From assembly GCA_963815115.1 (NCBI GenBank), contig CAWFFN010000005.1, positions 32,001 to 96,000 of the forward strand: a stretch of DNA of 64,000 bases, given 5' to 3'. The notes under the pieces were generated by a model that searched no databases, had not been told where the DNA came from, and saw nothing but the letters and a program-made list of their open reading frames with translations. Numbering within the stretch: position 1 is the stretch's first letter; each line of letters starts with the position of its first letter. Made by a program: the position numbers and the translations under genes. Positions 1 through 64,000 of the stretch are shown in pieces. Origin of the DNA: an uncultured delta proteobacterium. Its GTDB lineage: Bacteria; Desulfobacterota; Binatia; DP-6.

Positions 1-1
1 C

Positions 2-3000
2 CTCGAATCCCGACCAGTGTCGCGGAATGCACGGATCGATCCGCCATGCGCCATGGTCGGGACGGATGCCGAGAAGCACCTCGATGCCGAAGCGATAGGC
101 CCATCCCGCCGCACCCGTGTACCACGTCCATCCGCCGCGGCCGGTCCAGGGCGCAGCGCCGTATACGTCGGCCGCCAGAACATAGGGTTCCACGCGATAC
201 CGCTCCACCGCCTCGCTCGTGCCGGCGTGGTGGACGGGAAGGAGCTTCTGGAACAGTGCGACCGTCTGGTCTGCCTCGCCGAGCTCGGCCAGTGCCCACA
301 GGAACCAGATGGCGGCATGCGTGTACTGTCCGCCGTTTTCCCGCACCCCGGGCGGGTAGGCCTTGATGTAGCCGGGGTCGGCGGTGCCGCGATCGAACGG
401 CGGGGCGAGGAGCAGGATGAGACCGTCATCCTCCCGGACGAGGTGCCGGCGCGCCGCGTCCATGGCCGCCGTCGCGCGCTGCGGGTCGGCTGCCGATGCG
501 AGCACGGCCCAGGCCTGCGAGAGCGAATCGATCTGGCACTCGGCGCTGGCAGCGGACCCGAGCGGGGTATCGTCGTCGTAGTACCCCCGGCGATACCATT
601 CGCCATCCCACGCCGATGCCTCGAGCGCCTGGCGCAACGCCTCGGCACGCTGACGCAGCTGGGCGGCGCGCCCAACCTCCTCCATGCGCTCGCAGAGGGG
701 AGCGAAGCGGGTGAGCGTCGCGTGCAGGAACCAGCCGAGCCAGACGCTCTCTCCACGTCCGCGATTCCCGACCCGATCCATCCCGTCGTTCCAGTCGCCG
801 CTGCCGAAAAGCGGCAGGCCGTGCGGCCCGGCCGTCTGTCCGCGCTCGATCGCCGCGACGCAGTGCCGGTACAAAGTTGCCCGCTGCTCGGTGAACGGAA
901 AGCGCTCGTAGCGCGCCGCCTGCTCGGGGCGGAGGATCTCACCCTTCACGAATCCGATTTCTTCACGGAGGATCGTCTCGTCGCCCGTGGCAGTCACATA
1001 GAAGGCGGTCACGAACGGCAACCAGAGCAGATCATCGGAGCAGCGCGTGCGGACGCCTGCCCCGGAATGCGGGTGCCACCAATGGAGCACGTCGCCCGCC
1101 TCGAACTGGTGCCGCGCGGCCTCGAGGATGTGGGACCGACACGCTGCGGGCGCCGCGTGAAGCAGCGCGGTCACGTCCTGCAGTTGATCGCGAAACCCGA
1201 AGGCGCCTCCGGGCTGATAGAAACCCGCTCGTGCCCAGAGTCGACTGACGAGCGTCTGATAGAGGAGCCAGCGGTTCAGCATCAGGTCGAGCGCCGGGTC
1301 GGGCGTGCGCACCTGGACCGTGCGGAGCAGCGACTCCCACTGCTCCGTGACGGCGACCCGGGCGGACTCGACGTTCGCGCGGTCCCGATACCTCGTGATC
1401 AGCGCGGCCGCCTCGTCGCGGGAGCGGGCCTGACCGAGCAGGAAATGCACGTCCGCGGTCGCGCCGGGCGCGAGATCGATGTGGACCTGGAGCGCCGCGC
1501 ACGGATCGAGGCCGGCGCGAACGGTGCTCGCGAGGCCGATGCGCTGGAGGGCCAGCGGGCGCGCGCGGCTCCCGTGCCGGCCCAGGAACTCGGCGCGGTC
1601 GGCCGTCAGTCCGTGGAGCCTTTCGCTCGCAGCTGCAAATGCGATGCGGTCGCTGAAGTCCGTGCTCCAGGGGTTCCGCGCGAGCAGCGCTTCCGATGCG
1701 GGGTCGAACTCCGGGACGACGAACGCCTGCGTCGTGTCGCGCGTCGCCCCGAGCACCCACTCGACGTAGTAGGTCGCGGTCACGCGGCGGGGGCGATCGA
1801 GACGATTCGTCACCTGGAGCTGGACGATCTTGACGGGATCGTTCAGCGGAACCCACATGCGCACGTGCTGATCGAGCCCCCGGCAGCGATGATGGAAGGT
1901 AGTGTAGCCCGCGCCGTGCCGGACCTGGTACGAGCCGGGGCCTGGTGCGGGCAGCGGCGTGGGGGACCAGACGGCGGCCGTCTCCTCGTCGCGGAGATAG
2001 AGAGTCTCCCCTGGCTCGTCCCGCACCGGGTCGTTCCGCCACGGCGTGAGCCGATTCTCGCCGCTGTGTTCACCCCACGTCGAGCCGCCGCCGGACTCGG
2101 ACATGATGAAGCCGAAGTGGGGGTTGGCGACGACGTTCACCCAGGGCGCAGGGGTGACGTCGGTCGGCCCGAGATGAACGACGTACTCGTGGCCATCTGG
2201 AGTGAACCCTCCGAAGCCGTTGTCGTACAGGAGGCCTTCGGGGCGGTCGAGCGGCTCGGGCACCGCCGTGTCGGGCAAGGTGGGAACGAGCGGCGGCAGG
2301 CGGGCAGGCTCCTCGGTCAGCTGCGCGAGGTCACCCGCGAGGTCGGTCGGGGACGCATCGAGGACCACGCGTGCCGCGGCGAGGAGCAACGTGCGGTCGG
2401 CCTCCGGGATGTGGGCGGTGCGGAGGAGGAAGACGCCCCCCGTCTGGTCGCGTGACACCTCGGCGCCCGCACGAGAGATGGCGCGCGCGATCCGGTCCTC
2501 CACGTCTTCTGCGTAGCCAGCCGCATGTTCGGCGAGAATGACGACGTCGACCGCCATGCCCCGTCGGCGCCAGAGGCGGTGCACCCGAAGCACGAAGCGC
2601 AGGAGCGGGGTGTCCTCCGTCCCGGCGATCCGCACGAGCAGGATCGGGAGGTCACCGGAGATGGCGTATCGCCAGAGGCCCGGCTGACCGAGACGGTTGC
2701 GACCGAGCACGTCGGAAGGGGCGCGCAGCGCGTGGTGGGGATAGATCATGAGCGAGAGCAGCTTCTGGGCAAGGCGGAGATCGCGCGGCGCGAGCCCGAG
2801 GTCGGCGGCCTCCACCTCGGCGTTTTGCCGGGCGAGCTCGAACGGCCACTCGAGGTTGTGGAGCGAGCGGTAGCGGCGCGCGAGGGCAACGGCGGCCTCG
2901 CGCGAGTCGGCGGCGAGGAAGATGTACGCGAGCGTCACCTGTCGATGTGGCGGCAGCTCGATCTCGCCCGACAGTGCCATGGCCGGATCGAGCGTGGCGC

Positions 3001-6000
3001 CCACGGTACCAGCCGGACGTCGGCCGGCTTCCGCGAACGCAGCCGGGCATGGGGCATCTCGGCGTCGCCCGAGAAATCGCTCGCGCGAGCTCTCGTACGC
3101 CGTGGGCGCGGGCCGCCGGCTGCCCAGCACCATCATGTGCAGGAGCCAGCCGGACGCACTGCCGGTGCCAGGACGGCGGTGGAACACCAGGGCGTGCAGC
3201 TCGGGCAGGTACTCACTCTCGACGAATAGCTTGCTGAAGGCCGGATGGCGGCGGTCCGCGGCCTCGTCGCCGAGGACGACCTCGGCATAGCTCGTGATCT
3301 CGAGCTGGCGTCGCAGGCCGCTCTCGTTCGCCAGCGTTACCTCGCGGATCTCGACGTCGTCGTCCGGGGCCACGCACAGGCGCTGCACCAGCGCAATCGT
3401 CCCGACCCGGTGGCGGATCTCCGCCATGTGCGCGTGGAAGAGCACCTCCGATCCGCCAGACGTCGACGACCAGACGTCGCCGGTCACGAGATCGCGCAGG
3501 TAGAGACGGAAGCCACGGTCATCCAGCGTCGTGTCGGACTCCCAGCGCGTGAGCGAGACGTTCTTCCATCGACTGACGCTGCCGGTCTCGGTCACCATTG
3601 CGTGGTAGCGGCCGTTCGACAGCACATGGGCCTGCGGGAAGGCAGCGTTCCGCGGGGCGGCCCAGGGCTCGATCCGCGTGCGCCGGCGCACCGCAACAGG
3701 AGGGCGCTCCAGCGTGAGCCGGGGGTGCTCGACCGGGGCGGTCTCGGTCGGGAGCTCGAAGAGGAGCGGCTCGGCGGTCTGTACGATGGGTTCTGCGTGG
3801 AAGCGGCGCACCATGGCGCTCGCGTTCAGCACGTTGTCGAGTGCGGCGAGGATCATGCCCTGGTGATGCGCCATGAAGGAGTGAACCATGGCCCGCTCTT
3901 CGCCGGGTGGCAGTCGTGATCGCGTGCAGTCGAGCGCCTCGTAGAGACCGTAGCGCCCCGCGAGACCGAGGGCTTCGAGGCGCCGCAGATTGGCGAGCGC
4001 AGCGCGCGGCACGTACGGCAGCGCGAGCACGCAGGCATAGGGGGCGATGACGAGGTCGTCTTCCAGGCCACGCTGGAAGCCGAGGTCCGGCACGCCAAAG
4101 GCCCGGTACTGGTAGTTCTGATGCGCGTCGAACTGGTGGTACCCTGCCTCCGAGATGCCCCACGGCACGCCACGACGCTTGCCGTAGGCAATTTGCACGT
4201 CGATCGCGGCAACGCATCCGCGACCGATGAGGCTGTTCTCGCCCTCCCGCATGAGGAGCGGCGGCATGAGGTACTCGAACATGGTCCCGCTCCACGAGAG
4301 CAGCGTCCGCAGTCCATCGAAGCGGCCGAACGGACGGCCGAGATGGAGCCAGTGCTCCTCGGGCACCTCGCCCTTCGCGATGGCGAGGAAGCTCGCGAGC
4401 CGCGCCTCCGAGGCGAGGAGGTCATAGTGGTGCTCGTCCGGGGAGCCCGCGGTGACGCTGTAGCCGATGTGCAAGAGGTGGCGGCGCTCGTCGTAGAGCC
4501 ACGCGAAGTCCATCTCGAGAAAGAGTTCCTCCGCCTGCCGGCCGAGCGCCGCGAGGGTGTCCAGGAGGCTCTGGCCGCCTGCGCGCGCCTGCAGGAGGGT
4601 CCGGGCGAGACCTGCCGTCCAGGTCCTCGCGTCGATCGCCGCGACGTCGCCGTCGGACAGTGTGTGCAGCACTTCGTCGGCGCGCGAGAGGCACGCGGCG
4701 ACCCGCTCGCAGGCCGAGGGCAGGTCGCAGAGCGCGGGCTCCCGGGGAAGAGCCGCCACGAAGGCGGCCCACGCCGTCGACAATGCCTCGGGCGCGCCGG
4801 GCCGGGCGAAGAGCGCCGGCGGGCTCGCCATGGAAATTTCCCACGGAAGAAGGAGGTCGAAGTCACGGTGCAGCGCGTGGATATGCTCGCGCACCTGTCC
4901 CGACCAGGCGCGAAGCTCCGACGTGAGCTCCGGATCCAGGTCCGTCACCTCGGGCGCGATCGCCGCGAGCAGTGCCGGTTCGAGTTCGGACGAGACCCGC
5001 TCGAGCAGCCGGACGACGCCCGCTCCCCACGCGCTCCGCCGCGGCTTCAGCGCCGTCGCCTCCCGCCGGAGCTCGGCGACGCACCCTCCGAGCGGCTCGA
5101 ATCGTGGGGCGCCGTGCCGCTGCGTCGCCAGCTCGATCACGCCGCCGAGGGCGGCCAGTGTGTCGACCAATCCGTCCCAACGCGCCGGCCCGACCACGGC
5201 GGCTGACGCCAGCTCGCGGCAGCCCTGCTTCACGGCGACGAGACACCCGGCGAGGTTCCCGCTGTCCACGGTCGAGACGTATCGTGGAGGGAGCGGCTCG
5301 AGATCGCGCGTATCGTACCAGTTGTAGAAGTGGCCGCGGTAGCGCTGCATCCGGGCGAGCGTGTCGAAGCTGTTCCTCAGCCGGAGCACGACGGAGAGCC
5401 GGCCCGTATAACCGAGGTCGTGCGCCGCGAGAATCGCGAGCTGGAGGAGCCCGATGTTCGTGGGAGACGTGCGGTGCGCGACCTCTCCGCGAGGCGTCTC
5501 CTGGAAGTGATCAGGGGGGAGCCACTGGTCCGCTGGGCCGACGAAGGTCTCGAAGAAGAGCCAGGTCCGCCGAGCGAGGAGGCGCAGGTGACGCACGTCC
5601 TCGTCCACGAGCGGCTCCGTCTTCCGTCGTCGCGGTTGGCTCACGCGCGCCGCAATCTCGGGGGATACGAGCCAGAGCAACACGAGCGGCAACGCCGCAG
5701 GAAGGGCGGTCGGGCGGAGGAGCACGAGAGCAACCGCCGCGGCGACGGCGAGGAGCGGAGCCGTCATCATCTCGTGCCAGAACCGGCGCGCCGAGGTGTC
5801 TCCTCCGACGGCGCGGGCGGTTGCGGCTGCCGAGGTCCACTGGAGGAGCCGACGGCGGCTCACGGCCAAGCGAAAGAGCGTGCGCGCGATGGCGTCGCTC
5901 AGGACGACCGATCGGTGTGCCAGCAACACTGTGTGCAGCACCCACAAAGCGATCGACCGGCGGGCGTGCTCCAGCACGCTCCGCAAACTGCGTGACGGGG

Positions 6001-8332
6001 CCCTGAAGATGCGGATCGAGAGCAGCCCCTCCGCCGTCTCGGTCAGTGCGGGCGCGGCGAGTGCCAAGAGTGCGACCGCGGTCCACACCACGGGGCTGCC
6101 CGGCAGGCCGAACCACGCGACGAGGAGGAACCCGAACAGCGTCGGAGCGAGCAGCGTGCGTCGGAGGTTGTCGGCGATCTTCCATCGCGCGATGAGCGAG
6201 AGAGGATTGGGACCGTGCCGGCCGTCTTCGAGCGGGACACGGTGGCCGAGCCACGGCAGGAGCTGCCAGTCCCCTCGCGCCCAGCGATGGAGCCGCCGTG
6301 CATGCGTGAGGTAGTCGGGCGGGTAGTCCTCCAGCAGGACGATATCGGTCACGAGTGCCGTGCGCCCGTGGATGCCTTCGAACAGGTCGTGGCTGAGCAG
6401 CGCGTTCTCGGGGACCCGGCCACGCAGGCTGCGCGCGAAGGCCACCGGATCGTAGATCCCCTTGCCGATGTAGATGCCTTCACCGAAGAGGTCCTCGTAT
6501 GCGTCCGAAACGGCTCGCGCGTAGAGGTCGACACCTCCGTCCCCGACGAAGACGTGAGCGAACCAGGAGGCCTCGGCGCCGAGGGGCGTCACGTCGACGC
6601 GCGGTTGCAGCAACGTGTAGCCGGCGACCACGTGGCCCGTTCGCGCGTCGAACTCGGCCCGATTGAGGGGATGCGCGAAGGTCGCCACGAGCCGACGAGC
6701 GGCCTCGCGCGGCAGCTCGGTGTCCGCGTCGAGCGTGATGACGAAGCGGATCGTGCGCAGGACGTCGGGATCGCCGACGCGAAGGGAGAAGTCGCTCTCC
6801 CCTTCGCCAGCCAGCAGGCGGTTGAACGCCGCGAGCTTGCCGCGCTTGCGCTCCCAGCCCATCCAGCAGCCTTCGGCAGCATTCCAGCGTCGCGGACGGT
6901 GCAGGAGATGGAACTGTGCCGGGTCGCCCTTGCCGTATCGTGCGTTCAGCGTGCGGATCCCCTCTGCCGCCCGCCGGAGCAGCTCGTCGTCCTCCGGGAC
7001 CGCTTGCACCGGGGCGTCGGCCAGATCCGTGAGGAGCGCGAGGTGAAGGTTCGCGTCCGCGTTGGCGAGCCAATTGAGCTCGATCCTCGAGAGCAGTGCG
7101 GAGACATCCTCCGCGTCCCCGAGCAAGGCCGGCATGACCACCATGGTTCGGCAGTCGGGCGGGATCCCCTTGCGGAAGTCCATCTTCGGCAGCACCCGCG
7201 GCGGGAGCAGTCGTGTCACGAGCGTGTTCACGAGCGTGACGGCGATCGTGACCGCGGGCACGATCGCGAGCAGCATGGCGGTCGTGGCCAGGGCCACGCC
7301 GGTGCCAAGCGCACGCAGCGCGGCGAACAGCGCGCTCTCATGGAGCATGGCAAGGACGGCGATCGGCCCGAGATAGGCGCTCGTCGGGTGGCGCCTCAGA
7401 AACCCCTGCCAGCGCGTCGGCCAGGGACGACGAGCGCCGAGCGCGCGGTCGAGGGTCTCGACGCCGGCATCGACGAGGTGGTACCCGACGTGCGCGGCGC
7501 GTCCGCACCGGTACTCCCGCGCCGCACGGACCGCCTCCTCGGCGACCTCCTCCTCGGTGCGTCCGCTCTGCGAGGCGAGGTCCTCGACGACCTTCCGGTA
7601 GCGGTCGCGGGTGTCGAACTCCATCCGGGCATATGTCCCTGCGGGATCCTGACGGAGGATCTGCTCCGTCTCGCTGACCTGCTCGAAGAAAGCCTTCCAG
7701 TCGGTGGCCTCGAGGGCACGGAGGCTCCGGATGCAGCTCGCGACGACCTGATCTACCGCGGTCTCGCGCGGAGAAGGGCGGTTGGCTGCGACCGCTGGTT
7801 CCGCTTCCGGCACCGGTGGGGCGATCGAGGAGGCAACCGCGCCAAGCTGCTCGAGCAGGGCCACGCGGAGCAGGATGGGCAACGCCCAGACCTCGGCGAT
7901 GGACAGTCTCCGAAGCGTCTGGAACTCGGCGAGGAGGCTCAGGGCGCTGTCCGCATCGATGTGGCCGCTGCCGATGGCTACGAACTCGCGGGCCAGCCCG
8001 AAGACCAACGGGTAGCCGGCCAGGTCGCCGGTGGTGAGTCGCCGGAGTCGGCGCTCGAACTCGTGCGGAAACTCCTCACGGATCACGCGGAAGGCCCGCT
8101 CGACGATGTAGGAGTTGTCGAGCAGCCACTCCGCGGCCGGACTCTCGACCGCTTCACCGCCGGCGTCGCGCAGGCGTCGGTATGCGCTCTCGATGGCGCG
8201 CCGGGCGCCGCGGACGAGGTCGATCACGTGGGGCGCCCCGCGCCCGGCCCTCGCAAGGGGCGCGCCGGCGAGGCGCTTCAGTGGTTCGCTGACATCGGCC
8301 TCGTCGGCGACCGCGCCCGGATGAGCCACCAC
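2..8332 (-). CDS. Cyclic beta-1,2-glucan synthase-like / GH94 glycoside phosphorylase multidomain protein (NdvB/ChvB-like), 3' end runs off the window
   Basis: Not in the ORF track because there is no stop in the window. GTG start at 8332 after GGAGA. Spot translation gives GWERKRGKL, FVITLDADT, RGGWTWYTGAAGW and RIDPCIPRHW. The long + strand ORFs at 17, 2525, 3245, 4121, 5330 and 6215 all share one register, as expected for antisense shadows of a single ORF of >2700 codons. Confidence 0.9.
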   Translation of the reverse strand, partial: MVAHPGAVADEADVSEPLKRLAGAPLARAGRGAPHVIDLVRGARRAIESAYRRLRDAGGEAVESPAAEWLLDNSYIVERAFRVIREEFPHEFERRLRRLTTGDLAGYPLVFGLAREFVAIGSGHIDADSALSLLAEFQTLRRLSIAEVWALPILLRVALLEQLGAVASSIAPPVPEAEPAVAANRPSPRETAVDQVVASCIRSLRALEATDWKAFFEQVSETEQILRQDPAGTYARMEFDTRDRYRKVVEDLASQSGRTEEEVAEEAVRAAREYRCGRAAHVGYHLVDAGVETLDRALGARRPWPTRWQGFLRRHPTSAYLGPIAVLAMLHESALFAALRALGTGVALATTAMLLAIVPAVTIAVTLVNTLVTRLLPPRVLPKMDFRKGIPPDCRTMVVMPALLGDAEDVSALLSRIELNWLANADANLHLALLTDLADAPVQAVPEDDELLRRAAEGIRTLNARYGKGDPAQFHLLHRPRRWNAAEGCWMGWERKRGKLAAFNRLLAGEGESDFSLRVGDPDVLRTIRFVITLDADTELPREAARRLVATFAHPLNRAEFDARTGHVVAGYTLLQPRVDVTPLGAEASWFAHVFVGDGGVDLYARAVSDAYEDLFGEGIYIGKGIYDPVAFARSLRGRVPENALLSHDLFEGIHGRTALVTDIVLLEDYPPDYLTHARRLHRWARGDWQLLPWLGHRVPLEDGRHGPNPLSLIARWKIADNLRRTLLAPTLFGFLLVAWFGLPGSPVVWTAVALLALAAPALTETAEGLLSIRIFRAPSRSLRSVLEHARRSIALWVLHTVLLAHRSVVLSDAIARTLFRLAVSRRRLLQWTSAAATARAVGGDTSARRFWHEMMTAPLLAVAAAVALVLLRPTALPAALPLVLLWLVSPEIAARVSQPRRRKTEPLVDEDVRHLRLLARRTWLFFETFVGPADQWLPPDHFQETPRGEVAHRTSPTNIGLLQLAILAAHDLGYTGRLSVVLRLRNSFDTLARMQRYRGHFYNWYDTRDLEPLPPRYVSTVDSGNLAGCLVAVKQGCRELASAAVVGPARWDGLVDTLAALGGVIELATQRHGAPRFEPLGGCVAELRREATALKPRRSAWGAGVVRLLERVSSELEPALLAAIAPEVTDLDPELTSELRAWSGQVREHIHALHRDFDLLLPWEISMASPPALFARPGAPEALSTAWAAFVAALPREPALCDLPSACERVAACLSRADEVLHTLSDGDVAAIDARTWTAGLARTLLQARAGGQSLLDTLAALGRQAEELFLEMDFAWLYDERRHLLHIGYSVTAGSPDEHHYDLLASEARLASFLAIAKGEVPEEHWLHLGRPFGRFDGLRTLLSWSGTMFEYLMPPLLMREGENSLIGRGCVAAIDVQIAYGKRRGVPWGISEAGYHQFDAHQNYQYRAFGVPDLGFQRGLEDDLVIAPYACVLALPYVPRAALANLRRLEALGLAGRYGLYEALDCTRSRLPPGEERAMVHSFMAHHQGMILAALDNVLNASAMVRRFHAEPIVQTAEPLLFELPTETAPVEHPRLTLERPPVAVRRRTRIEPWAAPRNAAFPQAHVLSNGRYHAMVTETGSVSRWKNVSLTRWESDTTLDDRGFRLYLRDLVTGDVWSSTSGGSEVLFHAHMAEIRHRVGTIALVQRLCVAPDDDVEIREVTLANESGLRRQLEITSYAEVVLGDEAADRRHPAFSKLFVESEYLPELHALVFHRRPGTGSASGWLLHMMVLGSRRPAPTAYESSRERFLGRRRDAPCPAAFAEAGRRPAGTVGATLDPAMALSGEIELPPHRQVTLAYIFLAADSREAAVALARRYRSLHNLEWPFELARQNAEVEAADLGLAPRDLRLAQKLLSLMIYPHHALRAPSDVLGRNRLGQPGLWRYAISGDLPILLVRIAGTEDTPLLRFVLRVHRLWRRRGMAVDVVILAEHAAGYAEDVEDRIARAISRAGAEVSRDQTGGVFLLRTAHIPEADRTLLLAAARVVLDASPTDLAGDLAQLTEEPARLPPLVPTLPDTAVPEPLDRPEGLLYDNGFGGFTPDGHEYVVHLGPTDVTPAPWVNVVANPHFGFIMSESGGGSTWGEHSGENRLTPWRNDPVRDEPGETLYLRDEETAAVWSPTPLPAPGPGSYQVRHGAGYTTFHHRCRGLDQHVRMWVPLNDPVKIVQLQVTNRLDRPRRVTATYYVEWVLGATRDTTQAFVVPEFDPASEALLARNPWSTDFSDRIAFAAASERLHGLTADRAEFLGRHGSRARPLALQRIGLASTVRAGLDPCAALQVHIDLAPGATADVHFLLGQARSRDEAAALITRYRDRANVESARVAVTEQWESLLRTVQVRTPDPALDLMLNRWLLYQTLVSRLWARAGFYQPGGAFGFRDQLQDVTALLHAAPAACRSHILEAARHQFEAGDVLHWWHPHSGAGVRTRCSDDLLWLPFVTAFYVTATGDETILREEIGFVKGEILRPEQAARYERFPFTEQRATLYRHCVAAIERGQTAGPHGLPLFGSGDWNDGMDRVGNRGRGESVWLGWFLHATLTRFAPLCERMEEVGRAAQLRQRAEALRQALEASAWDGEWYRRGYYDDDTPLGSAASAECQIDSLSQAWAVLASAADPQRATAAMDAARRHLVREDDGLILLLAPPFDRGTADPGYIKAYPPGVRENGGQYTHAAIWFLWALAELGEADQTVALFQKLLPVHHAGTSEAVERYRVEPYVLAADVYGAAPWTGRGGWTWYTGAAGWAYRFGIEVLLGIRPDHGAWRIDPCIPRHWSGFE

Positions 8333-8344
8333 TCTCCGCCCTGC

Positions 8345-9442
8345 TCAGTGTCCAGGGTGGCTCCGCGCGGCCTCCTGTGCGCGTGTCGACTCGTGCACTG
8401 CACCGGCGAGATCCTGCAGGACGATGATCGGCCTGCTGCTCCGCTGAATGAGGTGCGCCACCGTGCTCCCGTACCGGTCGTTCGCGTTCCCGGTGGCCCC
8501 GTGTGCGCAGGCGACGATCAGATCGACGTCGTCGCGATCGGCAAGCTCGAGGATGGTATGAGGCTTGCGCGTCGAGACGACCGCGTTCGTCTGTACCCGG
8601 ATGCCCTGTGCCGAGAGGTCGTTCGAGAGGTTCTGCAGATAGTGCTCGCTCTCGAGGCGATTCCGTTCCGTGAGCCGGCGCGCGAGGGCGACATCCTCGG
8701 ACGACGGCGGCATGCGCCGGGGGAGCTCGGGCTCGGGCACGACGTGGGCGAGGACCAGGTCGGCGTCGTGCGCGCGAGCGAGCGCGACGGCGAAGGGCAG
8801 GATGCACTCGGCGCGCGGAGAGCAGTCGAGCGGCACGAGGATCCTGCCGAGGCGAAGCTGGGGTCGGCGTGCGGCCTCGGCGGCGTAGGCCGGCACGATG
8901 AGAATCGAGCTGTGCGTCCGTGCGACCACCTTCTGCACCGTGCTGCTGAGCACCCAGCTCGTGAGACCTCCTTCGCCATGGCTCGAGAGCACGATCAGGT
9001 CGACGTGGTGCTCCTGCGCGAAATGAATGATCTGCTCGGCCGGCCGGCCCTCTCGCACCGCGACGTCGGAGGTGAGGCCGGCGGCTACGAGCTGGTGGTT
9101 GAACCGTGCGAGCTGGCTGTGCGCCTCGGCGCGCGCGAGCTCCCACTCCACGGGATCGACGTGCCCGCTCGGGGCCGTGAGCACTCGGAGGAGCGTGATT
9201 CGTGCCGAGAGCACTTTGCCCACCGCGGCGGCGAACGGCAGGGCACACGCCGCCACCGCCGAGCCATCCAGCGGCACCAGGATGTGGCGAATCGTAAGAC
9301 TGGGATACCCGGCGGCGTCGCCTGCGGGCCCGGCGAAGGCGGACCGGCGAGTCGCTTGCGAGTCCCCCGCGGTCCGCTCAGCGAGTCGGGCGACCTGCAA
9401 GAGCGCGTCGGCCAAGGGAGAAGTCGTGTGTTCGAACGCCAT
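8345..9442 (-). CDS. Universal stress protein, tandem USP domains
   Basis: HILVPLDGS...VDLIVLSSHG...SSTVQKVV, plus a second ILVPLDCS...DLIVACAHG domain. Confidence 0.9.
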   Translation of the reverse strand: MAFEHTTSPLADALLQVARLAERTAGDSQATRRSAFAGPAGDAAGYPSLTIRHILVPLDGSAVAACALPFAAAVGKVLSARITLLRVLTAPSGHVDPVEWELARAEAHSQLARFNHQLVAAGLTSDVAVREGRPAEQIIHFAQEHHVDLIVLSSHGEGGLTSWVLSSTVQKVVARTHSSILIVPAYAAEAARRPQLRLGRILVPLDCSPRAECILPFAVALARAHDADLVLAHVVPEPELPRRMPPSSEDVALARRLTERNRLESEHYLQNLSNDLSAQGIRVQTNAVVSTRKPHTILELADRDDVDLIVACAHGATGNANDRYGSTVAHLIQRSSRPIIVLQDLAGAVHESTRAQEAARSHPGH

Positions 9443-9530
9443 GCGCAAGGCGACCTGAGTGCTCAAGGCACTCTACATGCCGAGACGCTCCGCCGCTTCA
9501 CCGAGAGGTCCGCAGCCCACGAGTGAGGAT

Positions 9531-10202
9531 TCATCTCCAAGGATCGATCTCGAGATGGTCCTCCACCGACCGAACACCCGGCGCGAAGCGTGCCGCCGCC
9601 AGCGTCGCTCGCTTCTCCGCCCATGAGCGGACGTGGCCAGTGAGCTTTACGGTGCCAGTGGGCGTCACCTCTACCCCGATGCGCTTGGCTTCGCGATCTG
9701 CTCGTCGCTCGAGGGCATCTTCGATGGCTTCGCGGACCCGCTCCGGCAGCACCGGCGTTGTGGAGAGGACCGTCATCGTGTCGAACACGCCGCGCACGCC
9801 GACCAGGTTCTGCACCGCACGCTCGGCATCCTCGCGTTGGGTCCAGCTGTCGACGGTACCCTCGAGCGTCACCCAGCCGTTCGACACGGTCGACTGGATG
9901 CGCTCGTGCGGAACCAGCGCATCCCACTCGAGCGCCCGTCGCACCGCCTGTGCGATCTCGGTATCCGTCCGCACGAGATCTCCGGGGAGCTTCACCTTGA
10001 TGTCGTTCGCGACATCGAGCACGCCTGTTACGCAGTGCGCTGCCTCCTGAGCGGCCACTCGCTTGGCCCAGCTGCTCACCGTGCCGGTCAGGGTGACGAC
10101 ACCGCGATCGACCTCGACCCCGACCTCCGTCTCTTCGACCCGCGGATCCCAGCTCAGTTCGCGGAGCACGTCTTGCTGAATCTCTGAGTCGCTCTTCGCC
10201 AT
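9531..10202 (-). CDS. BON-domain (OsmY-like) protein with three BON repeats
   Basis: Repeated SDSEI..V...L...GVVTLTGTV.SW pattern; GGAGG RBS before ATG 10202. Confidence 0.9.
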   Translation of the reverse strand: MAKSDSEIQQDVLRELSWDPRVEETEVGVEVDRGVVTLTGTVSSWAKRVAAQEAAHCVTGVLDVANDIKVKLPGDLVRTDTEIAQAVRRALEWDALVPHERIQSTVSNGWVTLEGTVDSWTQREDAERAVQNLVGVRGVFDTMTVLSTTPVLPERVREAIEDALERRADREAKRIGVEVTPTGTVKLTGHVRSWAEKRATLAAARFAPGVRSVEDHLEIDPWR

Positions 10203-10231
10203 GATCAACCTCCCATGTCTCGCTCATTGGA

Positions 10232-10247
10232 TGCAACTGCGATGCCA
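10232..10247 (-). promoter_or_regulatory. Sigma-54 -24/-12 promoter for the BON-USP-GH94 unit
   Basis: TGGCAT-CGCAG-TTGCA, 30 bp upstream of the BON ATG. Confidence 0.75.
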
Positions 10248-10337
10248 GTTGCGGTATCAGCGGAAACCCGAGAGGATGGCCGCCGAGATTCCGAGTGACA
10301 GAAGAGAGGGTGCGCTCGGTGTTCGCAAGCTCGAGGT

Positions 10338-12194
10338 TCACTGGGACGGCAAGATGACGCTGAAGACCGTCCCGGTCTCGGGGCGGCTGCTCAGAGCGAT
10401 CTCCCCGCCCATGGACTCCGTCGCGAGCTTGCAGAACGGCAAGCCGAGCCCCGTGTCGCAGCTCGACTCGCTGTCGCCTGACCGTCGGATCGAAGCGAAC
10501 TTTTCGAAGACGCGCTGGTGGTCATCCTCGGCGATGCCCCGGCCGTGATCGATCACCCGCAACCTCACCCGGGCCGTGGCCGGGTCGAGCGTCGCTTCCA
10601 CTCGGACTTCATCGCTGCCGCTGTGCCGGAGCGCGTTCACCACCAGGTTGACCAGGACGCGCTTCAAGAGCGCGCGGTCGGCGACGATGCACGGCAGCTC
10701 GGGGCCGACCGCTGCCACGAGCCGGCGGCCCGCCTGCTCTGCAACGGGACCGTACTCCACCACGACCTCGTCGACGATCTCGGCGAGGGCGATCGGGCCC
10801 CGGCTGACCGGCATCTTCCCCTCCTCGACCTCTCTGATCTCGAGCAGGTTCTGGATGAGGCGCATCATCTCGCGGCACGTGCGCTCGATCTGGAGCAGCG
10901 AATTGCGCTGTGTTGTTGGAAGATCCTGGCCCTTGCGCAGCGCGAGCTGGACCAGCATGGTGATGCTGTTCACCGGGTCCTTGAGGTCGTGGACGATCAT
11001 ATTCGAGAGGTCGTCCTTCAGACGCTCGGCCGCCGCGCGGGCGCGCAGGCCCGTCTCGGTCGTCGCACGGGCCTCGCGCTCAACCGCGTAGAGACGGTCA
11101 CGTCTGATCGCCAGGGCGAGGCAATCCGCGACCAGCTGCAGCAGACGGGACTCGTCCTCCGTGAAGCGCCGCGGCTCACGGGTGCCGACATGGAGAACCC
11201 CGAGGGCACGTCCATCGTTCAGGATTGGGACACCGAAGAGTGAGCGAACCCCGGTCTCGAGCAGGACGGGATCGAGAACGTCGGCGGGGGCGACGGCTTC
11301 GAGCATGAGCGGCCGACACTCATCGGCGATTCGCCCGGCGAAGCCCTTCCCGACGGGAATGGCGACCTCGTGCGCCCGGGTTTCATCGAGCCCAACGGCG
11401 GCATGCGTGCGAAGGCTGCCGGCGCGCTCGTCGAGAAGAAGGATCACGGCCGTGTCCACGGCGAGCATCCTGTGAATCCGCCCGAGCAGCTCCGATAGCT
11501 CCTCGTCGAGGGAGAGGTGAGCGAGGCCCACGTCTAGGGCAGGGAGGGCCGCCCGTACGGTTCTCGCCTCACGATTGCGAATTTGGATGACGGCGGCCAG
11601 GCGCTGGGCCGGTGAGATGCCGATCAGCCGTTTCGCATCCGGCAGGCTGACTCTCCCTTCACGGACGAGATCGGCGGCCTCCGGGGCCTCCGCCACGAGT
11701 TTCTTCGCTGTGCTGACATAGCGGCCGTTGACGCGGAGTAAGGATCCAGCCTGGTCTGCTGCTTTGCCGACAGGGTAGGGAATTCTTTCCCTACCCTGTC
11801 GGCCTCGACCCGCAATCTCGCCTCCCCGGCGCATTCGCATCTTGGCCTCTTCGGCAAGCACCTTCTCGAGCTCGACCGCGAGGACCGCGCGCTGGCCCTT
11901 CGTCAGATCGCGGCGCTTGAGGTTCATCGACACCACATAGGCCGTCGGCGAGCCGCTGTTCGCATACTCCGTGTAGGTGGGCTTCACCTTCGCGAGCTTG
12001 CAGGCGATCCAGCGGTTGCGCCCATCGAGGATCGCGCCATCGTGGCGGACGATCGGTGACCGCAAGCCGTGCGCCGCGATGTCGGCAGCGAGGGCGCAGA
12101 GCTCGTCGGGTGCCAGGAGCGGGAAGAGCGCCGTGGCTGCATGGACCGCAGGCAGCTCGGCGGCGAAGCCGGCCGCTCGAGTCTTGTCGTTCAT
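10338..12194 (-). CDS. ParB-like N-terminal domain fused to GAF, HisKA and HATPase_c histidine kinase
   Basis: N-term LFPLL..LAADIAAHGLRSPI..ILDGRNR..AC..YVVSMNLKRRDL; GAF (GKGFAGRIA..LGVLHVG..RRFTEDE); H-box IVHDLKDP; N-box NLVVNALRH; G-boxes DHGRGI and GLGL. Confidence 0.85.
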   Translation of the reverse strand: MNDKTRAAGFAAELPAVHAATALFPLLAPDELCALAADIAAHGLRSPIVRHDGAILDGRNRWIACKLAKVKPTYTEYANSGSPTAYVVSMNLKRRDLTKGQRAVLAVELEKVLAEEAKMRMRRGGEIAGRGRQGRERIPYPVGKAADQAGSLLRVNGRYVSTAKKLVAEAPEAADLVREGRVSLPDAKRLIGISPAQRLAAVIQIRNREARTVRAALPALDVGLAHLSLDEELSELLGRIHRMLAVDTAVILLLDERAGSLRTHAAVGLDETRAHEVAIPVGKGFAGRIADECRPLMLEAVAPADVLDPVLLETGVRSLFGVPILNDGRALGVLHVGTREPRRFTEDESRLLQLVADCLALAIRRDRLYAVEREARATTETGLRARAAAERLKDDLSNMIVHDLKDPVNSITMLVQLALRKGQDLPTTQRNSLLQIERTCREMMRLIQNLLEIREVEEGKMPVSRGPIALAEIVDEVVVEYGPVAEQAGRRLVAAVGPELPCIVADRALLKRVLVNLVVNALRHSGSDEVRVEATLDPATARVRLRVIDHGRGIAEDDHQRVFEKFASIRRSGDSESSCDTGLGLPFCKLATESMGGEIALSSRPETGTVFSVILPSQ

Positions 12195-12388
12195 GGTCGG
12201 ACCCTCGCTTTCCGCCCTTGCCGCCGGGAGGTGCGGCGAGGCATGCGATTCGGGGCCTCGCAGGGATAGAACAACGCGTCGGCGCGCGTCTATTGCCCCA
12301 ATGGGTTATACGTGGGCGGCGTCCTGCGCTCGCCCCCGTGGACAAGTGCCAACCGGTGCTCTTGGCTCGAGCTCGCTCCTTTGCGTGT

Positions 12389-13006
12389 TCACCGGGACGG
12401 GCGCGTGGGACCCGTCAGCAAGATCCGCACGAGATCGGCCTGGCACTCCGCACCTAGCTTCGCGAGGACACGCTTCATATGCGCGCGCGCCGTGTGGCGA
12501 CTGGTTCGGCGCCGCTTCGCGATCTCATCGATCCGGCCGCCCTGGAGGCTGAGGAGTGCCACCTGCGTCTCTGCCTCGGTCAGGCCGTATGCGCGAAGCA
12601 CCTCCCGCCATGTCTGCATAGGGTGTCCGGGATCCGTGATGAGGAGAAGCGCTGTGGGCGATTCGCTCGCCCCGACGACATCCCAGGGGCGCAGCGGTGC
12701 CACGAACAGATGGAAGGCGGGGCAACCCGACGGGCGGGAGACACGCAAGGCACGGCCAGTGACCTCCGCGGCCCTCTCCGCGCGCCGGCAAACCTCGTGA
12801 ACGACGTCGTGCAACTTGGCTGATTCGGCCGGCTTGGCGGCGACGACGCGGCCCTGCTGGAGCGACAAGCCGTCTCGGGCATCAAGCGTGTCTCTCGCGA
12901 GCGTGTTCTGCGCGAGGACCTTGCCGCTGGCGTCGAGTATGAGCACGCCCATCGGCAGCCGGTGATCGAGCAGACCGAGTTGGATGTCGCGACTTCGGCC
13001 CGCCAT
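12389..13006 (-). CDS. LuxR/CsgD-type HTH regulator with PAS-like N-terminus
   Basis: YGLTEAETQVAL..GGRIDEIAKRR..SRHTARAHMKRVLAKLG..QADLV. Confidence 0.85.
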   Translation of the reverse strand: MAGRSRDIQLGLLDHRLPMGVLILDASGKVLAQNTLARDTLDARDGLSLQQGRVVAAKPAESAKLHDVVHEVCRRAERAAEVTGRALRVSRPSGCPAFHLFVAPLRPWDVVGASESPTALLLITDPGHPMQTWREVLRAYGLTEAETQVALLSLQGGRIDEIAKRRRTSRHTARAHMKRVLAKLGAECQADLVRILLTGPTRPSR

Positions 13007-13097
13007 CGTAGACCGCTCCAGACCAAGGAGCTTGATAGGACGACCCGATGTTTAGTCCGCTTTGATGGCATCGTCCAGCGAGGGACCGCGGCTATGT

Positions 13098-13804
13098 GGC
13101 GACTATCTCCGTGCGTTCGACGCCGCCATGCGGCACTACCACATCACCGTGCACGACCGTGAACTCGCGTGCGCGCCCTTCCGCTCGGCCGAGGGCCAGG
13201 CCTACTTCGCCGCGATGAACGCCCGCCGCGAACACGGCCTTCGCGAATCGCCAGGTCATCACGCACCGCGTGCGCGAGGCGATGGGCGCAGTGTTCGGGA
13301 AGGAGCCGCGAGCTGGGGCTCTCGGTGATCTACGATGTCTGCCACAATACGGCCAAGCTCGAGCAGCATCGGGTCGACGGCGAGGTGCTCGACCTGGTGG
13401 TGCACCGCAAGGGAGCGACGCGCGCCTTCGGTCCGGGCATGCCCGACGTGCCGACCATCTACCGCGAAGTCGGCCAGCCGGTGATCATCGGCGGCTCGAT
13501 GGAGACGGGGTCCGCCCTCCTGATCGGGACCGCGCACGCGATGGAGGAGACGTTCGGCTCGACGGCGCACGGCGCCGGGCGGACGATGTCGCGCCACCAG
13601 GCGAAGCGCCGGGTGTGGGGCGCGAAGCTCCTCGAGGACATGGAGGCACGTGGCATCGTGGTGCGCGCGGCATCGAAGTCCGGCGTCGCCGAGGAAGCGG
13701 GCTTTGCCTACAAGGACCTCGCGGCGGTAGTCGACATGCTGGACCGCATCGGCATCTCGCGCAAGGTGGTGTCCTTGACGCCGATCGGGAACATCAAGGG
13801 ATAG
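13098..13804 (+). pseudogene. rtcB: RtcB RNA ligase, 3' half only, with two frameshifts
   Basis: DRELACAPF, AANTAFANRQ, YDVCHNTAK, HRKGATRAF, GGSMETGS, STAHGAGR, AEEAGFAYKD and PIGNIKG are spread over three frames; the N-terminal half is absent. Confidence 0.9.
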
Positions 13805-13805
13805 G

Positions 13806-13940
13806 ATGAAGAACTTCGAGGTCGCGCGGCTCTTCGACCTCATGGCCGACGTGCTCGAACTGCGCGGCGCGAACGTGTTTCGGATCCGCGCCTACCGTCG
13901 GGCAGCGCAGAACGTCGAGTCGCTCACGGAGGACGTGGAG
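13806..13940 (+). pseudogene. polX: DNA polymerase X (PolX) N-terminal fragment
   Basis: MKNFEVARLFDLMADVLELRGANVFRIRAYRRAAQNVESL, ending after about 45 codons. Confidence 0.85.
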
Positions 13941-13963
13941 GGGCGCGCCGGACCACGGCGCGG

Positions 13964-14497
13964 CTCTCCGGACAGACGTTCGTCCTGACCGGTACGCTCA
14001 GCGGGCTGACGCGCGCTGGGCTCTGGCCGATCCTGATCGGTTGGTTCCTCCAGACGGCGGCCTCGGCGAGCCTCGCGCAGTCACATCTTGGCGGCCTGTT
14101 GCGGGGCGTGACGGTGGAGCAAGTGATGGCGCGTGACTGTGCTCGCGTGCCGCGCGCGCTGCCGCTGGATCGCCTCGTCGAGGAGGAAGTGCTCGCGCGA
14201 GGGCACCGTTGCTTCTTCGTGGCGAGCGACGGGCATCTGGAGGGGCTTCTGACCCTGCATGAGGTGAGGGCGGTGCCGCGGGTATGCTGGGCCAAAGTCA
14301 CTGCGGGAGAGGTGATGCGAGCGAGTGCGGACGTGATCGCGGTGCGACCGGAGGACGACCTGCTCGCGGCAATGCAGCGCATGGATGATGCGGGCGTGGG
14401 ACAGCTCCCCGTCGTGTCGCGGGGCACGCTCGTCGGAATGGTGAGCCGCGAGCAGCTTCTCCGCTACCTGCGCGCCCGAACGGAGCTCGGAACGTGA
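13964..14497 (+). pseudogene. Chimera: NAD-dependent DNA ligase BRCT start fused in frame to an M50 protease C-terminus and CBS pair
   Basis: LSGQTFVLTGTLSGLTR (LigA BRCT signature) is followed directly by GLWPILIGWFLQTAASAS and two CBS domains. Confidence 0.75.
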
Positions 14498-14565
14498 TCG
14501 ACGCGTGCCAGGCTCATCGTCCCCTTGGCCGGGGAAGAGGCGTGATGAGGTGGCTCGGTACTCGT

Positions 14566-14979
14566 TCAGATGCCGAGGGCCGTGGCCGCTCGCTCGTAGT
14601 CGTCCGGCCTGACGTAGATGACGTAACCGAAGCTTCCTCGCCCATCGGCCACGCCGCTGGACGCGAAGATGTTGACGTTGGCCTCGTAGACCTTCGCGTG
14701 GATCCGAGCCAGGGCGCCCAGCTCGTCGTCACCCTGTACCAGGAGCGCGGGGTGCGGCCCGTCCAGGACGAGCCCCGCCTTGCGTGCGGCATTCGCCATG
14801 CTGAGCGGATCCTCAGGAAAGATCGTCAGCTGGGCGTGCCGGGGACCCACAGGGACCGCGGTGAAGGCGACCAGGTTGAGCCCTAGGTTCTCCAGCTGGG
14901 AGAGCAGCTTGTATGCCTCCCCCGGCCGATCGTGCACGGTGGTGGTGAAGTACTCGACTCTCCGGATCCTGAACGCCAT
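14566..14979 (-). CDS. ACT-domain-like protein
   Basis: DRPGEAYKLLSQL...DELGALARIHAKVYEANVNI, a tandem ACT-like pattern; AAGGAGG RBS. Confidence 0.7.
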   Translation of the reverse strand: MAFRIRRVEYFTTTVHDRPGEAYKLLSQLENLGLNLVAFTAVPVGPRHAQLTIFPEDPLSMANAARKAGLVLDGPHPALLVQGDDELGALARIHAKVYEANVNIFASSGVADGRGSFGYVIYVRPDDYERAATALGI

Positions 14980-14995
14980 GACCCCTCCTTGAGCG

Positions 14996-15544
14996 TCATA
15001 TCCATGCCTCCTTCAGGCCGAGTGCCCATCCGGTTGCCGTCACCGCGATGCTGCCGGCGAGCACGATGGGGAGGCACGCGAGCGTCGGGAGGACGGGCAG
15101 CACATGCACTGCCGATACGAACAGGTACGCGCCAGCGAAGAAGTCGAGCTGATCGAAGAACGGCCAGCTCGCGCCCGGCACGATGCCGACGCGGCGCTTG
15201 AAGAACGACTTGACCGCATCGCCGACACCGGTCCCGAGGCCCATGAGGAATCCCGGGAGCACCGGATCGTCGGCATAATCGAGGAGCGCAAGACCGGTAG
15301 CGAATCCCGCCGCATGGAGGAGTCGTTGCAGCTCGTAGGTTGCGGTCCCGACGACGATCCCCACGAAGAGCCCACGCCAGGTCTTGTGGTCACCGAGGAT
15401 CCGCTTGCCGCGGAACGAACGCCCGCCGTCGATCGGTGCGGCGAGGCGCTGGAACCAGCCCTGCACGAGCACCGGGCTCATGTTGGCGAGGTAGGCCGGG
15501 ACGAAGAACCACAGCATTTGCAGCACCTCGTGCGCACGGATCAT
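14996..15544 (-). CDS. CDP-archaeol synthase-like (CarS/DUF46) membrane cytidylyltransferase
   Basis: PAYLANMSPV, PIDGGRSF..RILGDHKTWRG, GDAVKSFFKRR.G..PG, DQLDF. Confidence 0.85.
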   Translation of the reverse strand: MIRAHEVLQMLWFFVPAYLANMSPVLVQGWFQRLAAPIDGGRSFRGKRILGDHKTWRGLFVGIVVGTATYELQRLLHAAGFATGLALLDYADDPVLPGFLMGLGTGVGDAVKSFFKRRVGIVPGASWPFFDQLDFFAGAYLFVSAVHVLPVLPTLACLPIVLAGSIAVTATGWALGLKEAWI

Positions 15545-15810
15545 TGGCGCGGCTCCCCGGTCGCCGGGTCGCAGACGGCGCGCAGCTCGGAAGGTTGCAC
15601 CGACCGCGCCACTACCCCAGCGGCTCGGGGACCGCCCGCGTCCACGAGGTCGACCCACGCATTCCATGCGCTCCGGCTCGGTGGCGAAGTACGGCAGAAG
15701 AGCTGCTTGTAGGACATGCTCGACTCGAACGGTTGCGCGGGACTGGCGGCCGCGGCAGTGCCCGGGAGGTGGCGGGGCGGGCGGCTTTCTGTTCCCGCCT
15801 CCCTGAGCAA

Positions 15811-16293
15811 TCAGGCGGCGACGGAGAGCTCGCGGTGCTCGCGCGGCATGCAGATCGCCCCGAGTGTCTCGGCGACCTCGTCGCTGCCGACCTCGGGCTT
15901 CCCCGACGCCCCCCGCTCCCGAGCGACCTCCCGCGCGATGTCGTTGAGCGACAGGAGACCGATGACGTGGTTCGCCGGGTCGACCACCGGCAGCCGCCGC
16001 ACTTGCGCGGCGCGCATGATGCTCTCCGCCTCCGCGACCGTGTCCGTCGGGCGGCACGAGCGCACCTCGCGCGCCATGGCGCTCCCCACGCACAGGTGAC
16101 TCAGTAGCCCGCCCTGGGTGTAGGTCGCCATGCAGACATCGCGATCGGTGATCATCCCCACGGCTCGTCCGTCGTCGTCTACGACGGGGACGCAGCCGCA
16201 GTCGTTCTCCCACATCAGCTGCGCGGCGTGGTTGAGGGTGTCGCTCGACAGGCAGGTCTTGACGGTCCGACTCATCACTTGCTCGACTTTCAT
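15811..16293 (-). CDS. CBS domain protein
   Basis: AAQLMWENDCGCVPVVD..GMITDRD..QVRRLPVVD..GLLSLND. Confidence 0.9.
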   Translation of the reverse strand: MKVEQVMSRTVKTCLSSDTLNHAAQLMWENDCGCVPVVDDDGRAVGMITDRDVCMATYTQGGLLSHLCVGSAMAREVRSCRPTDTVAEAESIMRAAQVRRLPVVDPANHVIGLLSLNDIAREVARERGASGKPEVGSDEVAETLGAICMPREHRELSVAA

Positions 16294-16321
16294 GACTCCC
16301 TCCTCGAAACGAGATGCACCC

Positions 16322-16759
16322 TCAACGCACGGAGACGTCGACGCGGCGCGCCTTCGCCTGCGCGGCCTTGGGCAGCGTGATCTTGAGGATTCCCTCCTTG
16401 AGCTCCGCGCTCGCCTTGGCCGGGTCCACGTCGGCGGGCAGCGGCATGGTGCGCTGGAAGGCGCCGTAGCGGATCTCCTGGCGGTAGTAGCTCTTCTTCT
16501 TCTCCTCGGTCTCCTTGCGCGTCTCGCCCCGCACGGGGACCTCGTCCTCGCTGACCGAGACGTGGAGCTGTTCTTTCTCCACGCCCGGCACCTCCAGCTT
16601 CACGATCACGTCACCGTCCGACTCCACGACCTCTGCGGCGGGCTCGAGCGGGCCGACGCTGGTCTCTGGCGTGGCGAAGAACTCGCGGAAGAGATCCTCG
16701 AACAGGTCATCGCGGCGAGCGAGCGAGCGCATCGGTCGCCACCTGGTAAGAGCTCTCAT
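16322..16759 (-). CDS. Hsp20/alpha-crystallin small heat shock protein
   Basis: EVPGVEKE..EIRYGAFQRTMPLP..A.LKEGILKITLPK. Confidence 0.92.
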   Translation of the reverse strand: MRALTRWRPMRSLARRDDLFEDLFREFFATPETSVGPLEPAAEVVESDGDVIVKLEVPGVEKEQLHVSVSEDEVPVRGETRKETEEKKKSYYRQEIRYGAFQRTMPLPADVDPAKASAELKEGILKITLPKAAQAKARRVDVSVR

Positions 16760-16801
16760 GATGCCTCCCTCCTTGGGGCTGACTTCTCGAGTGTCAGTGC
16801 T

Positions 16802-16817
16802 CGCAAACTTCAGGCCA
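16802..16817 (-). promoter_or_regulatory. Sigma-54 promoter upstream of hsp20
   Basis: TGGCCT-GAAGT-TTGCG. Confidence 0.65.
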
Positions 16818-16907
16818 GGTCCTTAGGGCGATACCTGCGTGGACTATTCTCGGATACGCCAACACCAACGTGCTTGAGATTCTCAGCCTCGGGCACCCAG
16901 GTGCCCC

Positions 16908-17657
16908 TCAGGTTCTGACCTCAGCGAAGTGACGCAGCACCACCCTCAAGCCGTCATGTGCGAGCGTCGCTTCCACTCCGCGCTCGTGACCCATCGCACG
17001 GATCCTGCTCGCTACCGTCTCATCGTCGTCCCCGACGATCTGCGTACCGCAATGGGTGAAAATCGCGCGCGGGACGCCTGCGGTGCGGCACCAATCGAGC
17101 TGTGTGCGGATGGAGGCATGCCCGAAGGGCTCGCCGCCGGCCCAGCGGACGATCGGACGGACGAGGCTCGCGCCATCGCCAACATAGAGGCGGAGTCCGG
17201 TGAGCGCCGCGGTGCGCGCCGGAATCGAAACGAGGTCGGGGACGTAGAAGATGGCAACACCATCCACCCCGATCCGGTAGCCTACCGAAGGGGCACGGAG
17301 CGAGTGCTTCACCGGAAACGCCTCGAACGTGATGCCGGCGATGACCACCGGCGAACGGCGAGGAATCACCCGTCGGCGCCGCAATGGGATAGCGAATCGC
17401 TGCATGCCATCCCACCCCTCCGCGGTGGCATGAACCGGGCAGGGAGCGCCCTGCTTGAGACCCGAGGCATGGTCCGGGTGGGCGTGCGTGATAACGACCG
17501 CGCTCGGGCGCAGGTCTTCGAGCCGCCCGAGCCAGTCTTCGCCGCAGTCGACTATCACGCGCCGTCCGCCGTGCAGCACGAGCAGAGCCGAATGCATGGC
17601 ATGCCGTGACGAGTGGGCGACGATGCACCCGCGCGTTCCGAGGAAGACGAGCGTCAC
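16908..17657 (-). CDS. MBL-fold metallo-hydrolase
   Basis: FLGTRG, VDCG, THAHPDHASG, HS and HCG motifs; GTG start overlaps the upstream stop. Confidence 0.85.
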   Translation of the reverse strand: MTLVFLGTRGCIVAHSSRHAMHSALLVLHGGRRVIVDCGEDWLGRLEDLRPSAVVITHAHPDHASGLKQGAPCPVHATAEGWDGMQRFAIPLRRRRVIPRRSPVVIAGITFEAFPVKHSLRAPSVGYRIGVDGVAIFYVPDLVSIPARTAALTGLRLYVGDGASLVRPIVRWAGGEPFGHASIRTQLDWCRTAGVPRAIFTHCGTQIVGDDDETVASRIRAMGHERGVEATLAHDGLRVVLRHFAEVRT

Positions 17658-17947
17658 TCGGGAATGAGGGCCTTGAACCGCTCCCAGGGCAGAGCTGTCC
17701 ACGTCTCCGTCGAAGCGTGGCCGAACGAGCGCAGGATCATGACGACCCGTGCAGCCACCGTCTCGTCGGGCGCCTCGAAGATGTCGAGGTAGTCATACGG
17801 GCCGAGGATGGCGTAGTTTCCGGACCACTTCACCCCGGGACACTCGTGGCGGATGCGCTCGCTGACGGCCTTCTCGAGCTTCTTCAGCTCACGCGGAGAC
17901 TTCACGCTCTCGGGGCTGAGCCGAGTGAGGGTGACATATGTCGGCAT
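17654..17947 (-). CDS. GYD domain protein
   Basis: MPTYVTL...YAILGPYDYLDIFEAPDE..G..STET. Confidence 0.85.
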   Translation of the reverse strand: MPTYVTLTRLSPESVKSPRELKKLEKAVSERIRHECPGVKWSGNYAILGPYDYLDIFEAPDETVAARVVMILRSFGHASTETWTALPWERFKALIPE

Positions 17948-18045
17948 GCGACACCTCCCGGACGTTTATATGAACGCTGCCCTTGATGCGCCTCTCCAAA
18001 AAGCCGGCCTGCAAGGGATGGATATGGAACCTGGAGGCGCGTTCG

Positions 18046-18513
18046 CTAGCCTCCCGCTCGCACCAGAGCATAGTCGTCGACCGTGGGCCGCACCAATCGA
18101 GCGAAGTCAGCGTACTTCATCCGGACCGTCTGCGTGTGCGTGCCCGCCTGAAACACGATCTCCTCGCGGCGCCCGAGGGTGTGGTCGACATAGACCGGAA
18201 GGCCGAAAAGGTTGCCGCAGGGTGGCATCGCGCCCGGTTCGCAGTGCGGGAAGATCCGGGCGAAGTCGGCCTCGGTGGCGAGCCGAGCTCTGCGCTCCGG
18301 CAGCTTCTGGAGGTCGACTCTGTCGGGTGCAGGGAGCACCACCATCAGAAAACGGCCAGGGGCCTTCACCATCACGACCTTGGTGAGTTCCTGCGCCGCT
18401 ACATGCTGGACTGCCGCAACCCCCTCAGCCGTGAAGGCGAGCGAATGGCTGAGAACAGTATAGGCGACACCGTTGTCGTCGAGGAATTCCTTGAGCTTGG
18501 CGAGGATCGGCAT
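18046..18513 (-). CDS. YbaK/EbsC family aminoacyl-tRNA deacylase
   Basis: H..AFTA..VA, LATEADF..IFPHCEPGAMPP, FQAGTH. Confidence 0.88.
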   Translation of the reverse strand: MPILAKLKEFLDDNGVAYTVLSHSLAFTAEGVAAVQHVAAQELTKVVMVKAPGRFLMVVLPAPDRVDLQKLPERRARLATEADFARIFPHCEPGAMPPCGNLFGLPVYVDHTLGRREEIVFQAGTHTQTVRMKYADFARLVRPTVDDYALVRAGG

Positions 18514-18522
18514 GCCGACCTC

Positions 18523-18538
18523 AGCGAAGCCCGTGCCA
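18523..18538 (-). promoter_or_regulatory. Sigma-54-like promoter upstream of the ybaK-like gene
   Basis: TGGCAC-GGGCT-TCGCT. Confidence 0.45.
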
Positions 18539-18558
18539 GGCATGCGCCGTGCGGGGCA

Positions 18559-19090
18559 TCAGGTCGCATGCGCTCGCCCACGGGGAAGACGCGGCTCGCC
18601 TGCGGGCCACGCTTGCCGCGCTCGATCTCGAGTTCCACGGGCAGGCCCGCTTGCAGAGAGGTGAAGTCGAGCTCGTGGAGGGCGTTGCGGTGGAATAGAC
18701 TTCCTCTCCCCCATCGGTGACGATGAAGCCGTAGCCCCGGTCCCTGAAGATGCGCGCGATCGTGCCCGACGGGCGCGGCCCGGGGGGCTTGCCGAAGTGG
18801 TGGCGCTCCTCGTGGTGTGCGACCAGCTCGCGCTCGAGCACGTCGAGCGCAGCATGCAGCGCGTCGCGCATCTCCTCCTCCTGCTTCGCGGCGCGCAACG
18901 TGGCGCCTGGGCACGTCGCGACGATATCGACCTGCTCCGCGCCGTGTAGGTGGTGAGGCCCGTGCTTCAGCGTCACGTGGACCCGGATCAGCTTGGGATA
19001 GCGCTCCAGGAGCCGCGACAGCCGTTCGTCAATGAGGGCGCGCCATTCGGGCTGCAGGTCCACATGCTGGGTTTGGATCTCGATGTCCAT
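18559..19090 (-). pseudogene. Ribosome hibernation factor (HPF/RaiA) fused to a cold-shock domain, frameshifted
   Basis: HPF-like N-term, then RGYGFI..EEVY|FHRNAL...GPQASRV. One T is missing at ~18695 and one base near 18568, judged against the second copy at 23355-23597. Confidence 0.85.
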
Positions 19091-19103
19091 GTTCCCTCTT
19101 CGC

Positions 19104-19119
19104 TGCAACCCCCGTACCG
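19104..19119 (-). promoter_or_regulatory. Sigma-54-like promoter upstream of HPF-CSD
   Basis: CGGTAC-GGGGG-TTGCA. Confidence 0.55.
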
Positions 19120-19182
19120 CCGCGCAGCGGGACGTGGCGCCCTCCCGTGGGAGCCGTCGAGCGACAGCACGGCAGCCGGCGG

Positions 19183-19433
19183 TTACGCCGGGACGAGGCC
19201 ACCTTCCACGACGAAAGCCACCTTCTCGTTGACGTGGTACTGCGCGATCTTGCCATCACGGACGACCGCCGTGCTGTGAAGGACGTCGAGCCCTGTGATG
19301 TGGCGAGGCGTCTCCGACGCGCGGGCGACGGCCAGCTGGGCCGCGTCGCTCCAGCTCTTGTCGGACACGCCGACGAGCTCGATCACCCGCACCACCGCGG
19401 GGCCTTCGCGTGCTCCGTTGCCTTCTGTGCCAT
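19183..19433 (-). CDS. Dodecin-family flavin-binding protein (upstream ATG is out of frame; possibly frameshifted)
   Basis: VRVIELVGVSDKSWSDAAQLAV.RAS...VRDGKIAQYHV..KVAF.VE. Confidence 0.8.
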
Positions 19434-19476
19434 GCTCGATTCTCTTCTCTGTGCTCCCAGAGTTGGGACGCCACCT

Positions 19477-20290
19477 TCAGGACACTGGCGAGCACTCGGC
19501 TAGGAGGCTCTCCAGGGCGTCGTCGAACGCCTCTGGCGCCTCCAGGCTTGTGAGATGGCCCGCGCCTGGAATGATCTCGATCCGCCCCCCGGAAGATGCG
19601 CTCGGCAGTCGCCCGGGCGAGCTCGGGCGGCGTGAAGACGTCCTCCTCTCCGGCGAGGCAGAGAACCGGACAGCGGATGCGCGGCAGACGGCTGGTCGAG
19701 TCGGGCCGAGCTGCCATCGCACGCAACGCCGCCGCGATACCCGCGGGCGTGTTCTGGCGGATCATCGCACGAACCTCGTCAAACAACGCCGGCCGCACTC
19801 GCTGGGTGGCCATCCCGACGAGCTTCGGCAGGAAGACATCGGCCGCGGCCTCGACATCGCTTGCCTCGACCTCGGTGGCGAGCTCGTGGCAAAGTGCCAC
19901 GATCTCCTCGGTCTCCGCGCCCGCGTCCGTCCCGGAGAGCAGCATGCCGACGAGGCGTGCCCCGAGCTCGTCGACCAGCCTGAGCGCGAGCTGGCCACCC
20001 ATGCCGAGCCCCACGACGACCACGCGGTCGACACGGCGCGTGTCGAGCGCCGTGAGCACCTCGCGGACGTAGTCGTCGAGCGAGAGCGGCAGTCCTCCCG
20101 CGGGAGGCGGGGGGCTCAGGCCGGACCCGGGCAGATCGGGCGCGAGGAGAGACGCGCGGCCGCGGAGCGCCTGCATCTGAGGCCCCCACATCCCTCCGTG
20201 CAGCGGAAAAGCGTGCAGCAGGAGGACGGCGGTCCCTCGCCCGACCTGGCGGACATGGAGCAGGCTAGGCCGGGCCTCTGTGCGCGGCAT
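19477..20290 (-). pseudogene. Alpha/beta hydrolase with a C-terminal frameshift
   Basis: LLLHAFPLHGGMW, APDLPG.G, GLGMGG (nucleophile Ser replaced by Gly) and GEED; IIPGAGHL lies in another frame. Confidence 0.8.
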
Positions 20291-20295
20291 GGGGC

Positions 20296-20526
20296 CTAGA
20301 GCACGTCCTCGACCCCGAGCCGCCCGGCGATCGCATAGAGTTTCTCGTGGATCGACTCGTTGGTGAGGCGCTGGATGTCGGACAATGCCTCGCAGTACTC
20401 GGTCAGGGCGCCGACCCACGCTTGCAGGCTCGCCAGCGTCGAGAGCGCCGCCCGTGCCTCCTCGATCCGGAACCGGGCCTGCTCCAGCCGTTCGGCAGCC
20501 TCCTCGAGATGCCTGGGTAGCGACAT
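20296..20526 (-). CDS. Small helical hypothetical protein
   Basis: 76-aa ORF with GAGGAG RBS, packed between co-directional genes. Confidence 0.65.
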   Translation of the reverse strand: MSLPRHLEEAAERLEQARFRIEEARAALSTLASLQAWVGALTEYCEALSDIQRLTNESIHEKLYAIAGRLGVEDVL

Positions 20527-20539
20527 GGTTCTCCTCGGC

Positions 20540-21028
20540 TCAGAGCTTGTAGCCGAGGCGCCGCAAGAGCGTCTTGCGCGCCGCGACATCGTTCTCGGTC
20601 TCGACACCTTTCGGGCGTGCGCCGTCGATCACCCCGAGGATGCCACGTCCCGTGGCCGTCTCGGCCACGATGATGTCGACGGGGTTGGCCGTCGCGCAGT
20701 AGATGCCGCAGACCTCGGGCACGTGCCGGATGACGGGCAATACGTTGATCGGGTAGCAATCGCGGAGGAGCACGAGGAAGCTGTGCCCCGCCCCGATCGC
20801 CTCCGCGTTCGTGCGGGCGAGCGTGGCGAGCTCGGCATCCGTGCCGCTCCACCGGACGAGGCAGGGTCCCGACGACTCGCAGAAGGCGAGGCCGAAGGTG
20901 ATGCCGGGCACGGCGGTGACCAGCGCTTCGTGGAGATCCTCGACCGTCTTAATGAAATGTGCCTGGCCGAGAATCAGGTTGACGGCCTCGGGTTTTTGGA
21001 TCGTTACGGAGACGAGATTCAGGACCAT
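20540..21028 (-). CDS. Adenosine-specific kinase family (DUF355) protein
   Basis: NLILGQAHFIKTVEDL..FGLAFCESSGPCLVR..GHSF..YCATANP..GRGILGVIDG..LGYK. Confidence 0.88.
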   Translation of the reverse strand: MVLNLVSVTIQKPEAVNLILGQAHFIKTVEDLHEALVTAVPGITFGLAFCESSGPCLVRWSGTDAELATLARTNAEAIGAGHSFLVLLRDCYPINVLPVIRHVPEVCGIYCATANPVDIIVAETATGRGILGVIDGARPKGVETENDVAARKTLLRRLGYKL

Positions 21029-21048
21029 GACTCTTCCTCCGTCAGAGG

Positions 21049-21064
21049 TTCAATCGCCGTGCCA
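21049..21064 (-). promoter_or_regulatory. Degenerate sigma-54-like promoter
   Basis: TGGCAC-GGCGA-TTGAA (conserved -12 C is lost). Confidence 0.35.
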
Positions 21065-21294
21065 GATGATGGGCGCAGCAGAATCGTCTCGAGATGTCCC
21101 TCAGGAGCGCGCGCTAGGGAAGCATGCTGGGACATCTTTCCTGGCCATGGGAAGCAATCTCGACCAGGCGGCCGCCTCGGCTCCTCAATGCTCCTCCTCC
21201 GCCTGCACGGCGCCCCGGATCGCCGGGTTGTCGTCAGGCCCGCACGCGCCAGCGCGCCTTCTCCGGACATAGAGCCGCCAAGGCATCCACGCGA

Positions 21295-21910
21295 TAGGAT
21301 GAACGAGCCCACGGCCGCCACCCTGGCCTACGGACTCGACGCTGGGCCAAGAGCTCCGTATACGCACCCTACCTCGCCGCCGTGCGGGGGAGCCGCGGCA
21401 TCTCGAGCTCGACCTCACGCGGACCGAGCTCGAGCGCGTGCTGCGCCCGGTCGTCGAGCGCTGACGCGCTCCGGTCGAGCAGGCCCTCCACGATGCCGGC
21501 ATCCAGCCCGCGACGTCGACCGGGTCGTGTTCGCCGGCGGAGCTACCCCGGTGCCCGTCGTCCGCGCCTACTTCGAGAACCTCTTCGGCAGCCCGTCGAG
21601 ACAGGCGTCGACCCGATGGAGTGTGTGCGAGCGGGGCGGGATCCAGGCCGGCGTCCTCAGCGGGGAGGTCGGGAACATCGTCCTGATCGACGTGACTCCG
21701 CTCACCCTGCTCTTCACCACCGCCGCCGACATGCAGACGGCGGTGACCGTCCACGTCTTCCAGGGCGAGCGCCCGACGGCCGCGGACAACGCGTCGGCGA
21801 GTTCAGCCTCGTGGCGCTCCCGCCCGCGCAATCGTGAGCCCGGCGCCGAGGAGCGCTTCAAGGAGATCGCTGAGGCCTACGCCGTCCTCAGCGATCCCAA
21901 GCGGCGGGCG
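21295..21910 (+). pseudogene. dnaK: Heavily deleted dnaK-dnaJ remnant
   Basis: NEPTAATLAYGLD, LTRTELE, VVFAGGAT, IQAGVLSG..LIDVTPLTL and FTTAADMQTAVTVHVFQGER, then the J-domain piece AEERFKEIAEAYAVLSDPKRRA. Confidence 0.85.
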
Positions 21911-22019
21911 GGCGATGAGTTCCGGCCCGGAACGAAGGGTTCCTTTCCGATCGTGGGAAGCTGACCCGCGGATCCTCTTGCCGATGAGAGGCCCCGGCAG
22001 TCACGGTCGACCCAGACCG

Positions 22020-22035
22020 TGGCAATGATCTTGCA
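22020..22035 (+). promoter_or_regulatory. Sigma-54 promoter upstream of the M50 protease
   Basis: TGGCAA-TGATC-TTGCA. Confidence 0.7.
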
Positions 22036-22049
22036 CTTCTTCGTCCCCA

Positions 22050-23315
22050 ATGGACGACGTGACAGCTCCCGAAAGACTTGAAGAAGCTCAGGCTCGCGTC
22101 CGCCCCGGAAAGGCCGTAGTCGGAAGGGAGTCGACCGTGCAGGGGTTGGATGCCGCCGCGGGCAGGGATCGTCACGGGGAGCCGCCGCCGAGAAGGCGGC
22201 ACGGCATCGAGCTGTTCGAGGTGGCGGGTATCCAGATCGCCGTCGATTGGTCCTGGCTCGTGACGTTCCTGCTCGTCCTCGTGAGCCTTTCGGCCGGCTA
22301 CTTTCCGCACCAGCACCCGGGCCACGGCGCCGGGTGGTACTGGGGCATCGGCGCAGTCGCCACGCTGCTCTTCTTCACTTCGGTAGTGATCCACGAGCTG
22401 GCGCACGCGCTCGTGGGCAGGCGACTCGGCCAGGAGGTGCGGCGCATCACGCTGTTCATCTTCGGCGGGATGGCGCATCTCTCGCGGGAGCCGCGAAGCG
22501 CCGCAGTCGAGCTCGCGATCGCCGCCGTCGGACCGATGACGAGCCTGCTGCTGGGTGGGGTCTTCTGGCTGATCGCCTCGTGGCTCGAGGCCATGGACGT
22601 GGGGGCGCTCTGGGTCGCGATGTGCAGCTACCTCGCCTTCATCAACGTCGCGCTGGCCGTCTTCAACCTGCTTCCCGGCTTCCCCCTCGACGGCGGTCGA
22701 ATGCTGCGGAGCGTGTTGTGGCTGCGCTCGGGCGACCTGCGCGCCGCCACGGCGCGGGCCGCCGACTGGAGCAGCGGCATCGCCCTCGGGCTGATGCTGC
22801 TCGGCGCCGTGCAGATCCTCGCAGGCAGCCTGATCGGTGGGCTCTGGTCGATCTTCATCGGCGCCTTCCTGCGTGGCGCCGCGCACGCCAGTTACGAGGG
22901 GGTCGTCGTCGAGCAGGTGCTCAGCGGGACCATCGTGCGCGACGCGATGATCCCGGACCCGATCACGGTGGTGCCCGGCGATCTGACGGTGGCGAGTGTG
23001 GTGGAGAACTACTTTCTCCGATACGGCTTCGGCGGCTTCCCGGTGGCCGACGACGGACAGATCACGGGCGTGCTCTCGCTGGGGGAGGTGAAGCGCTGCC
23101 CGTCGGATCAGCGTGCCTCTCGTCGCGTGCGCGAGTTCATGTGTCCGGCAAGTGACGTCGCCATCTCGGCCGACGCCACCGTGGCGGCGGCGCTTCGCCG
23201 CATGGTGCAGTCGGGCTGCAGCCGATTGCTGGTCGAGGACCGAGGGCGCGTCATCGGCCTGATCACGCAAACGGGCATCACGCGGTTCGTCCAGATCAAG
23301 ACGGAGCTCGGATAG
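22050..23315 (+). CDS. Site-2 protease (M50) with CBS pair
   Basis: HELAH, AAVGP and FNLLPGFPLDGGR, followed by two CBS domains. Confidence 0.93.
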   Translation: MDDVTAPERLEEAQARVRPGKAVVGRESTVQGLDAAAGRDRHGEPPPRRRHGIELFEVAGIQIAVDWSWLVTFLLVLVSLSAGYFPHQHPGHGAGWYWGIGAVATLLFFTSVVIHELAHALVGRRLGQEVRRITLFIFGGMAHLSREPRSAAVELAIAAVGPMTSLLLGGVFWLIASWLEAMDVGALWVAMCSYLAFINVALAVFNLLPGFPLDGGRMLRSVLWLRSGDLRAATARAADWSSGIALGLMLLGAVQILAGSLIGGLWSIFIGAFLRGAAHASYEGVVVEQVLSGTIVRDAMIPDPITVVPGDLTVASVVENYFLRYGFGGFPVADDGQITGVLSLGEVKRCPSDQRASRRVREFMCPASDVAISADATVAAALRRMVQSGCSRLLVEDRGRVIGLITQTGITRFVQIKTELG

Positions 23316-23354
23316 CGGGATTATCCAAGCGGCGGAGAGTCCGCTTCCCGTTCC

Positions 23355-23597
23355 TCACGTCGCCATGCGCTCGTCGACGGGGAAGACGCGGCTCGCCTGC
23401 GGGCCCCGCGTGCCGCGCTCGATCTCGACCTCCACGGGGGAGCCCGTTCTGGAGCGCGTCGAAGTCGAGCTCGTGGAGCGCGTTGCGATGGAAGTAGAGG
23501 TCTTCGCCCGCCTCGGTGGTGATGAAGCCGTACCCCCGCGTCCTGAAGACGCGCGCGATCGTTCCCGCCGGCCGCGGGCCCGGCGACTTCCCGAAGC
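23355..23597 (-). pseudogene. Second copy of the HPF-CSD cold-shock C-terminus
   Basis: FGKSPGPRPAGTIARVFRTRGYGFI..LYFHRNALHELDF..GPQASRVFP; closely parallels 18559-18800. Confidence 0.85.
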
Positions 23598-23904
23598 CTC
23601 TCGGAGAAGATCGCATGTGCGAGGAGCGTCGCGGTGGTCGTGCCGTCGCCGACCGCATCGCCCGTCCGCTCGGCCGCCTCGCGGAGCATGCGGGCGGCGA
23701 GGTTCTCCTCGGGGTCCTTCAGCTCGACCTTCTTGACGATCGTGACTCCATCGTTGCACACGATCGGGCTGCCCAACTTCTTCTCGATGAGGACGCAGCG
23801 CGATTTGGGACCGAGGGTGACCCGCACCGCATCGGCGAGGACACCGGCGCCGCGCGGATCTTCTCGCGGGCCTCGGAGCGGAAGAAGAGCTGCCTGTGAG
23901 GCAT
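23598..23904 (-). pseudogene. groEL: GroEL N-terminal ~100-codon fragment
   Basis: LADAVRVTLGPK, NDGVTI, DAVGDGTTTATLLA; truncated and frameshifted. Confidence 0.9.
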
Positions 23905-23910
23905 GGTCAT

Positions 23911-24852
23911 TTACCGTCCGCACGTCACGGCCCCGCGAGGGGCTGGCCCCGCGTGCAAGCGTCCGATCGCATCGGCGAGGAGCGGAGCGAGGCTCACCAG
24001 CTCACGCGGCGTGCCGGCGTGGGTGCCCATGGCGACGCTGTCGGTGACGACGAGGCGGCGGATGGGAAGGCGGCCGAGGCGCTCCGTGGCCGGCCCAACG
24101 AGGAGGGCGTGGCTGACCGCCACGGTGACGTCCGGGATCGCCCCCGCGTCGAGGAGCGCACTGATGGCCGCCGCCACCGTACCGCCGGTGCTGATCATGT
24201 CGTCGATCACGATCGGCGTTCGACCGCGGACGTCGCCCACCAGGCCGCGCACACTCACCTCCGTGCCGCTCAAGCGGCTCTTGTGCACGAGCGCGATGGG
24301 GAGTTCGAGGAGCGCGGCGTAGCGTCCGGCCAGCTTCACCGCCCCGAGGTCGGGCGAGACGATCACCGCTTCGGGCGCAACTCCGGACCGGATGGTCTCG
24401 GCGAGAATGGCGGCCGCGCTCAGGTGCTCGAGGGGGACCGCGAAGCATCCTTCGATCGCGGGCGTGTGGAGATCGACTGCGACCACGCGGTCGAGGCCAC
24501 CGGCCTGCATGAGCTCGGCAACGAGACGCGCGCCGAGCGGCTCGCCTGCGTTCGTGCGCCGGTCCTGCCGGGCGTAGCCGAAGTAGGGAACGACGCCCGT
24601 GGTGCGCTCGGCTCCCGCACGGCGGCACGCGTCTGCCAGAAGGAGAAGCTCGAGGAGATGCTCGCCGACGGGCGGCCCGGTGGGCTGTACGATGTAGACG
24701 TCATCGCCCCGGACGTCCTCGCGGATCTGAATCTGCACCTCGCCATCGGGAAAATGCTCCAGCACCCGGCTCCCCGGCTTGAGGCCGAGACGCCCGGCGA
24801 CAGCCTCGGCGAGCGCTGGGTTCGCCGTCCCGGCGAAGACGTGGAGCTTCAT
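23911..24852 (-). CDS. prs: Ribose-phosphate pyrophosphokinase
   Basis: FPDGE, PYFGYARQDRR, VDLH, SPDLGAVK, IDDMISTGGT. Confidence 0.95.
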   Translation of the reverse strand: MKLHVFAGTANPALAEAVAGRLGLKPGSRVLEHFPDGEVQIQIREDVRGDDVYIVQPTGPPVGEHLLELLLLADACRRAGAERTTGVVPYFGYARQDRRTNAGEPLGARLVAELMQAGGLDRVVAVDLHTPAIEGCFAVPLEHLSAAAILAETIRSGVAPEAVIVSPDLGAVKLAGRYAALLELPIALVHKSRLSGTEVSVRGLVGDVRGRTPIVIDDMISTGGTVAAAISALLDAGAIPDVTVAVSHALLVGPATERLGRLPIRRLVVTDSVAMGTHAGTPRELVSLAPLLADAIGRLHAGPAPRGAVTCGR

Positions 24853-25529
24853 CGCCTGGCCCGCGCAGCGGGTGGCCTCGAGGCCGCGGGCTTCGCCCGC
24901 AGATGCTCGCGAAACCAGGCGGTCGCGAGGCGGACCACCTCGTCGAGCGTCCCCGGCTCCTCGAAGAGATGGCTCGCGCCCGGAACGATCGTGAGACGCT
25001 TCTCGCAGCGCAGGCGCCGCAGCGCGTTCTCGTTCATGGCGATCACCGGCCGGTCGTCGCCGCCGACGATGAGCAGCGTCGGCGCGTGCACGCGGGGCAG
25101 AATGGGCATGGCGAGGTCGGGGCGGCCGCCGCGCGAGACCACCGCGGCGACGGCGGGGTCGTTGGCCGCGGCGATGAGCGCGGCGGCGGCTCCCGTGCTT
25201 GCCCCGAAGTACCCGACCGGGAGGTCTCGCGTGGCCGGCTGGCCGCGAACCCATTCGGTGGCGGCGCGCAGCCGGCGGGCGAGTAGCTCCACATCGAAGA
25301 CCAAGGTCCGGTCCAAGGCTTCGTCCGGCGTGAGGAGGTCGAAGATCAGGGTCGCGATGGCGGCGTCCCGCAGCGCGCCGGCGACGTAGGTGTTGCGGGG
25401 GCTCAGGCGGCTGCTGCCGCTGCCGTGCGCGAAGAGCACGATTCCCCGGGCCTCCGGCGGTACACCCAGCAGCCCTTCGAGTACCACCGGGTCGGCTGGA
25501 ATGTGCGAGGTTGCCACGGGAGCGCTCAT
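24849..25529 (-). CDS. Dienelactone hydrolase-family alpha/beta protein
   Basis: FAHGSGSSRLSPRN, GYFGASTGAA, VSRGGRPDLA, GASHLFEEPG. Confidence 0.9.
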   Translation of the reverse strand: MSAPVATSHIPADPVVLEGLLGVPPEARGIVLFAHGSGSSRLSPRNTYVAGALRDAAIATLIFDLLTPDEALDRTLVFDVELLARRLRAATEWVRGQPATRDLPVGYFGASTGAAAALIAAANDPAVAAVVSRGGRPDLAMPILPRVHAPTLLIVGGDDRPVIAMNENALRRLRCEKRLTIVPGASHLFEEPGTLDEVVRLATAWFREHLRAKPAASRPPAARARR

Positions 25530-25602
25530 TTCATTCCTCCTCCGACGGCGGGCGATCAGGGGCGAGGTAGTCGAGCGCAGCCTTCATTGTGACCTCCCGA
25601 TC

Positions 25603-26230
25603 TCACGCCGCCGAAGCCGCGGCGCGGATGAGCCGCGCCGTGACCTCGTCGTCGGACATCTGCGGAAACTCGTCGTAAAAGGCGCCGACGGCTCCGAAGG
25701 GCTCTGGTGTGGCGAGGACAACGAGCTGGTCCACCATCCGCCGGAGCACGGTGGCCACATCGGGCGGCGCGACGGGAATGGCGAGCACGAGGCGTTCGGG
25801 CCTGTGACGGCGGAGGGCGCGGATCGCGGCGATGACGGTCGACCCCGTCGCGACGCCATCGTCGACGAGGATGACGGTGGCGCGCTCAGGGAGCGCAAGG
25901 ACGCCGCCGCCGCGGAAGCGCCGCTGGCGGGCGGCGATCTCTTCGCGCTGGTGCTCGATCTCGCCGAAGACATAGTGCTCGGAGGCGACGGCGAACGCGT
26001 GGCCCTCTTCATTGAGGTAGAACTCGCCGCCCTCGGCCACCGCGCCGATCGCCAGCTCGGGGTTGCCTGGCGCACGGAGCTTGCGGACGATGACCACGCC
26101 GAGGGAAGCTCGAGGGCGTCGGCGATCTCCGCAGCAGGCACGACCCCTCCGCGGGGAAGCCCGAGGACGACGGTGCGGGGGCGGCCACGATAGGCCCGCA
26201 GCCGCTCGACGAGACGGCGCGGAACCTCAC
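25603..26230 (-). pseudogene. Phosphoribosyltransferase, frameshifted
   Basis: VLGLPRGGV in one frame; VRKLRAPGNPELAIGA and LVDDGVATGST in another. Confidence 0.85.
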
Positions 26231-26256
26231 GGGCCTCGCAACTTCATGCCGCATCG

Positions 26257-26781
26257 CTACCTCCGCGGTGCCGGGTGGCTCCGCGAGCGCAACGCCCGCT
26301 GGTGCTCGCCGGCGGCGGTCACGACTCCGCCGGCGACGACCACGTCCTCCTCGACGTAGAGGGCACCGCCGCGCAGCAGTTCGTGTTTTGCGCGAGGAAG
26401 CCCATACACGGTCGCGCGCAGGCCACGCAGGAGTCCTGCGCGCGCCGCCACCGCGCCGGAGAGGCAGATGGCGGCGACCGGGATGCCATCGGCATGGGTG
26501 ACGCGCAGGAGGGCATGCAAAGTGCCGTTCTCCCACAGGTACGTTGGAGCTCGGGCTCCCCCGACGATGGCGGCATAGCGGTCTGGATCCGCCGCCTCGA
26601 CGGTGAGATCCGGCTTCACGTCGGCACCTTGCATTCCCCGTGCGAGTCCGGCTGTCGTCGAGACGATCTCGACCACCGCCCCCTCGGCCTCGAAGAACGC
26701 CTTGGGCTCGAGCAGCTCCTCGTCGCGGAAGTCGGTGGGCGCTATGACCATCAGCACGTGCCGGCCTTCGAGCGAGCGCAT
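26257..26781 (-). CDS. DJ-1/PfpI family protein (small internal deletion; C-terminus possibly shifted)
   Basis: FRDEELLEP, AAICLSG, EDVVV.GGVVTA. Confidence 0.8.
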   Translation of the reverse strand: MRSLEGRHVLMVIAPTDFRDEELLEPKAFFEAEGAVVEIVSTTAGLARGMQGADVKPDLTVEAADPDRYAAIVGGARAPTYLWENGTLHALLRVTHADGIPVAAICLSGAVAARAGLLRGLRATVYGLPRAKHELLRGGALYVEEDVVVAGGVVTAAGEHQRALRSRSHPAPRR

Positions 26782-26788
26782 ATCGGCT

Positions 26789-26804
26789 AGCAACCGGGTT
26801 GCCA
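26789..26804 (-). promoter_or_regulatory. Sigma-54 promoter upstream of the pfpI-like gene
   Basis: TGGCAA-CCCGG-TTGCT. Confidence 0.7.
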
Positions 26805-26907
26805 GACCATTCTCCCGGAGCGAAGGGGTTACTTGCGACTGTGGGAACGTGGGTGCACCCCCGACCGCCGGACCGCGCGCGCCGAAGCGACAGCCCGCCT
26901 GCGGTCG

Positions 26908-27306
26908 TCAGACCTCCTGGTCCTGAAGCGTCTCGCGCAGCTCGTGCTCGAGCTGCTCGACGCGTTGCTCCAGTATCCCGATACGCTGCGTCAGCGTGGT
27001 CAGCTCCTCGAGCCCGCCACCGGCCGTCCCCTTGCGGCCGGCATCGGCCAGCCGGGTGAGCTGCTTCTCGAACGACTCGACGAGGCGACGCCCCCGGGTC
27101 TCGAGGTCCTTCAGGGATCGATCGGCTCGGCTGCGTAGTTCATCGTGCACCTTGCGAGCATCCCGATTCGATCTCCGCGCGTGTCCGCGGGCGAAGGTCG
27201 TCGTCTCGCGGCGGATCTGCCCTATGAACCATTCGCCCTCGCTGCGGAGGTGCTTCACGGAATCGCGGACTTGTGCAACCGAATTCCCTGTGGTCGAGCG
27301 TGGCAT
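26908..27306 (-). CDS. Coiled-coil, phasin-like hypothetical protein (copy 1)
   Basis: 132-aa helical ORF with GGAGG RBS; paralog at 33676-34072. Confidence 0.6.
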   Translation of the reverse strand: MPRSTTGNSVAQVRDSVKHLRSEGEWFIGQIRRETTTFARGHARRSNRDARKVHDELRSRADRSLKDLETRGRRLVESFEKQLTRLADAGRKGTAGGGLEELTTLTQRIGILEQRVEQLEHELRETLQDQEV

Positions 27307-27696
27307 GCAGCTTCCCTCCGGGGTGGAATGACGCCATGCAGGTGGCATGGGCTGGCTCTCTCAGGAAGGTCCGAGAGGCTGGAAATTTGGCGGAGGTTTT
27401 CTCAGTAATGAGAGGCAAGGGGATTGCCTGAGCAAACAGTCGAGCAGCCTCGTCGTGCCCTCTGTCACCAGATTCGGATCGTCGATGTCGGGCCAGGTCT
27501 CGCCGGTGCAATAGCCGTGCTCGCGCAGTGCCTCGAACCGACGCTCCCGCTGTATCCGCTCGTACGCCGGCCCTTCTCCGTCGCGGGCGCTCGATCAGGA
27601 CTCGGTGTCATCCTTCATGAAGCTCAAGGTGGAACAATCGTACCGGGAAGACCACGTCGGGTTCTCCCCGAGGGGCGCGTGGCGGAGATATTGCAG

Positions 27697-27808
27697 CTCC
27701 GCCGAGCTCATGCGCGCTTTACGCGACGTCGTGCAGCGCGCCCGCGCGCCAGCACGCTGCGCAGCTCGGAGCTGTCCGAGCCGACGATCGCCGTGGCGAG
27801 CGTGGCGA
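27697..27808 (+). repeat. Degenerate copy of an internal pdhC segment (33071-33180)
   Basis: gccgagctcatgcgcgc..cgcgacgtcgtgcagcgcgcccgcgc..gcacgctgcgcagctcggagctgtccga occurs at both sites. Confidence 0.9.
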
Positions 27809-27824
27809 TCGGCCGCAGAAGTGC

Positions 27825-27840
27825 TGGCATGCCACCTGCA
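27825..27840 (+). promoter_or_regulatory. Sigma-54-like promoter for the terB-like/acs/pdh/ACP operon
   Basis: TGGCAT-GCCAC-CTGCA. Confidence 0.6.
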
Positions 27841-27867
27841 TTCACGCGTCCGACAGGAGGTGCCACC

Positions 27868-28512
27868 ATGGAGATCGATCCCCCCCGCCTCGTAGCGCAG
27901 CTCGCGGCCGGCGTCATCCTCGCCGACGGCCGCGTCACCGCTGACGAGATGGATGAGCTTGGCCTCTTGGACGAGCTCGGACTCGGGACCCTGTCGGGAC
28001 TCGTAGAGGAGGAGATGCGGGGCGCTCCGCAGCGGCCCATCGACGTACGCACCACGTGCCGCTTGTTGCGGGAGCAGTTCCCGGACGCGGCGCCGACGAT
28101 TCTCGCCGCCCTCGCTGCGATCGCTGCCGCCGACCAAGACCTGTCGGAGGCCGAGCTGGAGGTGCTTGCCGAGGTGGGCTCCGACCTGGGTCTCGCTCCC
28201 CCAGAGGCCGAGCGTATCCTTGATGCGGTATTCCGCATTGTGGAGCCCGAGACTACAGCGCCAGCCCCGCCGCAGCCGGCCGCGCACCCCCCGCTCGATC
28301 CCCGGCTTGGCCGCGCACTGCTCGTGCTCGGGCTGGACACCCTGACCGGGCGTGCCGACCTCGACCTGAGCTACCGGCGCCTGATCGAGCGCTACGACCC
28401 CGCGAAGGTCATCGAGCTGGGCCCCGATTTCGCAGCCGTCGCGGTGCGCAAGCTGGCGGAAGTGACAGACGCCTATCGGCTCGCAGTGGAGGCCCTGCAG
28501 TCGCAGGATTGA
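27868..28512 (+). CDS. TerB-fold protein with a degenerate C-terminal J-like domain (DjlA-like)
   Basis: ADGRVTADE and [10 protein letters not shown] (TerB); LGL...[21 protein letters not shown] (J-like, no HPD); AGGAGG RBS. Confidence 0.75.
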
Positions 28513-30302
28513 GTACGGCCAGTATTTCGGACGAGCGGGAATTGGTGGATCGACTGCCTGTCATCAAGAAGACACTCCACGGCGTGCCAAATCTCGTCGA
28601 CTACGACGCAGCGTGCCGAATATTCCGCTGGGAAGAGGCGCGCTCGGAGCTCACGGGCTTGCCTGGCGGTCACGGACTCAACATTGCTCACGAGGCCGTC
28701 GACCGGCACGCCGCGGGACCGCGGCGTGACCACGTCGCCCTCCGCTGGCTCGGACGCACCGGCGAGGTGCACGACGTGACGTTCGACGAGTTGCGGTCGC
28801 TGACGAACCGGTTCGCCAACGTGCTCGCCGAGCTCGGCATCCGGGCGGGCGATCGTGTGTTCGCTCTCGCCGGCCGCATCCCGGAGCTGTACCTGGCGGC
28901 GCTGGGCACTCTCAAGCATCGCGCGGTCTTCTGTCCGCTCTTTTCCGCGTTCGGACCCGAGCCCATCCGTGCCCGGCTCGCCATCGGCGAGGCGCGCGTG
29001 CTGGTCACCACCGAGTCGCTCTATCGCCGCAAGGTGCAAGCGTTGCGTGCCGCGCTCCCCACGCTCGAGCACGTCTTGCTGGTTGGTGATGAGGGTGGGC
29101 CGACGGCCATCGCCCACACGGACGACCTGGGTGCCCGGATGGCCGCAGCGGGCGACGCGTACGAGATCGATCCGACGTCGCCCGAGGATCTGGCGCTGCT
29201 CCACTTCACCAGCGGCACCACCGGGACGCCCAAGGGGGCCATGCACGTGCACGAGGCGGTCGTTGCGCACCACGTGACGGGCCGGCTCGCCCTCGATCTG
29301 CACCCCGACGACGTCTTCTGGTGCACGGCCGATCCCGGCTGGGTGACGGGAACGTCCTACGGCATCGTGGCGCCGCTCACGAACGGCGTGACCAGCGTCG
29401 TCGACGAGCGCGAGTTCGACGTCGAGCGTTGGTACCGCACGCTCCAGGACCAGCGCGTGACCGTGTGGTACACGGCGCCGACCGCGATCCGCATGCTCAT
29501 GAAGGCGGGGAGCGAGGTCGTCCGCCCGTATGATCTGTCGGCGCTTCGCTTTCTCGCCAGCGTCGGCGAGCCCCTCAATGCCGAGGCCGTGGTCTGGAGC
29601 CACGAGACGTTCGGTATCCCCTTCCACGACAACTGGTGGCAGACGGAGACGGGCGGCATCATGATCGCGAACTTCCTCGCCATGGACGTGCGGCCAGGGT
29701 CGATGGGCCGCCCGCTTCCCGGGGTCGAGGCCGCGATCGTCCGGCGCCGCGGTCCGGAGCATGTCGAGGTCGTCGCGGAGCCGGACGTGCAGGGCGAGCT
29801 GGCGCTGCGAGCGGGCTGGCCGTCGATGTTCCGCGGCTACTGGGGTGAGCCCGAGCGCTATCGTAAGTGCTTCGCGGATGGCTGGTATCTGACGGGCGAC
29901 CTTGCGCGGCGGGACGCCGACGGCTGGTTCTGGTTCGTCGGTCGTGCCGACGACGTCATCAAGACCTCGGGCCACCTGATCGGGCCCTTCGAGGTCGAGA
30001 GCGTGCTCATGGAGCATCCGGCAGTCGCCGAGGCGGGGGTGATCGGGAAGCCGGACCCGATGGCGATGGAGGTGGTGAAGGCCTTCGTGTCGCTCCGGCG
30101 CGGCTTCGAACCCGGCCCCGAGCTGCGCCGCGAGCTGCTGGGCTTCGCGCGTAAGCGCCTCGGCGCCGTGGTGGCGCCGAAAGAGATCGATTTTGCGGCC
30201 TCGCTGCCGAAGACGCGCAGCGGAAAGATCATGCGACGCCTGCTCCGCGCCCGCGAGCTCGGGCTGCCCGAAGGCGACACCTCGACGCTGGAAGAGGGAT
30301 GA
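28509..30302 (+). CDS. acsA: Acetate-CoA ligase
   Basis: [46 protein letters not shown]. Confidence 0.95.
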
Positions 30303-31267
30303 TCGAGCGCACGCACGGGCACAGGCTCCTGCGCGAGATGATGCGCATCAGGCGCTTCGAGGAGAGGGCGGTGGAGCTCTACCAGCTCGGGAAGATCCGC
30401 GGCTTCCTCCATCTGTACATCGGCGAGGAGGCGGTGGCCGTCGGTGCGCTCGCAGCGCTCGCGCCCGAGGACAACATCGTCTCCCATTACCGCGAGCACG
30501 GCCACGCGCTGGCGCGGGGCGTGCCGATGCCCGCCTGCATGGCTGAGCTCTACGGCAAGGCCACGGGCGTGAGCCGCGGCCGGGGCGGGTCGATGCATTT
30601 CTTCGACGTCGGGCGGCGGTTCTACGGTGGTTTCGCGATCGTCGGCGGGATGCTGCCGATCGCGGTCGGGCTCGCGCTGGCCGACCGGATGTCGGGGCGG
30701 CGCGCGGTGACCGCGTGCATGTTCGGTGACGGGGCGGTGGCGGAGGGCGAGTTCCATGAGTCACTCAACCTGGCGGCGCTGTGGGAACTGCCCGTGCTCT
30801 TTCTCTGCGAGAACAACCGCTACGCCATGGGCACGGCGCTCGCGCGCCACCAGTCGCAGACCGACATCAGTCGCAAGGCCGACGCCTACGCCATGGCGGC
30901 GGAGGTGGTGGACGGCATGGACGCGCTCGCCGTCGAGGAAGCCGTGCGGCGCGCGGTGGAGCGCATCCGCGAGAGTCGGCGCCCGTTCCTGCTCGAGGCG
31001 CGCACGTACCGTTTCCGCGCGCACTCGATGTACGACCCGGAGCTGTACCGCTCGAAGGAGGAGGTCGAGGACTGGAAGCGCCGCGATCCTATCCCGGCGC
31101 TGGCGGCGCGGCTCAGCGCCGACGGGCTCCTCACCCGGGTGGAGCTCGACGCCCTGGGGGCCGCCGCCGACGGCGAGGTCGCCGAGGCGGTGGCAGCCGC
31201 CGAGGCAGCCCCGTGGGAGCCCGTGAGCGACCTCGCGCGCGACGTCTACGGCGAGGGTGGTGCGTGA
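30299..31267 (+). CDS. pdhA: Pyruvate dehydrogenase-type E1 alpha
   Basis: [21 protein letters not shown] motif GDGA..ENN, YRFRAHS. Confidence 0.93.
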
Positions 31268-32247
31268 CGACCGCGACCTACCGCGATGCGGTCCGCTCGG
31301 CGCTGCGACGGGCGCTGCGCGACGATTCGCGCGTGTTCCTCATGGGCGAGGACGTCGGCCGGTACGGAGGCGCCTACGCCGTTAGCCATGGGCTGCTCGA
31401 GGAGTTCGGTCCCGAGCGGGTGCGCGATACGCCGCTCTCGGAATCCGCCTTCGTCGGCGCCGGCATCGGCGCGGCGTTGGGTGGGATGCGCCCAATCGTC
31501 GAGGTGATGACGGTCAATTTCAGCTTGCTCGCCCTCGATCAGATCGTGAACCACGCGGCACTGCTGCGGCACATGTCGGGCGGCCAGGTGTCGGTACCGC
31601 TCGTCATCCGCATGGCGACCGGCGCGGGACGGCAGGTGGCCGCGCAGCACTCCCACAGCTTCGAGGGGTGGTACGCCCATGTCCCGGGCCTCACGGTCCT
31701 CGCCCCCGCCACGCCGCAGGATGCGCGCGACATGGTGCTGGGCGCGCTGCGTGAGCGCGACCCGGTGATTGTCTTCGAGCACGTCATGCTCTACGGCACC
31801 GAGGGTCCGCTCGATGAGGACGCGGCGCCCGCGCCGATTCGTGGCGCGGCCATCCGACGTGCGGGACGGGACGTCACGCTGGTCACCTCCGGCGGCTCGC
31901 TCCGGAAGACGCTCGCCGCCGCGGAGCGGCTGGCGGGCACCGGCGTCGAAGCCGAGGTGATCGACCTGCGCGCGCTCCGCCCCCTCGACACGGCGACCGT
32001 GCTGGCGTCGGTCGCCCGCACCCACCGTGCGGTGATTGTCGACGAAGGCTGGCGCACGGGAAGTCTCGCAGCCGAGGTGAGCGCGCAGATCCAGGAGGGG
32101 GCGTTCTACGAGCTCGACGGACCGGTGGCGCGGGTGTGCAGCGCCGAGGTGCCCATGCCCTATCCCAAGCATCTGGAGGATGCGGCGCTGCCGCAAGTGG
32201 AGACCATCGTCGCGACGGTGGGGCGGATGCTGGAGCGCCATGGCTGA
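31264..32247 (+). CDS. pdhB: E1 beta subunit
   Basis: [26 protein letters not shown]; GTG start overlaps the pdhA stop. Confidence 0.93.
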
Positions 32248-33403
32248 CTTCGTAATGCCGATTCTCGGCTCCGACATGGAGGCCGGCACGCTCGTCGCCT
32301 GGCGCAAGCAGCCGGGCGACCGGCTCGAGCGCGGCGACATCATCGCCGAGGTCGAGACGGAGAAGGGCTTGATCGAGGTCGAGGTGTTCACGAGCGGCAC
32401 GCTCGATCGTCTGGTCGTCCAGCCGGGCGCCAAAGTCCCGGTGGGCACCGTCCTGGCGACGATTCGGGAGGACGCCGGCGCGGCGGCGGCCGCCCCGCCG
32501 GGCCCCGCCGCGCCGTCCGCGCCGCTGCCGCCGCAGCCTGCCGTCCCGCCCGCCGCCGTACCGCCGCCAGCCGGTGCGGCGCCCGCGGCTCGGGCACGCC
32601 TCCGCATTTCGCCCGCGGCACGCGCCCGCGCGGCCGAGCTCGGCATCGACCCCGCCACCGTCGCTGGCACCGGCCCGGACGGCGCGATCACGCTGCAGGA
32701 CGTCGACCGAGCAGGCCAGCCGGCGGCCCCCGCCGACCGTCACGCCCGCATGCGCCAGGCGATCGCTGCAGCGATGGTGCGCTCGAAGCGGGAGATCCCG
32801 CACTTCTACCTTGAGTCCACGATCGACCTCGAGCCCGCGCTCGGTTGGTTGGAGGCGGAAAACGCGCGGCGGCCCGTCACCGAACGGTTCCTGGCCGGGG
32901 TCCTCTTCTTGAAGGCAGTGGCCCTCGCGCTGCGCGAGGTGCCCGAGCTGAACGCTCGCTGGGAAGACGGCCGCGCGGCGCCGAATGCGGCCGTCCACCT
33001 GGGCACGGCGACCGCGCTCCGCGGTGGAGGGTTGGTGGCACCGGCGCTGCACGACGCCGATCGCCGCAGCCTCGCCGAGCTCATGCGCGCCTTCCGCGAC
33101 GTCGTGCAGCGCGCCCGCGCCGGCACGCTGCGCAGCTCGGAGCTGTCCGACCCGACGATCACCGTGACGAGCCTGGGCGAGCAGGGGGCCGAGTCGCTCT
33201 TCCCCGTGATCTACCCGCCGCAGGTGGCGATCGTCGGGTTCGGCCGGATCGTGCGGCGGCCGTGGGTGGTCGACGACGCGCTCGTCGCGCGGCGGGTGGT
33301 CGGTGCGACACTTGCCGCGGACCACCGCGTGACCGACGGCCATCGCGCAGGACGTTTCCTCATCGCGCTCGAGCAACTGCTGCGGGAGCCCGAACGCCTG
33401 TGA
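32240..33403 (+). CDS. pdhC: Dihydrolipoamide acyltransferase E2
   Basis: Lipoyl EVETEKG, Pro/Ala linker, E3-binding ISPAAR..GTGPDG, catalytic DHRVTDG. Confidence 0.93.
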
Positions 33404-33648
33404 CCCGCGACGAGATCCGCGCCACCGTGCTCGGCGTGCTCGGCGACATTGCGCCCGAGGCCGATCTCGCCGCGCTCCGGCCGGACCGGGAGCTGCGCGA
33501 CGAGCTCGACCTCGACTCGATGGACATCCTGAACGCCGTGATTGCGCTGCACCGGGCGCTCGGCATCGACGTCCCCGAAGCCGACTACGGGCGCCTCGCC
33601 ACGCTCAACGGCGCGGTCGAGTATCTCGCCGGCAGACTGGGCACGTAG
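33400..33648 (+). CDS. Acyl carrier protein
   Basis: DLDSMD phosphopantetheine-Ser motif and IDVPEADY; translationally coupled to pdhC. Confidence 0.88.
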   Translation: MTRDEIRATVLGVLGDIAPEADLAALRPDRELRDELDLDSMDILNAVIALHRALGIDVPEADYGRLATLNGAVEYLAGRLGT

Positions 33649-33675
33649 ACCCCGCGGGGGCCGCGGCGTTTTTGA

Positions 33676-34072
33676 TCAGGGCGCGGTGTCCTCGAGCGTC
33701 TCGCGCAGCTGCTGCTCGAGCTGCTCGAGACGCTGCTCGAGCTCCCCGACGCGCTTGGCGAGCTTCGGGAGCTCCTCGACCACGCTGCGGGCCAAACCCT
33801 TGCGGGCGGTATCGGCCACCCGTGCGAGCTGCTTCTCGAACGACTCGACGAGGCGGCGCCCCCGGGTCTCGAGGTCCTTGATCGAGCGGTCCGCACGGCT
33901 TCCGAGCTCGTCGCGCAGCTTGCGCACATCCGCCTCGACCTCGGCGCGCGTCCGGCGTGCGAAGGTCTGGGTATCGCGGCGGATCCGTCCTATGAACCGT
34001 TCGCCCTCCGCGCGGAGCCGCTTCACGGACTCGCGGACCTCTGTCAGCGAGCCACCGACGCTCTCGTGCCAT
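33676..34072 (-). pseudogene. Phasin-like coiled-coil protein (copy 2), frameshift just after the ATG
   Basis: Shares RADRS.KDLETRGRRLVESFEKQL with copy 1; ATG 34072 with RBS is out of frame. Confidence 0.6.
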
Positions 34073-34092
34073 ACGATTCCCTCCCTTGATGG

Positions 34093-34768
34093 TTCCACCA
34101 GCGCCCCGAGCGTCGGGTCGCCGGCATCGGCGAACTCCGTAGCGTGCCCGCACCACCGGCGTGGCGATCGACGGGAGACGGCGATGTCCGTCGCGGCGTG
34201 CCGCGAGGACGACGTCAGCGCCCGCGCGCTCGATCGTCGAGCGCAGCGCGTCGAGCAGAGCCGGCGAGTGGCCGACCGCAGGCAGCACCGGCCCGATGTG
34301 CGGATGGTGGGCGTACACCTCAGCGATGGCCGGCGCCCCACGGCATGCCGCCGTGCGTGATGGTGGGCCCGTCCTCGATCACGAGCAGGCGCCTGCCGCA
34401 CGATGGCTGGGTAATCGACGCCGGCGAATAGCACGCTATCGACCGCGAGGTGCGGCTCGAACTCCTTGCGCTCCCTCCACCCTGCAGCGTGCGGCGTCTA
34501 GGTCCGCGAGCCGTGCGAAGCGCTGCACTCGCTGCTGCGCGAGGTTGCCGTTACGGCATCGGATGCCGGAGGAGCGCCACGTGCCGTCCGGATAGCGCGC
34601 GGCGGCCAGTGCGGCCGGGAATCGCCGCCCGCTCACACCCGGGATCTGGGTTGCCGTGGACGCAACCACGGTGGCGTCGGGATCCCCCCGGTAGCGTACG
34701 ATGAAATCGTGGAAGTCGCGCCCTGCGGCGCCCAGGATGATGATACGTCGTGCCCGAGCAGTTCCCAT
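34093..34768 (-). pseudogene. Cyclic 2,3-diphosphoglycerate synthase-like GTPase remnant with internal deletions
   Basis: IILGAAGRDFHDF..TATQIP..RRFPAALA, LFAGVDY, HIGPVLPAVG..ADVV. Confidence 0.75.
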
Positions 34769-34929
34769 GCCGATTTTCGGAGCCTCAGCGTCGGTCATTC
34801 CCAATCATGCGAAAAACGAGCTCTCCAATTCTCTTCCGATCCCCCCACGAACATGCTCGTACGGGCCGGCCGGCATTGATTCCAGCTTCCTTCGCTGGCG
34901 GGCAAGCGATCGGAAGTGCGTCGAAGGAT

Positions 34930-34945
34930 CGGCACGTCAACTGCT
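34930..34945 (+). promoter_or_regulatory. Sigma-54-like promoter
   Basis: CGGCAC-GTCAA-CTGCT, 34 bp upstream of ATG 34979. Confidence 0.55.
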
Positions 34946-34978
34946 AAGCATTCGGGAAACGTGCACGCGGGGGTGTCG

Positions 34979-35533
34979 ATGCCAAAGTCCACGACGAACA
35001 GGCCCCTCGAAAAGGGGGGCGTTCAGAAGGGAAAGGGGCTCATCCGGAGCGTCAACCGGCAGGGCACCCGCGACGAGAAGGTCCATCCAGGTGAAGCGCG
35101 CCGTGGGCGCCTGCGCGAGCCCAGTGCGTGCGAGCACTGCGGCGCGATCTTCAGGCGACGCACGTGGCGGCGAGATCACCGTGTCACGCTCGCGATGCTC
35201 GATCGCGCCGACTGGAGGGTGTGTCCCGCCTGCGAGCAGATCAGGAACACGGAGGGGCAGGGACGCATCCTCGTCTCCGGACAGTTCGCGGTGGCGCACG
35301 AACCCGAGATCCGCGCGCGCATCCGCAACGTGGCGGCCCGCGCGGCCTTCACGCAGCCGCAGCGACGCGTGGTGTCGGTGGAGCGGCAAGGGAACATCCT
35401 CGAGGTGCTCACCACGTCGCAGAAGCTGGCACACCGCATCGTGCACGAGCTGAGGAAGGTCTTCCGCGGCAGCACGGCTTACCAGTGGTCGGATGATGGG
35501 ACGCTGCTCGCGACCTGGCGGCGCGAGCGCTGA
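34979..35533 (+). CDS. BCAM0308-family zinc-ribbon protein
   Basis: EP..CEHCGA..W...CPAC.QI..G...TTSQKLAHRI..EL.K.F.G. Confidence 0.78.
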   Translation: MPKSTTNRPLEKGGVQKGKGLIRSVNRQGTRDEKVHPGEARRGRLREPSACEHCGAIFRRRTWRRDHRVTLAMLDRADWRVCPACEQIRNTEGQGRILVSGQFAVAHEPEIRARIRNVAARAAFTQPQRRVVSVERQGNILEVLTTSQKLAHRIVHELRKVFRGSTAYQWSDDGTLLATWRRER

Positions 35534-35555
35534 ACCGGATCGAAGGAGGCACGCC

Positions 35556-36701
35556 ATGAAGGTCACCTTGTCCGTGATCAAGGCCGATGTGGGATCGGTC
35601 GGCGGACATACCAGGCCGTCGGAACGCATGCTGGGCTGCTCCCGCAGCCGGGTGCGGGACGCCGTCGAGAGGAAGCTATTGCTGGATGGCATGGTCACGC
35701 ATACCGGCGATGACATCGCGCTCGTCATGAGCCACACGCGTGGTGTGGGTGCGCCCGACGTCCACCGCTTCGCCTGGGATACCTTCCTCGCCGCGACCGA
35801 GGAGGCGCGCACAGCCGGCCTCTACGGCGCCGGCCAGGACTTGCTGGTGGACGCACCGTCGGGGAACATCCGCGGTGCGGGGCCTGCCGTGGCGGAGATC
35901 GAGTTCGAACGCGATCCGCGCAGCAAGGACCGACCGGCTGAGCCCTTCTTGCTCTTCGCGGGCGACAAGTGCAGCCCGGGCGCCTACACCTATCCCCTGT
36001 ACTCGGTGTTTTGTGACCCGATGCACAACGGCGGACTGCTGCTGTCACCGAAGATCCACAAGGGGTTCACACTCACCATCATCGACATGGACCACGCGGG
36101 CGCCGGTGGGGACCAGATCATTCGCCTCGATGTGCCCGAGCGAGTCTGGGATGTGGCCTGCCTGCTCCAGAACCCCGATCGGTTCGCCATTGAAGCCATC
36201 CACTCGCGGCACAAGCCGGACGAGCAGGTGGTATCGGTGTCCGCGACGCGCCTCCACAACATCGCCGGCACCTACACCGGCAAGGACGACCCCGTTGCCA
36301 TCGTGCGGACGCAGGGCATCTTCCCAGCGCCCGAGGAGGTGGTGGAGCCCTACACGCTGGGTCACTTCGTCACCGGCGATTGCCGCGGGTCGCACGTGAT
36401 GCCGATCATGCCGGTCCCGATCAACACCGCCGTGTCCGGCCCCTATTGCCTGCCGCTCATCTCCTGTGTCGCGTGCTCCATGGATGCGGCGGGTCGTTTC
36501 ACCGATGAGTGGCTCGACGTCTTCGGCAACATGGTCTGGGACGCAACCCGGCTGAAGGTCCAGCAGAAGGCCGACGAGTGGCGGCGGCAGGGGTTCATCG
36601 GTCCGACGATGGCGTCGCACGCCGAGCTCGCCTACACGGGCATCATGGACACCTTGAAGACGCTGGAACAGGAGTTCACATCGCGGCCCGAGTCACGCTG
36701 A
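35556..36701 (+). CDS. Fructose-1,6-bisphosphate aldolase/phosphatase (class V FBPase)
   Basis: KADVGSVGGH, GDDIAL, GLYGAGQDLL.DAPSGN, RLHNIAGTYTGKDDP, RGSH. Confidence 0.93.
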   Translation: MKVTLSVIKADVGSVGGHTRPSERMLGCSRSRVRDAVERKLLLDGMVTHTGDDIALVMSHTRGVGAPDVHRFAWDTFLAATEEARTAGLYGAGQDLLVDAPSGNIRGAGPAVAEIEFERDPRSKDRPAEPFLLFAGDKCSPGAYTYPLYSVFCDPMHNGGLLLSPKIHKGFTLTIIDMDHAGAGGDQIIRLDVPERVWDVACLLQNPDRFAIEAIHSRHKPDEQVVSVSATRLHNIAGTYTGKDDPVAIVRTQGIFPAPEEVVEPYTLGHFVTGDCRGSHVMPIMPVPINTAVSGPYCLPLISCVACSMDAAGRFTDEWLDVFGNMVWDATRLKVQQKADEWRRQGFIGPTMASHAELAYTGIMDTLKTLEQEFTSRPESR

Positions 36702-36838
36702 ACGTGGAAGGCGGCCAAGATGCGGCTACTGGGCGAGCCCGCAACCTCTGCGAGGGCGTGGTCGCCGCGAGGGCGTGGTCGCCGCACTCCGGATGTACCT
36801 GGCGCACCCGCTGGCGGCGCGAGGAACGGACGAACGAG

Positions 36839-37093
36839 ATGCTGCGCCTGGCACGGTGGCGACTCGGTGTGCTCGCGACGCTGTGCGCCTGCGGCAGCCC
36901 GATCCCGATGCCGAAGGTGCCCGTCGCGCAGACGGATGCGGGTCGGCAACGTGTCCAAAACTGCCAGGCGCTCTACAATGCGTGCGTGGTCGGGGCGATC
37001 GGGGCGGTAGGGGGCTTGGCCACGCCGAGCCGGGCGGAGTCCACGGCCTGTCGTGAGCAGCTCGGCGCGTGTTATGGGACGTGCCCGCCGTGA
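36839..37093 (+). CDS. Small Cys-rich putative lipoprotein
   Basis: Basic and hydrophobic leader with an LCAC lipobox-like site; paired Cys. Confidence 0.5.
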   Translation: MLRLARWRLGVLATLCACGSPIPMPKVPVAQTDAGRQRVQNCQALYNACVVGAIGAVGGLATPSRAESTACREQLGACYGTCPP

Positions 37094-37409
37094 CGCCGCC
37101 GACCTATCCGCCGTTCCTGGCTCCTCGCGTGCCTGAGCACTACCCGTCCGCTGGGCGTCGCCCAGCGCCTGAAACCATCCGCCGCCAACCGGCAGCGCAA
37201 CCTACCCGCCTCTGGCGAGCATGGCGCACGGACTGCCTCCACTGCAAGCACAACCCATCACGCCGCGCTCACGGTCCTCGACTGCCTGCCCCCCGGGGGG
37301 TCCCGCCTCGACCACCTCGAAGCTATAGGCAACCCTGACCACTCGCGACAACGCGCCGCGCTCGCGCGTTACCGGCCGCCAGCCCGGGTGCGCCTGCGCG
37401 CCGCACGCG

Positions 37410-37823
37410 CAGCGTGAGCACCGGCACGGGGGCGTGACGGACCCCACCTTCTCCGCGACGCTGCCAATGAGGAAATGCGTGAGCCCTGTGCGGCCGGAGG
37501 TGGCCATGACGATGCTGTCGTGACCTCGGGCGGCGTCGAGGATCCCCTGGGCCGCGTAGCCGAGTTCGACGCGCACCGTGGCCGGTGGCTCATCGCCGCC
37601 CAAGCGTCTTCCTGAGCAGCCGCTCGAGATGTGCGCGTTGGTGAGGGATGAGATCTTCTCAGCGACATCCCGAATGGAACGTCGGCAGGCAGGTAGGACA
37701 ACACGAGGACGTGCAGCACCGTCAGTTTACCGCCGTGCTGTTTGGCGAGCCGCGCCGCTGTCCTCAATGCGACGGTGGCCGGCTCGGAGAAGTCGTGCGG
37801 GACCAGGATGTGCTTAAAGACAT
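37410..37823 (-). pseudogene. Universal stress protein, frameshifted/deleted
   Basis: FKHILVPHDFS..LHV and IVMATSGRTG..IGSVAEKV lie in different frames. Confidence 0.8.
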
Positions 37824-38092
37824 CGCGGAGGTCGCCATCGGTGAGGACATGCCGGAGCGCCTCGGATCGTCTCATCGGCGTTCGGGGCACGGTCGGCCGC
37901 CTGAGGTCGAGCGGAACGGTCAGTGTGATCGCTATTTGTCGCAAGGCTCAAACGCCGGATGACGGACCCCGGCAAACTGTTCTTGGTGTCGTGCCTGCGA
38001 GCCGCTCACGTTGGCTGGCCACATGGCCCCCTCAAGCCCGCCGATGATCCAGCCGCACGTGCCCCTCGGGCGGCGGCCCGCTCTCCTCCAGG

Positions 38093-38108
38093 CGGCACAC
38101 GATATGCA
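38093..38108 (+). promoter_or_regulatory. Sigma-54-like promoter upstream of ppsA
   Basis: CGGCAC-ACGAT-ATGCA. Confidence 0.55.
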
Positions 38109-38129
38109 AAGTCCCGCATGACGCGAGAT

Positions 38130-40534
38130 ATGGAGGCTCCGCTGATCCGCTGGTTCGCCGAGATCGGGATCGACGATGTCGCGCAGGTCGGCGGCAAGAA
38201 TGCCTCTCTCGGTGAGCTCTACCGCCAGCTTGTGCCGAAGGGCGTGAAGGTACCGGATGGATTCGCGGTGACCGCAGCCGGCTACCGGCTCTTCCTGACT
38301 CGGCCGGGCTGGCGCCGTTGATCGAGCGGACGCTCGCCGATCTCGACACGCGCGACGTCGAGGGTCTCCAGCAGCGCGGGCGGCGGGTGCGACATGCGAT
38401 TTTGGCAGCGAGCCTGCCGGCGGAGCTCGAGCGGGCCATCACGGCGGCGTACGACCGCCTGGGCGGCCGGAGCACGGAGATGATCGACGTCGCCGTGCGG
38501 AGCAGCGCCACCGCGGAGGACCTGCCGGAAGCGAGCTTCGCCGGTCAGCAGGAGACGTACCTGAACGTGCACGGCCACGCCGCGTTGCTCGAGAGCTGCA
38601 AGCGCTGCTTCGCGTCGCTCTTTACCGACCGCGCCATCTCCTATCGCGCCGAGCGTGGCTTCGGCCATGACGCGATCGCTCTCTCCATCGGAGTGCAGCG
38701 CATGGTGCGCTCCGATCTCGGCGCCTCGGGAGTCATGTTCTCGATCGATACCGAGACAGGCTTTCGTGACGCCGTTCTGATCAACGCCTCCTACGGGCTC
38801 GGCGAGAACGTCGTGCAGGGCTCGATCACGCCCGACGAGTACTACGTTTTCAAGCCGACGCTCGCGCAGGGTTTCCGTCCGATCCTTCGCAAGCGCGTCG
38901 GCACCAAGGAGTTCAAGCTCGTATACGACGTGGGGGGGACGAAGGGCGTCAAGAACGTCCCCGTTCCGGTGGCCGACCGCATCCGTTTCGCCATCGATGA
39001 CGACGACATCCTGATGCTCGCTCGCTGGGCCTGCCTCATCGAGGAGCACTACAGCGCCCGACGCGGCCGGCCGACGCCGATGGACATGGAGTGGGCGAAG
39101 GACGGGCACACGGGCGAGCTCTTCATCGTGCAGGCGCGGCCCGAGACGGTGCAGTCGCTCAAGGGACGGGATGTGCTCGAGACGTACCGCCTTACCGAGA
39201 CGGGGCGCCTGCTTGCCACGGGCCAGAGCGTCGGCGAGAAGATCGGCCAGGGGCGGGCGCACGCGATCCGGGACGTGCAGTCCCTGCACGAGTTCCGCGA
39301 CGGCGAGGTGCTGGTCACGGACAAGACGGACCCGGACTGGGAGCCGGTGCTCAAGCGGGCGGCCGCGGTGGTGACGAACCGCGGCGGACGCACCTGCCAT
39401 GCCGCGATCGTGAGCCGCGAGCTGGGCATTCCCGCCGTCGTGGGGACCGAGAACGGGACCGAGGCGATCCAGACCGGCCAGGATGTGACCGTGTCCTGCG
39501 CCGAAGGCTCCACGGGCTTCGTCTACGACGGTCGGCTCGCCTTCGATGTCGAGCGCGCGGAGCTTTCAGTCCTGCCTCGCCCGCGGACGAAGGTCATGAT
39601 GAACGTCGGCAATCCCGACGAGGCGTTCGCGCTGTCGTTCATCCCCAATGACGGGGTCGGGCTCGCGCGCGAGGAGTTCATCATCACATCGTCGATCAAG
39701 ATCCATCCGCTTGCCCTCGTGGACTACGAGCACCTGGACGACGCCAGCGCCAAGGCGGAGATCGATCGCCTCACAGGGGCGTATGCGGACAAGCCGCAGT
39801 TCTTCGTCGACAAGCTGGCCGAAGGGGTTGCGATGATCGCGGCGGCTTTCTATCCGAAGGATGTCGTCGTGCGACTCTCCGACTTCAAGACGAACGAGTA
39901 CGCGAACCTCATCGGCGGCCGGCACTACGAGCCCGTCGAGGAGAATCCGATGCTGGGTTTCCGCGGCGCATCCCGCTACTATGACCCGCGCTACAGCGCG
40001 GGCTTCGCCCTCGAGTGCCGGGCCATGAAGAAGGCGCGGGACGAGATGGGGCTCACCAACGTGAAGCTCATGGTTCCCTTCTGCCGGACGATCGAGGAGG
40101 CGCAGCGGGTCCACGCCGAGCTCGAGCGAAACGGCCTCCGCCGGGGCGAGCACGGTCTCGAGGTCTACGTGATGTGCGAGATACCGAGTAACGTCATCCG
40201 CGCAACGGCCTTCGCCGAGGTCTTTGATGGCTTCTCGATCGGCTCGAACGACCTCACACAGCTGATCCTTGGCGTGGATCGCGATTCCCAGATCGTCGCC
40301 CACATCTTCGACGAGCGCGATCCGGCGGTGAAGGCGATGATCGCGGATGTCATCCGGGAGGCGAAGGCGAGGGGGCGGAAGATCGGGATATGCGGTCAGG
40401 CGCCGAGCGACTATCCCGAGTTCGCGGCGTTCCTGGTGGAGCAGGGCATCGACAGCATCTCGCTCAATCCCGACGCCGTGCTGAAGGCGACGGTAGGGAT
40501 CCTCGAAACTGAACGGACGCTCGGTTCAAGGTGA
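38130..40534 (+). CDS. ppsA: Phosphoenolpyruvate synthase, one frameshift near 38300
   Basis: VGGKNASLGE in frame 1; VRSSATAED, GGRTCHAA, GFSIGSNDL and GICGQAPS in frame 2. Confidence 0.93.
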
Positions 40535-40799
40535 CGGCCAGCCGGTTGTGACGAGATCGCGCCACTCGTGCATGCAGGCGAGGATCGTGCCCGTGCCTGT
40601 GCACCGGCGTGGTGGACTTCGTCCTCGGCGATGCGAGCGCCAAGGTCAGTGAGGAGCTAGCACGAGGCGCGGACGGCGACGGCGAGCTCTTCTGGATTGA
40701 GCCGTGTCGGACCGCCGCGGCGCCAGCGGAGGCCGTTCGGCCAGGTTCGCCGCTGGCCCATCCACGCGAGCTTGCGCAGCGCGCTGACGCTGGCGTCGA

Positions 40800-42791
40800 T
40801 CAGGGCCGACCGTAGGGCGCGAAGGGGTGAGCGCGCGGAAAGCCGCGGGCCTCGGCGTCGGTGACCGGCCGCACCGCTCGCGTCTCGTCGAGCCAGATCC
40901 ACTCGTCGAACTGGTACGGCAGAGCGGCGTGGAAATAGTGGCTCTGCAGTTCCGTCTCGGGGCGGTAGACGACGCCGATGGCACGCTCCAGCCGCGGCGG
41001 GGCGAGCTCGTCACGAACCTCGGGGCGCGCGGGATCGCGGAGCGGCAGGAAGAAGGCCGGGACCTCCGCGTCGTGGCACAGGCGTTCGTAGCTCTCGGGG
41101 TGCGATGGACGGACCGGCATGACGTGCATCGGCCCGTCCCAGTCGTGCGCGGCGGCGACGGTGCCGTGGTCGGTGCCGAAGCCGACGAGGTATGCGCGAT
41201 CGCCGAACGCCTGCCGGCAGAGGTGGCCGACGTTCAGCTCGCCCCGCACGCCCATCTCGGTGGCCGCCGCATCGCCGAGGTGGGAGTTGTGCTCCCAGAG
41301 GACAGCCTTGGCATCCGGGCCGTGGAAGCGCAGCAGCCCCTCGAGCGTCTCGAACATGTGCCCGTCGCGGAGGTTCCAGGAGGCGCTCCCGCCATAGTAC
41401 ATGGTGCGGTAGTAGGCCTCGGCGTTCGCGACCACCCGCGCGTTGCCGACCGCGTCGAGGAAGTGCTCGCCATCGCGGGCGGCGTAGTCGATCTCGCGCG
41501 CCAGCATGTCGCGCAGCATGGCCACCACCTCGTCCTCGCAGGCGCGGTAGCGGCCGGTCACGACGGCCCGTCCGTAGGTCGCCGGATCGCCTTCCCACGG
41601 CATCAGCGCGCCGTAGCGCTCGCGGGCCACGCGGGCGGCGGTGGGATCGACGCGGTCGAGGTAGTCGAGCACGAGCCGGATCGAGCGATAGAGGCTGTAG
41701 AGGTCGAGGCCGTAGAATCCTATCGGCGCGTGCGTCGCGTTCCAGTCGCGCAGCCACTCGACGAAGGCGAGCACCTCGTGGTTGCGCCACATCCATTGCG
41801 GAAAGCGCGCGAAGGCCCGCCATTCCGGGACAGGCGCTCCGGGAAGCCCCCTCACGTAGCGCTGGATGCGAGCCGCATCCGGCCAGTCCGCCTCGGCTGC
41901 GACGATCGTGAAGCCGCGCGTGCGGACGAGGGCCTTGGTGATGTGGGCGCGGAGCGCGTAGAACTCGGAGGTGCCGTGCGTCGCCTCGCCCAGGCAGACG
42001 ACGCGGGCATCGCCGATGCGCTCGAGGAGCGCCCCGACGTCGACCTCGCCGGCGTCGCCGGCGATCGGCTCGGCCACCTCGTGGAGCAGGCGGGCGACGG
42101 TCGCCGGGGCGCTCGCTCTCCGCGGGCGGCCGGTCCACGCCTCCTCGTCCCATCCCTGCGCCCCGATCAGTGGAACGAATCGGACGTCGCCGAGATCCTC
42201 GCGCCGGAAGCTGCCGTCCGCCTGCCGCGTCACCCGGACGAGGGTCTGGAGGCTGCGGTCCTCCCCGATCGGGATCACGAGTCGGCCCCCGACGGCGAGT
42301 TGCCCGAGGAGCGCATCTGGGATGTCCGGTCCGCCCGCAGTGACGACGATGGCGTCGTACGGGGCGTGCGCGTCCCAGCCGAGCGTGCCGTCGCCGTGCA
42401 GAACGTGGACGTTGTCGAAGCCGAGCTCCCGCAGACGGGCCGCGGCTCTATCGGCCAGCTCGGCGTGGCGCTCGATGGTGTAGACCTCACGTGCGATGCG
42501 GCCGAGGATCGCGGCGGCGTAGCCCGAGCCCGTGCCTATCTCCAGCACCCGGTCGTTGGGTCCGAGCGCAAGGGCGGCAGTCATCAGCGCGACGATGTAG
42601 GGTTGAGAGATCGTCTGCCCGTGGGCGATCGGGAGCGGGGAGTCCTCGTAGGCGAACTCCGCGAGCTCGGACGGGAGGAACGCCTCGCGAGGGACCGATC
42701 GCATGGCCTCGAGGACGGCTGGGTCCCGGATGCCGCGAGCGGCGATGTGCCTGCGGACCATGTCGTCGCGTGCCGCGCGGAGATCGGACAT
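40800..42791 (-). CDS. pcm: Protein-L-isoaspartate O-methyltransferase fused to an erythromycin-esterase domain
   Basis: GQTISQPY, LEIGTGSGY, FVPLIG; then LGEATHGTSEFY, WNLRD, EHNSHLGD, ERAIGVVY. Confidence 0.92.
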   Translation of the reverse strand: MSDLRAARDDMVRRHIAARGIRDPAVLEAMRSVPREAFLPSELAEFAYEDSPLPIAHGQTISQPYIVALMTAALALGPNDRVLEIGTGSGYAAAILGRIAREVYTIERHAELADRAAARLRELGFDNVHVLHGDGTLGWDAHAPYDAIVVTAGGPDIPDALLGQLAVGGRLVIPIGEDRSLQTLVRVTRQADGSFRREDLGDVRFVPLIGAQGWDEEAWTGRPRRASAPATVARLLHEVAEPIAGDAGEVDVGALLERIGDARVVCLGEATHGTSEFYALRAHITKALVRTRGFTIVAAEADWPDAARIQRYVRGLPGAPVPEWRAFARFPQWMWRNHEVLAFVEWLRDWNATHAPIGFYGLDLYSLYRSIRLVLDYLDRVDPTAARVARERYGALMPWEGDPATYGRAVVTGRYRACEDEVVAMLRDMLAREIDYAARDGEHFLDAVGNARVVANAEAYYRTMYYGGSASWNLRDGHMFETLEGLLRFHGPDAKAVLWEHNSHLGDAAATEMGVRGELNVGHLCRQAFGDRAYLVGFGTDHGTVAAAHDWDGPMHVMPVRPSHPESYERLCHDAEVPAFFLPLRDPARPEVRDELAPPRLERAIGVVYRPETELQSHYFHAALPYQFDEWIWLDETRAVRPVTDAEARGFPRAHPFAPYGRP

Positions 42792-42803
42792 GTGGAAAGG
42801 CAA

Positions 42804-42819
42804 TGCAGGGGGCGTGCCA
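42804..42819 (-). promoter_or_regulatory. Sigma-54-like promoter upstream of pcm-ere
   Basis: TGGCAC-GCCCC-CTGCA. Confidence 0.6.
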
Positions 42820-43334
42820 GCGTGCGGCCGCAGGCATTCCCACACGCTCTTCGATCCGCCTCGCAGGGTCGGCAGCGCACGGCCCGGAACGTTCGCAGTC
42901 ATGCGAACCCGGCCGTCGATGATCGCGCCGGCATGCGGCGAGCCGAAATCGTGCTGGCTACACCAGCCCTTTGCGGCCTCCGGGAGGGCCAGGTAGCTCC
43001 GCCGCCCTCTTAGGCATGCCTGCCGTGCGTCGTAAGACGCCCCGCTAGCGCTGCAGCCTGCGCCATCGCTGGCTTAACCTTCTTGTGCCTGCGCCACCGC
43101 ACGCAGCGGGTGAGCACGGAAAACGGGGTGACGCCCGGAGTGCGGTAGCGGGCCGCCCAGGTCGGCCGGAATCCTTCGGAAGCCTGTCCGGCGCCCGTGG
43201 CGGGCGTCACGACCGTGATCTTCCTCGCCCAGGGGGGCAGAAGACCCTTGCCTCCGAGACCACGCGGGCGGTACAGGATCCGAGACGGGGACGGGCCCGT
43301 CCATTTGGAAATTGTCGGATGAGGCCGAGGGGCT

Positions 43335-43787
43335 ATGGGTGACTTAGTGCCGAGTGACAGGACGGACATCCACCGGGCTCTGGCTAGTGACCATGAGCGG
43401 TTGGAGCAGCTCTTCCGCGAGCTCGAGAACGCAGTGGAGGGTGCGGATCAGCCGACGATTCAGCGCGACTGGACCGATTTCGAGCGCGGAGTGCTCGCTC
43501 ACTTCGAAGCCGAGGAGCGGCTGATATTTCCGCTCCTGGAAACCGAGCACGCTCCCGAGGTCAAGCGAGCCAAAGAAGACCATGAGCGCGTGCGCGCACT
43601 GCTGGCCATCCTCGGCGTGCGCACGGATCTGCATTTGTTGCGCAAGGAGGTTGCTGACGAGCTCATCGCGCGCCTTCGCGAGCACGCGGAGTGGGAAGAT
43701 CGAACGCTCTATCCCTGGGCGCAAAGCAAGGCGAGCGAGGAAACGCGCCGCTTGCTCCGCGAGTCGCTCCTGGGCGAGAGGATTTGA
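43335..43787 (+). CDS. Hemerythrin/HHE cation-binding protein
   Basis: DHERL..HFEAEERLIFP..DH..HAEWEDRTLYP. Confidence 0.88.
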   Translation: MGDLVPSDRTDIHRALASDHERLEQLFRELENAVEGADQPTIQRDWTDFERGVLAHFEAEERLIFPLLETEHAPEVKRAKEDHERVRALLAILGVRTDLHLLRKEVADELIARLREHAEWEDRTLYPWAQSKASEETRRLLRESLLGERI

Positions 43788-43819
43788 GTTTACGCGCTAC
43801 GCTGCCGATCCGGTTCGCT

Positions 43820-44387
43820 CGTTACGGAACAGCGGCGGGCTGGTAGGCGCTTCACCGCGTTGACCTGCGCCGTCTCGAGGCGCACGAAATGCCGGCGGCG
43901 CGCCAGCGTCTCGCGCACGCGGGTGACCGCGGGCGGCGGCACGTGCACGACGGCGCGATAGATCCCGCGCCGCAGCCCGTCACGGAGCTCGAACGCATCC
44001 CGCCGGTCACTCTTCTGGGTGGGGCGGTGCGCCTTGAGCCGCACCTCGCGGGCATCGATCACGCTCGGGGCGCACCCCAGCGCCGTCAGCTCCCGCGCGA
44101 CGAAGAACGCCACGGTGCTGGTCTCAAGGGCGACGGGCGTGCCGGCCGGAAGGTGCTGAGCGTCGTACCAGCGCCGGAATCCCTCCGGCGTCGTCGGCAT
44201 CTCCCCCTGCGCCATCACCTGCCCGTGCCCGTCCTGGATCACGAACACGCTCGCCTTGCTGTGCGCGTCCAATCCCACGTAGCATTCCATCGGGCTGCCC
44301 TCCTGCTGTTTGGGGCGCCGTCTCGGCTGACCCCGTGGTCCACCGCGAACCGTATCGCGGCGGAGGGCAGCCCGTCTTCATTGCTAC
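43820..44387 (-). mobile_element. Truncated IS110-family element (N-terminal DEDD domain plus upstream non-coding end)
   Basis: YVGLDAH, VALE, KSDRRDA; stops after ~155 codons; 13-bp inverted repeat upstream. Confidence 0.88.
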
Positions 44388-44697
44388 GCCTATGTCCAGG
44401 CCGGCGACGTAGACGGCGGCGTGCCCGAGCCGCGCCCAGAAGAAGATCGTCGCGCCGAGGGCAGTCTGCGCGTTCGAGAGCCCGGCGGCGTGGGCGACCA
44501 GCACGAGCGCGGCGAAATGCGGCAGGTTCTCCAGCATGTTGGTCTGGCGCGCCGGGCGCGCTCGGCCCACGGCGACAGGGCCGGCAGCCGCCCCGCTCGG
44601 TTGCCGAGGATGTCGCCCAGGGGCTACGTCGCCCACATCGCGAGACCGTAGGGCAGGATCAGCAGGCGGCGAGCATGGTGAGATCCGTCGTCATCAT
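44388..44697 (-). pseudogene. MAPEG-family membrane protein, degraded and cut by IS110
   Basis: NMLENLPHFAALVLVA..GA.IFFWARLGHAAVYVAG; 5' part frameshifted. Confidence 0.75.
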
Positions 44698-45695
44698 CCG
44701 AGCGCTCCCGTCTCGATACCGGACGCGTGGAGCGCCGGCTCCATCTGCGCGAACGACAGCAGCTCGTCGACGCCGAACACGCCGCGCCGCACGGGCGCCG
44801 CGTGCGGGCGGGCCACCAGTGCGTCGGCGAAGGCGAGCGTCGTGGCGACGCTGCTCCGGTAGTCGCCGGCCCCGACCAGGCAACGCGACGCCACGACCTT
44901 CGCGCCGCGCCGAACGCTCACCCAGTGACAGGTCGGCTGCCGGCTCGGCTCGGCCGGTGGTGCGGTCCGCGGGAACGTGAACGCGCCGAGCGGCAGGCGG
45001 GATGCCAGGCCGATCGCGTTCAGCCCCAGCATGACGCGATTGACGATGCCGGGTCTGAACGACACCAGCACGCGCACCGCGCGTCCGCCGGCGACGTCGC
45101 GCGCGAGGCTCTCGCCGTCGGGCCCCGCCACGATCGCGCGGCACGCGCCGAAGGGCGGCGGCAGTCGGACGGCGGTGGTGCGATGCCGTCCCGACCCGGC
45201 GAGCAGCCGATGCACGATCGCCCGGCCGCTCGGCCCGGCGGCCTCGGCGATCGAGGCGAGGAAGCCGTAGTCGACGGTGTCCGCGTCGGGATGTTGCGCG
45301 AGCAGCTCGCTGAGCGCCAGCATCGCGACGCCGTAGAGGCCGGAGCGATCGACGACCAGGCCCGCCGGCTGCGATATGTCGTGCTTCAGGCGGGCGCGGG
45401 GCGTCGCCGGCAGGTCGTCGAGGTTCAAGAGCGTCGGCCCGGCGTCGAGGACCGCGCGCTCCGCGGTGAGGCCGGGATGGCGCACCGTGCTCAGCACGAG
45501 GTCGACCTCTGCGCAGGCGTCGCGAATCGTGTCGGGGCGATCGAGGTCGACGAGCCGGAAGTCGCCAGCCGGCTCCGGGCGCCGGCCGCCGCGCGTGACC
45601 CGCCAGCCGTGGCGCGAAAAGGCCGTGGCGAGGAAGCTGCCGAGGAAGCCCTGCGCGCCGATGACCAGAACGCTCCGCTGCGTGGGATCGGGCAT
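44694..45695 (-). CDS. NAD(P)-binding oxidoreductase (saccharopine dehydrogenase-like)
   Basis: N-terminal VLVIGAQGFLG Rossmann motif; C-terminal GVFGVDE. Confidence 0.7.
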   Translation of the reverse strand: MPDPTQRSVLVIGAQGFLGSFLATAFSRHGWRVTRGGRRPEPAGDFRLVDLDRPDTIRDACAEVDLVLSTVRHPGLTAERAVLDAGPTLLNLDDLPATPRARLKHDISQPAGLVVDRSGLYGVAMLALSELLAQHPDADTVDYGFLASIAEAAGPSGRAIVHRLLAGSGRHRTTAVRLPPPFGACRAIVAGPDGESLARDVAGGRAVRVLVSFRPGIVNRVMLGLNAIGLASRLPLGAFTFPRTAPPAEPSRQPTCHWVSVRRGAKVVASRCLVGAGDYRSSVATTLAFADALVARPHAAPVRRGVFGVDELLSFAQMEPALHASGIETGALG

Positions 45696-45721
45696 GATGA
45701 TGCCTCCCTTTGCCGCTGACG

Positions 45722-45753
45722 ATACGGTCGTATAGTCAACGATACGATCGTAT
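45722..45753. promoter_or_regulatory. Tandem palindromic operator (TetR-type)
   Basis: ATACGGTCGTAT and the perfect palindrome ATACGATCGTAT, 20 bp apart, between divergent genes. Confidence 0.7.
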
Positions 45754-45925
45754 GGCAAGAGGGTCGTCCGATCTCACGCCGCCGCCCGCCTCCGCGAGAC
45801 CGCGCTCGAGGGCGACGCCGCCGGCCTGGAGCTGTTCGAACGCTTCCTCGCGCTCGCCCGGGCGCAGCTCGACCGTCTGGTCGCCGCCGGTCTGCTCCGG
45901 CGCGGCGTCGACCGGGACTGGACGG
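45752..45925 (+). pseudogene. TetR-family regulator remnant lacking the HTH
   Basis: MARGSSDLTP is joined to LEGDAAGLELFERFLALARAQLDRLVAAGLLRRGVDRDW; divergent from the oxidoreductase. Confidence 0.5.
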
Positions 45926-45933
45926 CGCTCCCC

Positions 45934-46019
45934 GTTCCGGAAGGCGGCGGGCTGGTACACGGGAAGGACGCACGGATCGTACGCAAGAAGGGCAAATACC
46001 CCTTTCGTACCGCTTATCG
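45934..46019. repeat. ~85-bp non-coding repeat, copy 1 (copy 2 at 48914-49000)
   Basis: ggcggcgggctggtacacg..ggacgcacggatcgtacgcaagaagggcaaatac..ttcgt.ccgc.tatcg. Confidence 0.9.
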
Positions 46020-46142
46020 GCGATCGGCGGCGGGATGACGGCTGCCGGTGGCGTTTGGGGGCCAGGGCGGCGAGCGCCAGGACGCCGCCAGGATTCCGTA
46101 TCTGAGCACTAGGGAAGCACTAGGGACTCCCTTTCAAAGATG

Positions 46143-46174
46143 TCCCGGCGGCGGCCACGGGGCCGGCGCCGGGA
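46143..46174 (-). terminator. GC-rich hairpin downstream of the secreted protein gene
   Basis: tcccggcg..ggcc....ggcc..cgccggga imperfect stem, 20 bp after the stop; weak U-tract. Confidence 0.4.
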
Positions 46175-46192
46175 GTTCGTGCTACCCCGAAG

Positions 46193-48352
46193 CTATGGAA
46201 CGGTGACGAACTGTGCGTTGCCGGGTAGGCTGAGCGAGCCCGGTCCCGGCAGATCGGCGAGCCCGTCGAGTGCCAGGCTGCCGGTCGGTGGGATGCAGAA
46301 GTTGCTCACGAGCACCCCGGCGTGCGACAGGCCGTCGGTCAGATCGCCGGCCGGCGACCCGTTCTGCGTGATCGCCTGGGCCGTCGACTGGCCGAAGGCC
46401 CCGGCGTTCACCTGGCCCGAGCAGAAGAGCCCGTCCGCCGCTTGCGTGTTGGCCGGCGCCGAGGTGAGCGGATTGAGGCTCACCGGCAGCGTGGCCACGA
46501 AGGTGCCCGGGCTCGGCAGACAATCGAGCGACGTCTGCGTGCTGTTGTTGGTCGTGCACGGGAAGTTGACCTGGACGCCGTAGTTACAGACACCGCTGCC
46601 GTTGTCGCAAATCGGGCAGACGGTGGGCTGGCCCAGGGTCAGGTAGACGAGCGACGCCAGCTCGATGTCGACCGACGACTCGCCCGTGGCCAGGTTGAGC
46701 GTCCCGCTCGCGTTCTGCGCGAAGGTGTTGACCACGCAGCTCGAGGGGAAGCCGTTCACCAGAACCGGGGGGCCGAAGTAGCAGGGGAGGTCGGTCTGGC
46801 AGGCGCCCGGCGCGAAGCATCTACTGTCGCTGGTGCACTCGACGACCGGGTTGTTGACGCAGTGCTTGGCGGGGCCCTGCGGCGCCATGGAGCAGTCCGC
46901 CCGACTGGTTCCCAGGCTGCCCGCCAGCGTGGTGCCGTCCGGGCTGTCGAGAACCGTGGTGGCGTTCTCCGGGATGAGCGACGGGTTCACGGTCGCCGCG
47001 CCGCCGCCGATGTAGAGGCAGCCGAGCCCGAGGTCGACGAGCTTGGTGCCGACGAGGTCGGAGTCGAGCTGGCCCGAGAACGGCGGATCGGCCGGCGTGG
47101 AGAACCGGCCAGAGCCACAGTTGGCGGTCCCTGCCGCCGTGGTGAACGACAGGTGCTGGCCGAGCGGCGGCGGATTCGTGGTCGTGGTCGTGGTGCTGGT
47201 GGTCGTGTCGAGGGGGGTCGTCGTCGGCACGGTCACCGTGCGTGACAGCGTCGTCCCGACCGAGTCGATCTGCCCCTCCAGCGGCGCCAGCTGCGTCGGC
47301 GTCCCGCACACCTTGAGCGCACCGTTGAAGGACGACGCCGCCTTCTGGCCGCACGGCTCGCTGACCTGCACGCCCGACTTCGCCGCCTTCGAGAAGCACG
47401 TCGCGAAGCCCCGCGCCTTCTTGCCAATCGCGCCGAGCTGCTTGCCGAAGCAGATGTCCGGACCCGGTGCGCCGTTGGTCACCGTCTGGATGGCGGCTGC
47501 GAGCATGCTGTCGACGTCGGCCTCGACCGAGGCCGCGTCGGTGGCGGGGGTCAGGCAGTCACCCTTTGCCTGGGCCTTGGTGAAGCCCTTGTTGAAGTTG
47601 TCGACGGCCTTCTGGATGCAGGCGGGATCGACCGGGAGGCCCTTCTGCAGCGCCTTGGAGTAGCAGGCGGCCTCGGCCTTCGTCTTCTTGCCGGCGGCGT
47701 CCATCTGGCCCTGGGCGCACTTGCTCGCTGGCGATGCGGCCGGCGTGAAGGCGAGGTTGTCCATCGTGAAGATCTCGACGCCGTGGAAGAGGAATCCCGG
47801 CGGCCCGCAGGTATGCGTGCTGGTGATGATGACCTGCGACGCGCCGGGGGCCGCGAAGCTGAGCTGGACGGTGCCACCCGAGAGGGGCACCGGCGCGGTC
47901 ACACTGCCCACCGGCGTGGTGTCCGCGAAGCCCTGAACGGTCACTGCCATGGTGCCCGAGCAATCGATGCCACCCGTGCCGGTGTCGAACTGCATCGACG
48001 TGATGGGCGGATAGAAGTCGAGGAACTCGGGTGTCTGGGGAAGTCCGCCGTTCGACATCGGGAAGGCGCTGATGAAGACGATGAAGTTGGGCGGCGAGAT
48101 CTCGGGCAGGCCGATGCCCGTGCCGCTGCCGAGCAGCGCGCCGCCGTTCTGACCGAAGCCCGAGAAGATGACGCCCTGCGAGGCGAACTCGGTTGTGAGC
48201 GGCCCGGGGAGCGGGATCGAATCGGGGGCGGGGATGTTGTCGAAGTTGATGAAGGTCGCGGTGACCGGCGGCGGGATGATGGGATCCGCCGTCGCCCTCT
48301 GGGTCAGGACTGCGAGAGCCAGTAGGCCTACGAGCAAACTGCGCGTACGCAT
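46193..48352 (-). CDS. Secreted Cys/Thr-rich multidomain protein
   Basis: Signal peptide MRTRSLLVGLLALAVL, Cys-Ala-Lys helical repeats, poly-Thr linker, Cys-rich C-terminal domain; AAAGGAG RBS. Confidence 0.8.
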   Translation of the reverse strand: MRTRSLLVGLLALAVLTQRATADPIIPPPVTATFINFDNIPAPDSIPLPGPLTTEFASQGVIFSGFGQNGGALLGSGTGIGLPEISPPNFIVFISAFPMSNGGLPQTPEFLDFYPPITSMQFDTGTGGIDCSGTMAVTVQGFADTTPVGSVTAPVPLSGGTVQLSFAAPGASQVIITSTHTCGPPGFLFHGVEIFTMDNLAFTPAASPASKCAQGQMDAAGKKTKAEAACYSKALQKGLPVDPACIQKAVDNFNKGFTKAQAKGDCLTPATDAASVEADVDSMLAAAIQTVTNGAPGPDICFGKQLGAIGKKARGFATCFSKAAKSGVQVSEPCGQKAASSFNGALKVCGTPTQLAPLEGQIDSVGTTLSRTVTVPTTTPLDTTTSTTTTTTNPPPLGQHLSFTTAAGTANCGSGRFSTPADPPFSGQLDSDLVGTKLVDLGLGCLYIGGGAATVNPSLIPENATTVLDSPDGTTLAGSLGTSRADCSMAPQGPAKHCVNNPVVECTSDSRCFAPGACQTDLPCYFGPPVLVNGFPSSCVVNTFAQNASGTLNLATGESSVDIELASLVYLTLGQPTVCPICDNGSGVCNYGVQVNFPCTTNNSTQTSLDCLPSPGTFVATLPVSLNPLTSAPANTQAADGLFCSGQVNAGAFGQSTAQAITQNGSPAGDLTDGLSHAGVLVSNFCIPPTGSLALDGLADLPGPGSLSLPGNAQFVTVP

Positions 48353-48903
48353 CGGCAACTCCTTTCCGAGAGGTCCCGGCGCCGGCCACGCGCACCGGCG
48401 CCGAAGAACTGCGCGTTCCCGGGCAAGCTGAGCGAGCCGGGGCCCGGCAGGTCGGCCAGTCCGTCAAGGGCCAGGCTGCCGGTCCGCGGGATGCAGAAGT
48501 TGCTCACGAGCACCCCGGAGTGTGGCAGGCCATCGTTCAGATCACCCGCCGGCACGCCGTTCTGGACGATTGCCTGGGCCGCCCGCTGCCCGAAGGCTCC
48601 GGGGTTCGCCCGCGAGGAGCAGAAGAGACCATCCGCCGCCTGCGTGTTGAGCGTCGCCGAGGTGAGCGGATTGAGGCTCACCGGCAACGTGGCGACGAAG
48701 GTGCCCGGGTTCGGCATGCAATCGAGGGACGTCTGCGTGCCGTTGCTGGTGGTGCATGGCTGGCCCTGGTTGGCGCCGTAGTTGCAGAACCCGCCGTCGC
48801 AGATCGGACAGACGGTGGGGCTGGCCCAGGTCAGGTAGACGAACGACGAGAGCTCGATGTCGACCGAGGACTCGCCCGTGGCCAAGTTGAGCGTCCCGAT
48901 CAT
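48328..48903 (-). pseudogene. Truncated paralog of the C-terminal ~165 aa of the 46193-48352 protein
   Basis: GTLNLATGESSVDIEL..ATLPVSLNPLTSA..LVSNFCIP.TGSLALDGLADLPGPGSLSLPGNAQF is shared. Confidence 0.85.
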
Positions 48904-48913
48904 ACGCTGCGTC

Positions 48914-49000
48914 GTTCCAGAAGGGCGGCGGGCTGGTACACGTGCCGGACGCACGGATCGTACGCAAGAAGGGCAAATACACCCTTCGTGCCGCCTATCG
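48914..49000. repeat. ~85-bp non-coding repeat, copy 2
   Basis: Matches 45934-46019. Confidence 0.9.
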
Positions 49001-49289
49001 ACCCGTGCAGTGGCGACTTCCCGAAGAAAAGCCTTCACCTAAGCTCGGTCGGTAGCACAGGTCGGCGTCGTCTGCATTCGGCGTGAAGCCGGAGGCGGCA
49101 GCGTCTCGAACCACGGCGCTGGGGCTCCGCAGCGGGCCGCCAGCGCATGCCGGTGCGCAAGCTGTCCGAGCATCTGCATGTACGCTCTCCGATCGCGAGC
49201 GCCTGTCAAGGGCGTCAAGGCTCACAACGCGCTGGCGCTAAGCGAAAACCGCGGGCGGCGCGCCTGCTACCGGCAAGACTCTGGAGCCC

Positions 49290-49637
49290 TCACCCTGTTT
49301 CGTGCACGTGGATGACCTGTGCGAGGCCATCACGCGTGTCCTCGAGCGCGATCTGACCGGCACACCTACAACGTCGCGGAACCGGACCCCTGACGCTCGG
49401 CGGTGTCCTGCGCGATGGCGGCGAGGCTGGGCATCCGTCGCGTCTTCGTCCCGTTGCCGTTCGCACCCGTGCTCGCCGCCGTGCGTGCGCTGGGAAGGCC
49501 TGCGGGTGCCGTTTCCGCGGCGGTCGGAGAGCCTGCTCGGGCTGCAGGGACTGCGGCGCGTCCCCGTGGACGACGATCTCCACCGGCTCGGCCTCCGGAT
49601 GCGTCCCGCGGCGGAGAGCCTCGCCTCGGTGGAGTGA
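49290..49637 (+). pseudogene. NAD-dependent epimerase/dehydratase C-terminal remnant
   Basis: VHVDDLCEAI...TYNVA, with frameshifts and no Rossmann N-terminus. Confidence 0.65.
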
Positions 49638-49650
49638 CGCGCCGAGAGCG

Positions 49651-52098
49651 CTAGCCCCCGTCCTCGCCGCAGCCCGGCATCCGACGGACCTCGAGCGCAT
49701 CGACGTGGTTCAGATGCCCCACCGCGACGTAGTCTCCCTGCGCGGCGAGCGCGGCCGCGCCCGTCGTGCCGAGCGCCAGCAGCTTCGTCAGGTTCTCGCG
49801 CAGGAGCAGCTTTCCGGTCTGGTCCTGGATCGAGAGCCGTGCAGCCTGCGGCGAGAGCGTCGCGACCCATCCGTTCCCCACGGCGATCGGTGAGCAGTCG
49901 CCCAGCCGGACTCCCCAGCCAGGCGACACCACCGCCGGGAAGCGCCGCACGATCGTTCCCGAGCCGGTATCGAGGACCTGGATCTCCTGCTCGGCCGAGG
50001 CGAGGAAGAGCAGGTCCCCGCTGGCGGCGATCCCCGTCCATGCGCCTTCCGGCAGGGGCCACGGGGGCGCGGGAGCGGCGCTCAGCCGGCCGCTGAGAGC
50101 GTCGACGGCCCACCAGGTATCGCGCGCGAACGCGGCGCATGCGTGTCCGATGCTGTCGGGCAGTGCCGGCACCTGCGTGCGGGCGGCCAGAGCCCCCTTC
50201 CCGATGCGCGTCTCGCCGCCATGACGGTCGAGCAGCCGCACCACCGGTGCGCTGCCGTCCCGGGTGTCGACGCCCATCGCGACCGGCTCCTGGACCGTGA
50301 ACTTGTGCGGGCCCACGCTCACGAAGTCGTAGCTTCCGACGATCCAAACGGGGACGGCACCCTGCCCGGGCAGGCTGCCGAGAGAGAGCGCATCGTTGGC
50401 CTGATTGCTCGATCCCCTCTTCACCAGGTTCGCGCACCCCCGTGCGGCATCGAGGCTCAGGAACTGCTCGAGGGCGTTCCGTGTCTCGGGCCACCTCGAG
50501 CGCGGCGTCCGGATCTGGAGGGGAGGAACGCCTTCCTCCGCGGGCCGTTCCGCCGCGACCCCGAGCGGCGGTTCGGCCAGGCTGACCGGCGTTCCGCCCG
50601 CGGCCTGAAGTCGGTTGGCGAGCGCGAGCTCCCAGCGGGTAGGGTGCCTGAACTCCCAGACGATGGTCTCGGCATCGCCGGTCCGGATCTGCGCGTCGAG
50701 ATAGGTGAGCGGCGACTTGACGTCGGAGGCATACAGCCTGAGCACGCTCGGGAGCGAGGTCTCGCGGTCGATGTTGCGGAGCGCCGAGTACAGATCGATG
50801 AACCGCTCCGGCCTGCCGGCGCCGAGCGCTGCCAGCTTGCCGTACAGGCGAAGCCCCCCCGGCGCGGTCGGATTCTCGCGCTGCTCGTCGCTGTCCACGA
50901 GCACGACCGAGCTGCCGCCCGCGATCTCGTGCCCCCAGCGCCGGCCGTCGCGCGCGCATCCGAGGCACGTGATGCCGTCGCCGAAGCCGCTCTCGCCGAA
51001 GGGGATCTTCGTTCCGTGAGCCGGGGGCAGGGCGGCGTACAGCAGGCCCAGGCCGCCACCGGACCATGCGGCGAGCGCCAGGAGCGCACCAGCGAACACC
51101 GTGCGCCGCGCGCCGGGCGATATCTCGACGAGGGGACGCATGCGGGCGAGGACGACGCCGCCGTGCGCGGCGAGGGCGCACCATGCCAGGTCGAAGATCA
51201 GGAAGCGCCGCGCGGTACCCACGCTGAGGACCGGCAGGGCGAGACCGCCGAGCGCGAGCGCGATCCAGAGATACCAGGCTCTGAGCGCTCCGAGCCTGGC
51301 GAGGCCAACCAGTCCCAGGATGGCCACGGGCAGGAGGCACAAGCCTCCGTGCGCGAAACCCGGGTCCAGCGCCGTTCCGGGACCGGTTGCCGGCCAATGC
51401 CAGAGCGCGTTCAGGTCGTCCGCTCGCCCGGTCCAGAAGTACGTTCGAATCGTCGGGACCAGCTGCCGTTGCAGGTTGTCGGAGATACCGCGGAGCATCC
51501 CTTCGGAGCGGTTGCCGACGTAGCCGCTATACCGCGGCCAGAGCGATGCGAGCGTCGGCGTTCCGGCGGCGAAGACGGCGGCGATGGCGAACCCCGATCC
51601 CAGGCACAGTGGAAGCACCACCCACTGGCGGCGCGCGGATCCCGCCGCGCGCATCCCCGCGAGCAGCGCCAGGAGCGAGAGCGGAATCGCGACCCGCGCG
51701 GTGTAGTAGTCATAGACCGACGTCCACGCGACCACACCGGCGAGGAGCGCCAGCGCGATGCTCCTGCGCGAGCCGGCGCGATGGGCGAGCCAGAGGACGA
51801 GGAGCGTGTGGGGAACCGCCGCGATCTGCAGCCCGCCGAGGCGTGCCCACGTGATCTGCAACGGGGAGACGGCGACCAGTCCCGCGAACGCGAGGCCGAA
51901 CGCCGGCGACACGACCGCCCGCCCGACGAGCCAGGCCAGCACGACGGCGAGGATCCCGCACAGGCTCCCGATGTACTGCGGCAGCTCGAGCGACGGTCCC
52001 AGGGTGGCGACGGCGAGCGCGTTCACCGGCACCATGACGGCGGATTCCTGAGGCCAGGTCACCTGCGTCGAGGAGAGCACGATTTTCCAGCGGTCCAC
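49651..52098 (-). CDS. Membrane glycosyltransferase-like (GT39/ArnT-type) protein with an extracytoplasmic beta-rich C-terminus
   Basis: Many TM helices, AVSPLQITWAR, YYTAR, RRFLI. Confidence 0.65.
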   Translation of the reverse strand: MDRWKIVLSSTQVTWPQESAVMVPVNALAVATLGPSLELPQYIGSLCGILAVVLAWLVGRAVVSPAFGLAFAGLVAVSPLQITWARLGGLQIAAVPHTLLVLWLAHRAGSRRSIALALLAGVVAWTSVYDYYTARVAIPLSLLALLAGMRAAGSARRQWVVLPLCLGSGFAIAAVFAAGTPTLASLWPRYSGYVGNRSEGMLRGISDNLQRQLVPTIRTYFWTGRADDLNALWHWPATGPGTALDPGFAHGGLCLLPVAILGLVGLARLGALRAWYLWIALALGGLALPVLSVGTARRFLIFDLAWCALAAHGGVVLARMRPLVEISPGARRTVFAGALLALAAWSGGGLGLLYAALPPAHGTKIPFGESGFGDGITCLGCARDGRRWGHEIAGGSSVVLVDSDEQRENPTAPGGLRLYGKLAALGAGRPERFIDLYSALRNIDRETSLPSVLRLYASDVKSPLTYLDAQIRTGDAETIVWEFRHPTRWELALANRLQAAGGTPVSLAEPPLGVAAERPAEEGVPPLQIRTPRSRWPETRNALEQFLSLDAARGCANLVKRGSSNQANDALSLGSLPGQGAVPVWIVGSYDFVSVGPHKFTVQEPVAMGVDTRDGSAPVVRLLDRHGGETRIGKGALAARTQVPALPDSIGHACAAFARDTWWAVDALSGRLSAAPAPPWPLPEGAWTGIAASGDLLFLASAEQEIQVLDTGSGTIVRRFPAVVSPGWGVRLGDCSPIAVGNGWVATLSPQAARLSIQDQTGKLLLRENLTKLLALGTTGAAALAAQGDYVAVGHLNHVDALEVRRMPGCGEDGG

Positions 52099-52249
52099 AG
52101 GTCGCCCTTCGCCCCGAGCACGGTGAGACCCCGCTCTGCGCGGCCCGAGAGCTCGAGCCAGCGCAACGCGGCGACCGGGACAGTCGGCTGCACGTCGTGC
52201 CTGTGCGCACCGGCGCCGAATGCTGTCAACAAAGGAGCGGAACGTTCAT

Positions 52250-52520
52250 CCTCGCGCACGGCGCGCCACCGCGAGCGGGCTCGCTCCGACCGGCAGCGGT
52301 ACACGCCCACCAGGTGACTCTCCGCGCCGAACGCCGCGGCGAGCAACCGGTTGGTGAAGCCGGGGCGCCTGTCCTCGAAGTCGCTTCGCACGGGCCCGTG
52401 CGGCGGCCAGAGACGACGTGCCCAGCGGACGGCGGCGATGGGCGGGAAGAGGAGACTGTTGAAATAGGTTACGCCGGCGGGGGACAGCGCGGCGCGCGCG
52501 AACGCATTGCACAGCGTCGC
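52250..52520 (-). pseudogene. Class I SAM methyltransferase C-terminal remnant
   Basis: TYFNSLLFPPIAAVR..NRLL...FGAE..LPVGAS. Confidence 0.55.
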
Positions 52521-52534
52521 GCGGGTGTGGCGCC

Positions 52535-52830
52535 GGCGATGCCTTCGCGGGTGATCTGCCGGACGTCGAGGTAGACGGGCGGCGCCGCGAGACGGCGGTT
52601 CAGCCGGCACTCGTCCTCGCACCGGGCACGCCGACGCTTGGCTGCCCGCGCGTCCAGGAACGGAAAGTGTACGGGCTTCTTGAGCTTGTAGACGTACGGA
52701 CCGGCCAGGAAGACGTGCGAGATGTGGGTCCGCAGGTGTTCCACGCTCGCCGGATGATCGGGATAGAAGGCGGGATCGGCGAAGGCGCGGACGACCTCCG
52801 ACTGCGGGTCGGTGGTCGCCTCCTCCGGAT
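52535..52830 (-). pseudogene. Aminoglycoside phosphotransferase/AAA kinase (Rv2004c-like) N-terminal remnant
   Basis: THISHVFLAGPYVYKLKKPV.FPFLD..CEDE.RLNRRLA..VYL. Confidence 0.8.
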
Positions 52831-52857
52831 CCGCTCGATCCCTTCCGGAGTTACCCT

Positions 52858-53265
52858 TCACTTGACGAGAAGCACCGGACAGGCGCACGTGAGCGCGACC
52901 TTGAAGCTCGTCGTGGCGAGCCCCTGGCCCGGCTTTGGCCCGAGCGGATGTGACCCGAGCACGACGAGGTCAGCCCGCCGTGCGGTCGCAAAGCGGAGAA
53001 TCTCCCGCGCGGGATCGCCGATCGTAACGGCGTGCCCCACCCGCAGGCCGGATGCGACGAGCGACGCTACCGCACGTTCGACGACGCCCTCGGCCCGCTG
53101 GCGCAGGCGCGCGTAGAAGGGACGGAGCTCCGCCGCAGGGAGGCCGGGCACACGCTGGATCACGTGGAGCACCGTCACGCGTTTGGTGGGCAGCGTCTCA
53201 ACGATCCGGAGGCAGCGGGTGCTACGCTCGCTCAGATCGATGGGGATGAGGACGTGTGCGAACAT
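52858..53265 (-). CDS. Universal stress protein
   Basis: FAHVLIPIDLS..GDPAREIL..ADLVVLGSH..CPVLLVK. Confidence 0.9.
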   Translation of the reverse strand: MFAHVLIPIDLSERSTRCLRIVETLPTKRVTVLHVIQRVPGLPAAELRPFYARLRQRAEGVVERAVASLVASGLRVGHAVTIGDPAREILRFATARRADLVVLGSHPLGPKPGQGLATTSFKVALTCACPVLLVK

Positions 53266-53388
53266 GGAATCAGTGCGTACCCACTCGCGCACCAGCGACG
53301 AGGCCCTGCATCACGACGAGGATAGTTCCGGGCGTTTCCGGATATGCACGAGTCGGCGCTCTCCGGCAGCGCCGGCCAGCGAGTGTGC

Positions 53389-53843
53389 TCACTGCTGCAG
53401 CTCGGGGAGCCCGGCCTTCGTCTCCGCGACGCCGAGGACGCGTGCCAGGTGACGAAGGCAGTCGGTCTCGCTGACCCAGACCCACGAGCTTTCCGTGTTC
53501 GACGACCGGCAGGCAGCCGATCCGGTGCCGAAGCATGAGCTCGACCGCCGTGTGGATCGTATCGTCAGGTGCCGTCGTGATGACGTTCGCCGACATAACG
53601 GCCCGCACGGGGACGCTGGCGAGCCACTCTCGCTCGGCCGACCGCTGGAGCTGCAGCATGGACGACACGGCCGCGCGATAGAGGTCGCGTTGCGACACGA
53701 TGCCCACCACGACGCCGGCGGAGAGCACCGGCAGGTGACGGATCCGACCCAGCTGCATGATGTCCTCGGCGAGCCCAAGGTTGTCGCTGGCTCTTGGCTC
53801 TGAGCGTCACCACTTCCCGTTGCATGAGATCACGAATGAGCAT
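53389..53843 (-). pseudogene. CBS domain protein, frameshifted
   Basis: MLIRDLMQREVVTL, IRHLPV..GIVSQRD, RIGCLPVV and SETD lie in different frames. Confidence 0.85.
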
Positions 53844-53975
53844 GGGAATCGGTGTTCCAAAGTGCGTGCCAGGCCGAAGCCCCTTCTGGATCGTACGCCT
53901 GCGTCGCGTGCTTTCCCATACATGAGAATGTCTGGCGTCGGGCCATAACCCCGCCATCTTATGAAGGAGAGGGAC

Positions 53976-55115
53976 ATGCATCGGGTGGCGATCCAGGCGT
54001 TGTGGCTCGATGGGCTGGCGCTCATTCTAGCGGCGACGACCGCCGTGGCAGGCACGCCGGGTCGGCTCCCGGTGGAGAGGCCAATCGTGATCGGACATCG
54101 GGGCGCGAGCGGTTACGTGCCCGAGCACACGCTGGCGTCGTACTTCATCGCGATCCAGCAGGGCGCGGACTTCGTCGAGCCAGACCTCGTGAGCACGAAG
54201 GACGGGGTCCTGGTCGCGCGCCACGAGCCCGAGATCGGCGGCACCACCGACGTCGCCGATCACCCGGAGTTCGCGAATCGCAAGACGACGAAGACGATCG
54301 ATGGCGTGAGCATCACGGGCTGGTTCACGACCGATTTCGCGCTGGCCGAGCTCAAGACGCTGCGCGCCAGGGAGCGCATCCCCCAGAACCGTCCGGCTAA
54401 CACGCGCTTCAACGGGCAGTTCGAGATCCCCACCTTCGAGGAAGTCCTCGATCTCGTGGATTCGGCTAACCGGGCGCGTGCGCGACGCGCGCTCGCGAGC
54501 GGATGGCGCCTACCCGAGCCAATCGGCGTCTACCCCGAGACGAAGCATCCGACGTTCTTCAACGGTCTCGGTCTCTCTCTGGAAGGGCCGCTGCTCCGCT
54601 CGCTGCGCCGCCACGGCTACTCCGGCAAGGACGCGCCCGTGTTCATCCAGTCGCTCGAGACCGCCAATCTGCGCGAGCTCCGCAAGAAGACGCGGCTTCC
54701 GCTGATCCAGCTGCTCGAGGCCACCGGGAAGCCCTTCGACTTCGTGATCGCCAACGATCCACGCACCTATGCCGATCTCGCCTCCGGTCCGGGGCTGGCG
54801 TGGATCTCGCGCTACGCGGACGGCGTCGGCCCGAACAAGAACCTGGTGATCTCGCGCAATGCCGATGACACGCTCGGTGCCCCGTCGAACCTGGTGCGCA
54901 ATGCACACAAGGTCGGGCTGCGCGTCCACATCTTCACGATCCGCGCCGAGAACCCGTTCCTTCCGGCGGAGTTCCGCAACGGCTCGGGTCCTACGGTGTT
55001 CGGAAATGTCGCTGGCGAGCTCGCGCGCTTCTTTCAGGTCGGAATCGACGGCTTCTTCACGGATCAACCGATCCTCGGTGTGCAGGCGCGCGACGCGTTG
55101 GTCGGAGCGCGCTGA
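53976..55115 (+). CDS. glpQ: Glycerophosphodiester phosphodiesterase, exported
   Basis: IGHRGASGYVPEHTL, EPDLVSTKDG..ARHE, YPETKHP, GIDGFFTD; signal peptide. Confidence 0.93.
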   Translation: MHRVAIQALWLDGLALILAATTAVAGTPGRLPVERPIVIGHRGASGYVPEHTLASYFIAIQQGADFVEPDLVSTKDGVLVARHEPEIGGTTDVADHPEFANRKTTKTIDGVSITGWFTTDFALAELKTLRARERIPQNRPANTRFNGQFEIPTFEEVLDLVDSANRARARRALASGWRLPEPIGVYPETKHPTFFNGLGLSLEGPLLRSLRRHGYSGKDAPVFIQSLETANLRELRKKTRLPLIQLLEATGKPFDFVIANDPRTYADLASGPGLAWISRYADGVGPNKNLVISRNADDTLGAPSNLVRNAHKVGLRVHIFTIRAENPFLPAEFRNGSGPTVFGNVAGELARFFQVGIDGFFTDQPILGVQARDALVGAR

Positions 55116-55379
55116 GCAAGGGATGCACGCCGTCGCGGGTCCACGAGAGGTCGAGCACGCTCCGCGCGGCCGGGGTGGTGGGAGTCACAGTCTAGTGGCC
55201 AGCACCGTTGTGAGCGGCGGCGGATTCCTTGCCGCCCTCGACCCGATGCCCCTTCAGGCTGATGTTGGCAGAAGAGTTACGCTTCTGCTTGCCGCGACGG
55301 GAGAGGGCGCGATACGCATACGCTATCATGGAGAAGCGTAACTCAGGCCGCCGAACGAGACCTACTCCGGGACGGCCCC

Positions 55380-55703
55380 GTGGAGGGTGCCTCGCGAGGG
55401 CGTCGGCGCCGCCCGGCCAATAGGGGCCAACGCTATCCCGCCGAGATTCTCACCGCCGACGAGGTGCGCTCGCTCATCACGGCGTGCTCGAATCGCGCGC
55501 CGACCGGCATCCGCAATCGCGCGCTGCTCGTGCTGCTCCACCGCGCCGGGTGCCGCATCAGCGAGGCGTTGCGCTTACACCCGAAAGATCTGGATCGCGG
55601 CACGGGCACCGTCACCGTGCTCCGAGGCAAGGGCGGCACGCGTCGCACGATCGGCCTCGACCCAGGCGCCTTTGCGGTCGTGGAGCGGTGGCTCGACGTG
55701 TGG
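55380..55703 (+). pseudogene. Tyrosine recombinase, truncated by an IS3-family insertion
   Basis: RNRALL..AGCRISEAL.L..KD..RGKGG..R; ends at the IS terminus. Confidence 0.85.
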
Positions 55704-56785
55704 TGTTGCCCCGTCTGGGTAGACACCTGCGTTAAGCCGCTGCGCGGCGATCCCAGTACCGCTTCTCGTAGGCGACCGGATTCTGCATGTCGATGGCCGA
55801 GTGCCGGCGCTGGCGGTTGTAGACGGCTTCGAGCCAGTGCACGGTCGCCGTCCGTGCCCGCGCGCGCGTCGGCCAGGTGGCCGGCTCGATCAGCTCGAGC
55901 TTGTACGTCGCGAAGAACGACTCGGCCAGCGCACTGTCCCAGCACACGCCCGTTCGCCCCATCGACTGCAGTACCCCGTGCGCGGCGCAGAGGTCGCGGA
56001 ACTCGGCCGACGTGTATTGGCAGCCTCTGTCCGAGTGGAAGATCACGCCCGCAACGGATCTGCCGCGCGTGGCGACGGCCATCCGGAGCGCGGCGCAGAC
56101 GAGCGACGCCCGCAGATGATCGGCGATGGCCCAGCCGATCACGCGGCGCGAGAATACGTCGAGCACCGTCGCCAGGTACAGCCAGCCCGCCCACGTGCGG
56201 ACGTAGGTGAGGTCCCCGACCCACAGCACGTCGGGCGCGGCCGCCATGAACTGCCCGTGCACTCGATCGGGGATCGCGGGCGGTGTCGGCTCCGGGGTCG
56301 TCGTTCGCACCCAGCGCGGCGGGCGCCGGCCGCGCAGCCCGGCCGCGGCCATCAAGCGCGCGACGCGCTTGCGGCCGACGTCGTAGCCCTGCGCGCGCAA
56401 CTCGGCCAGCACGCGCGGCACGCCATACTGGCCGCGGGACGCGGCGTGGATCGCGCGGATCGCGGCCAGCAGCGCTGCGTCCGCCGCCTGACGCGGCGAC
56501 CCGCGCCCCTCCTGCCACTGGTAGTAGGCGGCGCGGGAGACCTGCGCCATCCGGCACAACCGCGTCACCGGATACCGATCCTTCTCCGCCTCGACGAACC
56601 GATATCGGCTCATCGGGTCTCCATCGCGAAGAAAGGCCGCCCGCTTCAGAATGTCGCGCTCCTCGCGCAGGACCTTGTTCTCCCGCCGCAACCGCCGCAG
56701 CTCCTCGCGCTCTTCGGTCGTCAACCCGTCGCGCTCGCCCGCGTCCACGGCCGCTTGCCCGACCCAGCGCCGGACCGCCCTCGCC
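55704..56785 (-). mobile_element. IS3-family element: intact orfB (55732-56613), 5'-truncated orfA, one terminal IR
   Basis: DDE motifs WVGDLTY, HSDRGCQY and AESFF; orfA tail ELRRLRRENKVLREERDILKRAA; end TGTTGCCCCGTCTGGGTAGACAC. Confidence 0.92.
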
Positions 56786-57109
56786 GTACCCTGGGCCGTC
56801 GCAGGTACGGCCGGAGGCGATGCCTGCGCACCCCGTCCCTGCGGGGGACGGCCGTGTCCCGCGCTACCGTCGGCTCTGGCGGACTTGCAGTGCGCGGCGT
56901 CGGCCGACTTCACCATCGAGATCGAGAACCGCAGCAGCGTTTTGGTCACCGCGATGCTTGATGGTGAGCTGGCGGACCCCTCGGCAACTTGCGCGAGCGC
57001 GGACGCGGACTCGGCGCCCTACGGGCAGCCACCCGGGACAGTCTCACTCCAGTGTGATCCCGAGACTACCTGCCTTCTCACGATCCCGTCGCGCCGCCCC
57101 GGCACCGAG

Positions 57110-57776
57110 AGAAGATCGCGTTCCTGACCAGGGACGAGCTGGTGAAGGTCCTGGACGCCTGCCAGGAGCACTTCCCGGCCTACTTCCCTTTCGTCCTGTG
57201 CCTGGCCCGCACCGGGATGCGCATTGGTGAGGCCGTGGCGCTCCAGTGGGGAGACATCGACTTCAACGGCCGGTTCGCCGACGTCCACCGGGCGATCAAC
57301 GACGGCAAGGTCTCCACGCCGAAGAGCGGGAAGAGCCGCCGCGTAGATGTCTCACGCCAGCTCACGAAGGTCCTCAAGGCACACCTCGCCTCGCAGAAGG
57401 CCGAGACACTGAGGAAGGGCTGGAAGCAGGTGCCAGGTTGGGTGTTCACGAACGAGGTCGGTAACCCACTCCATCCCGACAACTTCCGCAACCGCGTCTG
57501 GCCGAAGCTGCTCGCGAAGGCCGGGCTGCGGAAGATCCGCATCCACGACCTCCGCCACACGTATGCGAGCTTGCTCATCGCCCAGGGCGAGAGAGCCTCG
57601 CTTACGTGAAGGATCAGATGGGACACCACAGCATCCGCGTGACCGTGGATACCTACGGTCATCTGGTGCCGGGCGGCAACAAGGCGGCGGTGGACCGTCT
57701 CGACGACGCTCCCGCCGCAACGATCCGCAACCTATCCGCAACCTCCGAGGTCGCGGCTGAGCTGGGAGCACGCTAA
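57110..57776 (+). pseudogene. Phage-type integrase catalytic domain, 5'-truncated and frameshifted
   Basis: TGMRIGE..LQWGD, PKSG, HDLRHTYAS, then MGH.SI..T.DTYGH in a shifted frame. Confidence 0.9.
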
Positions 57777-57793
57777 GCGTGCAGAATCGTGAG

Positions 57794-57837
57794 TGGAGCC
57801 GAGGGGAGTCGAACCCCCGACCTCTAGAGTGCGATTC
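57794..57837 (-). tRNA. 3' half of tRNA-Ala(CGC): att-site fragment, not a full tRNA
   Basis: GAAT-CGC-ACTCTAGAGGTCGGGGGTTCGACTCCCCTCGGCTCCA gives anticodon loop, T-arm and CCA; no D-arm or 5' acceptor strand upstream. Confidence 0.85.
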
Positions 57838-57997
57838 ACTTTCCAGGCGTTACCCACGCCATCGCATCCCATCGCATGCGTGAAAAACCGCGGACTTCCG
57901 GGCGGTCTCTGACGCACCCGATGGCCACGAAGGGGACCCGTGTACGGACACCCCACGGACACCCTTGGATGAGCTAGTGTCCTAGTGGCAGCGTCTA

Positions 57998-58180
57998 CTA
58001 GGTGCACCGCTCGATCCACTCGTGCCCGCACGGGCAGTGACGATGGAAGTGGTCGCCGTGCGCGCGAGCGCAGTCGCGGTCGAAGTGCACGCGGATGGGC
58101 CCGCGGCGGGTGCAGCGTGGGCACGCGCCGGACTGGTTGCTGAACGGCGGGAGGTCGGCTTCCTCGACGGAGGTCGTCAT
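57998..58180 (-). CDS. Small Cys/His-rich (zinc-ribbon-like) hypothetical protein
   Basis: CPRC...HFHRHCPCGHEW in 60 aa. Confidence 0.5.
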   Translation of the reverse strand: MTTSVEEADLPPFSNQSGACPRCTRRGPIRVHFDRDCARAHGDHFHRHCPCGHEWIERCT

Positions 58181-58526
58181 GGGGCGCCTGTCTACCACCC
58201 GGACGCCGTTGAGGTCGCCGATGCCCTGCTACTGGGAGCAACGCCCGCTGGCCTTGCAGAGGCGGACCGCGCTTGGACAGTGTAGACGCCCGCTCGGCCG
58301 CCTGGATCGATATTCAGAAGGCGCACGCTACGCCGCCGGCAAGCCCAGGCCGCGTTCCCGGCGGGTAAGACCTGCCGCGTCGTCGAGATCACAGACCGAC
58401 AGTCGCCGGCCGCTCCCGACCTCACTTCGCGGCCCCGGTCGTCCGTCGCGCGCGCTTGGCTTGCGCGAAATCTGGCCCGCCGCCTCGGGTCGGGTTTATG
58501 CTCGAGCGCCTATGAGCCAACGAGCT

Positions 58527-58958
58527 CTAGGGACCGAGTTCGTGCAGCCATGTGCGAAGGCGAGCGTCTATCTCGTCACGCACCCGTCGGAACTTCGCGA
58601 GCTGAATCTCGGGTGAGCCCTCGACCCGTGTCGGGTCGTCGAACGGCCAGGTGAGCGTCCGCAGTGTGAACGGGAACACACGAGGACAGCTCTTCTCGGC
58701 CTCTGCACACACGATGATGGCGTAGCGCACTGCTACCTTGCCGAGGAACTCTTTCATGCCTTTCGCGGAAAGGCCGCTCGGGTCGATGTTGACTTCGGCG
58801 AGCACTTGGCGCGTGAGCGGATGAATCTCCGTCGGCTCGACGCCGGCGCTCGCCACCTCAAACCGATGCCCTGCGTGCCTGCGAAGGAGAGCCTCCGCCA
58901 TTTGGCTTCGGGCAGCGTTGTGCGTGCAGACGAATAATACGAGGGGCTTCTCGCTCAT
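58527..58958 (-). CDS. arsC: Arsenate reductase, LMW-PTP/thioredoxin type
   Basis: [37 protein letters not shown]. Confidence 0.92.
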
Positions 58959-59383
58959 GGCGACCCTCCGCGCTGCCAACCACGCGCTCTTACCAACTCG
59001 TCGACCCGTCCGCGCACCGCGTCTCGGATTGACCGCACCTGCTCAAGCGACTGACCCTTCGGGTCGAGCAGCCTCCAGTCCTCACGCTGAACGCCCGGCA
59101 CGAACGGGCATGCTTCCCCGCAGCCCATCGTCACGAGGAGCTGGGCCTGGCGTGCGAGTTCATCCGTGAGGTGAGTCGGTATCGCGTGCGACAAGTCGAA
59201 CCCGACCTCCCGCATGACCTCGACCACCTCTGGATGCACCTGCTTCCCGGGCTCCGTGCCTGCTGACACGGCCGTAGCCTTCGCCGGGTCGGCAGCGGCG
59301 TTGAAAAATGCCGCCGCCATCTGTGAACGGCCGGCGTTATGCACGCAGGCAAAGAGGACCGTCTCCGTAGCGGTAGGTTCCAT
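58955..59383 (-). CDS. arsC: Second arsenate reductase, LMW-PTP type
   Basis: [25 protein letters not shown]. Confidence 0.92.
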
Positions 59384-60504
59384 CAGGCGCCTCTCGTATA
59401 GGCAGACCCGCGCGAGCTCGCCTCAGCCGGCGACGACACTTCAAGCGCCGTGGGTGGGTAAAAGCGCTTCTGTGCCCACAGGGCGACATGGACGAGTCCG
59501 ATGAGGGCCGGCACCTCGACCAGCGGCCCGATCACAGCTGCAAACGCGGCTCCGCTGTGGATACCAAACGTGCCGACGGCCACCGCGATGGCGAGCTCGA
59601 AGTTGTTCGACGCGGCGGTGAAGGAGAGCGTGACTGACTGCTTGTAGTCCGCGCCGACCCGCTTACTCATCACGAAGGAGATCGCAAACATCAGGACGAA
59701 GTAGACGAGAAGCGGCACCGCGATGCGGAGCACATCGAGCGGCAGCTGCACGATCGCCTCGCCCTTGAGCGAGAACATCAGGACGATGGTCAGTAGCAGC
59801 GCCACGAGCGTGAGGGGGCTGATCCGCGGCACGAACTCCGTCTGGTACCAGGCGAGCCCCTTCGCGCGGACCAGCACAAGCCGTGTCAGGAAGCCTGCGG
59901 CGAAGGGCACCCCGAGGTAGATGGCGACGCTCTTTGCGATCTCCCCGATCGTAATGTTTACGACAGCGCCTTCGAGGCCGAGCCACGTTGGGAGGAGCGT
60001 CGCGAAGAAGTAGGCGTAGACCGAGAAAAAGAGGACCTGGAAGATCGAGTTCAGGGCGACGAGGCCGGCACAGTACTCGCTGTCGCCCTTCGCGAGGTCG
60101 TTCCACACAACGACCATCGCGATGCAGCGGGCGAGGCCGATGAGGATCAGCCCCAGCATGTACTCGGGCTGGCCGCGGAGGAAGAGAACCGCGAGGGCGA
60201 ACATCAGAACCGGACCGATCACCCAGTTCTGGACAAGCGACAGGACAAGGACGCGCGTGTTCTCGAAAACCTTGCCGAGCGCCTCGTAGCGAACCTTCGC
60301 AAGCGGCGGGTACATCATGAGGATGAGTCCCACCGCGAGCGGCACCGAGGTGGTGCCGACGCTCATGCCGTTCAGCGTGGCCGTGAAGCCCGGCGCGGAG
60401 TAGCCGAGGCCGACGCCGGCGGCCATCGCGAGAAATATCCAGAGCGTCAGGTACCGATCGAGAAACGAGAGCTTCCGGGCAACGCCGCGAGAGTTGGTCT
60501 CCAT
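59383..60504 (-). CDS. acr3: ACR3-family arsenite efflux transporter
   Basis: [45 protein letters not shown]. Confidence 0.96.
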
Positions 60505-60611
60505 GCCAAATCAGCTCCTGGGATGCTCGCACCATGACTGCCGAAGGGGCGCCTCGGCCCTTCGGCTGCGCAGGGCGTTCTTCGTGCCAATGTTGCTCCG
60601 CGCCGCGTCCC

Positions 60612-60974
60612 TCATGCCCGCCTTGCTCGTCGACGCTCCGTAGGAGCAGGCGCCAAAGCGGCACGAACTGCCTCCATCCGCTTGAGGGCAATTCGGTAGT
60701 AGACCCACGTCCGCCGCTTCTCCCGTTCGAGGAGCCCCGCGTCGTTGAGCACTTTGAGATGGTGGCTCACCGTTGGCTGCGAGAGCCCAACCGGCCCGGT
60801 GAGATGACAAACGCAGGCCTCTCCTCCCGGCTGCGCGGCGATGAAGCTGAGAAGACGAAGCCGCGCCGGATCGGCGAGTGCTTTGAACATCGTCGCGAGC
60901 TCCTCCGCGTCAGCTTTGTCGAGCGCTGACTGGAGGACGGGCGGGCAACAGGGGACGACTCGTAGTTGAGGCAT
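60612..60974 (-). CDS. arsR: ArsR/SmtB transcriptional repressor
   Basis: N-terminal CC, FKALADPARL, ACVCHL, SQPTVSHHLKVL. Confidence 0.93.
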   Translation of the reverse strand: MPQLRVVPCCPPVLQSALDKADAEELATMFKALADPARLRLLSFIAAQPGGEACVCHLTGPVGLSQPTVSHHLKVLNDAGLLEREKRRTWVYYRIALKRMEAVRAALAPAPTERRRARRA

Positions 60975-60979
60975 ATGGC

Positions 60980-61030
60980 GATATTGACATGCTTCGATGG
61001 TCTATGCAATATCGAGCGTGGTCGATATTT
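60980..61030. promoter_or_regulatory. ArsR-type operator and divergent promoter (arsR/pstS)
   Basis: ATATTGAC.....CGAT and ATATCGA.....TCGATAT dyads; TTGACA -35 box. Confidence 0.75.
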
Positions 61031-61050
61031 CGTAGCTCTCGGAGGGCTCG

Positions 61051-62064
61051 ATGAAGTGTCTCCTCGCAGCGCTCGCTTGCCTGGCCCTTGGCTCGACAGC
61101 CCACGCCGAAGTCGTCCTGACGGGCTCCGGCTCAACGTTTGCCTTTCCCTTGTACTCCAAGTGGATGGACGCCTTTCACCAGCGCGAGCCCGATATCCGC
61201 GTGAACTATGCCTCCATCGGGAGCGGGGCAGGCATCGCCCAAATCAGTGCGGGCACGACAGATTTCGGCGCGAGCGATGGGCCGATGGCGGATGCGGAGC
61301 TCCAGGAACTCGCCGTGCCGATCCTCCACTTCCCGACCACTATGGGCGCCGTCGTCGTGACGTTCAACGTCAACCACATCGACCGCCTACGCTTCGACCC
61401 CGAAACCCTCGCCGGCATCTTTCTCGGGAAGATTACGAACTGGCACGACCCGGCCATCCGACGAAACACCTCGATGCCTCTTCCTGACGCGCCGATCACC
61501 GTAGTCCATCGGTTAGACGGCAGTGGCACAACCTACATCCTCACCGACTACCTCTCCAAAGTGAGCCCCGAATGGCAAGCCTCAGTCGGCCGCGGCACGA
61601 GCGTAAAGTGGCCCGTGGGCCTCGCCGGGAACGGCAACGAGGGCGTCGCGGACCTCGTCCAAAAAACGGAGAACTCCATCGGCTACGTCGAGCTCATCTA
61701 CTCCGTCCGGCACGACCTTCCCTACGGCGGTGTGCTAAATCGGGCTGGGAAGTATGTGCTGCCGAGCCTCGAGAGCGTCAATGCCGCGGCTGCGGCCGCA
61801 GCGGCCAACATGCCGCCTGACTTCCGGGTCTCTATCACCGACGCCGACGGCCCAGACTCGTATCCGATCTCCAGCTTCACGTGGCTGCTCGTCCCGGCCC
61901 GCTTCCGGGACGCGGCAAAGGGCGAGGCGATGAAGAAGTTCCTTGAGTGGATGCTTGCAGACGGCCAGGGTCTTGCTCCGTCACTCCTCTACGCACCGCT
62001 GCCCCCGAAGGTCATCGAGCTTGAGCGCGAGGCGATCGCCAGGGTTCAGGTCGACTTGAAATGA
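61051..62064 (+). CDS. pstS: Phosphate ABC transporter substrate-binding protein (no permease or ATPase genes here)
   Basis: GSGSTF, YASIGSGAG, FGASD, R.DGSGTT, IGYVE, YPISSFTW. Confidence 0.93.
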   Translation: MKCLLAALACLALGSTAHAEVVLTGSGSTFAFPLYSKWMDAFHQREPDIRVNYASIGSGAGIAQISAGTTDFGASDGPMADAELQELAVPILHFPTTMGAVVVTFNVNHIDRLRFDPETLAGIFLGKITNWHDPAIRRNTSMPLPDAPITVVHRLDGSGTTYILTDYLSKVSPEWQASVGRGTSVKWPVGLAGNGNEGVADLVQKTENSIGYVELIYSVRHDLPYGGVLNRAGKYVLPSLESVNAAAAAAAANMPPDFRVSITDADGPDSYPISSFTWLLVPARFRDAAKGEAMKKFLEWMLADGQGLAPSLLYAPLPPKVIELEREAIARVQVDLK

Positions 62065-62101
62065 CCAGCCCGGTCGTCGGTCCACCGCTCGTGAGTCGAG
62101 A

Positions 62102-62296
62102 ATGCCTGGCGACTCTTCCTCACGCCTCCTGAGTCGCCTTCGTCTCGTCCTCGGCCTTCTCCAGATGACCGGCGCGGCTGTCGCTGCTGCGCTTCTCTAT
62201 TCCGTCGGCGTCACAGCGCTCTCGCTCGGCGCCGTGGTTGTCACCACCAGTCTTACCTCGCTCAGCGTCATGCTCTTTGGGTCACAGCATTCGTGA
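62102..62296 (+). CDS. Small two-TM hypothetical protein
   Basis: 64 aa with two hydrophobic segments. Confidence 0.5.
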   Translation: MPGDSSSRLLSRLRLVLGLLQMTGAAVAAALLYSVGVTALSLGAVVVTTSLTSLSVMLFGSQHS

Positions 62297-62340
62297 CACA
62301 GTCATCGCCCGTGAGCATGGAGTAACGCCAGGCTCGGTGA

Positions 62341-62391
62341 GATATTGACATTCGTCGATATCTGGTGCAACATCGAAGAGCGTCGATATTT
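62341..62391 (+). promoter_or_regulatory. Second ArsR-type operator/promoter
   Basis: GATATTGACATTCGTCGATAT..ATCGAAGAGCGTCGATAT, same layout as 60980-61030. Confidence 0.75.
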
Positions 62392-62409
62392 TAACCAAGG
62401 AGGACCCCA

Positions 62410-62916
62410 ATGGCCAACACCTTTCACGTCGCCGTCTACGTTCAGAGCATCCCCGAAGCGGTCGAGAAGTATCGAAAGATCCTCGGCCACGAGCCCGCGA
62501 AGGTTCGCCACGACTACGCGAAGTTTGAGCTCCAAGACCCTCCCGTCATCTTTTCGCTGAACGTCGGAGGCGAACCCGGGACGCTGAGCCATCTCGGGAT
62601 CCGTTACCCGGGCACCGGCGACGTCGCCTCGGAGCTGGTCCGTGTGAAGCAGGCAGACATCCCGCTCTTTCAGCAGGAAGGGACGACTTGCTGCTACGCA
62701 AAGGCGGACAAGTTCTGGGTGAGGGACGGAGACGGCATCCCGTGGGAGATGTACGCGCTCCTCGAGGACGTCCAGGCTGAGACGGCCGCGGACCCTCAGC
62801 TCCGCGCGTTCCTCGGCCAGGAGACGACAGAGGCAGCAGGCGGCGACGCTGCTCTGGCACCCTCGGCTGGTTGCTGCGTGCCAACGGGACTCCAGAGCTC
62901 GAGCGACCGCCGGTGA
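62410..62916 (+). CDS. ArsI/CadI-family VOC protein (C-As lyase-like)
   Basis: FHVA, PAKVRHDYAKF, SHLG, TTCCYAKADKFWV.D..G..WE. Confidence 0.88.
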   Translation: MANTFHVAVYVQSIPEAVEKYRKILGHEPAKVRHDYAKFELQDPPVIFSLNVGGEPGTLSHLGIRYPGTGDVASELVRVKQADIPLFQQEGTTCCYAKADKFWVRDGDGIPWEMYALLEDVQAETAADPQLRAFLGQETTEAAGGDAALAPSAGCCVPTGLQSSSDRR

Positions 62917-62934
62917 GCGGAGGGAGATGGGACG

Positions 62935-63789
62935 ATGACCACGACGGTACAATCGAACACCGGCGACGTCCGCGACACAGTTCGGGAGCGCTACGGTGAG
63001 CTTGCTGAGAAAGCGTCCACACACGTGAGCGCGAGTCGCGTCGCGCTGAGCGCGGGCTATACGGAGGAGGACCTGGCCGCCGTCCCCGACGGCGCAAACC
63101 TCGGGCTCGGGTGCGGGAATCCCGTGGCGCTCGCCTCACTCCGCCCCGGAGACGTCGTCCTCGACCTTGGCTCGGGCGCCGGCTTCGATGCGCTCATCGC
63201 CGCGCGCAGTGTCGGCGACGGCGGCCGCATCATCGGTGTCGATATGACGCCGGAGATGGTCGAGAAGGCGCGCACGAATGCAGCGACGGTCGGGTTCACC
63301 AACGTCGACTTTCGTCTCGGCACCATCGAGGAGTTGCCGGTCGAAAGTGGCGCGGTGGACGTCGTCATCTCGAACTGCGTGATCAATCTCTCGCCGGACA
63401 AGCCTCGCGTCTTCGCGGAGGCGTTCCGTGTGCTTCGCCCCGGCGGACGCCTCATGGTCTCCGACATCGTCACGCTGGGGGAGCTCCCCGAGTCCGTCCG
63501 CTCGAGTGTCGCCGCTTACATCAGCTGTGTCGCCGGTGTCAGCACAAAAGACGACTACGTTCGGATGCTCCAGCACGCAGGCTTTGAGCGGGTCGACATC
63601 GTGGGGGAGAAGCCCGCAGCGCCTCTGCTGGGGATGATGGGCGGAGATGCGGAGGCATGCGCGTTTTCCGACCCGACCGTCTCGAGCATAGTCAGCGAGC
63701 TCGCGAAATCCGTGCCGCTCGAAGATCTGATGGACGCCGCACGGCTGGTCGTCAGCGTTCAAGTCGCTGCCTACAAGCCGACCACGTGA
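62935..63789 (+). CDS. arsM: Arsenite S-adenosylmethionine methyltransferase
   Basis: LGLGCGNP, LDLGSGAGFD, ISNCVINLSPDK, SCVAG. Confidence 0.93.
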   Translation: MTTTVQSNTGDVRDTVRERYGELAEKASTHVSASRVALSAGYTEEDLAAVPDGANLGLGCGNPVALASLRPGDVVLDLGSGAGFDALIAARSVGDGGRIIGVDMTPEMVEKARTNAATVGFTNVDFRLGTIEELPVESGAVDVVISNCVINLSPDKPRVFAEAFRVLRPGGRLMVSDIVTLGELPESVRSSVAAYISCVAGVSTKDDYVRMLQHAGFERVDIVGEKPAAPLLGMMGGDAEACAFSDPTVSSIVSELAKSVPLEDLMDAARLVVSVQVAAYKPTT

Positions 63790-63838
63790 CAGTGAGCGGC
63801 GCTCGGGCGGCCGGTTCAAAGCGGCCCGGAGAGCACGG

Positions 63839-64000
63839 TTGACCGCGGTATCGGACGCGAAGCAGCTTTTCACCGAGAAGCACGCGAGCTACGCCCGCTT
63901 CATCCGCTTCTTTCGGTACCCACAGGGCCTCCGTGCGTTCTTCCTGCGATCTCCGCTGCTTCGTTCGGGGCTGCGCGTTCTGGATGCGGGCTGCGGCACG
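63839..64000 (+). CDS. Class I SAM methyltransferase, 5' part only (runs off the window)
   Basis: TTG start after GGAGA; VLDAGCGT motif I. Confidence 0.75.
   Translation, partial: MTAVSDAKQLFTEKHASYARFIRFFRYPQGLRAFFLRSPLLRSGLRVLDAGCGT

Follow-up and report, generated by a model that had tools for sequence, protein, structure and literature searches.

The DosR gene set is induced by hypoxia in experiments, and its content is paralleled by that of the locus described here. If our reading is true, genes for stress survival (ribosome hibernation, protein repair, chaperones) are run in this locus by sigma-54, through a shared enhancer and probably a haem-sensor kinase and its partner activator. 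To our knowledge, only Myxococcus is known to use such wiring, at a far smaller scale. The lxa gene set, which the locus also parallels, is experimentally hypoxia-induced and associated with an Anr/FNR-like motif (PMC3721108). The closest known system is Myxococcus NmpRSTU, whose NmpR regulon (CBS, USP, cbb3 oxidase and hemerythrin) is hypoxia-induced (PMC11841059). The system of this genome differs from it in the binding site, signals more simply, and has a putative regulon that resembles that of DosR and is far larger than NmpR's.

The window, i.e., the whole stretch analysed, comprises 64,000 nt of contig CAWFFN010000005.1 (32,001-96,000, forward strand; assembly GCA_963815115.1) from an uncultured soil bacterium of Binatia (DP-6). 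The draft genome consists of 12 contigs and 6.89 Mb, with 13.7% intergenic DNA. Positions 8345-53871 (about 46 kb) were studied, with 52 gene starts delivered by a simple gene caller made for this analysis and gene families assigned by Pfam and NCBIfam profiles (Table 1). A first-pass annotation had read this part as a DosR/lxa-like dormancy gene set under sigma-54 control, and this reading is supported. The gene content it named was recovered, namely USP, BON, CBS, Hsp20, HPF, M50-CBS, PRTase/DLH, PCMT-Ere and BCAM0308-family genes. RtcB was also recognized, but only as a remnant of its C-terminal part; just about 320 bp separate it from the next gene upstream, so that the N-terminal part is missing. 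HPF matched NCBIfam TIGR00741 with 46.5 bits (cut-off 40.9), the BCAM0308-family protein matched NF040826 with 97.1 bits (cut-off 100), and the fructose-1,6-bisphosphatase matched Pfam FBPase_3 with an E-value of 8e-135. The window also holds an Hsp70/DnaJ fragment, a beta-lactamase-fold fragment, and IS110 and rve transposase genes.

Table 1. Positions of genes, sigma-54 sites and enhancer palindromes in the window.
Feature	Position	Strand	Evidence or score
Tandem universal stress protein gene	8345..9442	-	Pfam Usp, 2 stretches, E 1.3e-41
BON-domain protein gene, 3 BON repeats	9531..10202	-	Pfam BON, E 9.8e-48
GAF-HisKA-HATPase sensor kinase gene	10338..12194	-	Pfam; closest paralog of C12 protoglobin kinase
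GerE/LuxR-type HTH protein gene	12389..13006	-	Pfam GerE only, E 2.5e-5
RtcB C-terminal remnant	13325..13804	+	Pfam, profile positions 275-426 of 426
CBS-pair gene downstream of hsp20	15811..16293	-	Pfam
Hsp20 gene	16322..16759	-	Pfam
YbaK-like tRNA-editing domain gene	18046..18513	-	Pfam tRNA_edit
HPF/YfiA ribosome hibernation-promoting factor gene, C-terminal extension	18521..19090	-	Pfam Ribosomal_S30AE
Adenosine-specific kinase gene	20540..21028	-	Pfam PF04008, E 5e-74
M50 metalloprotease with CBS pair	22050..23315	+	Pfam Peptidase_M50 and CBS
PfpI/DJ-1, PRTase, dienelactone hydrolase, PRPP synthetase (4 genes)	23911..26781	-	Pfam
TerB, AMP-binding ligase, 2-oxoacid dehydrogenase E1 alpha/E1 beta/E2, acyl carrier protein	27868..33648	+	Pfam
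BCAM0308-family gene and class V fructose-1,6-bisphosphatase gene	34961..36701	+	NCBIfam/Pfam
USP gene split over two frames	37202..37944	-	Pfam Usp positions 2-70 and 79-129 in two overlapping ORFs
PEP synthase gene (with weak site), split near 38320	38090..40534	+	Pfam PPDK_N across 63-aa and 738-aa ORFs
PCMT (isoaspartyl methyltransferase)-erythromycin-esterase domain fusion	40800..42791	-	Pfam
Hemerythrin gene, neighbouring oxygen-related content	43335..43787	+	Pfam
CBS-pair gene, USP gene, 130-aa fragment	52469..53758	-	Pfam
Weak sigma-54-like site of tandem USP gene	9464..9485		10.2 bits
Sigma-54 promoter of BON, TGGCAT-N5-TTGCA	10229..10250	-	16.5 bits, intergenic, 27 nt before start codon
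Weak sigma-54-like site of hsp20, TGGCCT-N5-TTTGC	16799..16820	-	3.5 bits
Sigma-54-like site of ybaK-like gene	18520..18541	-	11.3 bits; within 3' end of HPF gene
Sigma-54 promoter of HPF	19101..19122	-	13.3 bits
Sigma-54 promoter of adenosine kinase, -12 variant TTGA	21046..21067	-	15.1 bits
Sigma-54 promoter of M50-CBS	22017..22038	+	14.9 bits
Sigma-54 promoter of PfpI	26786..26807	-	14.0 bits
Sigma-54 promoter of TerB/ACS/PDH operon	27822..27843	+	19.7 bits; GGAGG ribosome-binding site downstream
Divergent sigma-54 site opposite BCAM0308-like promoter	34754..34775	-	12.1 bits
Sigma-54 site of BCAM0308-like/FBPase	34927..34948	+	12.5 bits
Weak sigma-54-like site of ppsA	38090..38111	+	6.8 bits; no enhancer
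Sigma-54 promoter of pcm-ere	42801..42822	-	19.5 bits; start codon 10 nt past 22-mer
Degenerate sigma-54 site before CBS-USP, TGGCAC-N5-TTGG	53853..53874	-	9.7 bits
Enhancer-like site of hsp20	16880..16895		11.5 bits; 59 bp upstream of 16799 site, in phase
Enhancer palindrome TTCCTGGCCATGGGAA	21138..21153		15.2 bits; 70 bp upstream of 21046 promoter
Enhancer palindrome TTTCCGATCGTGGGAA	21944..21959		13.5 bits; 57 bp upstream of 22017 promoter
Enhancer palindrome TTCCCAATCATGCGAA	34798..34813		17.4 bits; between divergent 34754(-) and 34927(+) sites
Enhancer palindrome TTCGCAGTCATGCGAA	42892..42907		16.4 bits; 69 bp upstream of 42801 promoter
Enhancer palindrome TTCCCATACATGAGAA	53913..53928		17.3 bits, near-perfect; canonical distance 38 from 53853 site

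Clustered sigma-54 promoters

The 12 GG-N10-GC sites listed in the first-pass annotation are all present, each at its place and in its orientation. They were scored with a 22-column matrix trained on the genome itself from the seed GG[CT]A[CT]-N5-NTGC[AT]. With this matrix, whose seed fixes A at column 7 and whose training hits include the window's own eight sites, eight of the 12 reached at least 12 bits, all intergenic and each facing a gene start. Hence, eight sites are strong and two intermediate, while the two before ppsA and hsp20 are weak by this matrix.

The clustering of these sites is confirmed. Indeed, the 46 kb contain eight intergenic, gene-directed matches of at least 12 bits against about one expected (153 in 6.89 Mb), and in a sliding 46-kb count this part was exceeded only by the start of contig C7 (up to 13) and equalled by a block of contig C8 (8). 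Within 150 bp before the 52 gene starts, 11 sense and no antisense matches of at least 10 bits were found, whereas 300 dinucleotide shuffles averaged 0.59 matches and never exceeded 4; the sites are denser than background and orientation-dependent. The strict motif TGGCA[CT]-N5-TTGC[AT] occurs 24 times genome-wide, 20 times in intergenic DNA facing a gene at most 200 bp away. The genome encodes one copy of rpoN and about 38 full enhancer-binding proteins. On contig C5, none of these precedes position 427,904, and the window therefore contains none, in line with the earlier proposal of an activator encoded elsewhere.

Several of these promoters are conserved in relatives. Of 14 loci of the lineage with a full-length pcm-ere fusion (own locus included), eight carry a site that scores 15.8 bits or more and lies 7-53 nt from the start, as against none of six stand-alone pcm loci. 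In other lineages, only 2 of 77 pcm-ere loci reach 12 bits; together with the Anr/FNR-like motif of lxa (PMC3721108), this agrees with the view that the gene set was rewired to RpoN. Upstream sites of at least 11.9 bits were found in five of eight loci of BON copies and homologs (own genome and relatives). BCAM0308-like homologs carry sites of 17.8 (G005) and 17.1 bits (G007), and the PfpI homolog of G007 has an 11.3-bit site equally close to the gene. The Hsp20 homolog of G005 has a 13.9-bit site and the enhancer described below, and the TerB homologs of G014 and G012 have both enhancer and promoter. The HPF ortholog of G007, the sole one compared, has no sigma-54 site (best score -4.4).

According to the proposed mechanism, sigma-54 RNA polymerase would bind -24/-12 promoters immediately before the operons. 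The promoters so used would include those of BON, HPF, adenosine kinase, M50-CBS, PfpI-PRTase-DLH-PRPP synthetase, TerB-ligase-2-oxoacid dehydrogenase, BCAM0308-FBPase, pcm-ere and CBS-USP, and probably that of hsp20. Open-complex formation would then depend on a response regulator of the NtrC type, built of REC, an AAA+ domain with GAFTGA and a Fis-type HTH.

A helically phased palindromic enhancer

The shared activator site sought upstream of these genes was recovered by k-mer and dyad enrichment as a 16-bp palindrome, TTCCCA-N4-TGGGAA, with the looser form TTCssA-N4-TssGAA. It stands at helically phased distances from six promoters of the window and about 35 genome-wide. Of 48 island promoters, 33 have a copy with at most three mismatches, whereas 23 of the 144 remaining sigma-54 promoters do. 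For cross-validation, a matrix was built from 24 sites of relatives only; at least 10 bits were reached at 9 of 15 own island promoters, as compared with 18 of the 144 others (p 2e-5 by Mann-Whitney, which overstates the case since the relatives are not independent). Genome-wide, 72 sites score at least 14 bits, 39 of them in the 13.7% of the genome that is intergenic, and a sigma-54 site lies 15-135 bp away from 21 of these 39 as against 2 of the 33 coding ones.

The 41 enhancer-promoter distances cluster at 26-28, 37-39, 49, 57-59, 69-70, 78-79 and 90 bp (Rayleigh p ~3e-9 at a period of 10.7). The distance between the end of the palindrome and the promoter 22-mer downstream is thus about 26 + 10.5n bp, which keeps the palindrome always on the same helix face. 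A second copy is frequent, spaced by about 31 bp from the first. Seven of 13 window sites (BON, USP, ybaK, HPF, PfpI, TerB and ppsA) have no convincing enhancer in the 200 bp examined: the BON promoter has a half-site alone, at a distance of 71, the TerB promoter nothing that reaches 8.5 bits, and the PfpI promoter a weak match (7.5 bits, distance 24). These sites include 27822 and 10229, which rank among the strongest promoters.

A candidate regulator pair and its distribution

A candidate NtrC-type activator gene was found on contig C12 (C12:36898-38166), adjoining a protoglobin histidine kinase gene (C12:38226-39542); the two share an operon with a USP gene and a CBS gene. The activator has Pfam REC, Sigma54_activat and AAA lid domains, with D52 and GAFTGA (217-222) present. 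Its orthologs (448-452 aa) possess the HTH, which in the genome's own copy is put out of frame by a shift of 1 nt towards the 3' end of the gene. Such a frameshift, if real, would leave a regulator unable to bind the enhancer; ppsA and one USP gene are likewise split, which hints at possible assembly indels. The kinase matches Pfam Protoglobin (E 7e-36), and an alignment with HemAT and AfGcHK places its FYD tyrosine and F-helix histidine opposite theirs. The GAF kinase of the window is 54% identical to it over 256 aa, with both DHp helices near-identical (next paralog, 37%), and would therefore probably feed the same activator as a second sensor. In our view, much of a sigma-54 stress/dormancy regulon probably lies in this window and is driven by the C12 activator, which would bind the palindrome on a constant helix face. 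The 16-bp enhancer, the C12 regulator pair, the GAF kinase as closest paralog of the protoglobin kinase and the co-occurrence described below are new.

In four relatives (G005, G007, G012 and G038), the activator-kinase pair sits within islands with many sigma-54 sites and pcm-ere, BON, Hsp20, CBS, TerB or BCAM0308-like genes. In G005, an 18.4-bit sigma-54 site with enhancer starts a same-strand gene run containing both activator and kinase, which might be a single autoregulated operon. Among 40 relatives, the enhancer-gap-promoter pattern gave 157 matches against 10 for a reversed control. Of the 23 genomes that have an activator ortholog, 15 show at least four matches and eight fewer than four, whereas only 3 of the 17 lacking a detected ortholog reach four (Fisher 0.003, likewise overstated by the relatedness of the genomes). 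G001, of the same genus and 95% complete, lacks the activator, the protoglobin kinase, BON and TerB, and has no pattern match.

Alternative explanations and the nature of the signal

It is unlikely, albeit conceivable, that promoters and enhancer are real while the palindrome serves a different enhancer-binding protein out of the roughly 38, the C12 pair being a mere regulon member. Three genomes (G020, G034 and G039) have 4-8 pattern matches each and no detected activator ortholog, and no sigma-54 site was found before the activator operon in most relatives. However, the C12-type protein is the sole activator inside the islands (four relatives, seven island loci), its presence tracks the pattern, and the sigma-54 cluster at C7:7-53 kb, which has its own activators, is not among the promoters carrying the palindrome. 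A true loss of the DNA-binding domain, within a decaying, IS-disrupted accessory island of pseudogenes, appears distinctly improbable. It would account for the out-of-frame HTH, the split ppsA and USP genes, the RtcB, Hsp70/DnaJ and beta-lactamase-fold fragments, the transposase genes, and the failure to find BON and TerB in the four same-genus genomes searched. Against it stand the good preservation of promoters (up to 19.7 bits) and enhancers (up to 17.4 bits) and the intactness of most regulon genes, and single-base shifts in a draft of 12 contigs would fit assembly errors equally well. That the GG-N10-GC matches arise by chance or belong to another signal, with the genes served by sigma-70 and the LuxR-type protein of the window acting in the manner of DosR, is very hard to sustain: two of the listed sites are weak and the GerE-type gene adjoins that of the GAF kinase, but the strand bias, the shuffles, the conservation of sites across genera and the enhancer phasing all argue otherwise. 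Moreover, that protein has a GerE domain alone, without receiver domain (Pfam) or solved-structure relative at E 0.01, and was rejected as a DosR ortholog.

The signal acting on the C12-driven regulon is less certain. Most likely, the haem would respond to a gas or to the redox state (O2, NO or CO); we infer hypoxia from the haem-globin sensor, and both the sign of the response and a dormancy programme as its output are presumed. Globin kinases of the AfGcHK type are in their active form when O2 is bound (PMC11841059). A direct kinase-activator pair would thus fire under oxic rather than hypoxic conditions, unless the haem kinase acts chiefly as a phosphatase or the hypoxia signal comes through the GAF kinase. 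The Myxococcus hypoxia response needs an additional inverting kinase, NmpS (PMC6211767; PMC11841059), whereas no NmpS-like hybrid kinase stands beside the pair described here, and Pfam found no receiver domain in the N-terminal part of the window GAF kinase. A response to oxygen exposure, NO or CO, redox/energy stress or general stress is therefore a serious possibility, though we lean away from it. The second sigma-54 cluster of the genome, with Ku, Cu/Zn-SOD, YflT and glycogen debranching genes, likewise points to general stress or desiccation. On the other side, the gene content resembles the two hypoxia-induced sets introduced above, cbb3-type cytochrome c genes belong to the regulon, the NmpR regulon with its cbb3 oxidase and hemerythrin is hypoxia-induced, and a hemerythrin gene lies nearby, although no sigma-54 site was found for it. 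Finally, the 130-aa fragment near the end of the studied part is 64% identical over 94 aa to a 552-aa AAA_33 kinase protein (C12:47256-48914).

Sigma-54 promoters of the stress gene island

The window corresponds to C5:32001-96000 of a genome comprising 6.89 Mb in 12 contigs with about 70% G+C, and the outside relatives that best matched its pcm-ere gene came from Binatia genomes assembled from metagenomes. Genes were predicted with a simple codon-usage caller (6,057 genes, 86.5% coding), start codons being provisional. Inspection of the window sequence recovered, as described, all 12 sigma-54 (-24/-12) motifs on which the first-pass annotation had based its proposal of a sigma-54-controlled dormancy gene set. 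At the genome scale, the strict pattern TGGCA[CT]-N5-TTGC[AT] matched 24 times, and 20 of these matches were intergenic and faced a gene start within 200 bp. Hence, sigma-54 promoters are genuinely present in this organism. Iterative training on intergenic, gene-directed matches of the genome yielded a matrix of 22 columns. At 14 bits or more it retrieved 128 intergenic gene-directed sites and 36 other intergenic sites, with 46 sites in the six times larger coding DNA. Among the 12 listed motifs, eight were strong (12.5-19.7 bits) and two intermediate, while those of hsp20 and ppsA were weak (Table). The presence of sigma-54 promoter motifs in the island, i.e., the stress gene region at about 8345-53871, is confirmed, and is weaker for these two genes.

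The island contains, within 46 kb, eight of the 153 sites of the genome scoring at least 12 bits, where about one would be expected. A sliding 46-kb count was higher only at the start of contig C7, one block of C8 being tied at eight. Enrichment was also obtained against shuffled sequences: upstream of the 52 gene starts between 8345 and 53871, matches of at least 10 bits numbered 11 in sense and none in antisense orientation, whereas 300 dinucleotide shuffles averaged 0.59 and never exceeded 4. The genome encodes RpoN (one PF04552 match at C9:663902, 208 bits, in a 497-aa open frame) and gave 49 matches to PF00158, corresponding to about 38 full-length activators. The activator had been predicted to lie outside the window, and indeed no full activator occurs on C5 before position 427,904. 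At four promoters (53853-53874, 21046-21067, C12:41092 and C5:30528), the -12 element reads TTGG or TTGA instead of TTGC. The -24 boxes of these promoters are otherwise excellent and their enhancers canonical; two of the promoters precede CBS genes, and the deviation may be functional.

In 29 of the 128 strongest promoters, the predicted start codon (23 ATG, 6 GTG) lies 7-13 nt past the 22-mer, i.e., 23% as compared with 8.6% for weak, chance-level matches, with window examples at 42801-42822 and 26786-26807. With transcription starting 12 nt after the GC, the start codon would fall at -1 to +6, leaving no room for a Shine-Dalgarno sequence. Judging from this spacing, leaderless sigma-54 transcripts seem to be common in this genome.

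Table. Location, content and scores of the features discussed (positions without prefix are those of the window; promoters are named by the start of the 22-mer)
Feature	Location	Content or sigma-54 score	Enhancer in the window scan, or identification
Sigma-54 promoter	9464		enhancer not found
Sigma-54 promoter	10229	at least 12.5 bits	enhancer not found; half-site, 6.3 bits, distance 71
Sigma-54 promoter, hsp20	16799	3.5 bits	enhancer, weaker
Sigma-54 promoter	18520	11.3 bits	enhancer not found
Sigma-54 promoter	19101	at least 12.5 bits	enhancer not found
Sigma-54 promoter	21046	at least 12.5 bits	enhancer
Sigma-54 promoter	22017	at least 12.5 bits	enhancer
Sigma-54 promoter	26786	at least 12.5 bits	enhancer not found (7.5 bits only)
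Sigma-54 promoter	27822	at least 12.5 bits	enhancer not found; degenerate palindrome, 4.5 bits, distance 41
Sigma-54 promoter	34927 and divergent 34754	at least 12.5 bits (34927)	enhancer
Sigma-54 promoter, ppsA	38090	6.8 bits	enhancer not found
Sigma-54 promoter	42801	at least 12.5 bits	enhancer
Sigma-54 promoter	53853	9.7 bits	enhancer
Stress and sensing proteins	window	tandem USP, BON, CBS pairs, Hsp20, GYD, dodecin, hemerythrin, phasin-like	Pfam/NCBIfam
Signalling	window	GAF-HisKA-HATPase kinase (10338-12194, minus strand); GerE-type HTH protein without receiver domain (12389-13006, minus strand)	Pfam/NCBIfam
Translation and repair	window	HPF, YbaK-like, RtcB remnant, PfpI, PCMT fused to an erythromycin-esterase domain	Pfam/NCBIfam
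Nucleotide metabolism	window	PF04008 adenosine kinase, PRPP synthetase, PRTase, DLH	Pfam/NCBIfam
Membrane protease	window	M50-CBS	Pfam/NCBIfam
Carbon metabolism	window	TerB, AMP-ligase, E1 alpha/beta, E2, ACP operon; class V FBPase; PEP synthase	
BCAM0308-family protein	window	probable member; 97.1 bits, slightly short of the curated cut-off (100), E 7.8e-28	NCBIfam NF040826
Second CBS-USP module	52.5-53.8 kb		Pfam
Transposase genes	43.8 kb; 55.7 kb	IS110; rve	
Remnants	13325-13804, 16908-17348, 21551-21964	C-terminal third of RtcB, beta-lactamase-fold part, 137-aa Hsp70/DnaJ chimera	
Genes split by 1-nt shifts	38130-38321/38318-40534; 37202-37944; C12:38050-38260	ppsA; USP gene; activator HTH	
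Activator locus	C12:36388-40097	USP, NtrC-type activator, Protoglobin-HisKA-HATPase kinase, CBS protein	

A shared enhancer motif and a candidate sensor-activator pair

A candidate shared activator site, the second element looked for upstream of these promoters, was found as the 16-bp palindrome TTCCCA-N4-TGGGAA (the predicted enhancer). It was derived from a comparison between 48 island promoters (33 belonging to relatives and 15 to this genome) and the 144 sigma-54 promoters found elsewhere in the genome, the sequence TGGGAA and the dyads TTCC-N8-GGAA and ATTC-N9-GGAA standing out in the former. With at most three mismatches, the consensus is present in 33 of the 48 island promoters vs. 23 of the 144 others. 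In order to avoid circularity, cross-validation relied on a matrix for which only relatives contributed sites (24 in all); it scored at least 10 bits at 9 of the 15 island promoters of this genome vs. 18 of the 144 others (Mann-Whitney p 2e-5), and most of these 18 precede paralogs of island genes. Of the 72 enhancer sites that score 14 bits or more genome-wide, 39 fall in intergenic DNA, which represents 13.7% of the genome, and a sigma-54 site of at least 9 bits lies at 15-135 bp from 21 of these 39 vs. 2 of the 33 sites in coding DNA. The 41 enhancer-promoter distances clustered at 26-28, 37-39, 49, 57-59, 69-70, 78-79, and 90 bp, i.e., with a period of 10.7 (Rayleigh p ~3e-9, after eight periods had been tried), and tandem sites about 31 bp apart were observed at C9:1766937 and C8:822496. 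As in classical NtrC-family enhancers, the sites are dyad-symmetric, often paired and located upstream of the -24/-12 elements. Unlike them, they are unusually close (centers from about -63 if transcription starts 12 nt after the GC) and strictly phased in steps of about 10.5 bp, many of the promoters being so near the start codon that a leaderless mRNA would result. The enhancer is present at the orthologous BON and TerB promoters of relatives, and the two strongest promoters without it in the window (27822 and 10229) show only degenerate traces (Table). An enhancer-like palindrome of 13.9 bits also occurs at 28526-28541, between TerB and the AMP-ligase gene and 19 nt before the ligase start, with no sigma-54 site of at least 8 bits near it.

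BLAST of the window proteins against the genome revealed sister clusters at C5:13-29 kb, C12:36-49 kb and C9:1.765 Mb. The C12 cluster contains an NtrC-type activator gene (C12:36898-38166) adjoining the gene of a protoglobin kinase (C12:38226-39542, hereafter the globin kinase), flanked by sigma-54 promoters preceding genes for a CBS protein, a cbb3-type cytochrome c, PRTase-USP and a 552-aa AAA_33 kinase. In the activator, REC, AAA+ and lid regions were detected, with D52 and the GAFTGA motif at residues 217-222, and its best NCBIfam matches were the AtoC and NtrC models, both below their cut-offs. The predicted protein of 422 aa has no Pfam HTH, and a natural form devoid of DNA-binding domain was considered. 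It was rejected, since a Fis-type HTH (HTH_8) becomes readable after a 1-nt frame shift and is intact and in frame in the four aligned orthologs (448-452 aa). The globin domain of the kinase (PF11563, E 7e-36) aligns with those of HemAT, GsGCS and AfGcHK, and retains the FYD tyrosine and the F-helix histidine, which we take to be the distal and proximal haem residues, respectively.

The closest paralog of the globin kinase is the GAF kinase of the window, with 54% identity over 256 aa (the next best having 37%) and with both DHp helices nearly identical. DHp residues set the partner specificity of kinases, and on this basis the two kinases probably serve the same regulator. The GAF kinase could also have been a hybrid kinase of the NmpS type, but its 267 N-terminal residues include no receiver domain; likewise, the GerE-type protein was rejected as a DosR-like regulator, as it lacks a receiver domain and no relative of solved structure was found for it.

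The activator-kinase pair is located inside islands in four relatives (G005, G007, G012, and G038), among many sigma-54 sites and together with pcm-ere, BON, Hsp20, CBS, TerB or BCAM0308-like genes. In G005, the run of genes to which the activator gene belongs is headed by a sigma-54 site accompanied by an enhancer. The combined pattern, consisting of the enhancer followed after 24-100 nt by GGYAY-N6-TGC, gave 157 matches in 40 relatives vs. 10 for the reversed control, and 16 vs. 0 in this genome. Orthologs of the activator (at least 60% identity, E at most 1e-178) are present in 23 of the 40 relatives; at least four pattern matches occurred in 15 of these 23 genomes vs. 3 of the 17 others (Fisher 0.003, Mann-Whitney 0.0005), p values that overstate the association, as related genomes are not independent. 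In one genome of the same genus (G001, 95% complete), none of the activator, globin kinase, BON, TerB or combined pattern was detected. A second, denser sigma-54 cluster occupies C7:7-53 kb, where 13 sites reach 12 bits; they precede genes for phosphoketolase, Ku, Cu/Zn-SOD, YflT, cytochrome c, a GlgX-type debranching enzyme and phasin, and the cluster encodes two activators. None of its promoters is among those carrying the enhancer, and the cluster probably forms a distinct regulon for stress or desiccation.

Rewiring within the lineage and relation to known regulons

In both Burkholderia and the tuberculosis bacillus, the same survival gene set, comprising ribosome hibernation, a small heat-shock protein, USP/CBS/BON proteins and protein repair, is induced when oxygen is low, the two regulators involved being unrelated. 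The first-pass annotation had suggested that here this set was rewired to RpoN, and the pcm-ere promoter supports this view. A site of at least 15.8 bits is found 7-53 nt from the start in 8 of the 14 full-length fusion loci of the lineage (own included) and in none of six stand-alone pcm loci, and the pcm-ere paralog on C9 has a 16.3-bit site. Sigma-54 control could instead have been universal for this gene, but outside the lineage only 2 of 77 loci reach 12 bits, and no enhancer-promoter pattern was matched in their 592 kb. Therefore, sigma-54 control of pcm-ere represents a lineage-specific rewiring. At BON, a site of at least 11.9 bits occurs in five of eight loci and, at TerB, one of at least 11.1 bits in four of six loci with a tblastn match; no HPF site was found at the one ortholog examined. 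The fusion of PCMT with an erythromycin-esterase domain is itself widespread, 561 relatives with 54-69% identity being confirmed in genome contigs of Proteobacteria, Gemmatimonadota, Acidobacteriota, Rokubacteria, Campylobacterota and others.

DosR targets belong to the USP, CBS, M50-CBS, Hsp20, S30AE/HPF, RtcB, PRTase/DLH, Ere-domain and AAA_33-type kinase families, and Pfam finds USP, CBS, M50-CBS, Hsp20, S30AE, RtcB (remnant), PRTase, DLH, Erythro_esteras and AAA_33 in the window and on C12. As in M. tuberculosis, two paralogous kinases also appear to converge on one response regulator. However, DosR is a NarL-type regulator working with the housekeeping sigma factor, and its kinases DosS and DosT have a GAF-GAF-HisKA_3 architecture, whereas the Binatia system combines an NtrC-type activator and sigma-54 with HisKA-core kinases bearing a protoglobin or single-GAF sensor. 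No DosR ortholog occurs in the window; its GerE-type protein is devoid of a receiver domain, and its kinase combines a single GAF with a HisKA core. With the lxa locus of B. cenocepacia, the common traits are accessory islands of USP, BON, CBS and Hsp20-type content and, probably, a BCAM0308-family protein. Instead of sigma-54 promoters with an NtrC-type enhancer, the lxa genes have in common an Anr/FNR-like motif (TGA-N6-TCA), Anr-related CRP-family regulators having been proposed (PMC3721108).

A closer parallel is the NmpRSTU system of Myxococcus xanthus, in which the protoglobin kinase NmpU acts through the hybrid kinase NmpS on the NtrC-type NmpR, which binds GCGCA-N5-TGCGC and activates seven sigma-54 promoters (23 genes) under hypoxia, including those of CBS, USP, cbb3 oxidase and HemN-hemerythrin genes (PMC11841059; PMC6211767). 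Both systems share an NtrC-type activator, sigma-54 promoters, an upstream inverted repeat, a protoglobin haem kinase as sensor, and CBS, USP and cbb3-type cytochrome targets, a hemerythrin gene lying nearby in Binatia; the enhancer-headed run of G005 would parallel nmpR autoregulation. The Binatia system would work like NmpR but departs from it in two features, lacking the relay components at its locus and having another predicted binding site. Indeed, neither the NmpS hybrid kinase nor NmpT, a double-receiver phospho-sink, was found at the locus in this genome and four relatives; the kinase directly adjoins the activator, a second, GAF-type paralogous kinase exists, and the enriched site is TTCCCA-N4-TGGGAA. 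Besides, the predicted regulon, which counts about 35 promoters, is some five times larger, adding HPF, Hsp20, BON, M50-CBS, PCMT-Ere, PRTase/DLH, PfpI and BCAM0308 as well as gluconeogenesis and 2-oxoacid dehydrogenase genes. Kinases of the AfGcHK type are reported to be active in the O2-bound form (PMC11841059). As no inverting step like that of Myxococcus is seen in the sensor-activator path, the program might be triggered by oxygen binding rather than by oxygen loss.

The interpretation of the gene set as a DosR/lxa-like toolkit rewired to sigma-54, with a probable role in dormancy, is supported. We tentatively propose, as a possible although still somewhat doubtful scheme, that across Binatia one globin kinase and one NtrC-type activator, together with the GAF kinase, directly govern about 35 sigma-54 promoters, a regulon holding the whole DosR/lxa-type toolkit, through proximal enhancers on one helix face (centers at about -63 + 10.5n) and with many leaderless transcripts. 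If true, the same gene set would have found a third, independent mode of regulation, in a circuit linking a haem-globin sensor and an NtrC-type activator to sigma-54. The principle is already published for one system, NmpR, and the mechanism is not wholly new; its value lies in the scale, the different site and the different signaling layout, and the sensor type, enhancer motif and phasing are new for the Binatia lineage. The motif, the candidate sensor-regulator pair and the target promoters, described here in an abundant uncultured soil lineage, bear on the entry into dormancy of non-sporulating soil bacteria, on whether regulon wiring changes while gene content stays, and on the action of tightly phased, promoter-proximal enhancers at sigma-54 promoters. 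In our literature search, no publication turned up that treats sigma-54 in Binatia or describes a DosR-like regulon wired to sigma-54. One comparative study of sigma-54 regulons reports UspA enrichment in Planctomycetia (PMC12316311), a term search of its text giving no mention of hibernation, dormancy, hypoxia or Binatia.

Gene content and accessory character of the island

The gene families claimed for the island were recovered by Pfam and NCBIfam (Table). Several genes are split or truncated, namely ppsA, a USP gene (37.2-37.9 kb), RtcB and an Hsp70/DnaJ fragment, and no BON or TerB homologs were found in the four same-genus genomes searched. Together with the transposase genes, these features indicate that the region is an accessory island. 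The single-base frame shifts could reflect either indels in the assembly or genuine decay. The RtcB gene is intact in the island of G007, where it lies behind a 12.3-bit sigma-54 site. A 719-aa protein without Pfam match (46193-48352) has at least 14 paralogs with 57-79% identity on five contigs, often in tandem; a truncated copy (48328-48903) adjoins its gene, and an IS110 transposase fragment (43790-44290) lies about 2 kb off. Rfam gave no match in the whole window at gathering thresholds. On the minus strand, positions 1-8329 belong to a giant ORF of about 2,830 aa extending past the left end of the window, with four large paralogs at 41-47% identity.

Follow-up and report, generated by a model that had tools for sequence, protein, structure and literature searches.

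A soluble histidine kinase with a ParB-type front half in an uncultured member of the Binatia

The locus and its genes

The gene described here lies on the minus strand of a stretch of 64,000 nucleotides, which was analysed as a whole and is called the window in the following. It encodes a protein of 618 amino acids in which a ParB-type module is followed by the domains of a histidine kinase. The gene, its parts and its neighbours are as follows.

8345..9466, minus strand: gene for a tandem universal stress protein, following the BON gene (Pfam Usp E=1.2e-41, two stretches)
9531..10208, minus strand: gene with three BON domains (OsmY-like), directly downstream of the fusion gene (Pfam BON E=1e-47)
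10233..10247, minus strand: sigma54-type -24/-12 element TGGCAT-N5-TTGC, some 25 nt ahead of the start of BON (strict match)
10338..12194, minus strand: whole fusion gene, ParB-N/HTH - GAF - HisKA - HATPase_c (618 amino acids, P0002; stop codon 10338-10340)
10344..10679, minus strand: HATPase_c catalytic domain, residues 506-617 (Pfam E=3.5e-24)
10821..11099, minus strand: signalling helix and DHp (HisKA) with the phospho-acceptor H402, residues 366-458 (Pfam HisKA E=1.5e-8)
11100..11516, minus strand: GAF domain, residues 227-365 (Pfam GAF_2 E=6.3e-17)
11517..11540, minus strand: fusion junction or flexible hinge, residues 219-226 (low pLDDT; site of inserts in homologs)
11541..11858, minus strand: long helix and ParB-type HTH or helical DNA-binding domain, residues 113-218 (profile alignment, Foldseek, pLDDT)
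11859..12146, minus strand: ParB N-terminal (CTPase-fold) core, residues 17-112 (DGRNR at 57-61, SxNLKRRDL at 89-97)
12389..13006, minus strand: LuxR/GerE-type regulator without receiver, upstream of the fusion gene, 205 amino acids (Pfam GerE 142-195)
13100..13804, plus strand: 5'-truncated rtcB remnant beside the LuxR gene (Pfam RtcB, profile positions 262-426 only)

An earlier reading of the letters alone, referred to here as the original prediction, had described an open reading frame that continues from the ParB-like part into a complete GAF-histidine kinase without a frame break, and this was borne out by Pfam. GAF (residues 227-363), HisKA (393-458) and HATPase_c (506-617) all exceed their gathering scores, and the GAF domain is recognised by the profiles GAF_2 (E=6.3e-17) and GAF (E=1.8e-15). 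With the histidine of the H-box and the N, G1 and G2 boxes, as judged from Pfam and from invariant residues, the protein qualifies as a HisKA-type (class I) kinase. Its start methionine coincides with that of its homologs, and the GC content at third codon positions stays between 0.71 and 0.90 in windows of 100 codons, with a codon signal unbroken over the junction. The maximal hydropathy (KD-19) is 1.52 and no segment resembles a transmembrane helix; among 60 HATPase_c matches in the genome a single one falls in the window. The protein is thus as free of membrane segments, and as much the only sensor kinase of the island, as had been foreseen. In the full-length structural model pLDDT drops below 50 at residues 222-226, and one unbroken helix extends from residue 346 to 421. 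The product of this gene is a real, soluble class I (HisKA) histidine kinase with a ParB-type front half.

The ParB-type N-terminal module

Residues 1-220 gave no match to PF02195 (ParB_N) even at E<=10, and HTH_ParB was the only Pfam profile found for them (E=0.19). A six-frame search of the genome with PF02195 at E<=0.01 found two other ParB genes and not the fusion gene. The N-terminus matches ParB-like PHROGs (phrog_4715, E=4.5e-7; phrog_21315, E=1.2e-16), and 22,503 representative clusters have a match to residues 1-220 at E<=1e-3. The nearest relatives are fusions of ParB-N to MT-A70, N6_N4 or Dam methyltransferases with 40-50% identity over residues 17-217, which is the mobile-element ParB class, usually fused to DNA methyltransferases, to which the N-terminus had been ascribed in the original prediction. 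PADLOC defence-system models matched neither the N-module nor the BON protein.

The AlphaFold2 model of the N-module has a pLDDT of 93.7 and a pTM of 0.85, with values mostly above 90 in the helix and HTH region (residues 113-218). When it was compared with the PDB by Foldseek at E<=1e-3, all 24 of the 24 matches listed were ParB-family chains (Spo0J, Myxococcus xanthus ParB with CTPgS, Noc, and KorB). They extend over about 190-200 columns of the ParB NTD and HTH with a probability of 1.00, the best being Spo0J 1vz0 (E=1.3e-6, 194 columns). Searching the PDB by sequence with the N-domain alone yielded just a chance match at E=1.6. By its predicted fold the module thus belongs to the ParB/Srx (ParB-CTPase fold) superfamily. 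As the original prediction required, the N-terminus matches ParB in PHROGs, Foldseek and the profile alignment, though not in Pfam PF02195. A prediction of the N-module homodimer (two copies, alignment A2) gave a score of 0.00 against a mark of 0.42, which counts neither way.

In the profile alignment DGRNR falls on GERR, SxNLxRRxL on ENLQRxDL, and residues from about 137 to 220 on the HTH of Spo0J (134-219). The predicted DGRNR (57-61) and NLKRRDL (91-97) motifs are present, and the alignment together with the ParB-family Foldseek matches also confirmed the HTH-like segment. The P-motif GxxR of box II is present as G58-R59-N60-R61. In box III, N91 and R94 align with the phosphate-contacting asparagine and arginine of ENLQRxDL, and the position of the glutamate is taken by Ser89. 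The region of box I, the C-motif by which ParB proteins contact the base, precedes the start of the profile alignment; the conserved H18 and P25 fall there. G58, R61, R94, and R95 do not vary among 135 family sequences.

Canonical chromosomal ParB/Spo0J, Noc and KorB are CTP-dependent DNA clamps. The fusion kinase resembles them in the fold of NTD and HTH (Foldseek probability 1.00, E=1.3e-6 to 1e-3) and in the GxxR of box II and the asparagine and arginine of box III. It differs from canonical ParB by an identity of only 15-20%, by falling below the PF02195 threshold, and by the serine in place of the glutamate of box III. Unlike a ParB of ParABS systems it has no C-terminal dimerisation domain, no ParA neighbour and no parS-like palindrome nearby, and its gene adjoins LuxR and BON genes instead. 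Fusions of ParB-N to DNA methyltransferases (MT-A70, N6_N4_Mtase, Dam) from phages and prophages are covered in the available text of the survey by Kaljevic et al. (2025, bioRxiv 10.1101/2025.10.10.680097). Over residues 17-217 the N-module is 40-50% identical to these, with E-values as low as about 1e-41, and it shares H18, P25, DGRNR, C65, NLxRR and the HTH motif with them. The fusion differs in having GAF-HisKA-HATPase_c where they have a methyltransferase domain, and its gene is chromosomal, located among stress genes and outside any recognisable prophage. As the N-module is homologous and the methyltransferase domain is absent, the fusion kinase is a derivative of the ParB-methyltransferase class rather than a member.

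What the module may do with a nucleotide can be judged from related proteins. According to the available text of the same survey (10.1101/2025.10.10.680097), the ParB-CTPase fold serves as a module for NTP binding which is joined to many effectors, among them Sigma70, acetyltransferase, SAM-methyltransferase, and DndB-like domains; an arginine to alanine change in GxxR abolishes NTP binding, and nucleotide specificity cannot be predicted from the sequence. The fusion kinase follows the same concept, an NTP-binding ParB fold ahead of an unrelated effector domain, and the main text of the survey contains no occurrence of a HATPase, HisKA, GAF, sensor or two-component fusion. In M. xanthus ParB the box III glutamate (E93) supports CTP hydrolysis, as cited in the accessible part of PMC13229309. 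Since this glutamate corresponds to Ser89 and box I could not be aligned, a hydrolysing switch in the present module is doubtful. The same source describes a phage ParB-like activator in which mutations in the NTP pocket had little effect on activation of the cognate dioxygenase (PMC13229309, in the part available), so that conserved pocket residues are no proof of NTP dependence. We infer that NTP and/or DNA is what the ParB module senses.

The kinase half and its relatives

The closest kinase with a GAF domain is a PASx2-GAF-HK in a related genome (G010), with 57% identity over residues 175-616. Among the 13 closest kinase cores 11 belong to protoglobin kinases, and the DHp of the fusion is 67-79% identical to that of protoglobin kinases, the value for the protoglobin kinase of its own genome being 69%. 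Compared with same-family HisKA kinases carrying protoglobin or PAS sensors, the kinase core is 55-70% and the DHp 61-79% identical, and the proteins share the same neighbourhood in the tree; in contrast to them, the fusion carries a ParB-type sensor module and has no adjacent regulator. At 10 of 12 relative loci, and also at the locus of the paralog in the same genome, the related kinase is adjoined by a REC-sigma54 activator, which has no recognisable DNA-binding domain. The comparison indicates that the kinase core is a family-wide cassette which elsewhere has a protoglobin or a PAS domain as its sensor and usually comes together with this activator.

None of the 67 receiver-domain matches of the genome lies in the window, and the nearest one on the same contig is 28 kb away. 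The fusion kinase is thus an orphan, in accordance with the predicted lack of a receiver-domain gene nearby. The original prediction had also suggested that it could feed the sigma-54 activator. As written this is wrong, because the window holds no such gene (none of the 40 PF00158 matches in the genome), and the REC-sigma54 activator now proposed as the partner (L022:5884-7164, contig C12) sits on a contig other than that of the fusion. The suggestion is plausibly right in spirit, with the cassette paired with REC-sigma54 elsewhere in the genome and a sigma54-type promoter just downstream.

Members, conservation and distribution of the fusion

Full-length homologs of the same architecture, which span the junction, were found in independent assemblies from ENA, JGI, Logan, and NCBI. 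The 11 full-length members form a single clade with a support of 0.998 in a FastTree tree of fusion members and kinase relatives, which places the origin of the fusion in a single event. Selection was gauged by relative protein conservation. The mean pairwise identity is 89.9% in the ParB core compared to 82.2% in the kinase core, which makes the ParB core the most conserved part of the protein. Invariant in all 11 members are H18, P25, D57, G58, R59, N60, R61, C65, N91, R94, and R95 in the ParB part and H402, N520, D549, G551, and G584 in the kinase part, demonstrating constraint on the ParB pocket as well as on the catalytic residues.

The region between these conserved halves varies. In two members (P0007 and P0277) the GAF domain is absent and ParB module and kinase are kept, and in two others (P0006 and P0008) inserts of 70-115 amino acids occur at the hinge. 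A stretch resembling the end of a PAS domain, ...VVEDITE(H/R)(R/K)RA..., is retained in P0006, P0008, and P0007. The helical extension which follows the HTH in P0006, P0007, and P0277 has no significant match among 270-odd non-fusion proteins (best E=0.13).

The fusion gene was found in one of 25 genomes of the family and in one of 401 genomes of the phylum searched, which points to a narrow and perhaps young clade. A scan of metagenomes for homologs yielded one distant locus (L021, 34% identity), and a scan of genome contigs one locus of the methyltransferase type (L014, 39%). The nearest clusters in the ESM Atlas are plain GAF-HK families, with Gemmatimonadota as the commonest phylum, and no ParB-HK cluster was found among clusters with at least 50 members.

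Neighbouring genes and DNA elements

The upstream gene had been described as a PAS-LuxR gene without receiver. Its GerE/LuxR HTH and the absence of a receiver were confirmed, and PAS was left unconfirmed by Pfam, with leads from the Atlas only. PADLOC gave a marginal HTH match for this protein (E=0.0044). Only 16 homologs were found, which are 74-94% identical; six of them are located on contigs of the same size in nucleotides as contigs with the fusion kinase, and a contig of run X2 (11754-12473) joins the LuxR gene and the fusion gene physically. The LuxR-type neighbour thus appears to be co-inherited with the fusion kinase. The closest BON homologs, likewise, are found on contigs of 6709 and 257095 nt, sizes equal to those of fusion-bearing contigs. 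The rtcB remnant on the far side of the LuxR gene is 86% identical at the DNA level to an intact rtcB of 486 amino acids in G010, the match beginning abruptly at 13100, and marks a rearrangement breakpoint next to the LuxR gene.

The TGGCAT-N5-TTGC element is the single strict match in the window, compared to 40 in the genome. No sigma70 promoter was detected between 8000 and 13400, and four terminator-like sites were seen in the same interval compared to 2.0 expected, none of them convincing. The three flanking intergenic regions contain no parS-like palindrome; a weak palindrome of 14 nt occurs inside the rtcB remnant only. DNA-level comparison with genomes of the same genus gave scattered matches and no conserved block.

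A proposed role for the fusion kinase and its alternatives

The proposal which fits these data best, and which we regard as probable by a narrow measure, is that the PAS input of the kinase was swapped for a ParB module which now serves as the input, with output through a REC-sigma54 activator. In this view the kinase is functional, and an ancestor of the clade would have exchanged its original PAS input, in one step, for the first two-thirds of a ParB-type protein, comprising the CTPase-fold domain and the HTH and derived from a mobile-element ParB-DNA-methyltransferase gene. The data themselves show the architecture, the fold, the source of both halves and a single origin. The C-terminal dimerisation domain of ParB is absent, with GAF-DHp-CA in its place; DHp domains are dimeric by nature. 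We infer that the ParB module is a regulatory or tethering input of the kinase, binding NTP (base unspecified) and/or DNA. It may alter how close the N-termini lie to each other or their dimer state, or bring the kinase to the nucleoid; because of the flexible hinge, action through proximity, dimer state or tethering is envisaged rather than a rigid helical lever. The GAF domain, rigidly coupled to the DHp, would stay a second input where present. The most likely output would be the REC-sigma54 activator which is paired with the sister protoglobin kinases and which would then drive sigma54 promoters such as that before the adjacent BON-Usp stress operon, and the co-inherited LuxR-type neighbour may be part of the module. 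Counting against this proposal, the flexible hinge offers no obvious allosteric signalling route, the flanks of the fusion locus are without a regulator gene and the DHp of the protoglobin kinase in the same genome is just 69% identical, and the flanking intergenic DNA lacks a palindromic parS-like site.

A more far-reaching version, which is improbable, is a nucleotide-gated DNA clamp in the style of ParB, in which the DHp dimer replaces the C-terminal dimeriser of ParB and closure of the clamp sets the autophosphorylation state. Binding of NTP would make both N-domains close around the DNA, or the DNA itself would set off the closure, and the kinase would sense the NTP pool or the state of the DNA directly from the nucleoid. 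The phosphate would be passed to the sigma54 activator without recognisable DNA-binding domain, so that the kinase and not the activator would supply the targeting to sigma54 promoters such as that of the BON gene.

Other explanations have to be weighed against the swap of input domains. The ParB module may be a protein-protein adaptor which docks the kinase to the LuxR-type neighbour or another partner in a non-canonical signalling unit. The equally narrow distribution of the neighbour, with 16 homologs of 74-94% identity and six of these on contigs matching fusion-kinase contigs in size, is in line with this, as are the X2 contig linking the two genes and the phage ParB-like protein which, in the part of PMC13229309 available, activates its cognate dioxygenase despite mutated NTP-pocket residues. 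However, the invariant residues are the P-motif and the HTH motif common to thousands of methyltransferase fusions which have no LuxR partner, and the neighbour lacks a receiver domain that could take the phosphoryl group, so an adaptor is considered rather unlikely. If the ParB module had merely come along without a function when two genes fused recently by accident, with an ordinary GAF-regulated kinase behind it, this would explain the occurrence in one of 25 family and one of 401 phylum genomes, the contrast of a flexible ParB-GAF hinge to a rigid GAF-DHp coupling, and the position beside a rearrangement breakpoint. Such a passenger is hard to reconcile with a ParB core that is the most conserved segment over 11 members (89.9% compared to 82.2% for the kinase core), with the invariance of every family-signature residue, with two members which keep the module without a GAF domain, and with the persistence of the module through a divergence of the kinase core to 73% identity; there is little chance that this explanation is correct. 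The recent accidental chimera which had been offered as one possibility in the original prediction is likewise disfavoured by the 11 members in one clade, by the conservation of the ParB core and by a link of ParB module and kinase which survives loss of the GAF domain.

Conversely, the kinase half could be the accessory, GAF-DHp-CA being a dimerising ATP-binding scaffold without phosphotransfer for a ParB-like DNA clamp or silencer. The layout mirrors the NTD-HTH-dimeriser order of ParB, with the dimeric DHp at the C-terminal position, and a cognate regulator gene is absent nearby. Yet all 11 members keep the phospho-acceptor histidine and the residues of the N, G1 and G2 boxes unchanged, the DHp remains near that of kinases with an adjacent regulator, and the genome has two canonical ParB genes elsewhere, which leaves this explanation very improbable. 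Virtually excluded is an artefact of assembly or annotation, with a mis-assembly or a sequencing error at the junction making one gene out of two. The genome is apparently metagenomic or draft (12 contigs), and the junction was checked with short contigs only. Nevertheless, at least ten further full-length proteins, encoded in separate assemblies of ENA, JGI, and Logan, show the same fusion, the coding signal is unbroken across the junction, and a 267-nt contig of run X1 covers positions 11390-11656 with one mismatch, providing the support at the junction that had been asked for; together these effectively refute the artefact. The fusion is no artefact, and it is not a chimera in decay.

Novelty and meaning of a ParB-type input

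Histidine kinases take many kinds of input domain. A ParB module fused to a histidine kinase was not found described in the literature searched, which agrees with the original prediction that the architecture was not recognised as characterised. Generalisation is limited for now by the narrow and uncultured clade. The fusion nevertheless adds to a natural series of sensor swaps on one kinase cassette, comprising protoglobin, PAS, PAS-GAF, ParB-GAF, and ParB alone, which is useful for the question of how kinases accept new inputs. Should the ParB module indeed gate the kinase, the fusion would be the first case of a CTPase-fold or DNA-clamp switch serving as a two-component input. For the ParB field, autophosphorylation would then be a built-in enzymatic read-out of N-domain engagement, and in the bacterium the nucleotide pool or the state of the DNA would be tied to phosphorelay signalling.

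Gene and domain architecture

The reading frame that had been claimed for the fusion kinase is present, and three of its domains match Pfam above the gathering score:

10338..12194 (-), fusion kinase, 618 amino acids, ATG start
residues 227-363, GAF
residues 393-458, HisKA
residues 506-617, HATPase_c

The fusion kinase and its seven nearest N-terminus-containing homologs share the start methionine, and GC3 stays between 0.71 and 0.90 throughout the frame, junction included (100-codon windows). As the sole HATPase_c match of the window, from 60 in the genome, it is indeed the only sensor kinase of the island. A full-length model (pLDDT 90.3) has a pTM of 0.52, so that its domain placement is unreliable. 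In this model the end of the GAF domain (346) and DHp helix 1 (421) are connected by one unbroken helix and a low-confidence hinge is found at 222-226, which suggests a classical coupling of the GAF domain to the kinase and a tethered ParB module.

Identity of the N-terminal module

For the N-terminal 220 residues (P0001) Pfam returned only HTH_ParB (E=0.19), and TIGR00180 matched at E=0.005, far below its cut-off. A six-frame scan of the genome with PF02195 yielded two ordinary ParB genes on contig C9, the fusion kinase not being among the matches. These two canonical ParB_N genes, at 15870-16139 (-) and 33110-33385 (+) of that contig, belong to frames of 331 and 299 amino acids and lie 17 kb apart. 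In PHROGs the module matched phrog_21315 (E=1.2e-16) and the ParB-like phrog_4715 (E=4.5e-7). Searched exhaustively with phmmer, 1.84 billion representatives yielded 22,503 related clusters at E<=1e-3, of which 11,009 reached E<=1e-10. Among the matches listed by a word-based search restricted to proteins of 339-1082 amino acids, seven other than the protein itself have the kinase architecture. The remaining ones, 33-57% and mostly about 40-50% identical, are ParB-N modules joined to other effectors, namely MT-A70 (PF05063), N6_N4_Mtase/UPF0020 (PF01555/PF01170), Dam (PF05869), and gp37 (PF07505). As these matches cover residues 17-217, the entire module up to the junction derives from the ParB-N/methyltransferase-type class.

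Across 135 aligned family members G58, R61, C65, R94, and R95 are invariant and H18, P25, D57, R59, N60, and N91 almost so. The AlphaFold2 model calculated from this alignment (pLDDT 93.7, pTM 0.85) gave 24 Foldseek matches in the PDB at E<=1e-3, exclusively ParB-family chains, which include Thermus thermophilus Spo0J (1vz0, E=1.3e-6, 194 aligned columns), M. xanthus ParB with CTPgS or CDP, Noc, C. crescentus ParB, and KorB. A profile-to-PDB sequence search aligned DGRNR with box II (GERR), SxNLxRRxL with box III (ENLQRxDL), and residues ~137-220 with the HTH domain of Spo0J, and left box I unaligned. Ser89 occupies the place of the box III glutamate, which in M. xanthus ParB (E93) is listed as a hydrolysis residue (PMC13229309). 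From the fold matches and the box II, box III, and HTH alignments it follows that the module is a ParB N-terminal domain plus HTH, lacking the ParB C-terminal dimerisation domain; the ParB assignment of the original prediction thus holds.

Conservation of the fusion

Including cluster look-ups, 11 full-length fusion members span the junction: P0002 (the protein of the window), P0279, P0003, P0004, P0273, P0274, P0276, P0006, P0008, P0007, and P0277. They stem from NCBI, ENA, JGI, and Logan assemblies, in which their contigs measure 3.5-257 kb. The junction itself is covered with one mismatch by a 267-nt contig (11390-11656) from sequencing run X1, which may be the source sample. Homologs across the junction and sequence coverage of it, the lack of which was to refute the fusion, both speak for the joined gene. 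P0005 (412 amino acids, on a 257-kb ENA contig) stops soon after the GAF domain with a divergent tail, while P0276 of the same cluster has its full length (623 amino acids); P0005 may owe its form to a frameshift or truncation.

A GAF domain is contained in 9 of the 11 members. P0006 and P0008 have 70-115 additional residues between HTH and GAF, and in P0007 and P0277, which have no GAF, Pfam gives HisKA and HATPase_c only. Since the GAF is thus lost or preceded by inserts in some members, the link of ParB module and kinase is the constant feature. P0006, P0007, and P0277 carry a helical extension of ~45 amino acids after the ParB HTH (...ADLHALLD...W.EW.VFA.EL...) which the protein of the window lacks and whose best match in the donor family was not significant (E=0.13).

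Selection was gauged by relative protein conservation, i.e., pairwise identity and invariant residues, in place of dN/dS.

Mean pairwise identity among the 11 fusion members
ParB core, residues 17-112: 89.9%
HTH part, residues 113-218: 83.3%
kinase core, residues 393-617: 82.2%

In 11/11 members the ParB module keeps every family-signature residue unchanged, and the kinase keeps H402, N520, D549, G551, and G584. The fusion is very probably real, of single origin, and selectively maintained.

Origin of the two halves

At E<=1e-5 the other species genomes of the family (24, four of them of the same genus) gave no match to the N-terminal module, and at E<=1e-8 a sample of 400 other genomes from the phylum gave it in only 3 (31-42% matches, in frames of 93-466 amino acids). 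The taxon may be Gemmatimonadota, the phylum most frequent among the nearest ESM Atlas clusters. The kinase half, unlike this module, has close relatives across the bacterial family. The 13 nearest kinase cores examined comprise 11 protoglobin-HisKA-HATPase_c proteins, one PASx3 kinase, and one PASx2-GAF kinase, the last from another genome of the family (G010) and 57% identical over residues 175-616. In this family one kinase core cassette bears swappable sensors, which are protoglobin at 11 loci, PASx3 and PASx2-GAF at one each (loci L003-L013, L016, L022), and in the fusion clade the ParB-type module. In a FastTree phylogeny of kinase cores the 11 fusion proteins form one clade (support 0.998); with midpoint rooting the two PAS-type kinases are its sister group, and its basal branch consists of the two GAF-less members. 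By eye, a stretch kept in P0006, P0008, and P0007 (...VVEDITE(H/R)(R/K)RA...) is similar to the PAS-to-linker end in the G010 kinase. The simplest history would be a single event in which the N-module of a ParB-methyltransferase took the place of the PAS sensors in a PAS-GAF kinase; afterwards the P0002 lineage would have lost the PAS remnant and another lineage the GAF.

Beside the LuxR-type gene upstream of the kinase only the 3' 705 nt of rtcB are left (13100-13804 (+), profile positions 262-426), with 86% DNA identity to an intact 486-amino-acid rtcB of G010. As homology begins abruptly at 13100, the block abuts a rearrangement breakpoint. G010 also has ~600 nt missing from the window, between the matches to window 13804 and 13797-13942.

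Neighbouring genes and likely output

The features around the fusion kinase are

upstream, LuxR-type gene (GerE/LuxR), 205 amino acids
downstream, BON x3 gene
downstream of BON, tandem Usp gene
10233-10247 (-), strict sigma54 element
21050-21064 (-), further sigma54-type element
22020-22034 (+), further sigma54-type element

All 16 homologs of the LuxR-type protein are 74-94% identical. Six lie on contigs of the same size as fusion-kinase contigs (91224, 26311, 6709, 6271, 257095, and 3327 nt), and a contig from run X2 (11754-12473, ~93% identity) spans both genes, which points to a co-inherited gene pair. The contigs of the closest BON homologs measure 6709 and 257095 nt, again sizes of fusion contigs; the BON family itself is widespread. 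Directly downstream of Usp and co-directional, a giant reading frame (2-8332 (-), >2777 amino acids) runs off the window start and encodes a cyclic beta-1,2-glucan-synthase-like protein with GT2, glucoamylase-like, and GH94 supersandwich and catalytic domains. Among the genes of the region are also those of Usp, HSP20, CBS, ACT, DJ-1/PfpI, and GYD proteins.

None of the 67 receiver domains of the genome is located in the window, the nearest on the contig being 28 kb off, in agreement with the original prediction. The sigma-54 activator to which it referred is not confirmed, as the window contains none of the genome's 40 sigma54-activator domains. Sigma54-type elements were scanned with what we take to be the -24/-12 consensus. 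The one strict match of the window, from 40 in the genome (C-TGGCAT-N5-TTGC-A), is located in the 129 nt that separate the kinase stop from the BON start. With one mismatch allowed, 12 matches were observed against 3.2 expected, and 0/100 shuffles reached 12. Several elements immediately precede genes of the stress type (BON, adenosine-specific kinase, M50-CBS peptidase), the two further ones being those before the latter two genes.

An output is suggested by the sister kinases. The protoglobin kinase paralog of the same genome sits in a cluster of Usp, REC-sigma54 activator, kinase, and CBS genes, and in 10 of 12 relative loci a homolog of this activator (76-87% identical) lies beside the kinase; the other two are the PAS-type loci, with flanks of only ~1.5 kb. 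The DHp of the fusion is 67-79% identical to that of protoglobin kinases versus 61% for the PAS types. At His+7, +8, +11, +12, and +15, presumably the specificity-determining positions, the fusion clade has N-(S/G)-M-L-L and the protoglobin kinase of the same genome S-G-M-L-L. From the family pairing and the DHp likeness we infer that the orphan kinase would feed this REC-sigma54 activator as well and thereby act on sigma54 promoters like that before BON. The activator (5884-7164 (+) of locus L022, which is 31000-43000 of contig C12; 427 amino acids) has a tail of ~28 residues after the AAA lid and no Pfam HTH at E<=1e-3, and may be one without a DNA-binding domain.

Possible role of the ParB module

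A ParB N-terminal domain and HTH tethered in a dimer held by the DHp mirrors the layout of ParB (N-terminal domain, HTH, dimeriser). A classical ParB switch is disfavoured by the serine in place of the box III glutamate, by the box I that could not be aligned, and by a phage ParB-like activator in which mutations of the pocket reportedly had little effect (PMC13229309). In the main text of a survey of ParB-CTPase fusions (Kaljevic et al., bioRxiv 10.1101/2025.10.10.680097) such fusions bind CTP, ATP or GTP with a so far unpredictable specificity, and binding is abolished by R->A mutation of GxxR. The module might act by NTP-dependent engagement of the two N-domains, by binding DNA, or merely by putting the kinase on the nucleoid. 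On balance we lean slightly towards a module that works as an NTP and/or DNA input or as a tether, the output being a sigma54 activator.

Full-text searches of the literature gave no account of a ParB-fold histidine kinase, and the main text of the same survey, supplements aside, does not mention HATPase, HisKA, GAF, sensor or two-component. Its method applied PF02195 at the gathering threshold, below which the fusion kinase falls, so that the gene was probably overlooked. The fusion joins two known kinds of protein, sensor kinases and ParB-fold fusions, and is so far confined to one narrow clade.
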